Assembly (NCBI GenBank): GCA_965202585.1
Contig: OZ241826.1
Span: 27,218,001 to 27,282,000, forward strand
Origin: Thalia democratica
Lineage: Eukaryota
Length of the DNA stretch: 64,000 bases
Direction of reading: 5' to 3'
Shown here: positions 1-64,000 of the stretch, in pieces
Layout: each line of letters starts with the position of its first letter
How positions within the stretch are numbered: position 1 is the stretch's first letter
Program-made: the position numbers and the translations under genes
The notes under the pieces: generated by a model
Seen by the model: only the letters and a program-made list of their open reading frames with translations
What the model was told of the DNA's origin: nothing
Database searches by the model: none

Positions 1-2860
1 CTAAAATACGTATTCTAACACTTGAAACTATATTAAGCTTTTAATCTTATATTAATACAAGTAAAAATAAAATAGTTTTTTTTTTGCAGAATTTAATCAT
101 CAACCTTCCTTTACATTACTTGAACCATCTGTGTATGATTGAAGTATTTGCAATAAACAGCTCTATAAGCAATATACTTGTGTTATTACCTTACAAACAT
201 AGCTTGTCTGAAAAAAACACTATTTTTTAGCATTTTTAAAATACATACTTAAGAAACAACAAAATATGCATAAAAAGTTCAACTATATATCTGTTGTATG
301 ACATGTTTCTTTTTTTTACTTAGTATAAAATTTGTAAAAATTTATCTACTCTTATTTGTATTAAAATCTTAAGTTATTCTAATAAAAAAAAATAAGTAAA
401 CTTAACCATGGCATATACCTCTCTTATAACTTATTTTACAAATTCAAACAGCATAAAACAATTATAAAGAGGTAAAGTATACATATAAACTTGTTACAAA
501 AAATACTAAACTTACTGCTTAATTATAAAGAACTATTTTATTTACTTAAATTAAAAACACTTTGATTCTAAAATTATGCTAGATTAATTTTTGTGTAATC
601 ATTACAGTTTAACTTTGGAAGTGTCTTGCTACACATCATCAAAATTAAAATGCTTACAAAAACTGCTTGTTCAATATGTTTAAAGAAAATTATTACAATT
701 TTATACAGGATATTTCATTAACTTTTACTTGATGAAGGCAATGGAAACCAAAAAAATTTGTCAATTTCTAGGAAAAATTTGCAACTTTTTTCTGACTTTA
801 AAATATTTTTAAATATTTTTTCTACCACTTGAAGGCTTTGAAAAACTAGGAATTTTGTGTATTTAAACTGACAAAATCTGACTATTTTTAATTTTGTGAA
901 TTTTTCTTACATTTCAGAATTTTTTTCAAAACCCCATTTTTTTTCCTGACTGTTCCTTATTTCCTGATCTTGTAACAACCCTGTCAAAAATATTTCCAGG
1001 TATCCAAAATTTCCTCCAAGTTTGTAAAAGTACACATTTTTGGGTCTATTTTAAGTTCAAAGTTAAGTTTAAGGTAATAAACTGAGTTAGATAATATAAA
1101 ACATTGTAAACATACTGTAAAGCTACTTTAAATTTATTTTATAATAAAAATCCTTGATGATGACAAAAACTTTTTATCTATTTTAAAAATTTTTTAAGTC
1201 AAATCAAAATTTTATTTTTAAAAATATTAAAACTTTAAAATTCCAGGTATTTTTCAAAGTTTCACAAATTTCAGGTCTAAATTGTTAAATTCAAAATTTT
1301 ACCAGGTTTCCAGGTAAAATGGCAATACTGAATAACACCATTAACCACAATTGATAGATAATTACATTTACGGAACTAAAAGCTTTATTTAATAAAACTT
1401 AGTGCAACTGTATATAAAACTAGGCATGTAATGAATGAACATTTTTCATACAGAGAACAGATAGAAGTACAAAAAATAAATAAAAGTCAATAATTTTAGA
1501 AAATAACTTAAACTGAATTAAGAAATGTTTATTTAAATCAAATATATAGGGAATATGCTTCAAAATGTATAAATTACTTTGAAAACTAAATACTGTAAAT
1601 AAAAAAAAATAGTGTTTTAATAAATGACTACTTTGAATAACAAAAAACAGAAATTTCTATTTGAACAAAGTTTTAGGAGCAGTAAGGGTGTCTAGAAAGA
1701 TCTTATCTACAACAAATGAGTATTGATAAAAGGCTATTGTATGCAAATGCAAACTTGCATCAGTAAAACACGTGACCTTGCAAGCTTTCTCTTAAATGCT
1801 TGGATGAACAAGAGCTTAAAAACTTTTATTTAATAAAAACAGTTATCAAATGCAGTTTTATATCCTGTTACACTTCCTCTTCTACTTTTGGAAGAGAATC
1901 TTCACTTTACTTCTCCTCTGCCTTTTAGTGTTTTAGAAAATAAACACTACACTTTCTTTATAAACAAAAAAAAAAGAAAGTAATACATATCAAAAGATAA
2001 CTTGGTCTAAAAACTAATACTAATGTTATTCGAAAATTTTTAAGTATACTAAATTTAAAAAATCAACTAATCTTTCATTCTGAGAAGTTTATATTTAAAA
2101 CAATATTAAAAATGTATTGTTTTTAAACCAGAAAAACTTAAATTTTCACTTCAATTTTTTATTTTAGTTTCAAAAATCAAATCAAATATGTGTTAAACCT
2201 ACTATAAACATTGCAGCATTTGAAACGGATTACAATAAAATTTACAAAAAAAAACTCAATTGTCATGCCAATCTCTTTAATAGTGACTTAAAAGAAATTT
2301 CTAAATATATCAGGGTGTTACTGGTCTTTGCTGTCTTACTTACAATTAGATTTTGTCGTTTTTTATGTGCTGTTAAGATTTAAGTACCTTACATAATTTA
2401 GTATGCTTAATTTTACTTAAAGTTGGTCAACATTTTTTTTGTGATTACTTGTAACTTATACATTGTCAATACTCCTGAGAATTGATTAGACTCAAACTTT
2501 GTGAGTTCTATTTTAACTGTTTTATTTTACAAGTTCTATAGTGACTTATGGTATTAAATTATACAGTTCTATTTTGGCTCTGTTGACATAAAATTTGTCA
2601 GTTCTTTTTTAACTCTCTGGACTTAAATTTTGTCACTTATATTTAGACTCTTATGACTTAAAATATTATTGTTCAAATTTGATTTTGTTGACTAAAAGTT
2701 TATCAGTTCTATTTTGACGTTAAGGGCTTAAAACTTTTCACCAATTTTAAGTGATTTACTACAAAACTATAACTCTGTCAACACCTTTTTAACTCATTTT
2801 TTCTCCCTATGAATTTTTGTCAATCCTAACTGTATGTTGACTCTATAACCCTCTATTGTT
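1..2860. repeat. Segmental paralogue of the far-upstream flank of the ART genes (direct copy of ~59600-62155, inverted copy of ~21590-24290)
   Basis: Colinear shared blocks, e.g. CTTGAACCATCTGTGTATGATTG at ~119 and ~59636; GGAAGAGAATCTTCACT at ~1889 and ~61447; reverse complements at ~24220 and ~22420. Identity roughly 80% by eye. Confidence 0.85.
2470..2860. repeat. Degenerate ~34-bp tandem repeat
   Basis: Recurrent (C/A)AGTTCTATTTT(G/A)ACT-like units at roughly 34-bp spacing. Confidence 0.5.
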
Positions 2861-3064
2861 TCTGGTTATGGTCAAAGTTTAAAGGGTTTAGAAAACAGCA
2901 AAAGGTAAATGTAAGTATTGCTTGGTAAACAAAAGATGTAAAATTTACTGTAAAATTTATCTAAATCACGTTTTTACGAACTTTTTTTTCAAAATGCCCC
3001 CTTTTTAGAAATAAAAAAAATATGGCTACCTCCATCAAGGTTTCTTATAAAGCTAGCATTAAAA

Positions 3065-5220
3065 ATGCTTGAGACCTTTTTTTTCATCATCATCTATAGT
3101 ATCTAACCTAAATTTCAAATCATGGTTTTCAAGTCGAAAAAAAATGTTCAATAATATCTAGTATAAGTTTCGAAACTACCTTTAAAGTCGCCTAAGACTT
3201 TTTATTCTTCTTTGTAATCAAATCAAAATTATCTAGTGTAAGTTTCAAATTATGGCCTTGAAGCCCTTTTACTGCTACTTAAAATGACCATATAACTTGA
3301 TGTTCTAAAATTTATTTTAGTTTAAAAGAAATATTAATTAAAGGAAATCTTTTTGGCAAACCTGAAAAACTTAACTCTGTTGTATTATGGAAATGAAGGT
3401 TTATTATATAATTAGAAACTTACTTCATTATTGAGATACTTTTCATAAAAACTATGACAACCTTTTTTTAAATAAGTCCGTTGTTCCCAGCTTAATAAAA
3501 GTAAAGCCACTCCTAGCCCTTAACTAAAAACGATTGACTTCATCTTTTAAGTAAATAGTAAATTCAGTCAACAATAACTTTATATACTAGAATTTTATAT
3601 ATAAGCTTTTAATAATTCATTTTAGACAATAGCATCTTTTAGAAGATCATATTAAACGGTCATGTACTTAAGATATTTTTCTCTAAAAAAAAACAAATGA
3701 CTCAGGAGTTGACATAGGCTTTACACAAACAATTACTATTTTTTTTTGTTAAATTAAGGCAACTTTTAACTTAATAATTGTTATTTAAAATTACGTTAAT
3801 TGTTTTTATAATAAAAATTTAACCCGTTTAGTTTAGATATAGTTTTGTTTATAAATTATCACACCCTAACTGTAATTAGTTTGTATTAAACTTAAAAGGT
3901 TTTTCTTGGTTTTATGAAGTTTGGTAATTGGACGAAAATATAAACTTTTAGTCTTATGTATCAAAATCAACAAATGACGATAGATAAATCAACAGTAAAA
4001 TCAAAAGTAGAGATTTAAGGTTTAAAAATCAGTATATAAAATTATTCGAAAACTTAATTTAGCTACAATTTTTTTTTTCATAAAATAATGTTAAGTAAAC
4101 TTAGATAATAAATATACTAATAGCATTATTTTCTATTAAACAGAGAAGTGGTTCCCAAAGTCTCAAATAGACGACAAATTAATAAATAATAAATTTTAAA
4201 GTCTTTAACTGATAACAAATTAATTAACAATAAAATAATTATAGTGCAATTCGAACTATATTTATCATAAAAGGTTTTTAGAAACAAACTTTTTCTAACT
4301 AGGTTCAACAATAAATTAAATTACAAATCGCTAGCCTACAAGGTAGTAAATTATAGACTGAGTTACCGTTATGTCAAAAATTTGAAATCCTTTTTGAAAG
4401 TTACAGGTTAAACTTAACATTTATTAATTAAAACTTTATTATTTATTTGTAACATGATATCAAACTTCATTTGATAACTCTTTAAATTTAATGAAAAATT
4501 TCAAGTTAAAGCTTTTGTTCATTCAAGCATTTAAGAGAAAGCTGGCATGGTCACGTGTTTTACATATGCAAGTTTGGATTTGAACACTGCAGCCATATAT
4601 AAATACTCATTTGTTGTTAAGGAGACTTTCTAGACCACCTTGCTGCTGCTAACACGTTGTTCAAATAAACATTTTCATTTTTTGTTGTTTAGTGTAAAGT
4701 TATCTTTTAAACAAAATAATTTCTTATAAGCAGTTCCAAGCTAATTTCCAAGTAAAAAGTTCTCAATTTAATTTATACTTTTTAATATAAACTACGAAGT
4801 ATGGTTTTTTTTTTTGTAGATTTTCTAGTGTTTGCAATTGTTCTTTAATATAAGATAAGTTAATTCATGTCATTCATAGTTTTATATAAGGTAGCCCTAA
4901 GTATTGTTTGATATAACTTTTAATTAGGTTAGTGTTATTGTTTATTTGTTCTTGGTTACAATAAAAGTAGTTTAGTCAAAGTTGCATTGCAGCAGTTTTA
5001 TAAGCAGTAAAGAGGTAACAGGAAGCCACTTAGCCAAAAAAGAAAATTTACACTAGATAATATGGAGTTGCTATTGAAGAGCATATAAAAAGGTCTTAGG
5101 CGTCTTTAATGGTAGTTTCGAAACTTATAATATTGGATTATGGAAATAAACTGGGGACCACAAGGCCATGGTTTGAAACTTATGTTATATTTTAGATGAT
5201 GATGAGAAAAAAAAATAGGT
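3065..5220. repeat. ~140-bp inverted repeat pair (3065-3205 / 5085-5220) bracketing a repeat-R copy
   Basis: AGTTTCGAAACTACCTTTAAAGTCGCCTAAGAC (~3166) vs GTCTTAGGCGTCTTTAATGGTAGTTTCGAAACT (~5093); TCATCATCATCT vs AGATGATGATGA. Confidence 0.7.
3340..4960 (-). mobile_element. Interspersed repeat family R, copy 1 (putative non-autonomous transposon, no ORF)
   Basis: Reverse complement aligns with 14060-15620 and 17750-19330 (e.g. GAGACTTTGGGAACCACTTCTCTG; GTAAAGCCTATGTCAACTCCTGAGTCA). Confidence 0.7.
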
Positions 5221-5236
5221 GTTAGCTTTCTTAGTA

Positions 5237-5460
5237 CAGTAACCTCTCGCATCTTTACGCACTCGTGACGTTACGCACTCTCGTTTAGTTACGCATTTTG
5301 GAATTCTAAAAAATTCGAAAACTACAATTTTTTTTTTATTGCAAAAATTTGGTTTATTGTATATTTTTTAATTAAAAATATGTTTTTAAATGCTAAATAA
5401 CCTCTCTATATCTTTAAACTTTGTAAACTTATGTTCCTTGACTAATTAATAAACATTTAT
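5237..5460 (+). mobile_element. Tc1/mariner-pogo-like terminal fragment (second copy at 29979-30220)
   Basis: Both copies start TA|CAGTA and share GCACT(C/T)GTGACGTTACGCA(C/G)TCTCGTTTAGTTACG. TA followed by CAGT is typical of Tc1/mariner/pogo ends. No opposite TIR located. Confidence 0.5.
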
Positions 5461-7780
5461 TTATACCTGATTATATAAGATTAAAGCACCAAATGCATAT
5501 AAAGTTTAATCCTAGCTATACAACATTTATGACTTTATGTTACTACAGTATATTTACTACGTTTTAATCTTAAATCTTCTATCAATAAAAGTTTTTTTTT
5601 TACTTTTTTGTCATGACGCTAAATAATATAGTTTTTTTGTTTGTTAACTTTATTCACAAAGTTTTACTAAAACTTTAAGCTACAAAACTTAAAATACCCT
5701 TTTTATACGAATTTCTATCAATAGTTGTGTATAAAATTGTGTATATGTAGTTCCAAGTTAAAAAAAAGATAAATAACAAATGGTTTAAGGGTTTTTAATA
5801 TTTACGCGTATTTCATCAATAGCAAGAATACTTATAAAATAATCGGTAATATTTTATTAAATTTAAACGATTTGTTATAGTTTTACTCTAAGTATCTTTA
5901 CCAGTAATTTAGGAATTTTTATAAAAGTCAAGTTTATGTTTAACTAAAGCAGTTTAAAAATTTCAATCAGTATCAAAATAGCAATAAAAAATTTTCTTTT
6001 TTTGAACGTTTATTGAAGCTAAAGCCTTAATTAAACGTTGATTAATAGTGATCAAAAACTAATGATTTTTTAGAACTACATCATTTCTACTTATTCAATT
6101 TTAGGCCGTAAATATGTTTGTTAGGCTTTAACAGTTTCTAATTAGCACTACCAGTAAAATAAGAGCTCCTTCGCTAAAAACCATTGAAAACAAACTACAA
6201 AAATTATATTTATAAAGTTGTTCGCGCTTTTCTTTGTTTAGTTGAGAATTACATTTTTAGTAAGTTACGATTGCTTTTTACTCTATTTTTTTTGTTATAG
6301 TATTAAAATAAACTCTTGGTTTTTTAAAATACTTTTATTTTAATTGTAAGTTATCATTTTTCAATGGATAACAACCCTGATTTAAATATTAAATTTTAGT
6401 TATTTAAAAATATGACAAATTGAATCAATGAAAAACATATGACACTTTTTTTAAACTATTTTAAAGTAAGTACAGATTTAAAATTGATAGGTACCAACAT
6501 AAACTTATATTTAAAAGCTTATATCAAAACTATATCAAACACAAACTGTTTCGAAATTTTAAATTTCATAACTTTAGTAAGTAGAATGTTAATAAAAACG
6601 GAATTAAGTAGTTTTTACATAACAATGTACGTAACAATTCATTTTAGAAAAATAAATATGCATTTTTATTTGTTACATAATAATTTAAGTTCTTTAAAAG
6701 ATAATTAAAAGGTCACATGACAATAAGTATACTATAAATTATTTAAATCTCTTGTAATTATAATTAATAACATTATGATAAAAAAAAAAATTGTCAAAAG
6801 TCTATTTAAGCAGAATCTTAAAAGTCCTTTTAATTACTATATTTTACGAGTTATTTTAGCCAAATTTCAAACAACGTTTAAATATTAGAAAAAAAAATTG
6901 TAGGTAACTAATAAGGTTGCAAAAACATTTTTTTGTATTTGTTATTTTTTAACATATGGCCTCTTAATATTTTTTTTTCAATTATTAATTATCAGAATTT
7001 GAATTGTACTAAATCAAATATTCGTGCACTGTATTTTATTTTATAACTTTTACCTTCGTTTTTGTTGTTAACTATAGGCAAAGTTTTACTTTTTTTTTTT
7101 GAAAATAAGTTTTAAAAGTTGTGTTGAAGCTATTTTACTAACCTTCATTTTTAAAACCAATTTTAGCATAAAACGCCAAAATAAGTCAAAATTGAGAAGT
7201 CAAAAAGGCATTCATAAGAAAATAAAAACACTTTTAGCACTACAAAGTTTTGTAAATAAACGTTTCTTTAAAAATTTAGTTTTCTTAACAACACACTTTT
7301 AACTGAACAATAACAGTGACATTATTATAGAAATACTTGTTTAACACGATTAATTAATCAAAATTTTAAAAATCTTACAAATTTGATTCATTTAGTCAAC
7401 TTATAATACCTTTTGCTGTTGAAAATTCAAAATACTAATTATAAAAGCTCTAATTAGTACTTATTTAAAATAACATAAACAAAAAAAGGATAATAAAATC
7501 TACATAAAGGTAGCGATAAAAATGTTTTTTAATCTAAAAATGACTATTAAGTAAATCGTTGAGAAACAATCTCATGCTTCATGTTTCACAAATAATACTA
7601 ATTATTTTAAGATAGAGTTTGTTTATAAATATTGTGACAAAACATAGTTTTAAAGTCGCTGTAAGTAAAATTTGAAAATGTTTCTCTGAAATCAAAATTC
7701 AAGCGGAGTTACACAGATTTTAGAAACATAGCTCAAAAAATCAAAACAATATTTTATGGTTGACTTTTAAAAATTTAAAG

Positions 7781-7915
7781 AAAACATCAGCGAAAGCCTA
7801 CATAGCCTATGCCTTGACCTTTGTATACCTTGAGACAAATCTCAGATACGGTTCGCAGTCCATCGAAAGCTTGTGGTCTGATGATCGAAGTAGTATGATC
7901 AAACCTTCATTTTAA
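7781..7915 (+). pseudogene. Possible piggyBac-like transposase relic (44 open codons)
   Basis: Translation KTSAKAYIAYALTFVYLETNLRYGSQSIESLWSDD loosely resembles the AFIGLL...QSLEELWS.D segment of piggyBac transposases as I recall it; the patch is GC-richer than its flanks. Weak evidence. Confidence 0.25.
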
Positions 7916-9279
7916 TAACTTTAGCATAAATACAAGCATAAGTAGTGTTATGATGTATCAAAATAATCACTATTAACAAGTCAACATGCAAAAGTATTCA
8001 AGTAGTTCTTAAAAGTCACTTAATTTTGAATACTTTTTTAATATTATTAGGGATCAAGAGTATCTCAAAAGTTATAAATGTTTGAACTTGCAAGCTAAGC
8101 TTATGAAAGATAACTTTTTGCAAAATAAAACTGTTAACTAAACTAGCTAATACATAATTTTAATACTAAGACAGTTAAATAGTTTTAATTCAAAATATTG
8201 TTGTTTAAAAACAACTTAGCGTTTAACTACAATTATTTATGTTTTTTTTTACTCTAAAAGTGTTTTAAGGTATACAACTGGTATAAGTGTTGCGCTGATT
8301 TAAACACAAAATTTAATGTAAAGCTTTAGTGATCAACACTGCTATTTTAAGTATTTTTACATTTCCTAAGCAATATATACATTACGAGTTTTTTTTTTGT
8401 TAACTTGAACAAACTCGTAAGTAGTTCTATTCAATGTATTATAGATAAAATAAAAACTTAGTTTTAAATTCTTTATCAATTTTGAACACTAATATTGAAC
8501 ACCTTTTCAACGCATTTAACTCTTTATCGTTGTGCAATAAAACAAGCACTAGTTTACCCATGTAAACGCCATTGCGACGTAGTTCTGGTTAAAGTTAAAT
8601 ATGTTTGCTACTACCTCGTTGTACAGCAAAAATTTTGCAATTAGCTCGTCATTCATCTGTTAAACTTTGTCCAGAAAAGGAGGCTTGCGCTGGCATTGTT
8701 TGCATACAGTGTTAAGACAGCTTGAGAGGATAAAATTAAATAAAATAAAGTCAAAGTTATCTTGTTTTTTAATATTAGCAATCAGTAAAAAAAAAAAATA
8801 CTTCTTAAAATCAGAAAAGCCTTAAGGTCAAAATATTTGTTTAAAAACAATATATTATCAGTATATTGTTTTTTAGGCTTTATGAAAAAAAATTAGTAAA
8901 ACAACTTTAGATTATTGATTTTGATAAATCTCTGCAATTTTATTTTCTACTTGTCCTTTAAATTTAACATTTAGTATATTTACCTAGTTTAGATATCACT
9001 TCGAAATTTATAATTATAAAATAAAACTTGTCGTTTGAGTTTAATAATGATATTTTCTTAATTAAATTAAATAGATCACTTAAGTACAATTTGAGTCTTT
9101 TCATTGTACCATTTAAGTAATGTCCTCCAAAATAAGTTTAAAAGCTTATGAATATTATACAAATTTCTTGGCATTGTAAGAAACAAGGCTTTTGTTTTAA
9201 TTAGATCAGGCCAACTTATTACTCAATAACTTTTTATATAAAAAACAATCAAGAAATTGTTGAAGCGACAAAATTTAAT

Positions 9280-11020
9280 GATAAAACATTTTTAAACCTA
9301 AAGTAACGATGTAATGACAGGTTGCGATCTTTATTTGTTAATGGTTATAATACCAACCAATTCCAACTTGTATGAAACCAAAAACGTCTCTTCTAAGTAA
9401 ACTATTGTATCTAAGTTAAAAACTGTATTACTAAAACTAAGCAGAACCGAGAAGAAAAAAATAGATATTATTTTGTATATGTGCTGATTAGCAAGTTTTT
9501 TTAACAACGTTAAACAACATAAATAAAGTCATTATACCCCGTACACCACCTAGAACGCTTCCCATTGTACAATACAACCAGAAAAATAGCTTTAATAAAA
9601 TTCTTTATTAGTGACTTTATTGCTTTATAACATTTTTGTTTACATCCCTCTTTTGTTCAACGTTTTAAACTTTAGTATGTCAAGTATAAAAAATGTTAGT
9701 CGTTGAGAGATTAGTAAGAACAACTTATATATTGTTTCAGCTATTTTTTAAAACTTAGTTAAAAACTCGCATGACTTTAAAAAATACAACGTAACTGATT
9801 TAAAAATAATATGAAATGACGCTATGGTTTCCATTTAAAAACTTTACAAAAAGTTTATATTTTCAAGTTTGAATCCTGAAGTCCTCAGACAAATAAAATT
9901 CGATTTTGATCTCGTTGAATTTTCACTTATTATATGCATACATTATTATGTTAAATATCACATTTTTTTTTATATTCTCTTCTTTAATTTGCGTTGTAAT
10001 TTGTAAAATGTTTTCAAACGTGTCCTAATAAAAACAAATCCTAATCAACTTTTAGTAACTTTAACCATAATTTATAAAGTTATGGACGTCGACGAATAAA
10101 ACTTTGAATTTTTATTTGTGTTTAAAAAAGAATTACAAAAACAGCAATAATTGCCAACATAAACATGCACTATAAGTAATAACAAAATAGCACTGTTCAG
10201 GTACCATGTACAGCATAAAAAATACATTAAATTTAGTCATTAGTAACATGTAACATTGCTTGAAATAATCCTGAAAACGTTTATTTGGAAAGGGAATATT
10301 TTTGTTTTTTACTCTTTAATGGTATTGTGAAAAATTATAAATTGTGTAATAAAAATGTTATACAATTTCAATCAAAACCTAGCCTTATTCATCTTTAAAC
10401 TAATTTGAAAGTTAAACATCACAATTTTGTTATACATTTTGTTACTTAATTTGTGTTGTAATTTAGTAAATGTATTAAACCATGACCTAATAAAAACAAT
10501 TCCTAGTCAATTTTTTCTACATTAATTTCAACCATAGTAGAAAATTACAAGACTGTGGAAGAATAAAACTTTCTAGCTTAATTTTTTTGGAAAAAAAGTA
10601 ACAATAAAAGTTATAACAGCAAAAAAATGCAATGTAAGTAGCAAAAAAATAGCAGTGTTTAAGTACTATGTACTAGCATAAAAAGTACATTAGCTTTAGT
10701 CTTCAGTAACAAGTTGTATAAGCTAAATGACATAGTACTTTACAATGCTGACAATATTAGTCTTACGTAGAACGCAATTTCGCTTGAAATGACCCTGAAA
10801 CGTTTAATAATCTGTCGTAGACATGACGTTAAAAACTGTTCCTGTGTATATGACTCGATAACGGAAAAAATATTTATTACACCAGGTCTTTGGACCAAAC
10901 TTTTAAGCGTTTTTTGTCGTTCAATAAACAATATTTTTGTTAAAAAGGGAAGAATTTAAGGTTGTTGATTTTTTACTATTAAAATGCATTACAAATTTAC
11001 ATATAATTAACAGTTTTAAG
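9280..11020. repeat. Downstream flank of ART copy 1, directly duplicated at ~30640-32038; contains an internal ~460-bp tandem duplication
   Basis: ACCAACCAATTCCAACTTGTATGAAACCAAAAA at ~9352 and ~30674; TACAATGCTGACAATATTAGTCTTACGT at 10741 and ~31762. Homology stops exactly at the LTR start (32039). Confidence 0.85.
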
Positions 11021-11603
11021 ACAACAAATTAATGTAAAAACATTTACTAACTAAGTTAAACTAAAAGTGAGTTGTTTTATTATTTTAATAAAAATACTAC
11101 TTTAAGAAATGTTAAAACTTATCACAAGTATTATTAAATAAGTCTAATGAGACTTGGCAAACTTTTCAGACAAAAACTCTTCATTAAAAAACTTGAGCTT
11201 GTCTCGCGGCATACAAAAGTTAAAGCTTTTCAAGGCTCTGAAGACTTTAACCGATGTTTTTGTTGATCATGTCAACTATAGACAGACAACAGTTAATTTT
11301 TTTTGGCCAAAAATCTACCATAGCTATAAGCAGTTAAGTAAGCCGGTTGGTGTAATAATTAACCTGTAAAAACTATCAAAAATTTGTTTGTTGGGAAGTA
11401 AAAAAATGTTTCATTTTTTTTCAAAGAAACCTGAGAATTTAAGAGAATATCATGTTAGTTACCATTCTAAATAATTATTTGCTAAAAAAAAACTGTATAA
11501 TAATAGTGAATAGGACTTTCTGAAAATTCAAAACAATAGTCACTTTTCAGTGTTTATCAGAAGTGCTGTTGTTTAAACTATGAAAAGATAATTTATTCAA
11601 AGT

Positions 11604-13339
11604 CTATTGAACGCTAAAAACAATTAAATAAGCTGGAATCACGTCGATCGGCTGATACATGAAACTTTTTCTGGTTTGAAAACAGCACCCTCTGGTGTCG
11701 GAGTTGAGAAAAGCTACATTGTCCGCGCTTTTGCCATCCTTTACAACGAAGACAAACGACTGGTTTCCGACTCGTCCGTTCGTGACGCAGTAGCTACTTC
11801 CTTGCAAAAGTTCCCTGTTCAAACTAGTGGAAGCGTAAGAGGAGCACTGCCCGGCTCTGCCTTTGAACTGCTCGAAAAAATCATCAGTGCTCTCTGGATA
11901 GCCCTTTGACAGAATTTTTCGCAGCTCGTGGGACTTTTCTCCTCGCAGGTAGAGCATGCCTCTGCGTATGTTTTTAACATCGAATCCGTCAACAGGGTTG
12001 ATCCTGAAAATTTTCTGGATTGCCGCGTTCGGGCTCATTTTGGTCATCGACCGGAGCACAAACTGGTGGTCTGGATCTGAAGTTTGCAGCAGCTCCGCTT
12101 TGTACTTATCGCAATTTTTAGTTTCCGATAGGCTGCTTGTTTCAAACAACATTTGCTGCATAAAAGAGTTCACTTTGCGTTCAAACCGATGCTTCGCATG
12201 TTCAACTTCTGCCTGCTGATTGGCGCTTATTTCTTTTTCAAGCTCGGCAACAAAATTGTTCAAGGTGCAGTCTTTGGAAATAGCGAGACTATTTTTGATC
12301 AACACGTCTTTTGGCGGATCTGAAATCGGCGTGTCTTTTGTTAACTTGGTCTGGTTGAATTCGCCGTACAAAATGTGTTTTGCAAGCTCGCGAGCGCTTT
12401 GCTTTATTTCGATTTCTATCAAGTATTCGAGAGTTAATAGATCGTGGTGAGCTACAATTATTCTTTTTTCGTCATCATCTACTTGAAACGTGCCCGAAAG
12501 AATTTTGTTTCCGTCGCTGTCGAACTTGCGTGCAGGAGAGTCTTTAATCTCTACTTGTTTGTCGGAATGCAAACTTCCATCGAAAACCTTTAAAACGGGC
12601 TCGTAAGTAAAACTGGATTCAAGACACGGGTATGACGATTTTACAAACACAGTCGAAGTTGTCTTCTTACCGAATAAGTGTTCGCAAGTTTTAACAGACC
12701 GGTCATCTTTACACTTTTCAGAAAAACAACCTGAACATACCAGCGTTTCCTTCACTTTGCTAACAAACAAGTACGTCAGGTCTTTAAGGTTCCAATTGTC
12801 TTCCACGTAGTGTTGACCGTAACGACGAGCAATTTCATAGCTGTTCGTCATATAAATGCCAGGGCCCAGTCTGCCGGAAGACAAAGGCCTCAGTCCTTCT
12901 TTCAAGATTCCTTCGACGTTGCTCCCTTTGGTGCCGTGCAGAAGCAGCAAGCTCGGACATCTGCAGCGTTCCACATTTGACTTGACCCTGTAAATCCTGA
13001 GAGCGACGTTTTTGTTCAAGTCATTTTCCAATTGGTCCGTTTCACCGCTCAAACCGAGAGATCTTTTCAACAGATCGTAATCTGGATCGTCGCTTTCCAA
13101 TAGTTGAAGCTCGTGCTTGGAATCCTTGGAAAGAGATTTTTTAAAGCCGAAGATTGGCATTCAAACAAATCGACTGCTTCTTCCACCAATTCTTCTTTTT
13201 CCGCTTCGAATTGTTCGATTATGTGTTCGATTTCAGTTTTCGTCTCTTGTTTTTCTTCTTCGCACAGGCGACGCAAATAGTTCTGAGGACCAGCAAACTG
13301 TTTGATTGTCTGATCTAAATATTCTTCGTTGTAGTACAT
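11604..13339 (-). pseudogene. Tandem PARP-like ADP-ribosyltransferase gene, copy 1 (subfamily A), split by a 1-nt deletion in a poly-A run; ~578 aa if repaired
   Basis: ORFs 13067-13339 and 11604-13160 join if T6 at 13137-13142 were T7 as in copy 2. Motifs LLLHGT...GLRP...G.LGPGIYMTNS..A..Y and LEYLI; second degenerate domain ends IPAYLIVFS. Confidence 0.85.
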
Positions 13340-14380
13340 GATGTATTTAATATATAATCTGTAGTAAATGCTTATTTGTAAAAAAGGTATTTTTTTCGTT
13401 GTTATAAATAATTAAAGAAAAATGTTTATAAAAAATACAATATTATTTCTACTGTCATTGAAAGAATGAACATATAGTAGAAAAGTAAAGTTGCAAAAAC
13501 TAGCAAATATAAGAACCATGTACAATATAATAAATCTTATCTTTTAGAAACTATTTCCATATTAATAAAACATTCAAGCAAAAATAAAATTTAAAAAATC
13601 TATACTTCTAGAAAGTTTTAACTAGAGAATAAGAAAAAAACTGCTTAAACTTAAAGTTATAAAACATATTTATGAAAAAAAAACATTCTTAAACAAAAAA
13701 TTTAAAAAAAAATTAAAAATATAAATGTTTATTCTGTAATTACATGTTTACTGCAGCAAGCTGTGGCTTGAATTATCTCCTCTCCAGCAGATGAGTATTT
13801 ATATATGGCGTAAGCTTTCTCTTGAACGCTTGGACAAAAAAGAACTTTAACTCGAGTGTTTAAATTTAATGGAAAAGTTTAAGTTAAACTTCTTAAACAT
13901 CCAAGCGTTTAAGAGAAAGCTCGAAAGGTCACGTGTTAAGTTTGATAGGCTGTTACCCATATATAACTCAGTACCTCTATTACAAAATTTTTGCATAGGC
14001 ATACTAAAAAAAAAAGGTTAAAAATATTCTGAAGTTATTTTGAAATAACTATCATAGAAAATAATGAAAAGAACAACTGCAAAAACTAGAAAATATACAA
14101 AAAAACGTACTTCATAGCTTGTTTTAAAATGTATAAATTAATATTGAAAATTATTTACTTCGAAATTAAATTGGAAATTGCTTATAAGAAATAGCATTGT
14201 TTACATAAGAACTTTACATTAAACAACAAAAAACTAAAATGTCTATTTAAACAACGTGTTAGCAGCAGCAAGGTGAAAAAAAATCTCTTCGACAACTAAT
14301 TAGTATCTTTATATGGCTGCAGTATTCAAATTCAAACTTGCATAAATAAAATTTTTGACTATTACAGCTTTCTTTTAAAC
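11974..14380. repeat. Very recent tandem duplication unit (partner 15664-18070)
   Basis: Offset 3690/3691. I noticed only two differences (poly-T length at 13137-13142 and G/A at 13824 vs 17515); identity drops to ~90% after ~14380/18070. Confidence 0.9.
13775..13975. repeat. Small foldback of the repeat-family motif upstream of ART copy 1 (duplicate at ~17465-17665)
   Basis: AGCTTTCTCTTGAACGCTTGGA (13813-13834) pairs with TCCAAGCGTTTAAGAGAAAGCT (13900-13921); the stem is perfect in the second copy. Confidence 0.75.
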
Positions 14381-15663
14381 GTTAGGATTAATAGAGCTTA
14401 ACTTAAAATGTTTTATTAAATTTAAACAGCTATCAAATAAAGTTTGATATCATGTTACAAATTGATAACAACAATTTAATAAATAACTTTCAAGTTCAAC
14501 CTGTAACTTTCTAAAAAGGTTGCAATTTTTTACGGTAACCGTACCTCAGTCTATAATTTACAACCTTGTAGGTTAGCGATTTGTAACTTCATTTGTTGTT
14601 GAAACTAGGTAGAAAAAGTCTGTTTCTGAAGACCTTGTATGATAAATATAGTTTAAATTGCACTATAATTACTTTGCTATTATTTAATTTGTTATGAATT
14701 TGAGACTTTAGGAATTTATTATGAATTATTTTGTTATCTTTTTGAGACTTTGGAAACTTATTATAAATAATTTTGTTATCTATTTGAGACTTTGGGAACC
14801 ACTTCTCTGTTTAATAAAAAATTATACTATTAGTACTTTTTCCTAAGCTTACTAAGTTAAAAAAAAAGTTGTTTGTAAATTAAGTATTCGAATACATTTA
14901 TATACTCATTTTCAAACCTTAAATCTCTATTTTCAATTTTACTGTAGATTTTATTTGTAGTCATTTGTTGATTTTGATAGTTAAGACTAGCAGTTTATTT
15001 TTACGTCCAACTACCAAATTAAAGTGTTTCATTAAACCAAAAATAAAACCTTATAAATTTAATATAAACTACTTAAAGTAAGGGTATATTTACTTACTAA
15101 CTGAGTTTGGCATTTATAAACAAACTTTATCTAAATGAAACGGTTTAAATTTTTTACATGAAAAAAATGAAGGAACTGTTAAATAACAATTATGAAAATA
15201 AAAGTTGCCTTATTTAAAACAAAAAAAAAAGAAGTAGAATTTGTTTGTGTAAAGCCTATGTCAACTCCTGAGTCAGTTGTTTTTAAAGAAAAATATCTTA
15301 AGTACATGACCATTTAACATGATCTTGTAAAACATGTTTTTGTCTAAAATGAATTATTAAGTGCTTATATATAAAATTCTAGTATATAAGGAAAATTGTT
15401 GACTGAATTTTGTTAATACTTAAAAGATCAAGGCAATCCTTTTTAGTTAAGGGTCAGGATAGGCTTTACTTTTACTAAGATGGGAAGAACGGACTTACTT
15501 TGAAAAAAGATTGTCATAGCTTTTATGAAAAATATCTCAAGAAATGAAATAAGTATCTAATAATATAGAAAACCTTCATTTATCGTAATACAACACAGTT
15601 AAATATTTTAGATTTTCCAAAAAGTCTTCCAAAAAAATCAGCCTGGTCAACCAAAAACTAGCC
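14060..15663 (+). mobile_element. Repeat family R, copy 2 (probable hybrid copy); its right end abuts the ART coding sequence
   Basis: Homologous to 17750-19370 and to 3340-4960 (reverse). Ends ...GGTCAACCAAAAACTAGCC|TTAA at 15663. Confidence 0.7.
14690..14800. repeat. 42-bp minisatellite (~3 units; also ~18380-18490)
   Basis: TGAGAC starts at 14701, 14743 and 14785. Only one unit is evident in the R copy at ~4150-4190. Confidence 0.8.
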
Positions 15664-17030
15664 TTAACATCGAATCCGTCAACAGGGTTGATCCTGAAAA
15701 TTTTCTGGATTGCCGCGTTCGGGCTCATTTTGGTCATCGACCGGAGCACAAACTGGTGGTCTGGATCTGAAGTTTGCAGCAGCTCCGCTTTGTACTTATC
15801 GCAATTTTTAGTTTCCGATAGGCTGCTTGTTTCAAACAACATTTGCTGCATAAAAGAGTTCACTTTGCGTTCAAACCGATGCTTCGCATGTTCAACTTCT
15901 GCCTGCTGATTGGCGCTTATTTCTTTTTCAAGCTCGGCAACAAAATTGTTCAAGGTGCAGTCTTTGGAAATAGCGAGACTATTTTTGATCAACACGTCTT
16001 TTGGCGGATCTGAAATCGGCGTGTCTTTTGTTAACTTGGTCTGGTTGAATTCGCCGTACAAAATGTGTTTTGCAAGCTCGCGAGCGCTTTGCTTTATTTC
16101 GATTTCTATCAAGTATTCGAGAGTTAATAGATCGTGGTGAGCTACAATTATTCTTTTTTCGTCATCATCTACTTGAAACGTGCCCGAAAGAATTTTGTTT
16201 CCGTCGCTGTCGAACTTGCGTGCAGGAGAGTCTTTAATCTCTACTTGTTTGTCGGAATGCAAACTTCCATCGAAAACCTTTAAAACGGGCTCGTAAGTAA
16301 AACTGGATTCAAGACACGGGTATGACGATTTTACAAACACAGTCGAAGTTGTCTTCTTACCGAATAAGTGTTCGCAAGTTTTAACAGACCGGTCATCTTT
16401 ACACTTTTCAGAAAAACAACCTGAACATACCAGCGTTTCCTTCACTTTGCTAACAAACAAGTACGTCAGGTCTTTAAGGTTCCAATTGTCTTCCACGTAG
16501 TGTTGACCGTAACGACGAGCAATTTCATAGCTGTTCGTCATATAAATGCCAGGGCCCAGTCTGCCGGAAGACAAAGGCCTCAGTCCTTCTTTCAAGATTC
16601 CTTCGACGTTGCTCCCTTTGGTGCCGTGCAGAAGCAGCAAGCTCGGACATCTGCAGCGTTCCACATTTGACTTGACCCTGTAAATCCTGAGAGCGACGTT
16701 TTTGTTCAAGTCATTTTCCAATTGGTCCGTTTCACCGCTCAAACCGAGAGATCTTTTCAACAGATCGTAATCTGGATCGTCGCTTTCCAATAGTTGAAGC
16801 TCGTGCTTGGAATCCTTGGAAAGAGATTTTTTTAAAGCCGAAGATTGGCATTCAAACAAATCGACTGCTTCTTCCACCAATTCTTCTTTTTCCGCTTCGA
16901 ATTGTTCGATTATGTGTTCGATTTCAGTTTTCGTCTCTTGTTTTTCTTCTTCGCACAGGCGACGCAAATAGTTCTGAGGACCAGCAAACTGTTTGATTGT
17001 CTGATCTAAATATTCTTCGTTGTAGTACAT
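15576..17030 (-). CDS. Tandem-ART gene copy 2 (subfamily A): open 484-aa ORF lacking most of the second ART fold, with a 28-aa C-terminus derived from repeat R
   Basis: Identical to repaired copy 1 up to ...NPVDGFDVK (aa 456), then reads ASFWLTRLIFLEDFLENLKYLTVLYYDK from repeat R. Confidence 0.8.
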   Translation of the reverse strand: MYYNEEYLDQTIKQFAGPQNYLRRLCEEEKQETKTEIEHIIEQFEAEKEELVEEAVDLFECQSSALKKSLSKDSKHELQLLESDDPDYDLLKRSLGLSGETDQLENDLNKNVALRIYRVKSNVERCRCPSLLLLHGTKGSNVEGILKEGLRPLSSGRLGPGIYMTNSYEIARRYGQHYVEDNWNLKDLTYLFVSKVKETLVCSGCFSEKCKDDRSVKTCEHLFGKKTTSTVFVKSSYPCLESSFTYEPVLKVFDGSLHSDKQVEIKDSPARKFDSDGNKILSGTFQVDDDEKRIIVAHHDLLTLEYLIEIEIKQSARELAKHILYGEFNQTKLTKDTPISDPPKDVLIKNSLAISKDCTLNNFVAELEKEISANQQAEVEHAKHRFERKVNSFMQQMLFETSSLSETKNCDKYKAELLQTSDPDHQFVLRSMTKMSPNAAIQKIFRINPVDGFDVKASFWLTRLIFLEDFLENLKYLTVLYYDK

Positions 17031-17749
17031 GATGTATTTAATATATAATCTGTAGTAAATGCTTATTTGTAAAAAAGGTATTTTTTTCGTTGTTATAAAT
17101 AATTAAAGAAAAATGTTTATAAAAAATACAATATTATTTCTACTGTCATTGAAAGAATGAACATATAGTAGAAAAGTAAAGTTGCAAAAACTAGCAAATA
17201 TAAGAACCATGTACAATATAATAAATCTTATCTTTTAGAAACTATTTCCATATTAATAAAACATTCAAGCAAAAATAAAATTTAAAAAATCTATACTTCT
17301 AGAAAGTTTTAACTAGAGAATAAGAAAAAAACTGCTTAAACTTAAAGTTATAAAACATATTTATGAAAAAAAAACATTCTTAAACAAAAAATTTAAAAAA
17401 AAATTAAAAATATAAATGTTTATTCTGTAATTACATGTTTACTGCAGCAAGCTGTGGCTTGAATTATCTCCTCTCCAGCAGATGAGTATTTATATATGGC
17501 GTAAGCTTTCTCTTAAACGCTTGGACAAAAAAGAACTTTAACTCGAGTGTTTAAATTTAATGGAAAAGTTTAAGTTAAACTTCTTAAACATCCAAGCGTT
17601 TAAGAGAAAGCTCGAAAGGTCACGTGTTAAGTTTGATAGGCTGTTACCCATATATAACTCAGTACCTCTATTACAAAATTTTTGCATAGGCATACTAAAA
17701 AAAAAAGGTTAAAAATATTCTGAAGTTATTTTGAAATAACTATCATAGA

Positions 17750-19370
17750 AAATAATGAAAAGAACAACTGCAAAAACTAGAAAATATACAAAAAAACGTA
17801 CTTCATAGCTTGTTTTAAAATGTATAAATTAATATTGAAAATTATTTACTTCGAAATTAAATTGGAAATTGCTTATAAGAAATAGCATTGTTTACATAAG
17901 AACTTTACATTAAACAACAAAAAACTAAAATGTCTATTTAAACAACGTGTTAGCAGCAGCAAGGTGAAAAAAAATCTCTTCGACAACTAATTAGTATCTT
18001 TATATGGCTGCAGTATTCAAATTCAAACTTGCATAAATAAAATTTTTGACTATTACAGCTTTCTTTTAAACGCTAGGATTAACAGAGCTTTAACTTAAAT
18101 GTTTTATAAACTTAAACAGCTATCAAATGAAGTTTGATATCATGTTATAAATTAATAACAACAATTTAATAAATAACGTTCGATTTCAACCTGTAACTTT
18201 CTAAAAAGGTTGCAATTTTTTTTACAGTAATCGTACCTCAGTCTATAATTTACTACCTTGTAGGCTAGCGATTTGTAACTTCATTTGTTGTTAAACCTAG
18301 GTAGAAAAAGTCTGTTTCTGAAGACCTTGTATGATAAATATAGTTTGAATTGCACTATAATTACTTTGCTATTATTTAATTTATTATGAATTTGAGACTG
18401 TAGGAATTTATTATAAGTTAATTTGTTATCTATTTGAGACTTTGGGAACTTATTATTAATAATTTTGTTATCTATTTGAGACTTTGGGAACCACTTCTCT
18501 GTTTAATAGAAAATTATAATATTAATGATTTTATTTCCTAAGTTTACTAAGTATTAAAAAAAATAAGTTGTAAGTAAATTAAATATTCGAATACTTTTAT
18601 ATACTCATTTCTAAACCTTAAATCTCTATTTTCAAGTTTACTGTAGATTTTATTTATAGTCATTTGTTGATTTTGATAGTTAAGACTAGCAGTTTATATT
18701 TTCGTCCAATTACTAAATTAAATATGTTTTATAAAACCAAAAAAAAACCTTATAAATTTAATATAAACTACTTACAGTAAGGGTATATTTACTTACTAAC
18801 TGAGTTTGGCATTTATAATTAAAACTATATGTATCTAAATGAAACGGTTTAACTTTCAAACATTAAAAAAATGAAGGAACTGTTAAATAACCTTTATTAA
18901 GTAAAAGTTGCTTTAACTTAACAAAAAAAAAGATTAGTATTTGTTTGTGTAAAGCCTATGTTAACTCCTGAGTCAGTTATTTTTAAAGAAAAATATCTCA
19001 AGTACATGACCATTTAACATGATCCTCTAAAAGATGTTTTTGTCTAAAATGAATTATTAAGAGCTTATATGTAAAATTCTAGTATATAAGGAAAGTTGTT
19101 GACTGAATTTTGTGTGTACTTAAAAGATTAAGGCAATCCTTTTTAGTTAAGGATCAAGATAGGCTTTACTTATATTAAGGTGGGAAGAACGGACTTACTT
19201 TGAAAAATTATTGTCATAGCTTTTATGAAAAATATCTCAAGAAATGAAATAAGTATCTAATAATATAGAAAACCTTCATTTATCATAATACAACAGAGTT
19301 AAATATTGCAGATTTTCCAAAAAGTTTTCCTATAAGCAAAAAAGTCAGCTGGTCAACCCAAAACTAACCT
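17750..19370 (+). mobile_element. Repeat family R, copy 3
   Basis: ~90% similar to 14380-15663 beyond 18070; shares the terminus GGTCAACC(C/A)AAAACTA(A/G)CCT. Confidence 0.7.
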
Positions 19371-19949
19371 GAGTTTTAAATATAATTAACACTGCAGTAA
19401 ATAGAGCAAAGATCTATAATAAATGTAACTCTTATTTGAATCCTTTGTTATCATATTTAATAAAAAAGATATAAAATGTAAAAAATCACAATTATTAAAA
19501 AAATCAAATCAAAAAAGCTAGCATAAGATTTTGAATAATTCAAACTAAACTAATTTTATTCAATAACAAAAACAATTTTAAAACAAAACTAAATCAGCCT
19601 TAGTTTTCACTCAAATAAAAATGCTTTTTTAAACTATAAAATACACACATTTAACTTATATCCAACGCACTAAATAAAAACATATTCATTCAATATCCTT
19701 TCATTATCAAAGGGAAAAAATTAAGTACATTAAGTTAGACACTAGTATAAAAAATTTTAGACTATAAATTTCTAAAACCAACGTCGAACTTAGAAAGACT
19801 TAAAAATTTTCATTTAACGCTTTGAAACTCCGAGTACTTAGTTTAAAATAAATAAACCATCTAAACACACCACAAATTCTAAGTAATTATATGTCTTTTT
19901 CTTGTAAAGCTTATTAAAAATATTATTTAAAATTAAAAAAAAATTATCT

Positions 19950-20450
19950 GTTAACAAAAGTTTAACGTTTAAAAAATTGAAACATAAAAGTTCAACAAAA
20001 AACTTTTATGCAGTTATGAGTAAACAATATAGGTTTAGTTCTCAGTTGCTAAGTTTTTTCTAACACAATATAAGTAAAAACCGTAAGTAGAGAAACTTAT
20101 TTAATATCATGCTTGATTACACAAACCCAAGTGTATTTATTTTATTTAGGAAAACTGCATATTCAATCTTCAATATATGAAATGCAAGTAAATGGAGCAG
20201 GGTTATTACAGACAAACATATGTAAATGATAATTTTAATTATTTATGTGTTTAGAATTAAAAAATTTGAAACTAAAACCTTTTTTATCCTGTTTTTTTTT
20301 TTGGTAATTTAACATATAAATAATATGTGAATATAGTTAGGAAAAAACAACAAGTGGTTATAATTATTTTGTTAGCCTTTACTATAGTAAACATTAGCCT
20401 TTAATATAGAGCTTTTGTAAGCTTAAAATATATTTTTTAAGAGAAAAAAA
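19950..20450. repeat. Dispersed direct repeat (partner ~29210-29690)
   Basis: ATGCTTGATTACACAAACCCAAGT and TTTTATTTAGGAAAACTGCATATT occur in both. Confidence 0.75.
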
Positions 20451-20589
20451 AATCTCTAGCACATACAACATATTATAAAAACAGTTTAAATTTTGCTGAT
20501 CTGTTCTTAAACGGACAAGTAAAAATGCTTGTTATAATATAAAAATTCTGAAAAAAAGCATGGAATTTAAATAGTTTTTGTATAAGAAA

Positions 20590-21420
20590 ATATTTAATTG
20601 AGTAGTGTAGAAACTAACAAAAAAAACCTGGGTACATTTTTAAAATTCCAAAAATCCCAGGGAATTTTAGTTAGATTTTGAATAAGATTTAAATGATTCA
20701 ATTTTAATACAAAGTTATTTATATCCAATTTGATTAAAGAATTCTGAGAATATTTTAAATCTTACGTAAATCTCAGGATGACCCAGACCAATTCATTTTA
20801 GAATAACCTGGGGATATTTTTAAGATTTTTTACAATCTCAAGCAGTTTTTCTTAGATTTTAAATGAGATTTAAATGATTTAATTTAAGTGCTTTGTCGTT
20901 TTATAACTAATTAGTTAAAGAACCTAGCTTTTATTGATTTTTGCTAAGCTAAAAAATATTCTTAAGCACTAAACATAAAAAACAAGGTTAGAAAAAATAC
21001 ATTTTTTATGACTTGAATAGTGGCTGGCCATCCTGTTATATTAAAAAGAACCAAAATGCTTTTACTTATAAAACACATGAAAAAATCAGGATGATCGATG
21101 CTAGTTTAGTTTCATAAAAACTGGAAATACTTTAAATTTATAACATTTCTACGGATTTTTTGTTAGATTTTAAAAGAGATTTAAATGATTTAATTTCAAT
21201 TTCTGCTAATTTATTACTATTTTTGTTGAAAATCTAATTTTTGTTAATTTTGTTAATTTAACAAAAAATACTTAACACGATTAAAAAACCAAAGTTGGCT
21301 TAATACAGTTTTTTTTTTGAATCAAAAACTTGCCACCCTGTTATCTCAAAGAATGACCAAAAAATATTTACTTTAACAAATAAAAGAAATCAGAAATCCT
21401 TGAAAATACTTTTAGAGATA
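20590..21420. repeat. Degenerate local tandem repeats
   Basis: TTAGATTTT(G/A)AA..AGATTTAAATGATT(C/T)AATTT at ~20671, ~20852 and ~21163; GCCA(T/C)CCTGTTAT at ~21027 and ~21322. Confidence 0.55.
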
Positions 21421-21589
21421 ATAAATTGAACACGTATTTTTATTTCATATTTTTATCATAAGATTTTGAATTAATTTAAGTAAGAGAAGAAATATAAATT
21501 GTCTGCTTTGTAGTTTATGGTATAAAAGCTGATATGAACTCACCGTCATCTGCTTACTATTGTCATCTATTTCAATGTAAACAATAGAC

Positions 21590-24500
21590 GGTTGTGGAAT
21601 CAACGTGCAATAGAAGGTTTTATTGAACGAAGTATCATAGGGAAAGAAATAGTTAAAAGAGTGTGAACAGAGTGTTAGTTCTATTGAGTCACCTAAATTT
21701 GGCGACAAGTTTTAATTCCTTAAAGTCAAATTAAAGCAAGAAAATTTAATTCCACTGAGCCAAAATAGAACTGAATTAATTTAAGACAATAAGTCACTAT
21801 ATAACCTTGCAAAAAAATTAAAATAGAACTCACAAAATTGAAGTCTAATCATTTACCACGAGTATTGACAATTTATAAGTTACAAGTAATCACAAAAACT
21901 AGTGACCAGCTTTAAGTCAAAGTAAGTGATATAAAATTCATGTAAGGTCTTAAATCTTAATAGAATAATTAAAACGACAATATTTACAAGTTAATAAGAC
22001 AGCAAAGACTAGTAACACCCTGAGATATTTAGGAGTTTCTTATAAGGGTATTGGCATGACATTTGAGTGTTTTGTTTTGTGATTTTTTTACTTATTCGTT
22101 TCAAATGCTGCAATATTTATAATAGGTTGTAACACATATTTGAAATTAAAATGAAAAATATAAGCGAAAAGATAAGTTTTTCTTGTCAAAACACAATAGA
22201 TATTTTTTTTATTATTATAAATATTTTTTTTTATTAAAGACCATTTGTAGAAAATTGTTTAATTATTTTATAGTTAAATATATTTAAAATTTTTTTTAGG
22301 AACATTAGTATAAGTTTTAAGACCAAGTTATATTTTGATATGTAATACCTTTTTTCTTTTAAATGAAGGAAGGGTAGTGTTTATTTTCCAACAAAATGGC
22401 AGAGGAGAAGTAGAGTGAAGATTCTCTTCCAAAAGTAGGAAAGGAAGTGGAACAGGGTATAAAACTATATTTGATCAATGTTTTAATTTAATAAAAGTTT
22501 TTAAGTTAAAGCTCTTGTTCATCCAAGCATTAAAGAGAAAGCTTAGAAGGTCAATTGTTTTACTGATGCAAGTTTGCATTTAAATACCATAGCCATATGT
22601 TAGTAATCATTTGTTGTAAAGAAGATCATTCAAGACACCCTTACTGCTACTAAAACTTTGTTTAAATAGAAATTTGTGTTTATAGTTATTCAAAGTAAGT
22701 TTTGTTTTAAACAGTTTGTTTTTTATATACAGTAAATAGTTTTTAATTTAATTTATACATTTTAAAGTATACCCCTTATAAATTAGATTTTAATTAAATT
22801 TTTCAATCCAGTTAAATTTATTTTTTAAAGCTGTTGATTTTTATTTCTTTGTTAGTGTTTGTATCTGTTTTTTGTATAAAATATATTCATTCATGACATG
22901 TCTAGTTTTATACACAGTAGCACTAAGTATTATTTAATATAGCTTTTAGTTTCATAAATGTTATTATCTACTTATTGTGGTTAATGGTTTGGGTCAGGGT
23001 TGCCATTTTACCAGGAAACCTAGTAAATCCTGGAATTAAGGCAAAAAAACCTGAAATTTGAGAAATTTTTAAAAAACGCAGAATTTTGAACAATAATCAC
23101 TGAGAAACTTAATATTTTAGCCATTTTAAGCTTACTGAGTAGTAAAATTTTGATTAGACCAAAAAATCTATGAAATAGATAGAAAAATTTCGTCATCATC
23201 ATGATTTTTTTATATTAAAATATACATCTAATGTTTAATTTTACATTACTATTTTATTATATTATTTTGCACAGTTTCTTACCCAAAAATTAATTTTAAA
23301 CTAAAAATATACCCAAAAATATGTACTTTTAGAAACTTGGAGGAAATTTAGGAAACCTGGAAAAAAAATTTGACAGGGTTGCTCAAAAGTTAAGAAATAA
23401 GGAAAATTTAGGTTTTCAAAAAAGTTAAGGAAATGTCAGGAAAATTGAAAAAAAAAACAAGTCACAATTTGTCAATTTAAGTTTACAAAGTTCCTTGTTT
23501 TACAAAACCTTGCAAAGGTAAAAAATTAATCAAAAATTCTTTAAAGTCAGAAAAACATTTCAAAATTTTTCTAGAGATTAACAAAATTATTTATTTTCCA
23601 TTGTCTTTATCTGGTGTGTAACATTAAAAAAAATAAATGTTATAAAAATATAAAAATTTTCTTTAATCATATGGAACAAGCAGATTTTGTAAGCTTTTTA
23701 ATATTGATGTTCTATAGCAAGGACACTTCCAATGTGAAACTGTGATATATACATAAAAGTTAATCTAGCATAATTATATAATTAAAGTGTTTTTTTTCTT
23801 TAAGTAAATAATTAAGCTATTTAAAATTAATCAGTTAGTTAAGTATTTTGTGTAACAAGTTGATGTGTATATCAACCCCTTTTATGATTTTTTTAAGTTG
23901 TTTTAATTTGTAAAACAAGTTTTAAGAGATGTATATGCCACGAATAAGTTTACTTATTTGTTTTTTTGTAAAATAACTTAAATTTTTAATATAATTAAGA
24001 GTAGATTTATATGTTACAAGTTTTAGGCTAAGTGATAAGAGAAAATATTTTATACAACAGATAAAAAGTTTTATTTTTTATGTATTTTCTTACTGTTACC
24101 TAAGTAGATATATAAAAAATGCTAAAAAACTGTGTCTTTTTTTAGACAAGCCGTGTTTATAAGGTAATAATACAAGTATATTGCTTATAGAGCAGTTTAT
24201 AGCAAAAAAATCAATCATACACAGATGGTTCAAGTAATGTGCTGGAAGTTTGTTAATTGAATTCAGCAAAAAAAACTGTTGTCTTAACCTGTATTATAAT
24301 ACGACTAAAAGCTTCATATAGTTTAAAGTGTTATATTATGGTTGATTTAACTTCTTCAAAAAGTTATATAATATTTATTCAAATATATATTGTTTATTAA
24401 ATAACATATAAACCGCTCAATATTTTTGTTCCTAGAATTTGGTGCACAAAAAACCTTTCGGTTATCTAATCGCACTCCACGGATACCTTTTTACGTCTTG

Positions 24501-27500
24501 TCCAGGACGAGACAAATATAAACTATTTTAAGTGTTTCAATCTAATTATCAAATCAAAAAGAAAGGTGAATTTTAGCAAAAAAATACTTATAACACTCAA
24601 CCTAAAAATCTTTAAGCTTATCATTATTTTTCATTTATAAAAAAGTTGTGACCACTTTTCTAATTATTTCCATGCTTGGTATAAATATTGTTGACTTCGT
24701 TTTATCAATCTATTTTAGGTTAATATTTAAATTGTAATATTCTAAATATTCTCTACTAATTTTTTTGAGGTTTAGGCTTAGACTGTATTTAAGTTTTTTG
24801 TTCTTTGATAAGTTTTAAAGTACAGTGTGAATAAAAATATTTCAAGTAAACCCATAACTAACTTCACTTTCTTTTTTTTCTTTTCATTATATTCATTTTT
24901 ACTAATCAAGGTTTCAAAGTTTAAGTTGAAAAAATTTAACATTTGTTGCTAAGAAAAAATTGTAAAAGCATGTGATGTACGACTTGATAACTGAAAGACT
25001 TTTTATCACATTAACTCCTTATTAGACCAAACCTTTGTTCAATAAAAAAATAGACAGAAAAAATATGCATGGAAAGCATTTTCTGAACATTAACTGCTTA
25101 CTTGGTTAAGAAATCTAAGATAAACCATTATACTTTGATTTAATTACGTTGACTACATTTAAATAATTTAATTATTTATTTTAATAAAAAAAATGATTAA
25201 TTTTTTAAATTTAGACTTTTTATACAGATTGTACAGTAAATACATCATGTACTCAGACGAAGAATGTTTAGATCAGACAATCTCGCAGTTTCCTGGTCCT
25301 CAGAACTACTTGCGTCGCCTATGTGAAGAAGAAAAGCAAATAACGAAAAGTGTTATCGATAAAATGGTGGAACGATTTGAAGCAAAAAAAGAATGTTTGG
25401 TGAAAGAAGCTGTGAAATTGTTTAAATGCGAAAATTCGGCTTTCAAAAAATCTCTTTCTAAGGATTCCAAACACGAGCTTCAACTATTGGAAAGCGACGA
25501 TCCGGATTACGATCTGTTGAAAAGATCGCTAGATTTGAGCGGTGAAACGAACCAATTGAAAAAGTACTCGAACAAAAACGTCGCTCTTAGGATTTACAGG
25601 GTCAAATCAAATGTGGAACGTTGCAGATGTACAGGCTTGCTGCTTCTGCACGGCACCAAAGGAAGCAACATCGAAGGAATTTTGAGAGAAGGACTGAGGC
25701 CTTCTTCGTCAGGAAAACATGGCCCCGGTATTTATTTGACGAACAGCTTTGAAATTGCTCATTGTTATGGAAATCGCTTTGTGGAAAAAGATGGTAGCGC
25801 CAAAGACTTGACATACTTGTTTGTAAGCAAAGTGAAAAAGACGCTGGCAAGTTCAGGTTGTCTTTGTAAAGATGACCAGTCTGTTGAAACTCACGAACAA
25901 TTGCTTAATAAGAATACAACTTCAACTTTGTTTATAAAATCTTCATACCCGTGTCTTGACTCCAGTCTTATTTACGAGCCCGTTTTAAAGGTTTTCGATG
26001 GAAATTCATATTTCGAAAAACAAATTGAATTTGAAGACTCTCCAGCCTGCAAGTTCGACAGCGACGGAAACAAAATTCTCTCGGGAACGTTTCAAGTGGG
26101 TAATGACGAAAAAAGAATATTTGTAGCTCACCACGATCTAGTAACTCTCGAATACCTGATAGAGATCGAAATAAAGCAAAGCGCACGCGACCTTGCGAAA
26201 TACATTTTGTATGACTCTTCAATCTTAGATCCACCAAAAGACGCGTTGATTGAAGACAGTCCTGTTAACTCTGAAGACTGCTCCATGACCGCTTTTGTTG
26301 CCGAGTTCAAAAAAGAAATAAGCGCCAAGCTGCAGGCAGAAGTTGAACACGTGAAGCATCAGTTTGAACGAAAAGTGAACTCATTCATGCGGCAACTGTT
26401 GTTTGAAACGAGCAGCATCTCGGAAACTAACGATTACGCCAAGTACAAAGCGGAGCTGCTGCAAACTTCAGATCCAGATCATCAGTTTGTGCTCGGTAAT
26501 ATGACCAAACACAGCCGAAACGCGGCAATCTTGCGTATTTTCAGGATCAACCCAGTCGACGGAAGCAAAAAGACACGAGGAGGCTTGCTTTACCTGCGAG
26601 GAGTCAAGTCCTACCAGGTGCCGAAAGTTCTGGCAAAAGGCTACCCTGCGAGCCATGAAGATTTGTTGGGTCAGTGCGAGTGCGGAGTCAGTTACTGTTT
26701 CTGCCACGCGTCCACCATCTTGAACTGTGAACTAGGAGATGGATTAAGCCACTGCGTCACGAACGGAAAAGTTGAAAAGCTGTCGTTCGTCTTCGTGGCG
26801 AGCGACGGCAAAGTAGCGGACAATGAAGCTTTTCGCAACTCCGACACCAGAGGGTGCTGTTTTAAAACTGGACTGGTATTTAAGCATCAGCTGATCGGCA
26901 TGACTCCGGCTTATTTAGTTGTTTTTAGCGTTCAGTAGACTATAAATAAATTGTATTCCTTTGGTTGAAACAGTTGTCTGTATATACACTCAAAAATGAC
27001 AATTGTTTTAATTTTTCAAAAAGTGCTAAACACTTTTATACAGTTTTCTAAACAAATAGTCATTTAAAATGGTAACTAGCATGATATTTAATTAAAATCA
27101 CAATTTTGTTTCAAAAAGATGACAATTTATTTTACTTCGCAACAAACAAATTTTCGATAGTTTTTACAGGTTTATCATTACACCATCCAAACTAATTTAC
27201 TTATTTTACTTCTTACTAAATTTTGAGTGAAATAATTTCACTACTGTCTTTCTATAGTTGAGGCGATCAACAAAAACATCGGCCTCTAAAACATTGGTCG
27301 ACAGAGTCTCAGTCTGGATATTCGTATGACGTGAGACAGGCACAAGTTTTTCAAAAATAAATTTTTTATCTGACAAGTTGGCCAAGTCTCATTAGTCTTA
27401 TAAAATAACATCCGTGATGAGTTTTAACTTTGTCTGAAGGTTATAAAATTATCGAAAGAGCAACACACCTTTTTTAATTTAACTTTGCTAGTAAAATCTT

Positions 27501-27740
27501 GTATACAAACGTTCGTTGTCTTTAAATTGTTAATTCGTAAACGACTAGGATTTTTAAAAATAGATCAGGCTAATCTTTGATCAAGATTATATAGGTTATT
27601 TAAAGAGTTTAATAGTTTTGTTGTATATTTTTGTAGTTAAAAACACACATCAGTTTAAACCTTTCCCTTTTCAACAATAAACGTTTTCAGGGTCATTCCG
27701 AGCGAAATTGCGCTGAAAGTAATTTTGTCAGCTTCGAATA
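21590..27740. repeat. Segmental duplication block A (with ART copy 3), inverted partner of block B
   Basis: Continuous reverse-complement colinearity with ~55330-62155 across gene and both flanks, roughly 85-92% by eye. Confidence 0.9.
25247..26938 (+). CDS. Tandem PARP-like ADP-ribosyltransferase gene, copy 3 (subfamily B), intact, 563 aa
   Basis: Uninterrupted ORF. ATG 25247 is homologous to the starts of copies 1/2. Motifs LLLHGTKGSNIEGILREGLRP..SGKHGPGIYLTNS, YLFVSKV, LEYLI; second domain LYLRGVKS..VLAKGYP...MTPAYLVVFS. Confidence 0.9.
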   Translation: MYSDEECLDQTISQFPGPQNYLRRLCEEEKQITKSVIDKMVERFEAKKECLVKEAVKLFKCENSAFKKSLSKDSKHELQLLESDDPDYDLLKRSLDLSGETNQLKKYSNKNVALRIYRVKSNVERCRCTGLLLLHGTKGSNIEGILREGLRPSSSGKHGPGIYLTNSFEIAHCYGNRFVEKDGSAKDLTYLFVSKVKKTLASSGCLCKDDQSVETHEQLLNKNTTSTLFIKSSYPCLDSSLIYEPVLKVFDGNSYFEKQIEFEDSPACKFDSDGNKILSGTFQVGNDEKRIFVAHHDLVTLEYLIEIEIKQSARDLAKYILYDSSILDPPKDALIEDSPVNSEDCSMTAFVAEFKKEISAKLQAEVEHVKHQFERKVNSFMRQLLFETSSISETNDYAKYKAELLQTSDPDHQFVLGNMTKHSRNAAILRIFRINPVDGSKKTRGGLLYLRGVKSYQVPKVLAKGYPASHEDLLGQCECGVSYCFCHASTILNCELGDGLSHCVTNGKVEKLSFVFVASDGKVADNEAFRNSDTRGCCFKTGLVFKHQLIGMTPAYLVVFSVQ

Positions 27741-29978
27741 TTTTATTATATTGTTTGTTTTATTTTGAATTTTTTGGTAAGTCATAACCATGATGCAGGG
27801 TTAACAATGACATGTTGAAAACAATAGAAAAACAAACTGCGATCTAAAAAAATTTTTTAGTAGGTTGTATTACTTTGACCTCTACAATATGTTATAGTTT
27901 AAAGTACAAAAATTTTATCTGAGTTTTTATTTTATTTTATTCTAAACTCTGTATAAAGATACTTGGGTAGTTTGACATTTACTTCATCTTACTTTAAGTT
28001 AAACTAAAGTACTTGTTTGTTCTCATGACTGTAGTAAATATTATTAAAACAGTGCTACTTTTTTTACTAGTTGTTACTTATATTGCATGTTATTTTTTTT
28101 GTATTATTAAGATTTAGGTAATTGTTTTTAATCAAAACACATAACTATGTAAAGTTTCATTTATCCACGGTAATAATTCATCTAACTTTGATCGTGTGCA
28201 AAACTAAACTAAGTTTTGGTTTTATTAGGAAACTTTATTTTAAAATACTATTACCAAGTTAAGTGACGGTGGTATCTAACAAAAACATATACATATTAAT
28301 AGTTTATTGAACAAACGAACAAAAACGAAAAATTGCTCAAATATTTGTGGTTTCAAGACATGGGTACACAAAAAGTTCTCTCGGTAATCAAGTAGCATAC
28401 CAAACAAAAAATTATAGTGAGCACGAAAATTTAAAACATTAAATATTTTTCTAAACAAAAAACTTTTAAAAAATTAAAAAAAAATGTAATACTGTCTTAT
28501 ATTAAACACTTATAAACGATATTTTGTATTCTACGTTAGAAAGTATAGTTTTAACCACAAATGTTTTAATTTTGATATTTATCATTTATACTTTTTTAAG
28601 AAAACAAATAAAAGATTTCAACTACTGGAGGAGAAATAATGAATTTGTTCTTTCGATAGATTATTTTACAGGCTCTATTTTAGGCTTTGTCAGTGCTTAA
28701 ATGAATCTAAAAAGATATATAACAGTCATGGAAAATAGCATAAAAACAATTAAATTGAAACAGAAACAAATTTTTACTTAATATACTAAACAAATAATTT
28801 TTTAATAGTAAGTTTGAATTTAAGGTAAAATTTAATTTTATTCGTTCCTAAAATTTATTAAGCTCAATTACTAGAAAAAGTTTTCTTAAACAAGCTCTAA
28901 TCTGATTTGGTTAAAAAAATCAAAGTTTTTATTTTATTAAATCAGCAAACTTAGTTTTGTTTTCTAAACCAGGAATACCATTTATATAAACTTCATTAGT
29001 TGCTAATGAAAAAAAAATTTTAGAGCTCTCTATTTTAAATCTAAAGTCAAATCGAAAATTAGATAAAAACTTGAAAAGAATTCTTATTTTTTAATGCAGA
29101 GACGTTAGAAATGAACTTTAATAATAGTTTAAATTTTGTGAAAAGTACTTAAAAAAACTTTAAATAATGTGTAATAAAAATATTTGCAATATTAGTAAAA
29201 CATAAAGTATTGTTTTAATAATAGTTCTCTAATACTTGAACAATAATACTTCATTAATAAATTTTTATGCAGATTTTAGTCAATAATATAGGTATAATTC
29301 TCAGTTGCTAGGCCTTATCAACCACAATTAAAATCAAAAATATAGCTAGAGATATTACTTCAATATTATGCTTGATTACACAAACCCAAGTACATTCATT
29401 TTATTTAGGAAAACTGCATATTTGATCTTTAAAGTTTGAAATACAAATAAGCGCAGCAGATTCATTACAGACAAACATATGAAAATTATTTTTTAAATTG
29501 TTTATTTGTATAAAAATTTGAAAAAAATTGACTCTAAACCTATTTTATCCTGTTTTTTTTTTTGGTTTTTAATTAAACTTTAAGAAATGTTTGAATATAT
29601 ACAAGGCCATACAGAAAGGGGGTTATAATCTTTTTATAACAATACTAACCATTAGTTATTTATTTAGACTTGGTAAGCTTAAAATAGTTTAATAAAAGAA
29701 AGTGAGATAAATTTTGTTTTAAAATTTGAGGAATAATGATTTAAACAAATTTTCATTGAAAACTTAATTAAGATTTTTTTTTAAGTTACTAAAACTTATT
29801 TTTTGTTTGATTTCTAAGACAATTAACTTCAAACTTTGGGAATGTCCCATTCGGTGTATACAACTATTAGTTTGAGTTACCATGAATTATGCAAAATGAT
29901 ATGAGCACACAGTGTATTTTTTTTCACTGGATAAAATAATGTATAAGGCTCTAACATATACAATTTTTTATAAAAATA

Positions 29979-30220
29979 CAGTATACTCTTGCATATATAC
30001 GCACTTGTGACGTTACGCAGTCTCGTTTAGTTACGAATTTTAGAATTCTTAATAATTCAAACTATGAAAAATTTACTTTTCTTTAAGATTGCACAAATTA
30101 GGTTCATTGTACATTTTTAATGTAAAATATGTTTTTAGTAACTAACTTACCATTCTATATTATTATAGTTTGTAAACTTATGTTTCTTGACTAATTAATA
30201 AACATTTAGTTATACTTCAG
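29979..30220 (+). mobile_element. Tc1/mariner-pogo-like terminal fragment, second copy
   Basis: TA|CAGTATACTCTTGCAT..., homologous to 5237-5460. Confidence 0.5.
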
Positions 30221-30639
30221 TATTGTCAGAAATTTTGTTAGCAATAAGAAATTAAATTAAAAACCTGAAGAGATATGACTTTGTTAAATAATGAAGTATA
30301 ATGAAATATTGGGAGTTTGTAACACAAATAAATAAAACAGTACTCTTGCCCTATATATGAATAAGTATCTAAAAAGTAATTTAATGAAACTTATTATTTA
30401 ATGCAATTTAATTTTGTGAGTTTTTTAAGCTGTTTTCTTAATTTAAATACATCGCTGAAGTAAATTGTTTGTAAAAGTTTGTGACGTTATATATTTTTTT
30501 TAAATGAAACAAAGTTTTTTTTTTTAATTAGCTCAGGTAAATATATTACCGATCAACTTTATATAAATAATAAATTAAAGAAAGTAATGAAACTAACTGA
30601 AATGAAAAAGTTTTTAAAATAAGAGTATGACGTAATTTC

Positions 30640-32038
30640 AGGCTACTACTGTAGTTTTTTATTGGTTATGTTACCAACCAATTCCAACTTGTATGAAACC
30701 AAAAAACGTCTCTTCTATGAAAACTTTTGTGTATATATTGAAAACTGTATTACTAAAAATAAGCGAACCAATCATATAAGAAAAAAATAAGGAAAAAATA
30801 CATTTTACTTTTTATATGTGTCGATTATCGAGTTTTTATTTACAATTTTCAACAACATCAATAAAGTCATTATACCCATACACCACCTAAAAACGTTAAT
30901 CATTTAACAATACAACAAGAAAAATAGCTTTAAGGCAATTCTTTAATAGTTTGACAAACTAAAATGCTTCATAATATTTTAGTTTACCTTTCTCTATTGT
31001 GTAACCTTTTTAACTTTTGTATGTTTAGTCTGAGAAATTTTAGTAGTTAGGAAACTAGTAAGAAAAACTTATAAAGTGTTTTAACTATACATCAAAACTT
31101 AATTAAAAGTTCGCATGGCTTAGGAAAATACAACGTAAAAAAACTAAAAATAATATGAAATAACGCAATGGTTTCCATAAAAAGACTTTGAAAAAAAGGT
31201 TTGTATATTCAAGTTTGAAACCTGAAATCGTTAGACAAATTGAATTCGTTTTTCTTATAGTTAAATTTGCACTTATTATATGCAGATATTATTACATTAA
31301 ATGTCACTGTTTATTTTATATTCTTTAACTTAATTTGCGTTGTAATTAATTAATTGTGTTTAAACGTGTCCTAATGAAAAATTATCTAAGTAAACTTTTT
31401 CTTCAGTAATTTTAACCATACTTAAAAAATTTATGACCGTGGCCGAATAAACTTTGAATATTTATTTGTGTTATTAAGACGATTACCAAAACAGATATTA
31501 CCGCCAGAATAAACATGCACTATAAGTAATAACAGAGGATCACTGTTTAGGTACCATGTACAAACATAAAACATACATTAAATTAATAAATGCTTTAATT
31601 TTGTTTTGAAAAACAATGACAATAAAAGTTATAACTGCATAAAAATTAATCAATATAAGTAACAAAAAATTAGCAGTGTTTAAGTACTTTGTACAAGCAT
31701 AAAAAAATACATTAGCTTTAATCTTCAGTAACAAGTTGAATAAGCTAAATGACATAGTACTTTACAATGCTGACAATATTAGTCTTACGTGGAACGCAAT
31801 TTCGCTTAAAATGACCTTGAAACGTTTAATAATCTGTCGTAGACATGAAATTAAAATTTTCTAGTGTATGACGCGATAACGGAAAAGATATTTAATATAC
31901 CAGGTCTTTGGACCAATTTTTTAAGCGTTTTTTGTCGTTCAATAAACAATATTATTGTTAAAAAGGAAGAATTTGAGGTTGTTGGTTTTTAACTATTAAA
32001 ATGCATTACAAAATTACATATAATTAACAGTTTTAAGA
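30640..32038. repeat. Orphan copy of the ART 3' flank (no gene follows)
   Basis: Direct paralogue of 9280-11020, cut at CAGTTTTAAGA|TG by the LTR element. Confidence 0.85.
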
Positions 32039-32770
32039 TGTAACGACTTCGCGTTTAAATAAAAAAGGGCGCTAGAGAGTTTTTCTCAAATTAGGGACTT
32101 TTTTATCGCTTGTTTACTTCTCGAACTGCTTTAGCATGACGTTCAGTCAGTTGCAGCAGCCTTTCGTGAGAGTTCTTTTGTAATCGTGAGTATTGTTTTA
32201 TCTTTTGCATGTTATTTCTGTTTCTCTAATATAAGCTGTACATTTGAATTTGTTTAGTGTAAAATATTGTATTTGTTTACATAATTTTGAATAAACAAGT
32301 TGCTTTAAAGATTGCTAACATTTTATTAAACACAGTGGTAAACTTAGTTTCACATAAGATTTAATAACTTAAGTATAGTTGTTTAGACTAAATAAAGATC
32401 GCTAGTAGCTTCATTATCGCTTAACATACTTAACGTAATCATAAACTAACGTAACTTACTAAATTTGTTGTTGGCCATAGTTAGACACGTTCCTCTGGCT
32501 AGTTAATAAAACACAATAGATATATTAGCAACTCCCTCAGAATAGCACTATGAGTACAAGTAATCGCAGTAAATCTAAGGTTAGTGATAATGACGGCATG
32601 TTCTCCAAAGAGAACATGCAAGCCGCTTTTGGCGAGACCACAGAAATCAAGGCTCGTAAGAGCAAGAGGTTAGAAGAAACGGGCGTATCCAAACGTCCTA
32701 TTGACCCGAATTACTCTTCATCGCATAAACAGGCTACCATAGGCCAAGTAGCTGCACAGCGAGAAAGACA
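32039..32770 (+). repeat. 5' LTR (732 bp, TG...CA)
   Basis: Starts TGTAACG and ends GAAAGACA. Homology with 40215-40947 ends exactly here and TGGTGACCC follows. TATAAG at ~32228 and AATAAA at ~32290 are candidate promoter and poly(A) signals. Confidence 0.8.
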
Positions 32771-34130
32771 TGGTGACCCAACAAAAGAAACTTCCGACCG
32801 TGAGGTCGGAGGGAACAACGCATATTCGGAGTTAGATTTACAGAACATGACTGACGCTGAAGGAAACAATACGATGAACGTTGAATTACACCAAGCAGAC
32901 GGTAACAAAGAAAGAGAACAACTACAGGCAGCAATGGACATACCGGCAGACCATTTTGAACAACAAGAAGAATTTGATCTGACTCAAAATCCATCTTATG
33001 ACCTGAGTATCAAAGAATTAAACCGTTTAAACAGGGGATGGGAAGAGAGAGCACACAAGGCAAAGCTGATCAAGAATATCTTTAGAAATCAGGAAAAAAA
33101 CCGTGAACCGGAAAATTTTAACTCTTCCACAAAGGCAAACCGCGACATCGCAACCCAAGATAGACAGACTTCACGCCTGGCACCTACAAACCAGGGCCAT
33201 CAAGTCTTAAGGCCACACGACCCGTCGGTGAGCCGATTACCAAGTCACCCACCTCTAAACTATAGTAGACCTTCAGTTGAGCAGGGAGAGTCAAGTGTGA
33301 TAGAAAACTTCGAACAGCATGTCCGCAGTCCAATTTACAATTGTAAGTTCATCACTAGGATAATAGGGATAATGCAGACATTTATGGCCGTACGCCCAAC
33401 ACTGCAACAAGCCAATATCCCCATCTGAGAATAAACGATCTCGTCAGTCAAATAGGACTTATAAAGCGAAATACAGAACACCTTTCGATCAGGCTGCAGC
33501 GCTTTGAAAAGATCGCCTACGATTACGGGGTTCAGTCAGATCGAGATCTCTTCAAATGGCTTGAATTGATAGAATACTGGGGTGAGAGAGCTACTTATTA
33601 TAATAAACATGTAGAACAGGAGAGAAATTATAGAACACTGAAAATTCCTGATGAGTGTGCAACCACCAGTAAGCGACATACTTCTAGCAAGAGGAGCAAA
33701 GCCTTCCATGTCAAGTAGGGAACTCGGAGACGAAATCAGTCACTGGTTAGCGGAGTTCCATAAAGATGGGGTGTTGAAGATATTTGTCACAATACATTTA
33801 GCACCCACTTATTTGAAACATCATTTGAGGCGTAAACTTAACCTTAATGATGAGGAATTCCAGAACGCGTGGAGGGTAATGCTCGACGCAGATGAACAAA
33901 AGACGAAAGCGGGAGCCAGAAACATAAACTAAAATGTCTTGCGCTCAAATCGAAATAAACAAGACCGACCACAATGGCAGCAGGGAACCAATAACAATCA
34001 AAGAGTATTCTATAACCATCGGAAATATGGTAAACAGTGTTTCAATTGCTTAGACAAGAACTGCAACATGAAGAATCAAACTGTCTCCCAACCTCTAGCA
34101 AAAAACGAGCATCTAGACTCTCCACAGTGA
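32550..34130 (+). pseudogene. gag: gag-like polyprotein, disrupted (two compensating frameshifts at about 33350-33420 and 33650, in-frame stop 33930-33932)
   Basis: ORFs 32550, 33651 and 33939 share one frame; the intervening segment (HLRINDLVSQ...LQRFEKIAYDYG) is open in another. C-terminal YNHRKYGKQCFNCLDKNC resembles the C.YH.KFG..A..C...C knuckle of Gypsy gags. Confidence 0.75.
32771..32779 (+). promoter_or_regulatory. Primer-binding site, tRNA-Trp type
   Basis: TGGTGACCC matches the first 9 nt of the classical tRNA-Trp PBS (TGGTGACCCCGACGTGAT) and lies directly after the LTR CA. Confidence 0.7.
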
Positions 34131-34140
34131 GAGGGAGAGT
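34100..34140 (+). promoter_or_regulatory. -1 programmed ribosomal frameshift signal at the gag/pol junction
   Basis: A AAA AAC (34100-34106) is in gag phase and the -1 frame is the protease ORF. A 7-bp stem ACTCTCC (34117-34123)/GGAGAGT (34134-34140) follows. Confidence 0.75.
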
Positions 34141-35896
34141 AATTGGGGCCACACCATCTCACACAAAGACTGTCGGATATGTACATATGACCGCCCCTCG
34201 ACAGCAACCACCACCTCAACCTAAACCAACCAAGGATACCTCAGACGGTATTATAAGTCGTCTAGCAGTTGGAGCGTCCACACCTCCAAACAAACCAAAC
34301 GTGACCTTCCTTTTAAAGCAAACAACGTCACACAGTGCAGCGAATATATCTATTAAGAACCAGCGTTCTAGGCAACCAAGGCCAGAGTCAAAGACCAGCG
34401 CCACAGATCAAAGCCACGCCAACCAGCACCACAACGGGAAGTCCCAACAGTCCAGGCAACCGCAGCCAGAATCGACAGGGCCAGAGTCAACGGTCAGAGC
34501 CACCGCAGCCAGTACCTCCACGACCACCACCAACGATCAGAGCCATCATAGCCAATACCACGTCGGGCAATCCCAAAAGGCTGGAAAACCGCAGCCAGAG
34601 CCAGAACAGTTCAAGCCAACGGCTGACATAGGGGCTTACGAAGAGCCGTCTCCACCCGTGAGAATACTAGCATTACCTGCACCAGCAAATAAGGAAACAG
34701 AGATAGAGCCAATCATGAATGACATCACTCCCTTGAACAGAATGATAAATTGCAAGTCTCCTTATACTACCAGTCACAACGAAAAAATTTTTAAGGAAAG
34801 TGTGAACAAGTGGACCTTTCAACTAGCTAAATCACCCGCACCCAACCCTAAAAATTTGCCACAAAATCTGTTGTTTGTGGCAGATTCAAACACTATTGTC
34901 GTCTTCTTGGTCGACAGCGGGTCAGAATTGTCAATCTTACCAAAGGGATTGACTAACGGGATTAACAAATATTTCCCACCACAAAGCAGAATCATCCATG
35001 GGTTTGGTAACAAAACAACCCACCCCATTGGTAGCGTAAATGTCAAACTTCTTTTGGGAGATTTGGAACCCATCCAACACTCGTTCTTGGTTACTCAAGA
35101 ATCTCGCCATTTTGGCAATATTGGCATGGACTTGTTGATTAAAAGCCAACTAGCAATCCTGCCAGCTACTTCCCAATTAGGTAATCTAAGCTCGGGAAAA
35201 TCAGCCAATCAGTTCGCGCATAATAATCATTCACTAACACCAAGGCCAGAGTCAACAGTCAGCGCCACCGAAGCCAGTACCTATGCTACCAGCGCCAAGG
35301 TTCAGAGCCATCTCAGCCAGCACCAAAACGGACAGTCCCAACGGTCAGCACAACCGCAGCCAGCACCAGAACAATTAAAGCCAACGGCCGGTTCAGAGAT
35401 GCCTTCCGTAAAACCGGAAAACGCAAGAAAATTATCCTCGCCTACGACCGTAAGCACATCAGCGATGCCAAACAACGACAAAAATAAAATATATGTTAGG
35501 CCCGATCGCAAAATCTTTACAATAAATCACACTTCTTACTTGAAACGCAAAACGATTGCGAATAACAAAAAACCTTTAGAAATTAGCTTACAGCAGGTTT
35601 TTCAAACAAACCATAAATTAGTTTGGTTTATATTTCACAAATGGCGTTTTAAAAGCAAAGAATTGTTAAACAATGAAGCACGCATTTTTAAGAAAAACCA
35701 CGAATTAGTTTGGTTTATATTTCACAAATGGCGTTTTAAAACCATAAACCTTTATACAATATCGCACGCATTTTTCAAAGTAATCACGAATTATTTTGGA
35801 TCATTTTTCACCGATGGTGTTTTAAACATATCAAATCGAAATATGTTCGCGGGAAATCAGCACCTTCATTTCCCCCCAGCAACTAAGAGTTATTAA
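34100..35896 (+). CDS. pol: Truncated pol: retroviral-type aspartic protease flanked by Q/P/T/S-rich repeats; no RT, RNaseH or integrase
   Basis: VFLVDSGSELSILP and later GNIGMDLL protease motifs; no recognisable RT or integrase motif in the remaining ORF. Confidence 0.75.
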   Translation, partial: KKRASRLSTVRGRVIGATPSHTKTVGYVHMTAPRQQPPPQPKPTKDTSDGIISRLAVGASTPPNKPNVTFLLKQTTSHSAANISIKNQRSRQPRPESKTSATDQSHANQHHNGKSQQSRQPQPESTGPESTVRATAASTSTTTTNDQSHHSQYHVGQSQKAGKPQPEPEQFKPTADIGAYEEPSPPVRILALPAPANKETEIEPIMNDITPLNRMINCKSPYTTSHNEKIFKESVNKWTFQLAKSPAPNPKNLPQNLLFVADSNTIVVFLVDSGSELSILPKGLTNGINKYFPPQSRIIHGFGNKTTHPIGSVNVKLLLGDLEPIQHSFLVTQESRHFGNIGMDLLIKSQLAILPATSQLGNLSSGKSANQFAHNNHSLTPRPESTVSATEASTYATSAKVQSHLSQHQNGQSQRSAQPQPAPEQLKPTAGSEMPSVKPENARKLSSPTTVSTSAMPNNDKNKIYVRPDRKIFTINHTSYLKRKTIANNKKPLEISLQQVFQTNHKLVWFIFHKWRFKSKELLNNEARIFKKNHELVWFIFHKWRFKTINLYTISHAFFKVITNYFGSFFTDGVLNISNRNMFAGNQHLHFPPATKSY

Positions 35897-37849
35897 CAGT
35901 TAGCAAACCGCGTAATAACTTTTTTCTCTCACAACCCTAAGCTTACTGTACAGCAGTTAGCGAATATTTACATTTAATTATAATTAGTAGTTATACAATC
36001 ATAAATGTAGTAAAATAAGCGAACTATTAGTTAGGTTTAATGAAGTTCATTGAGCTTAACAAAGTAACGCTAAACGAACGTATGAGCAAATAGCAATACT
36101 TGTAAGCCACGATGAAAAAACTAAGCTAGAAAGTATTGAAATAGCAAGCTTAATCTGAAAATTTTTAGAAAATTTGAACATAGTCAAAAAGAGTGAGTTA
36201 AGCTAATCAGTAAAACCAGCGAAGTAGAAATAGCAAACAGCAGCTAGCAACAAACCAGCTTAAATTAAACTTAGAACGCAGTAGCAGTGTTTATTGTCAC
36301 AACATAGCACTGTGTAGCTCGACATAGCTCACTAATTTACTGCTCAAAGCAACCTCGAGAAGCTATAATATATCTTATTTTCTACAAAACCTTAATATAA
36401 GATATTTAGTTCTCAATATTAAAACATTCTAAAGTTTGAGAATTGAGTTTACATGACTGGTAAACAATGTTGCGCTAGAGAAACGTCGATTTCAATTGGT
36501 AACAACGGCAGTTTATTTTCGTTAGTACTTTTTTAACAATACTTAGAAGCTGCTTGCGTTTCTTTATATTACTGTTTATTCAACTTAACGTTTAAACATC
36601 TTTATGCTCTAAAATTTATGTGTTCAAACCGATACTTTACAATGAAACATTCTTTACAACTGGTTTTTTAATACATCCTGCTTAACTATATTAGCTTATT
36701 ACTAAGCACTAATGTGATACTTTGAATAAAAATCTAGAAGTTCTATGTATTACATTGATTTTATTTGTCTTGTGCTTAAAAATTGTCAATTTTACATTGT
36801 ACATTTTAAATGCTTAAACAACAAAGTTTAAAAGGTTGCTTTTCGAGCAATTCAAATTTAAAACTCACTTAATTTTTTACTGCTTATTATGAAGCTGTTG
36901 TTAATATTAATGAAACTTACTTTCAAACAGCAAAGTTTTTTTGAAAAAAGCTCATTATTTTATATTTGGATTTTGAATTAGTGCTAAAAAACTCTGAAAT
37001 TTTCAAATCTGATATTAGATTTTTTTGTTGAAGCTTTTTAAACTACTAAACTTAAAAAGTTGCTACTCGAGCAATATAATAATTAAAAATCACTTTGCTG
37101 ATTTTACTGCTTAAAAGATAATCATAGATAATGTCAACGGAAGTTCAATTTCTCAAAGTAGAACATTTCGTGGTTTTAAACACAGTAAAACGGTTTACTA
37201 ATGACAAAAAGTTTTTACGTATACAAAAAGCTTAAATGTCAAGTTCATTTTTTGTGTAATTACCGTAAACAAAAAAACCAACTTTTTAGCACACATTGCT
37301 TCTTCGTTAAACAACAACACTGAACTTTAATAGTTTTTTAAATACTTGCAATACAGCAGGAATCTACATTAATTTCAACTGCTTATTACTTTTGAACTTG
37401 TAAAGTTACACAACTTTATCAATTTTATGCACCTAAATATCCTTAACATTCTAAAGTTTATATTATTACCAAACATGCTGTTGAACGTTGCAACTCAATA
37501 TTTCTTAAATTAATTTAAATTAACTCCTTTTTAATAAACCGTACTTAAAAACTTTTAATATTCCATAATTTTTCGTTCGGTGCAAAAAAAAATATTGTTT
37601 TTTAATTGAACTTTGTACTTACTGTCATATGTGACAATTACTTGTTATTAACATCATTATTTCTTCGAAAAAAACACTTGAATAGCTTGTTATTCTTATT
37701 ATTGCTGAAAAAAGAAGTACACAACTTCAAAAAAATAAAAAAGAACATTCCAATAACATTTCTTGTACACTTTTTATTTCATTTAGTTTGTGTTTGTGTT
37801 AGGCGAGTTGCTATTCAGACAAATTATATTATTGTTTATTCTGGTTAAC

Positions 37850-39610
37850 ATGAAGATATTAACGATGTTATTCGTATCGGTAGCGCTTGGCTACCTTACG
37901 ACAAACGCACAAAATCCTGTGCAGAGGAAATATAAATTGCCGCTTTGCACGAGGAAAGTTGCAAAGCGGTATCTGCTAAGCGAACCAGCTCCGTGTTCTT
38001 CAAAATCTAGAAGCGTGAATACCATCAAAGTCAACATCACTCCGCCTATAGACAACCATGTCAATCAAAAAGCCTTCATCTGTCGTAAACAGGAAGTTAT
38101 CTAAGAATGCACGGAAGGTTTCTTTCGTGCAAGTAGATGATATTTTTAAAGCCGTCCAAACAGAAGAGTGCCAGCTGATCGAAATCACCCATCAGTCAGA
38201 AGTAGGGACGTTGACACCCTCAGACGAGAATACATTGAAGACGAACAACGTTCTAAAACCGAAATTCAATTGGTTGGCGACAAACACGATCATAGTGCCC
38301 TACATGATCTTGTCTTATACGTCGGTAGTGGCTGATCTAAGTGATGGGTCCGTCTCTCATGCGTTGCTAGAAAATCTGAGTTGCATCGAGCTGGACCAAA
38401 TTCTTTCGTGCAAAGAAGAAGGCTGGAGACTTATCACCTCTAGAGTAAAACAAGAAAGGTGCAAGCAACCACGGGTGATTACTGACGCATTGCTAGAAGT
38501 TTTTACTCTCGAGAGTGGAGAACTGTATAGCGTCCAAGACGCGAATATCGTCTTCACCAAACTCCTTAAATGTGATGATGCTACCCTAAAGTGTTTGCCA
38601 ACAGGCGCCGAAACTACCCGATGCACCGCGACGGGTTACGCAGTGACGCTGCCCAAAACATTTTCGTCTGCCACAACAGCCGCAGAAAGCGTGAAGATGC
38701 CTGCAAAACTTAAGATTTTAGAGTCTGCCATCGCTAGCTCCTCGTATTCCTCCAAGCTAGAACTGGAACTTCTCAATTCTCAGCTGAACGAGATGCTATG
38801 CAAAAACAGCAGAGCAACACTAGTATCGTTGCTCGCTGCCCAGCGGTCCACTCCCTCTGCGGTTTTGAGCCTGCTAATTGGGCGAAAAACACAAGCGGTC
38901 TATCGACACAACGCGTTGTATGAACTTCAATGCCAAGACACACACGCAGTACTTCAACCGTCTTTTGAGTACAATAGAAAAGTAGCGCGTTACCCGCTTT
39001 TCAACAGCTACCTCGGGTCATCCACGGTGGTGGCCCAGCTTACTGATGAGGGATATCTAACGCAGAACGTGCAGTACTCACTCCATCCAGCAACCAAACA
39101 GGCTTTCATCCTCCAAGGTAAATTCATCGTTTTTGTCAATAACACTCTTACCGAAGAACGTCCGGCGCTGGAGAAGATCGTCATAAATGGGGACTCACCA
39201 TTGCAGCTTCTAATTTCACATTTTCGGAAGAACTGACTTTGTTTGATTTGGCCGAAGTGGCAAGACCTGAGGAAGCCATAAGCAATCAAGCGTTGATAAA
39301 CCTAATTGCACTGAATAAAAAGGACTTTGGTAACCGCGGTATAGATGTCGCACAGTACCTCAAAACAGGGCACTTACTCGATGAGAAGTCACTAGAAGAA
39401 ACCCTTCAAGCCAAATGGTCGCTTTGGGAGGTCGTGAGAGGCATCCTCCATGTCACAAACACTTCATGGACAGCCATTACGATGATCGGGATTTCCATCA
39501 TTGTGCTGAGGCTTTACCTGACGAGAAGGAAGAGGAGGAGGAACGAAGAAGGAGAGGTCGAGCCTCCAGTGGAAGAGAAGGGACGAGCATCAAACGGTAT
39601 GAAACGATGA
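37850..39610 (+). pseudogene. env: env-like type I membrane glycoprotein, class III fusion protein-like, disrupted (stop 38102-38104, frameshifts at ~38125 and ~39225)
   Basis: Signal peptide MKILTMLFVSVALGYLTTNAQ, Cys-rich ectodomain, gB-like segment LCKN...TPSAVLSLLIGRKTQA...LQC, and TM WTAITMIGISIIVLRLYL followed by RRKRRR. Confidence 0.75.
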
Positions 39611-40214
39611 CTCATTAACTAGCTTCGGCTATTAACTTATAACTAGGGATTTGTAAATAAGATTTTATAAAACTTTTCTTAAAATTGTTTACCACACTTA
39701 AAACTGTTATTTAGCATTGTTTTACTACTACAACTTAATGAGTTTTATGCTGGCTATAAAAGCGTTTATTTAAGTTTGTTAACTAAATTTCGAATTTTTT
39801 CTGATCTGCAAAACGTTACAACATTTAAATACACTCTTACATTTAAGTTTTTGGTTGGACTATAAGATGATTACTGAGTGCTAAAATCAGATTTTTGATG
39901 TAATACATAAATATCTTTATATCCTAGTACCTTCTAGCACATTAAGTTGATGTTTTAATGATTTTTTTTTGAATATCTCTTAAAGATTTACTTTGGGGTA
40001 TTAAAGATAATCCATAAAAAGAAATTAAAAAACACCCCATACCTATTGTGCATGCTTTATATTTTTAAGTTGTTAGTATTCTAGGCGTTTAATGGGTTTT
40101 TACAAGGATTTTGAAGTCTTTTTCAGCTTAACCACCTTTAACATCTTAAAGTTAATGTTTTTAAAAAACGGAAACCAAGTTGGAACATCAAATTGGTTTC
40201 CGAAGGACCAGAAA

Positions 40215-40947
40215 TGTAACGATATTGCGTTTAAATAAAAAAGGGCGCTAAAGAGTTTTCTCAAATTAGGGACTTTTTTATCGCTTTGTTCACTTCTCGA
40301 ACTGCTTTAGCATGACGTTCAGTCAGTTGCAGCAGCCTTTCTTTCAACAACGTTTGTAATCGTGAGTATTGTTTATTCTTTTGCATGTTATTTCTGTTTC
40401 TCTAATATAAGCTGTACATTTGAATTTGTTTAGTGTGAAATATTGTATTTGTTTACATAATTTTGAATAAAATAGGTTGTTTTAAAGATTGCTAACATTT
40501 TATTAAATTCAGTTGTACACTTAGTTTCACATAAGATTTAATAACTTAAGTATATTTTTTTAGACTAAATAAAGATCGCTAGCAGCTTCATTATCTCTTA
40601 ACATACTTAACGTAATCATAAACTAACGTAACTTACTAAACTTGTTGTGGCCATAGTTAGACACGTTCCTCTGGCTAGTTAATAAAATACAATAGATATA
40701 TTAGCAACTCCCTCAGAAATAGCACTATGAGTACAGGTAATCGCAGTAAGCCTAAAGTTAGTGATAATGACGGCATGTTCTCCAAAGAGAACATGCAAGC
40801 CGCTTTTAGCGAGACCACAGAAATCAAGGCTCGTAAGAGCAAGAGGTTAGAAAAAGCGGGCGTACCCAAACGTACTATTGACCCGAATTACTCTTCATCG
40901 CACAAACAGGGTACTACAGGCCAAGTAGCCCCACAGCGAGAAAGATA
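40215..40947 (+). repeat. 3' LTR (733 bp, TG...TA; terminal CA mutated)
   Basis: About 92% identical to the 5' LTR by eye; contains the 73-codon copy of the gag start (40727-40948). Confidence 0.8.
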
Positions 40948-41745
40948 GTGCAAATTCAAACAGTAGTCTACTGTATTTATTAAAGGTTGTATGCTGTACT
41001 TATATTGTGTTTTAAAGTTATTAGTAGTTATTTTTTAAATTGTTTTTTTTTTGTGGTTTATATTTGTCGTTTTACTTTACACTAAAAGTTTTTATAGCAT
41101 AGTGAATAAGATATTAGTTTAAAAGCAATTATTTGACATCATTATTACTTGCTTAATCTGTATAAGTAAAAAAAAATTATTGTAAACCATTAAAATTTTT
41201 ATTTCAAAAAAGATGTTTTGACTTTAAAAGAGTATAGATTTGAGGGTTCTTTTTGAGTGACTTTAACTATTTTACTAAAAAGATTCTTAAAATCAGTTTT
41301 ATTTTTAACTTGATATATTATTCTTAAAAAATCTGTATATTAAGGAATTTCAAACATTTAGTCCAATTGTTTTTTGTATATATTTAATTTAAAATTTTGA
41401 CAATTAAAATATGTTGTTTAATTTAATATTTAAACCCTTTTCAGCTTTTAATTTTTCAATATTTTCCTCTGTTAATTTAATATAGATTGATAGCTAGAAA
41501 TTAAATTCATTTTTAAACAAAATTAAATAAGTCATCGAAAAGAATGCTACAGTTACAAAACAAAATTTTAATCTAATAAAAAAAGATTTAATTGATTACT
41601 TTCTGTTCAAAAAACTAACTGTAAAACCTTAATTTATTTATTTTTTATACAAATAAAGGAAATAAAATATTGTTATTATTAAGGTTTAGTTTTTTAAAGG
41701 TTTTTCCAAGTCAAATACTGTTTCATGGTATTCTGTACTGTATAC

Positions 41746-42517
41746 CAGGGGCGTAGCGTGGGGAGGGACACTGGTGCATGCGTGCCACCCAAAAAAAGAA
41801 AAGAAGTAAAAAAAAAAAGAATGTAACATATTTATCCTTTTTTGTTTAATTTTTCTGCTTAATTTGCCTTTTTTCAACTATGTTTATCTATTTCGAAAAG
41901 TTAAATGAAATTTTGAATACCAATTAGTGACAAGTTAGGAAAATTATCCAATATATTACTTCGGTGCGCAAACGAAAGTGCGCACCGATGTTGATGAAAA
42001 ACTCCATAAGGAAAAATTTTACAACTTCATGAACTTCATAAGAATTGAGACTCAAAAAGCACGCAATTAATGTAGTGCGCCGCAGTAGTATAACCTTATG
42101 ACAGATTTTTCTACAAAAAGGGTACAAAAGTACGTCACGCTTAAAGGAAAACTAAACAATTTTACAAGTTATTTTTTATGCTATAATAAATGTTAAAACT
42201 ACTGCTAGTTTTATGATCTTTATTTTTAAAAATATACAAGAAAAAGCTTTTCGACCTATGAGAAATAAACTTTGTTTGTCATTTTTATTTTAAACAAATA
42301 CAGTCAGATAAATAAAATTTAAAAAGTATACTTTTAACTGAAAAAACTTTAAAGTAACAAACAGTTACTTCGAACTTATTTTACTTAATGATTTTTTTTC
42401 AGTCATGTTACTTATAAAAAGATCTTTTCATAGCAATTACAAAAGTTTTAAATAAGGGGATTTTTTGAAAAAAAAAGTTTGCACACCCCCTGACCAAAAT
42501 ATCACGCTACGCCACTG
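41746..42517. mobile_element. Non-autonomous hAT element (772 bp)
   Basis: TIRs CAGGGGCGTAGCGTG / CACGCTACGCCACTG (1 mismatch); perfect 8-bp TSD CTGTATAC at 41738-41745 and 42518-42525. Confidence 0.92.
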
Positions 42518-43441
42518 CTGTATACTATAATATTAAAAAATTATTTATTTTTCAAAAAGATATTACTGATCAGGTTATAATTGGTCACGTTATAACTAAT
42601 CCGTGTTTGATTAGATATGACCAGGTTAGATATTGTCGGGTAAATTTAATTGCAAGTAAGAAAACATAGTAAACCATGTACTCTTAAGCATTATTAAAAG
42701 TAAGTAATTATTGTAATACTTAACTAATAAAACTTACACATCAATAAAAATCGGCTAAAAGTAAGAAATAAAAAGAGTTTTATAAAGCAAAAGTTTATTA
42801 TACATCATAAAAAAGAGTGAAATTCAAAAATAATAAATAATCTATACGGTAAATTCTAAAAAAATCTAAACATTTAATAATCATCAATTCTAAGTTTTGA
42901 TATAAACTAACAAGTTAACTAATTGTCATGCAAGGCAAAGTTTCAGTCCAAGGCTAGGTTAAATTCAAATCCTGAAAACATAATTTGTTATGTCAAAGTA
43001 TTCTTAGTAAAATTTTTATTGTTATGGAGGAAAGCTGAAATATAAAGAGAACTATTATATGATTTAAGCCTATTTGTTTGACTAAATGCATTAATCTATA
43101 CAAGTTTCTTTTATTCTAAGAAAACATACTAAAATTTGATCAATTGTGTTTCATCTAGTTTTATATTATAAGGTCTGAAAAAGTTTTCTTAATTTTTTTT
43201 TATTACAAAATGTTTAAAGTTTAAATGTGAATCCATATTTAAACATAACTTATAAGAAAGAAATTACATCATAGCTAGAAACTTAAAAAGAAACCAACAA
43301 AAATCAGCTATAAGAGCAATGGAATTCTTGCTTTTAATGTTTTTTTTAGACCTTTTTTGATCTGATCTTCTTTGAAAATTTTTTTTTACTAAATAGTTAA
43401 ACACTAACAACGTATATATAGAAAATAAGAAAACTTACCTA

Positions 43442-46400
43442 TTACCATTTGACCCTATATTTCTTTTTCCATAGCAATCTTTTTGCTATTAGTTCATTAT
43501 TCCATCTTATACATTTGTTATTGATACAGATCTGTGTAGAATATTTGTTAATTTTTTTTTTGAATGGTAATTACAAGCTAGCGAAATTACTGCAAACAAG
43601 TATATTTTAAATTGCCATTTTTTAAATTTAATTTTCACAAATGAAATGTAATATTTTACTTCAATTAAACATACACTGCCATTTGAAAGCAAATAATTAA
43701 GTCTACGCCGAAATTTTTTAGTGTTAAAAACTTTGCTCACAAAATATTACCTTTTACAAACAAAACAAAACTAAATTTGTTAATTCTTTTTTAATTTAAA
43801 CAAAAAGTTTTTGTGTGATTTTTAAACACATAAAAAGTTCAAAGGTGACAGGTGTAACAAATAACCGAATCTTCTCCGCACTTCGTTCCCTGTAAAACGT
43901 CGTAAATGGAAACCCATTTGATATTTTTCCACTTATTTTCATTTCCGGATCTTCTCAAATTGTCATATGAATTTTCTGCTGACGGAGCCCCGCAAATAAC
44001 TTGTGAACAAGTGCTATACTGTGGAAATAAAAAAATATACCGCTATAGCATTAAATGAATCTGAAAATTTCAGAACAATTTGTTATACTAATAAACAATA
44101 GTTTTAAAATAGGGGTAGGCAAAGGAGTCAAAATGACTGGCCCCCAAACATTTTTTAAATTTAAATGGATTCCGGCCCGCGGACAAAATTTATCCGGCCC
44201 GCGAGTGGATGATCCTGCCCGCTAGGCATTTTGTTATTGCATAGAAATCCTACAAGCCAATGTAAATATTACAAAATTTGTACAAAACCTTTTTTTAAAT
44301 ATTTTCACAAAATAAACTGTAAAACTTTAACCTGAAAACGTTTTTAAAAATGGCTTTCAATTTTTTAGGTAATAAAAACACTTTTTTGTTATAGTACCTC
44401 GTTCTGTTTCAAGTCAATTGAATTAATTCTTACTCAAATTATCAAAAAAAATTTTTGCTGAACTAACTTTAATGATCTTACCTATCATAATGATTTTCAT
44501 AAAAAGTGACATGTAAAAAATTAATGTCTTTCCCAGATGTAGAGTGAGTTGTTCTTATAAATGTTACGAAAAGTAGTTTTTAATAAAATTGAAACCTGCT
44601 TTAAGTAAAACTGCTTAACTTTACATTTTAGTAGAATATTCCAAGTTGAGACTACAGTTTGCACTCATTTTTGCTATTGATATTTTAATCAAGGAATATT
44701 TGATTAATTAAATGGTTAAGTTTAATGATTACCAACTGATGACAATATTTCAAAACAACATGTCATTAACTTTAATTATGATTTGTTTAGGAAATTTAAT
44801 TGTGTATCTTTGTAATACCAATTTACAATCTAACAAAGTTTTGAATGAATCTTTGTAAGTTTTTTTTAATTAAATGATATTAGTTTGATATTGTGGTGAT
44901 TTAACTTCTGAAAATATTACTAATGTAGCCTCGAGCCAAGGATTACCAAAATTAGATAATTTCGAGTAGTTAAACATTTTTAGTATTTTAGTTTGAAATC
45001 TTAGACTCGAGTAACTTTTAGTAAGTAAATTATTGTATATATAAAACTAACTAGTATTAATTCGGTTGTAATAAATATAGAATTATGAGTACTTAATAAA
45101 AATTAACTTATAATTTTATACTTGAGAACCTTGGTAATTAATAAATTGATTCAAAATTTAAAAAAACCAGATCAATTAACATCCAGCCGGATCCAAGTCT
45201 TTTGAAATTAGTTCTATTCGGATTCGAAACCTTGTCTAAAATTATCATTTATCCGGATCCGGGTAATATTTTTGAATAAAGATCCGGATCTAAAAAAGGA
45301 TCCAACTGAATCCTTTAGATATTACTCGAAATGCTCCGGCCAGCTGAGGACTAAATTTTTTTGGATCCGGCCCGTCAATTATTTACGTTGCCCACCCCTA
45401 TTTTAATTCTAGTATAGTCATAAAAGCTTTTGTTTGTTTCTTTTATTTAAACTGTTGATTTTTTTTACAAAAAGTTACACAAGACACACACTTTCAAAAA
45501 CACTAAATATAGTTCAAGCAATTCTCTTCAGTTGAGTACAATGCTAACAAATGCTAAGATTTTACCCACTTATATAATAACCAAGTAATCAAGTAACCAT
45601 AAAGTAATCAAGAGATATTTTTTTTTGTCAAAAAAGTATACAATTTTATAACCTTCTTATAGCTTATATCATTAGGATAGTTTAGTTTGCACTGATCATC
45701 GAAACTGTAACTTTGTCCAGGATACTGTGTAGGTGGTCGTAAACCAGTCCACCATTCTCCGTAGTCATCATTCAAAACATTGTTGTCGAGGAGTTTTCTG
45801 GTAAAAATGGCTGATTGACGTATACAAATAACTAGTTTAAAAAACTTTCATTAAAAAAAATGTTTGCTTATTAGTTTGAAACATTTTAGCGTTTTGTAAT
45901 ATTTAGTGGTGAACAGTTTAATTTAGGATACGAAGTTATAACTAATTAAAAGAAAAACAAAACAAAAACTTAAATTAGCATTTTTAAAGCACTTTTACAA
46001 TTATTAAAATAAAAGTTTTGTTTAAAAACGTTATTTTTGCAATTTATAATATTTTGTTTATTAGAAACACTTTAGCATAATTCATTTTATTAAGCAAAAG
46101 TAAAATCATTTGAATATCTCAAAATAACAGAGCTGAAAAAATAAAACTTACTTTAGGTAGAAATCAAAGTTTTTTCTATTACATTCGGCCCAATCAGTCT
46201 TTTCAGTATATCCCTTTCCATAGTCCATTATGTAGTTACTTGAATACTTCGGTATGTTGCATTTTGAGTATTTATCAAAAGTGTGATGAAGTCCAATTCT
46301 ATTTTGTAAATATATAAATGAAATGCTAATATTTTAATTGGAAGTTATACGATTACAAACGACGAGCCTTTTTTTGAAATTTCAGCGTCATTTTTAACAC

Positions 46401-49400
46401 GTTGGTTTATTATCTGAACCTTTGTTTCAGTTGAGCATTAGTAATCATACATTGTTAATTACAAATACCAAACAAACGTACTATTTGTTTGTCTAAAAAA
46501 ATTACTTTTTCAGAGAATATCAAACAGATAAATATTGTAAATACTTTTATGTCCTTTTATGTGCTTAGCAATGTGCTCTTAGGTGAGATATTTTAATTTG
46601 TTGTTGAACAATTGTATCAAATTGATACACCTTTAATCAAAAAAGAAAGTTTCATTTAACTTGCAAGTTATCGGTAAAGGAGTGACGAATTCAGTTTTAA
46701 AACAAATAGTTTTAAACTGACGATGTCGCTTAAGATAAGAGATGGAAATTCTATAACAAAAACAGGCAGAAGACTAGATTATTGTAGTTTGATTTAAAAC
46801 ATTATACAGTAGAACACAATAATTTTGCCCACTGGATTTTTTTCTTATGAATTAATTTACATTGATATTAATCTCAAGCTCGATGGTTACCTTGGGTTAA
46901 AGTCTTAATAAAGTCACTGGGTTTTTTGTCAAATAGAGCTAAATCTTATGGTCAAAATAAAAACCCCAAAGTTACTGAAATTATCGTAAATTGGTGTTAA
47001 CTCTACATTTATTAAGATAGAGATTGCAGATGTAACAAGCAGAACATACTTCTTTGCGAATCAAAAAGTAATCTTGACGTTTAAACCAGTACTTTAGCAA
47101 TCGCGAAAAAGCTCAATGACACCAGAACAAAATAGTTTTGTTGTCTACAAGTCAAAATGCTACTAAAAGTTATTGACATTGGGCAAACTTACAAAACCTA
47201 AAAAAAAGAATAAAAAAATATGTACTAAAGTGTATAACTTTGTACATCAATAAGAAAAAAAAAAACAAATCGAGTATAGCAGTTAAATATGCATTAAAAA
47301 AGTCTGCCATAGTTGATTACTTTGTAAACAGCCTTAATTGCGGAAATGGTTTTTAGATTTATATTTTAGAGTTATGAGACAATATTAAACTCGTTAGATT
47401 CGAAACCGCGTTAAACTTTAACACATTTTAACCAGCCTAAATACTATAAAAAAAAAGAAATTTTATACACTGTAGCCTTATTTATTTAATATAATTTTGT
47501 ATTTTTTACTTTTTTGGTTACATTTTATTAATATACTGCTTATTGAGCATTTAAATGAATATCAACCCTACGGCTCAAACACATTAAGAGAAAACAAATA
47601 TAAGTGGATATTAAAACGAATGTTTTCGGCGTGCCTACGCTTAAGCAACCAAGATTTATAAAACTCAATGTCATAAATAAGTCAAATGAAATAGAAATCA
47701 AACAAAAACAGTTCTATTTTATAGTTAAGTATGTGTAGGTTTCTTAAATACCTAAGAGACTAATTATATAAGAATAATACACTTTTACCAAATTAGTTTA
47801 TGTTTAGTTATTTGTTTTATTTCAATATATAATTAGTGTAGGTTTGAAAAGTTAAACTCTTCTTAAAAATAAAACAGTTTTTTAACTTTTGTCTGATTAA
47901 ACTCGATATTTAAAAACAATTTAAATCTGTTTTTAAAAAGTGAGTTCAACTAACAAGTGAGCTAATTCATGAGCCATCATTTGTGCCATACTTGTATATG
48001 ACTTCTTTCTTGAAGCAACCCCAACTATCGCAGCTGAAAAATTTGAACCGATATTTTCATATCCGCTTGCTAGTCCTGTGTTTTTTTAACACAGTTGAAT
48101 ACTAATTACATTTAAAACAAAAGGTTAGTTAAGTATAATCGAAAGGATTCAAACATAATAAGTAGTTTTAGTCTGTAAACATATGTTAAAAATTTACCTT
48201 ATAATTATTACAAAAAAAAATTATTTGCCTATTTATTTTAAATAAACTTAGTTGTTATATATATAAAAACAAATTAGATAGATTAAGAAAAGTACCCATT
48301 TGAGGAATTAAGCCAGTCAAGAAGAATGTAACATGTTGTTTTCTGTTCCATTTTTTGTGCGATTCTAAATATTTTTTTAAACCAGTATGAAGCAGATAGT
48401 CCCTTTTTCTTTCTTCTTCCTTACTTGGAGAGCTTCGCAGCTTAAGTTCTGCGCGCGACAGCAAAGTTGGGTGTTCATAATTAATTTCTTCCGACTGTTT
48501 TGTTCGTTCAAATTAATTTGCAAAGTATGTTGTATAGAATTTCATATAACTTGAAAACATTTTTTAAAAATTACCATTTAGTTTAAACAAACATATACTA
48601 TCAAACTATTAATTTTTTAAAGTTGTTATGAAAATAATCAATAATGAAAGTATGAAATATAGTTGAAAAACACTTAATTTACCTCCTTTTCGCTAAGAAG
48701 TGAATAATCATAGAATATAACTTTAAAAGGACGTTCAAACTTTTGAAAGTAATAATCCATCTGTTTATAGATTTAAACCTTATTAATTGAACGATTTTTT
48801 GTAGTAAAACAAAGTGCTTTTTTTTTCTAATAATTAATTTAAACACAAAAAGACAGCTTTTAAATCATTTCTTTTATTTCTTAGTATATACTGTTTAATA
48901 TATATTAAAAAATAGACTGTTAAACCTAAATCATCAAATAAAACGATTGATACTTTTTCTCTGTTATTCTAACTTGTTATGCATCACTTTTTATTTATGA
49001 AAGTTATTTATAACCAAGAATTTTTACTTGTTGCGTTTTAAAGTCGAAATAACATGAAAGAAAACTGTTTTTTTTTAATTAAACTTTTTAAAAATCTTGA
49101 AATGATAGTACTAGTAAATTTTTTTTTTAAAGTTCGTTCGTTGACGAAAGTTATCAACAAACGTTTATAAATAAAAATATCAAAGTTGTTTTTTCGTCTA
49201 AAAGCAAAAACTTTATTGAAAACGTAATTAACTATTTCATGAATACAAACCAGAAATGTAAAACTTTATTTTTTGTTACACCAAGATTATAAATAAAAAT
49301 AAAGAAAAAAAATCAATAAGCATAACATAAATATCTATTCTATTCTATTTTTGAAGTAAAAAAATAATTTGTAAAGGCAAATTTATGTATTGATATCTAG

Positions 49401-51546
49401 AACCTGTCCATGAACGGCAAACAACCATTTTCTCATATCTCGAAATGATTTAAAAGTTTGTTGAGCCTTGTAATCTACATAATATTTAACGTATAAAGTC
49501 TTAGTTTTAAGGTTCGGATGCTTTTTAAAGTAGTCTGCTGCAATGTTTAATTCTGAGTCTTTTATCGACGAGTAGGTGTCTGTTTGTGATTATTTAAAAA
49601 AAATTCCTTTAGTTATGTTTTAGTGTCGAAGGTAACAAAAGTATAAAACTAGCTATGATAAACATTTTCATTACTTACAGTAACATACAAAATTACGATT
49701 GGTTAAGAACACTTTTTTTTAGTTTTAATTTAGTTTAAACGGAAAACAAGCAAAAACATATTTAGCATTAGAAAAAAAAAAGATATTTGTACGACTATCA
49801 TAAGTTATATAAACAATTTACCTCTTTTTTTTCTTTTTTGTGTTAGTTTGTAAATAACTCCATTGTTCAAAGTGATTTTCTAAACAATGTTTAGTATCTT
49901 TAGCTTCTATACTTTATGTTAAACTAAAGGTTACAATTTGAAATGTTTATTAAAAATTAAAGGATTAGTATTGATAAATTTTATAGTTTTCGAATAAATA
50001 ACTCCGATAAATAAGTTTATAAGTACTTTACGTACAATTAACTAGATAATTGCCTTTGTTTCAAAATAATCAGCCAGTAATATATTGTGTATATTTTTAG
50101 CAATTTTTGTGTAATTCTTTAAACAGTTTATCAATATTTATCAATATTTATCATTAAGATGTAGTTTTTCTTTTATATTGAGTATATATATAATGAACTT
50201 TTTTACCACTTCAGGGCATAGTTCAATATCAGCAGTTGTTGAGGAATCATAAACACCAGTCCCTTTATAGATACAAGTATCATTTCTATTCTTTTGTACT
50301 TTTACTTTTAGCACAAACGGCAATGAATCAGTAGCTCTCACAAAAAGATGAAATTCATTTACCTGAGTTTTGTAACAACTAATTGAACTTATTGTAAATT
50401 TGTTTCAATAAATAAAACTAGTTACATATGTTTTGCGTAAACTAGTTATAAAAGTTTATGCACTAAAGAAAAAGCAAAACTAGATATTAAAAGAAAATCT
50501 TAGGATAACAATTTCGATAATTTTAGAGTAAAAGGGAATAAAAATTGTTTAACTGCTATCATTATAGCATTATTGATGTTTCACAAAATAAAGTGTAAAG
50601 GTTAAAAAAAAACTAGTTCTTCTTGTATGGCTAATTATGTAGTCTTATTTTTAATCGTCAATTTACTTTCCAAAAAAAATAAATACTTACGTTAAAAACA
50701 AAAAGGTTAAAAAAAAATTTGTTTGAATAATAAACTTGAAATTTTGATCAACAATAAACTTACGGTCAATCTCACATCATACTTTTCTTCTAAGAAATCC
50801 TCTGTAGACTTCAATGGATTTTGTAAGTCATTGCTTATAGGGTAACCGTTAAACTCAGACACATATATTTCAGAAATTTCCTTATGCTCTATAGGAGCAC
50901 TACTAGTAACCTGTTAACAATGTTTTAGTAAATTTATGTTATTTGATAATTTATTTTAATAAATAAAAGCTTTTAGCATAAAAATCCTGTTACCATAGAA
51001 AAACATAGACTTTAAAAACTTTGCAACTACCTTTATTTGTATATTAATAATTAACTTCTAAGTTCTTCCATATTTTAGAACGATAAAACTTTTAAACTAA
51101 CCAAAAACCAATGCGCTGTTAATAAAGTAACCATAGTTATAAGTTTCATTTTTAAAAGCTTCTGTTTGTTATGAAATATCTGTTAAAATACTATTTGAAA
51201 ATAATATTCGTTATGTAAGCAAAAAAGATATAAAAAGTGAAATGTTAGTATCAAAAAGTTAAAATAAATTATTTAACTTTTATTTTATATTTACAAAAAT
51301 TATATAAATTGTAATTCTCGATTAAATTAGCTAGAAGATTTTTGTTTTCTAAACGGTACTTTAAGTATAAATAAGTTAATTGTTTTTGAAAAGAGCCTCG
51401 AAGTTTTCAAACTAGTTGATTTCTACTTCTCTTCTATTTCATTTTAGGTTTCTTATACTGGAGTTTTACAAAATGCTTACGCTACAAATGTTTTTAAATA
51501 AAATTATTGCAATTTTCAAAGTACCTTCAAACATAATTAACAACAT
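43442..51546 (-). CDS. Secreted M12B (reprolysin/ADAMTS-like) zinc metalloprotease, 12 coding exons, ~511 aa
   Basis: Exons 51546-51481, 50910-50764, 50362-50207, 49879-49822, 49579-49404, 48760-48683, 48494-48296, 48075-47955, 46298-46152, 45797-45653, 44018-43866 and 43531-43442; all introns GT-AG and phase-compatible. Features: hydrophobic leader, prodomain CIYKG..ELC, furin site RKKR, HELAHLIGLHH, Met-turn YIMD, PGQSYSFDDQC and QGTKCGEDSICINNKC. First and last exons are the least certain. Confidence 0.88.
44110..45400. mobile_element. Non-autonomous hAT (Charlie-like) element in intron 10 of the metalloprotease
   Basis: TIRs TAGGGGTAGGCAA / TTGCCCACCCCTA; subterminal CCGGCCCG and GGATCCGG repeats; flanks TTTTAAAA / TTTTAATT (6/8 TSD match). 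Confidence 0.8.
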
Positions 51547-51799
51547 TTGTGTTGTAAAATTAACGAAATATGCAGCTTCATAAATTTGATAAGTATTGGA
51601 AATGTTCGGGTTAGTATTTTAACTTGTAGTGATTTATACAGCTTTACTGCTTTTTCTATTGATTTTAAATATAAATTTTTTTGTAAACTATAAAATGTTG
51701 GAGTTAAATGATATTTTTCATACTCTCAAATGTTTTTTTAAGGTTTTGTGATGTTAGTTCATAAAAAAAGTTACAGTAATTTTTCAAATAAAGTAAACA

Positions 51800-54700
51800 G
51801 TTATTATTTTAGATCTAGAACAACAATATGAAAAAAACAAATGATCACTGGTTTCTTTTAAAACATTTTGCTCTAATCATAACAAAAAATAGGCTATTTC
51901 AAATTAGTTGATATCTTATAACTTCTTGTTTAGCACGCTTTGGTTAATTATCTGCAGTACATCATTAAATAATAATGAAGACAGTGTGTTAAATTAAAAA
52001 TAATAATAATAATAATTTTAATGAAAATTATTTATTTCTATAGAATATATTAGCATTACAAAAACTTTAATTTTGAACATGTTTTACAAATTATTAAGCG
52101 TTTGTGTTAGATTATAAAAATTACATTTGAACTTGTTACAAAACTAGTAGAACTGATTAAAATATTTTATTCAAACCCAAAAAATAATTAATTTAACTAA
52201 AACTAAAATACTGGTGCTTCATTACCTAAGATACTTGAAATTAAAAACATTCTTGCTTAACTTGTAAAACAAAACTTAAACAAAAAATTTAAATGTAATT
52301 TTAATAACAATTTACTAATACATAAAAAATAGTTTGACTGTTTTTAATAACTGTATTAATTTTCGCTAACTTGAACTAATATCTTATTGCTGTTAAACTA
52401 TTAGAGTTCTAAACTTGTTCATCTTTAAAAAGTTTTACTAACAGGGCGAACTTTAACATTATTAATATTAAAGTAGTTGTTAGTAAGTATACTAATTAAT
52501 TTTTAGATTATTCTTGTTAAGTAAAACTTTAACAAGGTTTTATTATTCATTTAAATGAATTTAATCTATGAACCAATTTTGATTAGATAAACCCCAGTAA
52601 GATGTTTAAACTGCTTATCTTCATATAGAGTGTTTTATAAAGTACTTTTAATTTTAAAGCTTCCTGTTGCTTAAAAGTGAATTTCTATGAAAACTCTTTT
52701 AAAAACTATATCAAGAATATAACTGTAAGCATAAAAGCTTAACTTACTCTAATAAAGAAAAGTATTTAGAGATATCACAATGTTTTATTCTAAAACATGT
52801 TTAAGAAGTTTACTTACAAGCATTTTGGTCTTAAATATGAATAACTTACATTAAAATAAACTATTTTTTTATAGTCAAAGCTATGCTTAATATAGATAAA
52901 TTCCAGTAAAGCAAAAGGTCCTATTTCACAAGCTTTCGGTGTTATAAAATTTTTATTAAAATATATTTTTTGTAGCTTTTATTATGTAACGAACAACTAT
53001 TTTGAATAACTAACTATTAAAATGCAAAAATTACAAAATCATGTTAATTTTTATATAAAATTTTTAAATTTTTTACGTACAAAATTAAGTAAATTATATT
53101 TCTTGATGGATTTAGCTTGAGATAGAAGTGTTTGTGTTTTCCTAAATGACGCTTAAAGTAAAAAACAGTAAATAATTTTTAAACATAGCCTTTACGTTTT
53201 TAAACAAGTTGATTTCCTTTTTTATACTATCTTACTATAAGGTTAAATACAAAATCTTTTAATGCCATATTTTTTTCAGATAAAGTTATTAAAATTCCCA
53301 AAGTTACTTTAGCCATAATTGACAAGATTTATTTTGTAAACACAAGGAAGTTTGCAAATTCATAAAATTAAGAGTGTTGTAAATTTTGGAGAAGAATTAA
53401 AATTTGTGGTTTTTTATACAGTTATACTGTTTTTTCAATTAGTAGTGAACACTAGTTTGTTTTAAAGAAATATAAATTGTTAAAGTTAAACGAGTGCATT
53501 TATACTTTTAAAATTTTATTTTTTATATAGGTTTAGTGATGTGAATTTATGAAAAAGTAAAATTTGGTTGAAAAAAAATCAAAGCTTAATTAATCAGTAA
53601 AAAACTAAATAAAAAAAAATGTTTAATACTTTGTCTGAAAAAATTAACTCGAATCATAACAAAAACATGATATTTCAAATTACTTGGTATTTTAAAACCT
53701 CTTACTTAGCCAGCTTTGATTAATTTTTTACAGTACATCACAAAATGTTAGAAGGCAGCGTGTTAAAATGAAAAATCTACATCAACAATTTTTATGAAGT
53801 TAATTTTTTTCTAAAAAGTTTATTAGCATTGCAAAAACTTAGGTTTTAAATTTTTTCTTAAATTACTATGCATTAGTGTTATATAAAAAAAATTGATAGA
53901 ACTTTTGCAAATTATACGAAAATTCGTTCTTAAAACTAAAAAAAATAAAGATACATATTACTTTAACAAAACTAAAAAATTGCTGCTCTAGTACCTAAGG
54001 TACCCAATATCTCAGATATTCTCGCTTAACTTGTATTGCTATTTGACAAAATAATCTGCTAAGCAAATAGCTTCAACATATTTTTTCTCATAACTTTATC
54101 AAGACTCATTTTGTATTATAAACCAATATAACAGTTATGTTAACAAACAACTATTTTTCATATGTCAGTAAATGCTATTCAATATTTTTTTATTAATTAA
54201 CAACAACAGTCAGCATTAAATTAAATATGTTTTCGGCTTATATATAAAACCATAAGTCAAATCAATCAAACATTTGAGCATTATGAGTATTTTTGTCTTT
54301 AAATAAAGGTAGTTGTCAAAACTAATTTATAAATGTAAAAATTTAAACAAGTATCTATCTTGTATCATTTAAAAAACTGAAAACATATACATTGACTAAG
54401 TAAAACATTCAAAAAAAATAACAACATCTTAGTAATATCTATTATAAAATAACTATATTTCGCGTTTATCTAAAGTTCGATTCTAAAAGAAGCAAAATTT
54501 ACGATCAACTTTATAAGAAAAACGTAATATTGAACTAACTAAACTACTTATAAACAAAGTAAGTTTTTACTAAAAAATAAAAATAATCTTAATAAAAAGA
54601 ATGCTCGTACATAGTTTATACAGTTCAATAAAATAACATTTGAAGATATAACTACTTCAATCTCTTTTCTTTGTTTATGACCAATTTAAGTTTTAGTTAG

Positions 54701-55200
54701 TAAAACATAAAACTTAATTTAACTGTTTTACATAACTGTACCAATTTTCACAAATTTGAACTAAAATAGTTGTAAGTAAGAATGGTAATTAATTTTAAGT
54801 ACATTGTTTATTAAGTAAACTTTAATAAGGTTTTATTATTTATTTAATTGAATTTAATCTGTAAAACAATTTGATTAGATAAAATCAAGTAAGTTAATTT
54901 TTTTCGCTTATCTACATTTAATGTGTTTTATAAAGTAGTTTTTCTTTATAAAATTATTTAAAAAAAAAAATTCTTTATTATCAAAATCAAAAGTTTAATT
55001 GGAAGCACAGCTTGAATCAAATTTAAATAAAAGTTTGACAAATACTTGAAACTTTATGACTAATTTTGTCTTTACATGAAGTTACTTGTCAACTACTAAA
55101 TACTTAAAATATATAATAGATAAATAAACTCTATAAAAAGACCTATCTTGAGTAGTAAAAATAATAAAATAACCTTTTAAACTGATACATTCATAAAAGT
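51800..55200. repeat. Old tandem duplication upstream of the metalloprotease (~51800-52900 vs ~53600-55200)
   Basis: Shared blocks AATCATAACAAAAA...TATTTCAAATTA, CAGTACATCA, TATTAGCATT(A/G)CAAAAACTT and AAGGTTTTATTATT...TTGATTAGATAAA. Confidence 0.6.
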
Positions 55201-56121
55201 ATTTTAAACGTAGTTTTCGGTGACTTAAGTTTTAACTTAATAACGACCAACTCATTGTACAGCAAATTATTTCGAATGGACTTGTCCAACTTAAAACACA
55301 ACTTACAAGATAAAAAAACATTCGAAGCTGACAAAATTAGTTTACTTTCAGCGCAATTTCACTGTGAATGACCCTGAAAACGTTTATTGTTGAAAAGGAA
55401 AAGGCTTAAACTGCTGTGTTTTTAACTATAAAACGATATGACAAAATTTTTAAATTCTGTGAATAAGCTATATAATGTTGATCAAAGATTAACCTGATAC
55501 ATTTTTTAAAAGACGAGTCGTACACAAATTAACGATTTAAAACAACGCACATTTATATACAATATTTTACTAACAAAGTTAAATTTAAAAAGGCGTGTTG
55601 CTCTTTCGATAATAATACAACCTCTAAACAATGTTAAAACTCATCACGGGTGTTATTTGATAAGACTAATGAGACTAGGCCAACTTGTCAGGTAGAAGAG
55701 AAATATTAAAAACTTGTGCCTGTCTCACGTCATTTGAATGTCCAGACTGAGGCTCTGTCGACCAATATTTTGGAGGCCGATGTATTTGTTAATCGCCATA
55801 ACTATAGAAAGACAGTAGTGAAATTATTTTCACTCAAAACCTAGTAAGTACTAAAACAACTAATTTAATTCGGATGGTGTAAGGATAAACCTGTAAAAGC
55901 GATCGAAAACTTGTTTGTTGCGAAGTAAGATCAATTTTCATCTTTACGAAACGAAATTTTGATTTTAATTAAATATCATGCTCGTTACCATTCTGAATAT
56001 TTATTTGTTTAGAAAACTGTATAAAAGTGTTTAGGACTTTTTGAAAAATTAAAACAATTGTCATTTTTGAATGTTTATACAGACACTTGTTTCTACTAAA
56101 GGAATACAATTTATTTAAAGT

Positions 56122-57818
56122 CTATTGAATGCTAAAAACAACTAAATAAGCCGGAGTCATGCCGATCAGCTCATGCTTGGCTACCAGTCCGGTTTTAAAA
56201 CAGCACCCTCTGGTGTCGGAGTTGGGAAAAACTTCATCGTCCGCGCAGTTGCCGTCGCTCGATACGAAGACAAACGAAAGATTTTCGACTCGTCCGTTCG
56301 TGACGCAGTGGCTTAATCCATTTCCTATTTCACAGTTCAAGAGGGTGGACGCGTGGCAGGAACAGTAACTGACTCCGCACTTGCACTGACCCAACAAATC
56401 CTCAGGGCTCGCAGAGTAGCCTCTCGCCAGAACTTTCGGTACCTCGTGGGACTTGACTCCTCGCAGGTAAAGCAAGCCTCCTCGCGTCTTTTTGCTTCCG
56501 TCGACTAGGTTGATCCTGAAAATATGCAAGATTGCCGCGTTTCGGCTGTTTTTGGTCATATACCCGTGCACAAACTTGTGATCTGGATCTGAAGTTTGCA
56601 GCAGCTCCGCTTTGTACTTGGCGCAACTATTGGTTTCAGAGATGCTGCTCGTTTCAAACAACAGTTGCCGCATGAATGACTTCACTTTTCGTTCAAACTG
56701 ATGCTTCTTAAGTTTAACTTTTACCCCTTGATTGGCGCTTATTTCTTTTTTAAGCTCGGCAACAAAAGCGGTTATGGAGCAGTCTTCAAAGTTAACAGGA
56801 CTGTCTTCAATCAACGCGTCTTTTGGATCTGAGATTGAAGAGTCATACAAAATGTATTTCGCAAGCTCGCGTGCGCTTTGCTTTATTTCGATTTCTATTA
56901 AGTATTCGAGAGTTAATAAATCATGGTGAGCCGCAAATGTTCTTTTTTCGTCACTTAAAACTTGAAACGTTCCCGAGAGAATTTTGTTTCCCTCGCTGTC
57001 GAACTTGCAGGCTGGAAAGTCTTCAAAATCAATTTGTTTTTCGGAATATGAATTTATCACGAAAACCTTTAAAACGGGCTCGTAAATAAGACTGGAGTCA
57101 AGAAACAGGTATGAAGATTTTATAAACAAAGTTGAAGTTGTATTCTTATTGAGCAATTGTTCGTGAGTTTTAACAGACTGGTCATCTTTACACGCTTTAC
57201 AAAGACAACCTGAACTTTCCAGCGTCTTTTTCACTTTGCTTACAAACAAGTATGTCAAGTCTTTGGCGCTACCATCTTTTTCCACAAAGCGATTTCCATA
57301 ACAATGAGCAATTTCAAAGCTGTTCGTCAAATAAATACCGGGGCCATGTTTTCCTGACGAAGAAGGCCTCAGTCCTTCTCTCAAAATTCCTTCGATGTTG
57401 CTTCCTTTGGTGCCGTGCAGAAGCAGCAAGCCTGTACATCTGCAACGTTCCACATTTGATTTGACCCTGTAAATCCTAAGAGCGACGTTTTTGTTCGAGT
57501 ACTTTTTCAATTGGTTCGTTTCACCGCTCAAATCTAGCGATCTTTTCAACAGATCGTAATCCGGATCGTCGCTTTTCAATAGTTGAAGCTCGTGTTTGGA
57601 ATCCTTAGAAAGAGATTTTTGAAAGCTGAATTTTCACATTTAAACAATTTCACAGCTTCTTTCACCAAACATTCTTTTTTTGCTTCAAATCGTTCCACCA
57701 TTTTTTCGATTTCACTTTTCGTCTTTTGCTTTTCTTTTTCACATAGGCGACGCAAGTATTTCTGAGGACCAGGAAACTGCGAAATTGTCTGATCTAAATA
57801 TTGTTCGTTTGAATATAT
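56122..57818 (-). pseudogene. Tandem-ART gene copy 4 (subfamily B): start ATG changed to ATA (57818-57816) and 1-nt deletion in the poly-A run (T5 at 57616-57620)
   Basis: Aligns end to end with copy 3. The 485 downstream codons remain open, with only in-frame indels. Confidence 0.85.
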
Positions 57819-58720
57819 GATGTATTTACTGTACAGTCTGTATAGAAAGTCTAAATTTAAGAAACTAATCTTTTTTTTTCTTAAATTAAATAATTAAGTT
57901 AATTAAATGTAGTCAAAGTAATTTAAATCAGAGTATAATGGTTTATCTCAGATTTCTTAACCAAGTAAGCAGTTAATGTTCAGACAATACTTTCCATGCA
58001 TATTTTATGTCTATTTTTTTCATTGAACAAAGGTTTGGTCTAAGGAGTTAATGTGATAAAAAGCCTATCGGTTATCGAGTCGTACACCATATGCTTTTAC
58101 AATTTTTTCTGAGCAACAAATGTTAATTTTTTTTAACTTAAACTTTTAAACCTTGATAAATAAAAAATAAATATAATAAAAAAAAGAAAGGAAAGTTAAG
58201 TTAGTTATGCGTTCACTTAAAATATTTTTATTCACAATGTACTTAAAAACTTATCTAAGAACATAAAACTTAAATACAGTCTAAGCCTAAACCTCAAAAA
58301 AATTAGTAAAGAATATTTAGAACATTACAATTTAAATATTAAGCTAAAATAGATTGATAAAACGAAATAAACAATACTTATACCAAACATTGAAATAATT
58401 AGAAAAGTGGTCACAACTTATTTATAAATGATAAATTATGATAAGCTTAAAGATTTTTAGGTTGAGTGTTATTAGTATATTTTTGCTAGAAATTACCTTT
58501 CTTTTTTTAACTTGATAATTAGATTAAATCACTTAAAATAGTTTATATTTGTCTTGTCCTGGACAAGACGTTAAAAGGTATTCGTGGATTACGATTCGAT
58601 GACCGAAAGGTTTTTTGTGCACCAAATCCTAGGACCAAATATCTTAAGCGGTTTATATGTTATTTAATAAACAAGTATATCTAAATAAAAAAAACCTATA
58701 TAACTTTTTAAAGAAGTTAA

Positions 58721-59524
58721 TTCATATATATAAAGTTTGTTGTACAACAATTAATAGCGCTCATATTGTTTGGTCCTAAGACCTAGTGCACAAAATACTT
58801 ACTTGCTTCATAAACTAAATTTAACTTTTGTAGATTTAAAAAAAAATTAAATACTGTAGCATCAGACACTACGCATTTAAGAAGAAATAAAAATCCTTCG
58901 GTTAAAAATACTTTTTAAGCCTAAAAATGTATTAAAAATAAGCAAAAAAATATTTGAAGACATATAAAGAAAAAGTATATACTTTTATGTTTTCTTAGAA
59001 GATAGACTAACTTATTATAAGTTTACTTAACAGTAATCTCAGCTTACAGTTTATTTGTATAAATAAGTTACTGTTAGAAGGTACATCTACAACTTAGTAA
59101 CCTCTATCACAAAGTTTTTACATGGGAATACTGGAAAATAAATAAATAAAAGTTTCTTAACTTTCGAAGTTATTTCAAAGTAGTATTCCTAAAAAAATAT
59201 GTAAAGAATAGCCGGATAGCAAATATTGCAAATAAGAATGAATTACTGTTATTGTAATCAAACAAATCAGGTTTTTATTGATAGTTTCATAGTGTTAAAT
59301 GACAAACTTTAATTCCTTAAACACAAGTAGATAAACGAGTAGCAATGATCACTTATGATCTAGTAACCTACAAGGAGTTGTATGTATCGTTGTAGTGTGT
59401 TTTATACCCACATAAGGTTTCCACTCGTTTTTACCTAACAGGGTTGCCACAGATCAAATTAAGAAAATTTTCTTGACAATTACTTTTCTAAATTAAATTC
59501 TTAATTTAAACTTATTCTAAAATA
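58721..59524. other. ~0.8-kb insertion present in block B but not in block A
   Basis: Homology to 24335-24360 is interrupted between AAGAAGTTAA (58711-58720) and CATAATATAA (~59525). Its left part contains an inverted echo (TTTGGTCCTAAGACCTAGTGCACAAAA) of 58605-58650. Confidence 0.65.
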
Positions 59525-62188
59525 CATAATATAACGCTTGATCTATATGAAGCTTTTAGTCTTATTTTGATACAGATTAAGACAACAGTTTTTTTTTTTT
59601 TTGCTGAACTCAATTACCAAACTTCCAGCACATTACTTGAACCATCTGTGTATGATTGATGTTTTTGCTATAAACTGCTCTATAAGCAATATACTTGTAC
59701 ATAACCTTATAAACACACCTTGTCTAAAAAAAGACACATTTTTTAGCATTTTTTAACATATATACTTAGGTAACAGTAAGAAAATACATAAAAAATCAAA
59801 CTTTTTATCTGTTGTATAGAATATATCCTCTCATCATTTAGCCTAAAATTTGTAACATATAAATATATTCTTATTTATATAAAAAATTTAAGTTATTCTA
59901 CAAAAAATACAAATATGTAAACTTATTTATGGCATATACACCTCTTAAAACTTATTTTACAAATTTAAACAACTTAAAAAAATCATATAATTGGTTTAGT
60001 ATACACATCAACTTGTTTCACAAGATACTTAACTAACTGATTGATTATAAAGAGCTTAATTGTTTACTTAAAGAAAAAAACACTTTATTTATAAAATTAT
60101 GCTAGATTAACTTTTAATAATATATCACATTTTCACTTGGAAAGTGTCCTTGCTATAGAACATCAATATTGTAAAGCTTAAAAAATCTGCTAGTTCAATA
60201 TGATTAAAGAAAATTTTTACATTTTTTTTAATGCATACCAGATAAAGACAATGGAAACTAAATATTTTTGTTAATTTCTAGAAAAATTTTGGAAAGTTTT
60301 TCTGACTTTAAAGAATTTTAGTTTAATTTTTTACCATTGCAAGGTTTTGTAAAATAAGGAATTTTGTAAACTTAAACTGAAAAATTGTGACATTTTTTTT
60401 TCAATTTTTCTGAAATTTCCTGACTTTTATTTTAAAACCCTTATTTTTTCCTAACTTTTCCTTGTTTCTTAACTTTTTAACAACCCTGTCAGTTTTTTTT
60501 CTAGGTTTCCCAAATTTTCTCCAATTTTGTAAAAGTACATATTTTTGGGTATAAATTTAAGATTAAAATTAATTTTAAGGTACGAAACTGTGCAAAATAA
60601 TATAATAATATAATAATGTAATAATAAATAATGTAAAATAAAACATTAAATGTAGTTTTTAATAAAAAAATCGTGATGATGACAAAACCTTTTTATCTAT
60701 TTCTTAGATTTTTTGAGTCAAATCAAAATTTTACTACTCAGTAAGGTTAAAATTGCTAAAACTCCAGGTTTTTCAGTGATTATTGTTCAAAATTCTGCGT
60801 TTTTTCAAAATTTCTCAAATTCCAGGTTTTTTTGCCTAAATTTGAGGATTTACTAGGTTTTTTGGTAAAATGGCAACCCTGACCCAAACCATTAACCATA
60901 ATAAATAGATAATAACATTTATGAAACTAAAAGCTATATTAAATAATACTTAGTGCTACTGTTGATAAAACTAGACATGTCATGAATAAATATATTATAT
61001 ACAAAAAACAGATACAAACACTAAAAAAGACATAAAAATCAACAACTAAAGAAAATAAATTAAACTTGATTAAAAAATTTAGTTAAAATATAATTTATAA
61101 GGGGTATACTTTAAAATGTATAAATTAAATTAAAAACTATTTACTGCAAATAAAAAACAAACTGTTTAAAAAAAAAACTTACTTTGAATAACTAAAAACA
61201 CAATTTTTTATTTAAACAAAGTTTTAGTAGCAGTAAGGGTGTCTTGAATGATCTTCTTTACAACAAGTGATTACTAACATATGGCTATTGTATTCAAATG
61301 CAAACTTACATCAGTAAAACAATTGACCTTGCAAGCTTTCTCTTTAATGCTAGGATGAACAAGAGCTTTAACTTAAAAACTTATATCAAATTAAAACAGT
61401 TATAAAATGTAGTTTTATATCCTGTTCCACTTTCTCTTCTACTTTTGGAAGAGAATCTTCACTATACTTCTCCTCTGCCATTTTGTTAGAAAATAGACAC
61501 TACTCTTTCTTCATTTAGAAAGAAAAAAAAAGGTATTACATATCAAAATATAACTTGGTCTTAAAACTTATACTTATGTTCTTAAAAAACATTTTAAGTA
61601 TATTTAACTATAAAATAATTAAACAATTTTCTACAAATGGTTTTTGATGAAAAAAAATATTTATCATAATAAATAAAATAACTATTGTGTTTTGACAAGA
61701 AAAACTTATCTTTTCGCTTAAACTTTTCATTTTAATTTCAAAAAAAAAATCAAATATGTGCTACAACTTACTATAAATATTGCAGAATTTGAAACAAATA
61801 AACTTAAAAATCACAAAAAAGACACTCAAATGTCATGCCAATACCCTTATAAGAAACTCCTAAATATCTCAGGGTGTAACTGGTCTTTGCTGTCTTATCA
61901 ACTAATAAATATTGTCGTTTTTATTATTCTATTAAGATTTAAGACCTTACATGAATTTTATATGACTTACTTTGACTTAAAACTGGTCACTAGTTTTTGT
62001 TATTACTTGTAACTTATAAATTGTCAATACTCGTGGTAATTGATTAGACTTCAATTTTGTGAGTTCTATTTTAATTTTTTTTTGCAAGGTTATATAGTGA
62101 CTTATTGTCTTAAATTAATTTAATTCTATTTTGGCTCAGTGGAATTAAATTTTCTCGTTTATATTCTGACTCTTTTGAGATAATTTAT

Positions 62189-63142
62189 ACGAGCATAAAG
62201 TTATTGTTATAGGAAAATTTATTAATTTTTCAAAAAACATAAAACTTTAATGTCAATTATTTTCCTTATCTTAAAAGCTATCTAAAAATTTTTTTTTTAT
62301 TTTAGAGAACGCAACTTTGCCTTTAATTAAAAAAAAAAATTATTTAATTTGGGGTTGGAATTATTTCATGGGGTCCCTCCAAAAATAAAGGTTTTTTTTC
62401 GTTTTTTTTTAATCAAATGGTATTAGAACCAAAAATAAATATTTTTTTTTAATTTTTTTTTTTAATTTCCCTTAGTTTGCATGTTATAAAAACTCGTAAA
62501 TAGTTATTTTATAAATAATGTTAATATCTTTTACTATTTGGCCCAAAATCAAAATGTAGTATATTACACTATCATTTGCCTTGGCCATTTCCTAGATAAA
62601 AAATTGATAAAAGGAAAAAAAAAGTAAGTTAATAAGAATGTGAATTACATTAAATAAAAATAAAATAATTTAATTAAATTTGTTGTATATTCACATTCTT
62701 ATTAATTTTTTTTTTCCTTTTATCAACTTTTTATCTAGGAAATGGCCAAGGCAAATGATAGTGTAATATACTACATTTTGATTTTGGGCCAAATCGTAAA
62801 AGATATTAACATTATTTATAAAATAACTATTTACGAGTTTTTATAACATGCAAACTAAGGGAAATCAAAAAAAAAATTAAAAAAAAAATATTTATTTTTG
62901 GTTCTAATACCATTTGATGAAAAAAAACGAAAAAAAAACCTTTATTTTTGGAGGGACCCCATGAAATTATTCCAACCCCAAACTAAATTTTTTTTTTTTT
63001 TTAAATTAAAGGCAAAGGTGCGTTCTCTAAAATAAAAAAAAAATTTTAGATAGCTTTTAAGATAAGGAAAATAATTGACATTAAAGTTTTATGTTTTTTG
63101 AAAAATTAATAAATTTTCCTATAACAATAACTTTATGCTCGT
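62189..63142. mobile_element. Foldback (Mutator-like) non-autonomous element: ~457-bp inverted arms, 43-nt spacer, 9-bp TSD
   Basis: Ends ACGAGCATAAAG / CTTTATGCTCGT; ATAATTTAT at 62180-62188 and 63143-63151; spacer 62646-62688. Confidence 0.85.
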
Positions 63143-63162
63143 ATAATTTATGACAGTTCTAG

Positions 63163-63708
63163 ACGAGCATAAAGTTAATTTTATAGGCAAATTTATTAAT
63201 TTTTCAAAAAAACATAAAACTTTAATGTCAATTATTTTCCTTATCTTAAAAGCTATCTAAAAAATTTTTTTTTTATCTTAGAGAACGTACCTTTGTCTTT
63301 AATTTAAAAAAAAAATTTGGTTTTGGGTTTGAATTATTTCATGGGATCCCTCCAAAAATAAAGTGTTTTTTTTTATATATCTTTTTAATTAAATGGTAAT
63401 ATAACCAAAAATAAATATTATTTTTAGATATATTTTTTTTTCCTTAGTTTGCATGTTATTTAACCTCGTAAGTTTTTATTTTATAAATAATATTAATATC
63501 TTTTACGATTTGGCCTCAATCAACGACCGGATTTGCTAAAACTTTAAAACATAATATCAAAGAAATAAAAATAAAAAAAATAATTAAATTATTCTATATT
63601 AATTAAATTTGTTGTAATTCACATTCTTATTATTTTTTTTTTTCCTTTTATCAGTTTTTTATCTAGGAAATGGCCAAGGCAAATGATTGTGTAATATACA
63701 TCATTTTG
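63163..63708. mobile_element. Older, internally deleted copy of the same foldback family
   Basis: Starts ACGAGCATAAAG at 63163, follows the left arm to ~63523, then jumps to the spacer and the first part of the right arm (…GGAAATGGCCAAGGCAAATGAT…). Confidence 0.8.
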
Positions 63709-64000
63709 CTTGTTTCCCTCATATTTTACTTTAAACGTTTAGGGAATTCCCCTTATTCTGTTTATTAGATAAGTTTAGTTAGACAATTTAGTAACTGTCA
63801 AGTATTAAGTAATATTGAGTCTATTAAACATATTATTATTAAACTTATATAAAACATAAAATTGATAATCAAAGACAGTTACTATACAAAATACGTTTGT
63901 CTGTTTACATTATAATATTCTATATTTATTTTTAAACAGGCCAATGCCAAAATCAAGAAAATCCAGACTAACTGTTTCAATAGAAAGTTTTTGTGAAGCT

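Follow-up and report, generated by a model that had tools for sequence, protein, structure and literature searches.

The 64-kb stretch of DNA analysed here (hereafter the window), from the AT-rich genome of a marine eukaryote, carries a group of paralogous genes whose products combine a PARP-type ART domain (domain 1) with a degenerate copy of that same domain (domain 2). The internal duplication is statistically real: the two halves of the single intact copy, c3, match each other in BLASTP (E 1e-06), alignments of either half built from 17 sequences match in hhalign with 99.1% probability (E 1.2e-18, 120 columns), and a wider family profile recovers domain 2 over 181 columns, that is the whole domain, at E 1.2e-14. 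A first-pass annotation had proposed exactly this fusion, which these comparisons and Foldseek bear out, and the paired motifs that it quoted from the two halves are all present. It misplaced the "helical segments" of the repeat, since the ELQLLESDDPDYDLL / KAELLQTSDPDHQFV pair maps to strand 1 and helix 1 of the ART fold in the AF2 secondary structure and aligns with PARP3 residues 147-170, and so belongs to the ART core. In the same model a long N-terminal helix precedes domain 1 (25301-25417, forward strand, aa 37-75) and a second long helix precedes domain 2 (26285-26401, forward strand, aa 365-403), with no detectable homology between the two (hhalign probability 0.8%). The domain-1 and domain-2 subtrees show largely the same groupings, and domain 2 forms one clan (SH-aLRT 99). 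The second ART fold arose long ago by duplication of the first, before the family diversified, and domain 2 evolved faster afterwards.

With the intact copy as query, tblastn finds exactly four paralogues in the window, without further fragments. As annotated at first pass, and in agreement with the DNA alignment, they form two subfamilies, A (c1 and c2) and B (c3 and c4), and are variously intact, truncated or frameshifted; with a single intact copy among the four, "expanding" was a generous term. Coding sequence identity is 74-84% between A and B and 94% between c3 and c4, and the DNA of c1 and c2 is 99.9-100% identical (99.93% over 1,369 aligned columns). The ORF list, collinearity with homologues and an AF2 model (mean pLDDT 76.5) all support c3 (25193/25247-26938, forward strand), which encodes 563 aa from the family-consensus start at 25247, or 581 aa from an upstream ATG at 25193, from which its residues are numbered here. 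It is collinear with 39 full-length homologues, whose N-terminus reads MY(S/L).. Copy c1 (11604-13390, reverse strand; DNA alignment, tblastn in two frames, translation) is open through both domains from 13160 down to 11604 and has a start ATG near 13337; one A is missing from an A-run near 13140, which throws the N-terminal ~66 codons out of frame. Copy c2 (15576-17030, reverse strand; ORF list, DNA alignment, tblastn) is a partial tandem duplicate of c1. It keeps an intact start and runs from the N-helix through domain 1 and the linker to about residue 40 of domain 2; homology to c1 stops at about 15675 and the end is an unrelated 27-aa tail, because the breakpoint of a tandem duplication of 3.7 kb falls inside domain 2. 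Copy c4 (56122-57869, reverse strand; DNA alignment, tblastn, translation) has ATA at the family start ATG, with the remaining 485 codons open, and is also one A short near 57620, in the same A-run as c1.

Self-comparison traces c2 to two adjoining units of ~3.7 kb (11974-15664 and 15664-19370; 96.6% identity over 3.7 kb), and self-blastn places c3 in a ~6 kb segment (21724-27766) with an inverted duplicate at 55293-62171 that holds c4 (89-90% identity). The region as a whole is pieced together, mosaic fashion, from segmental duplications and remnants of retroelements. Within subfamily B, c3 and c4 are identical over 357 bp (25491-25847, forward strand, aa 100-219), which covers the NAD-site core of domain 1. 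At a background divergence of 7.6% about 1e-10 such runs are expected, windows across aa 119-218 hold zero synonymous and zero non-synonymous differences, and the tract is one of gene conversion.

We consider it about an even chance that one explanation holds as a whole, namely that domain 1 is an NAD+-using mono-ART, that domain 2 is non-catalytic and that the family is conflict related. On this reading the genes encode a soluble protein, free of any detectable accessory domain and made of two modules that each join a long helix to a PARP-type ART fold behind it. The placement of the cluster in a fast-turnover, conflict-related family is the more tentative element and is suggested by the segmental duplications, the gene conversion and the pseudogenes at the locus, together with a radiation that is both large and lineage-restricted. 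Relatives scoring below 1e-30 come to 101 representatives, every one of them from marine metagenome assemblies in ENA, JGI or Logan. A search of 5.8 billion clusters returned no named homologue, and the only named match of any kind was a Gig2e-annotated Astyanax protein with partial similarity; with ~100 relatives and none of them named, the family is therefore no orthologue of any PARP class described so far, and the earlier view that its architecture differs from characterised PARPs holds. So does the reported absence of WGR, WWE, macro, ankyrin and BRCT domains, Pfam at E<=1 giving only PF00644 and noise. Neither orthology with, nor the diagnostic accessory domains of, PARP1-3, 4, tankyrase, 7/11/12/13, 9/14/15, 10, 16 or 6/8 were found (WGR, HD, BRCT, ankyrin/SAM, WWE, CCCH, macro and vWA being considered).

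A role in immunity, as proposed at first pass for an effector cluster, gains no support from the substitution pattern. Pairwise dN/dS among the window paralogues is 0.41-0.60, which points to relaxed purifying rather than positive selection, and no gene-wide excess of non-synonymous change appears among these copies. These values would suit an ordinary lineage-specific cluster turning over neutrally by segmental duplication in a repeat-rich, gene-poor region, as would the mosaic character of the locus, and we regard such a cluster, devoid of any immune or conflict role, as a serious if somewhat less than even prospect. What speaks against it is circumstantial: the size of the radiation (>100 single-domain and about 35 two-domain clusters), the local conversion between c3 and c4, and two stretches, near aa 219-278 and near aa 539-578, whose windows have a between-subfamily pN/pS close to 1. 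Analogy points the same way, as mono-ART PARPs and Gig2 are interferon-induced antiviral genes (PMC3617106).

The count of one intact gene could itself be too low, if assembly or homopolymer errors had produced the frameshifts in c1 and c4 and perhaps also the duplication behind c1 and c2. This is conceivable, though we think it unlikely. In its favour, each frameshift comes down to one A missing from a shared A-run, and the full identity of c1 and c2 across the gene (100%) is what collapse or expansion of a repeat could yield. Against it, c4 has an independent ATG-to-ATA change, and outside the gene the c1/c2 units drop to 90-95% identity, which speaks for a genuine duplication.

Domain 1 of c3 (25454-26197, forward strand, aa 88-335; Pfam, PDB profile, Foldseek) has an ART fold of the PARP type, interrupted at aa 219-260 by a variable, disordered insert. 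PF00644 matches this half in all four copies (E 2e-05 to 7e-08), c1 (32.7 bits) and c2 (27.4) lying above the gathering threshold of 26.7 and c3 (24.5) and c4 (22.7) below it. PDB profile matches are to PARP3 (1.3e-07, strengthening to 1.7e-12 when a sister single-domain family is added), PARP1 and PARP4, and Foldseek returns PARP1/2/3 at E ~1e-08. The family belongs to the PARP / diphtheria-toxin-like (H-Y-E clade) ART superfamily. Column statistics place the triad at H153 (25649-25651), Y181 (25733-25735) and I309 (26117-26119, all forward strand), with H in L-L-H-G-T and Y in G-P-G-x-Y. The first-pass annotation was right that H and Y are kept and Glu is absent; its Arg at the Glu position was off by one, since R308 sits at the N/D position right before the catalytic-Glu column. 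The canonical motif around the catalytic Glu is N-E-[YF]-[IV], and of 94 single-domain relatives 56 have E in the column of I309, 82 have D/N immediately before it and 93 have F/Y immediately after it. As I309 occupies the catalytic-Glu column, the triad of domain 1 is therefore H-Y-I. A very weak ungapped alignment to PARP15 (score -0.4) has K/R, not Ile, at the Glu position, and the AF2 strand boundaries (308-312) are compatible with either register. Where poly-ADP-ribose-forming PARPs (PARP1/2, tankyrases) have their catalytic Glu, 33 of the 40 two-domain members have I (23/40), V (5/40) or T (5/40).

H-Y-I is the signature of mono-ADP-ribosylating PARPs, and by analogy domain 1, with its H-G-T, G-x-G-x-Y and second Tyr, would bind NAD+ and transfer single ADP-ribose units. 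Rather improbably, both domains could instead be catalytically dead, leaving a scaffold or an ADP-ribose/NAD-related binder, a double pseudo-enzyme like ZAP or TASOR. The missing Glu would agree with this, as would the sub-threshold Pfam score of c3 and the near-invariant A189, which in an ungapped HMMER alignment falls on the nicotinamide-anchoring Ser of PARP3 and could weaken NAD+ binding. However, the NAD-site residues lost from domain 2 are kept in domain 1 of 35-40 of the 40 two-domain members (H153 37/40, G-x-G 40/40, Y181 40/40, second Tyr 35/40), a selective retention expected of an active NAD site, and H-Y-I PARPs are known to be active mono-ARTs.

The C-terminal half (26435-26935, forward strand, aa 415-581; hhalign, AF2, Foldseek) models with confidence as an ART fold (pLDDT 87.3, pTM 0.86), so that the first outcome named at first pass as refuting the proposal did not arise. 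Every one of its top 50 Foldseek matches is the ART domain of a PARP (best E 2e-06, TMq 0.54-0.65), its PDB profile match is PARP3, and the Pfam search gives it no PF00644 match. In the window copies its triad is lost throughout (R, none, V): c3 has R469 at the His position (26597-26599, forward strand), a Cys-rich loop (aa 495-505) in place of G-x-G-x-Y, and V562 at the Glu position. The Arg for His noted at first pass is true of all four window copies and is specific to their subclade, the column in 40 family members being H in 14, N in 8, R in 4, K in 3 and others in the rest; G-x-G-x-Y is missing from all 40. Domain 2 is nevertheless present and alignable in every one of these full-length members (40/40), whose whole-protein identity to c3 is 21-70%. 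Across the family it keeps the fold core and D-[ST]-R-G (D551-T-R-G in c3), G470, L480, G483, D551, P572, Y574 and L575 are invariant or near-invariant, and its dN/dS of 0.53 is below 1. This pattern of conservation indicates that domain 2 is retained, not decaying, and sequence and model together predict a pseudo-ART, with the fold kept and the NAD-site triad lost. An alternative in which domain 2, instead of descending from domain 1, is an ART of the R-S-E type (C2/C3/VIP2-like) fused to an H-Y-E one is highly improbable and effectively refuted. In its favour, c1 has an R in LYLRG, an S-T-S triplet and a weak ADPrib_exo_Tox match in domain 2 (E 0.021; 14.6 bits, with the cut-off at 23.4; best E for PF03496 0.0056-0.021). 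However, the toxin match occurs in 1 of 17 members, the R column is H in 14/40, no R-S-E toxin is among the Foldseek top 50, and domain 2 aligns over its full length with domain 1 and the PARP-like sister family.

As a pseudo-ART, domain 2 would be unable to bind NAD+ and would act as a non-catalytic partner of domain 1, with intramolecular packing, regulation and substrate recognition as candidate roles. Such a role would be comparable to that of the inactive ART copy of VIP2/iota-type toxins, the dead PARP domain of ZAP, and that of TASOR. A more specific version, to which we attach only a small probability, has domain 2 as an integrated decoy or sensor that keeps the domain-1 mono-ART switched off at rest and lets it go once a pathogen factor engages domain 2. 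If so, marine eukaryotes would have in this family an equivalent of kinase-pseudokinase or integrated-decoy immune receptors, made entirely of PARP folds and radiated from a large arsenal of single-domain "mini-PARPs". Mono-ARTs of the PARP family have a central place in antiviral and stress biology, yet how they are regulated is poorly understood; a competent-looking ART with a conserved dead copy in cis offers a natural system for pseudo-ART function, be it regulation, substrate selection or decoy.

To our knowledge, a PARP domain followed by a degenerate PARP copy is a layout undescribed for PARPs. Tandem PARP-like units are not wholly unprecedented, with partial precedents in fish Gig2 and in the duplicated ART folds of binary toxins. 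Domain 1 has the ART fold, the NAD-site motifs and a hydrophobic residue for the catalytic Glu in common with the H-Y-(I/L/Y) PARPs (human PARP7, 10, 11, 12, 14, 15 and 16), and the family profile with the sister family matches PARP15 (7.6e-12) and PARP14. Unlike these, the family has no WWE, macro, zinc-finger or other accessory domain and adds a degenerate second ART. The similarity to mono-ADP-ribosylating PARPs is limited to the first ~130 residues of the domain, and the best single PDB match is PARP3; therefore, there is no clear tie to any named PARP subfamily.

The Gig2 (GCRV-induced gene 2) proteins of fish and amphibians were described as specific to non-amniote vertebrates, and some from fish carry two or four units (PMC3617106). 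They resemble the present family in being small PARP-signature proteins without accessory domains, found in lineage-specific tandem clusters and in some cases internally duplicated. Their units, however, are ~150 aa long with a C-terminal domain of their own, and their repeats are recent and highly similar, whereas here one conserved active-type copy is joined to one degenerate copy. The match to the Gig2e-annotated Astyanax protein, compared as a whole, covers 65 columns around the H-Y motif only (hhalign 93%), and the Gig2 combination of a PARP-signature N-part and a Gig2 C-terminal domain was not found. ZAP/PARP13 (PMC8568172) and TASOR (PMC7532188) have each retained an ART fold without triad residues for a non-catalytic role, and domain 2 has the PARP13 domain as one of its best structural matches (2x5y, E 2.6e-05, Foldseek). 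In both, the dead domain is the sole ART and is accompanied by other domains; here it lies in cis with an apparently competent copy. The toxin components VIP2, iota Ia and C2I have two ART folds that arose by duplication, one active and the other an inactive adaptor. The likeness lies in an ART and a degenerate ART in one chain, the dead copy being reused in the toxins for protein-protein interaction. Yet the toxins are bacterial, secreted and of the R-S-E clade, with the inactive copy N-terminal, and neither a sequence link to them nor, in the Foldseek top 50, a structural one was found.

The searches expose a sizeable unnamed radiation in marine plankton genomes, which standard annotation largely misses because Pfam fails to see domain 2 and scores domain 1 of c3 below threshold. 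The sister single-domain family spans H-Y-E, H-Y-H, H-Y-Y and H-Y-I states, and as it includes both Glu and Glu-less forms it provides a graded series for the transition from Glu-containing to Glu-less ARTs.

The proteins encoded by the four paralogues in the window (c1-c4) combine a PARP-type ART domain (domain 1) with a degenerate second copy (domain 2), which occupy aa 88-335 and 415-581 of c3 when counted from the ATG at 25193. The internal duplication is genuine: BLASTP matches one half of c3 to the other (E 1e-06), and half-versus-half alignments built from 17 family members match in hhalign with 99.1% probability (E 1.2e-18). A profile of 100 sequences, drawn from domain 1 and its single-domain relatives, aligns with domain 2 over 181 columns (E 1.2e-14), running from K-Y-K-x-E-L-L at the start to I-P-A-Y-L-I-V-F at the end, and the PARP3 catalytic domain in the PDB is found separately by domain 1 (1.3e-07) and domain 2 (0.0025). 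The stretch ELQLL..DPDYDLL, which the first-pass annotation took for a helical segment, makes up strand 1 and helix 1 of the ART fold according to the PARP3 alignment and the AlphaFold2 model. In that model a helix of about 40 residues precedes each ART domain (aa 37-75 and aa 365-403); the two have no detectable homology, and a common origin of the N-terminal and linker helices was rejected.

The full-length AlphaFold2 model of c3 (mean pLDDT 76.5, from a 17-sequence alignment) contains a sole large disordered piece, the insert at aa 219-260 of domain 1, and its Foldseek matches are the catalytic domains of PARP1/2/3, at about 1e-08. Modelled alone, domain 2 reaches a pLDDT of 87.3 and a pTM of 0.86, and its best 50 PDB matches in Foldseek are all PARP ART domains, from PARP4, 14, 13/ZAP, 1, 3, 2 and 12 (best E 2e-06; TMq 0.54-0.65), which upholds the earlier proposal of an ART fold in the C-terminal half. 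Pfam detected domain 2 in none of the 17 members examined. The Foldseek matches and the Pfam searches over these members speak against domain 2 being an R-S-E toxin-like ART, a reading that was rejected.

With regard to the H-Y-E triad of the PARP NAD site, domain 1 keeps His153 in 37 of the 40 full-length two-domain members and Tyr181 in all of them, along with a second tyrosine (192) in 35 and the G-x-G of G-P-G-x-Y in all 40. Because a profile of the C-terminal 52 domain-1 residues alone matched no PARP in the PDB, the glutamate column was set through the single-domain sister group, the mini-PARPs, proteins of about 220-260 aa in more than 100 clusters that align end to end with domain 1. 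Among 94 of these, the column aligned with I309 holds E in 56, H in 13 and Y in 12, with D/N before it in 82 and F/Y after it in 93, followed by V/I/L, which is the canonical N-E-[YF]-[IV] catalytic motif. The two-domain proteins have mainly I in this column (I 23, V 5, T 5; n=40). Domain 1 is thus H-Y-I, with R308 one position earlier, and H-Y-I is the signature of the human mono-ART PARPs, which domain 1 resembles as far as function is concerned. A HMMER alignment with PARP15, ungapped and insignificant, sets K/R (R308) opposite the PARP15 Leu, the assignment that the first-pass annotation also made. Of the earlier claim that arginine replaces the glutamate, the loss of the glutamate stands, whereas the residue in its place is I309 by the sister-group alignment. 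As the glutamate is missing in either register, poly-ADP-ribose synthesis is not expected. Judged by these residues, domain 1 is probably an active mono-ART; a caution is the near-invariant A189, which lies opposite the nicotinamide-anchoring Ser of PARP3 in an ungapped alignment.

In domain 2, all four window copies carry R469 in the His column, as first described, but the arginine does not extend to the family, in which this column reads H in 14 members, N in 8, R in 4 and K in 3, with others making up the 40. The G-x-G-x-Y motif is absent from 40 of 40 members examined, a Cys-rich loop taking its place in about half, and the Glu column is V562. A Cys cluster, C-x-C-x4-C-x-C-H, occurs in c3 (aa 495-505, window 26675-26707, at the position of the domain-1 G-P-G-x-Y) and in c4, and is mostly lost in c1; it is possibly a metal site, in a region of low model confidence. 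Domain 2 retains the fold core and a D-[ST]-R-G motif (D551 in 38/40), which also occurs in domain 1 (D289..G292) and in the single-domain sister group. From its motif losses, domain 2 is very likely a non-catalytic partner.

Word-index and exhaustive HMM searches returned 858 matches at E<0.001, 101 of them below 1e-30, including about 35 full-length two-domain representatives. All members looked up derive from marine-sample assemblies in ENA, JGI or Logan, mainly Tara Oceans ones, and the relatives' contigs have flanks of 21-27% G+C and genes that are uninterrupted ORFs. The sole named match, an Astyanax protein annotated as 'GCRV-induced gene 2e', contains four PARP stretches, and the similarity is limited to 65 columns around H-Y. 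The family is thus not an orthologue of a described PARP class, a finding that would have counted against the earlier proposal. Nothing specific speaks for a viral origin: the PARPs of giant viruses match more weakly (E about 3e-05) than cellular ones. The mini-PARPs (P0124-P0160, P0201-P0305; loci L008-L011) form a large unnamed family of 217-270 aa, encoded by uninterrupted ORFs on AT-rich marine contigs; all have the H and Y, and I/V fills the third triad position in 8 of the 94, beside the E, H and Y counted at that column. One relative of 539 aa, P0241, has RWD and IBR domains as fusion partners.

An unrooted maximum-likelihood tree of 17 domain-1, 17 domain-2 and 47 single-domain sequences resolves three clean groups, with SH-aLRT values of 99 both for domain 2 and for the single-domain proteins, and domain 1 between them. 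The domain-1 and domain-2 subtrees show largely the same groupings, with longer branches in domain 2. The three groups and the largely matching subtrees thus indicate that the two-domain architecture arose once, before the family diversified, and the longer branches that domain 2 has evolved faster since the duplication. Mean column identity is 35% in domain 2 versus 46% in domain 1.

Queried with the intact protein in tblastn, the window yields exactly four copies, which DNA alignment and identity counts assign to two subfamilies, A (c1 and c2) and B (c3 and c4). The DNA alignment confirms the suggested mixture of intact, truncated and frameshifted copies: c3 (25247-26938, plus strand) is intact, c2 (15576-17030, minus strand) is truncated, and c1 (11604-13390, minus strand) and c4 (56122-57869, minus strand) are frameshifted. 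The 5' flanks of c1 and c2 are 100% identical and the first ~1.37 kb of their CDS 99.93% identical, after which c2 diverges completely because the breakpoint of a 3.7-kb tandem duplication (11974-15664 / 15664-19370) falls within domain 2; the c2 product therefore consists of the N-helix, domain 1, the linker and a domain-2 stub. The c3 and c4 genes lie within an inverted segmental duplication of ~6 kb and are 94% identical in the CDS and 90-91% in the flanks. Carriage of the genes by a mobile element is unsupported, the duplicated units being plain segmental duplications without bounding terminal repeats. In c1 an A-run near 13140 is one base shorter, leaving the first ~66 codons out of frame, and c4, which has ATA at the family start ATG, misses one A in the same run (~57620). 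This loss from one N-terminal coding A-run in two different subfamilies reflects either slippage at a hotspot or an assembly error in the homopolymer; as both frameshifts fall at one homopolymer, sequencing errors are a possible cause. In c1-c4 and in loci L003-L007 the ATG is preceded, at ~20-25 nt, by a pyrimidine-rich stretch with ACAG at its end. This stretch is kept even where the remaining 5' flank is unalignable, and may serve as the splice or trans-splice acceptor to which a short 5' leader is joined.

Nei-Gojobori dN/dS is 0.41 overall between c3 and c1 (domain 1 0.34, domain 2 0.53; dS 0.40) and 0.60 between c3 and c4, denoting relaxed purifying selection. Sliding windows between the subfamilies reach ~1 only at the disordered insert (aa 219-278) and in C-terminal domain 2 (aa 539-578). 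A 357-bp tract without differences between c3 (25491-25847) and c4 (~57320-56965), against a background divergence of 7.6%, is the product of gene conversion, the two paralogues being inverted and separated by 30 kb. Although c4 has the look of a pseudogene, the converted tract coincides exactly with the domain-1 NAD-site core.

The architecture, duplication, triad states and family distribution of the two-domain proteins are established. Known systems offer partial precedents. In the binary toxins VIP2, iota Ia and C2I, an inactive ART copy acts as an adaptor. Gig2 proteins consist of 2 or 4 recently duplicated units (PMC3617106), and ZAP (PMC8568172) and TASOR (PMC7532188) contain lone pseudo-PARP domains. 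A search of the literature on tandem or double PARP catalytic domains turned up no PARP with a conserved degenerate second ART. Circumstantially, the two-domain family might be conflict-related.

The window is gene-poor and repeat-rich, with an LTR-like element, and has ~23% G+C apart from a few islands at 37-57% G+C, which contain only the four PARP-like ORFs and one degraded retroelement. This gene-poor layout, with its repeats and LTR-like element, suggests nuclear DNA of a eukaryote. No tRNA or Rfam matches were found across it, and exact look-ups of its proteins returned no match. In the retroelement-like unit (32038-40945, ~8.2 kb), 32038-32768 is repeated directly at 40214-40945 (93% identity). 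A gag-like ORF spans 32550-33428, and the ORF at 34037-35896 shows a CCHC-like motif together with weak similarity to aspartyl proteases. An env-like ORF, which encodes a TM segment and a basic tail, is split by a stop into 38058-39236 and 39239-39610; neither reverse transcriptase nor integrase is present in the unit. Intact homologues of the env-like ORF (~611 aa, 89-94% identity), which have no Pfam or PDB match, occur in Logan run ERR13064799 and in ENA assemblies, the 94%-identical relative only in the Logan run. At the left edge, the 2.7-kb far-upstream flank common to c3 (21704-24333) and c4 (59517-62186) recurs a third time, at window 1-2634 (77% identity), and a fifth gene copy may lie just past that edge.
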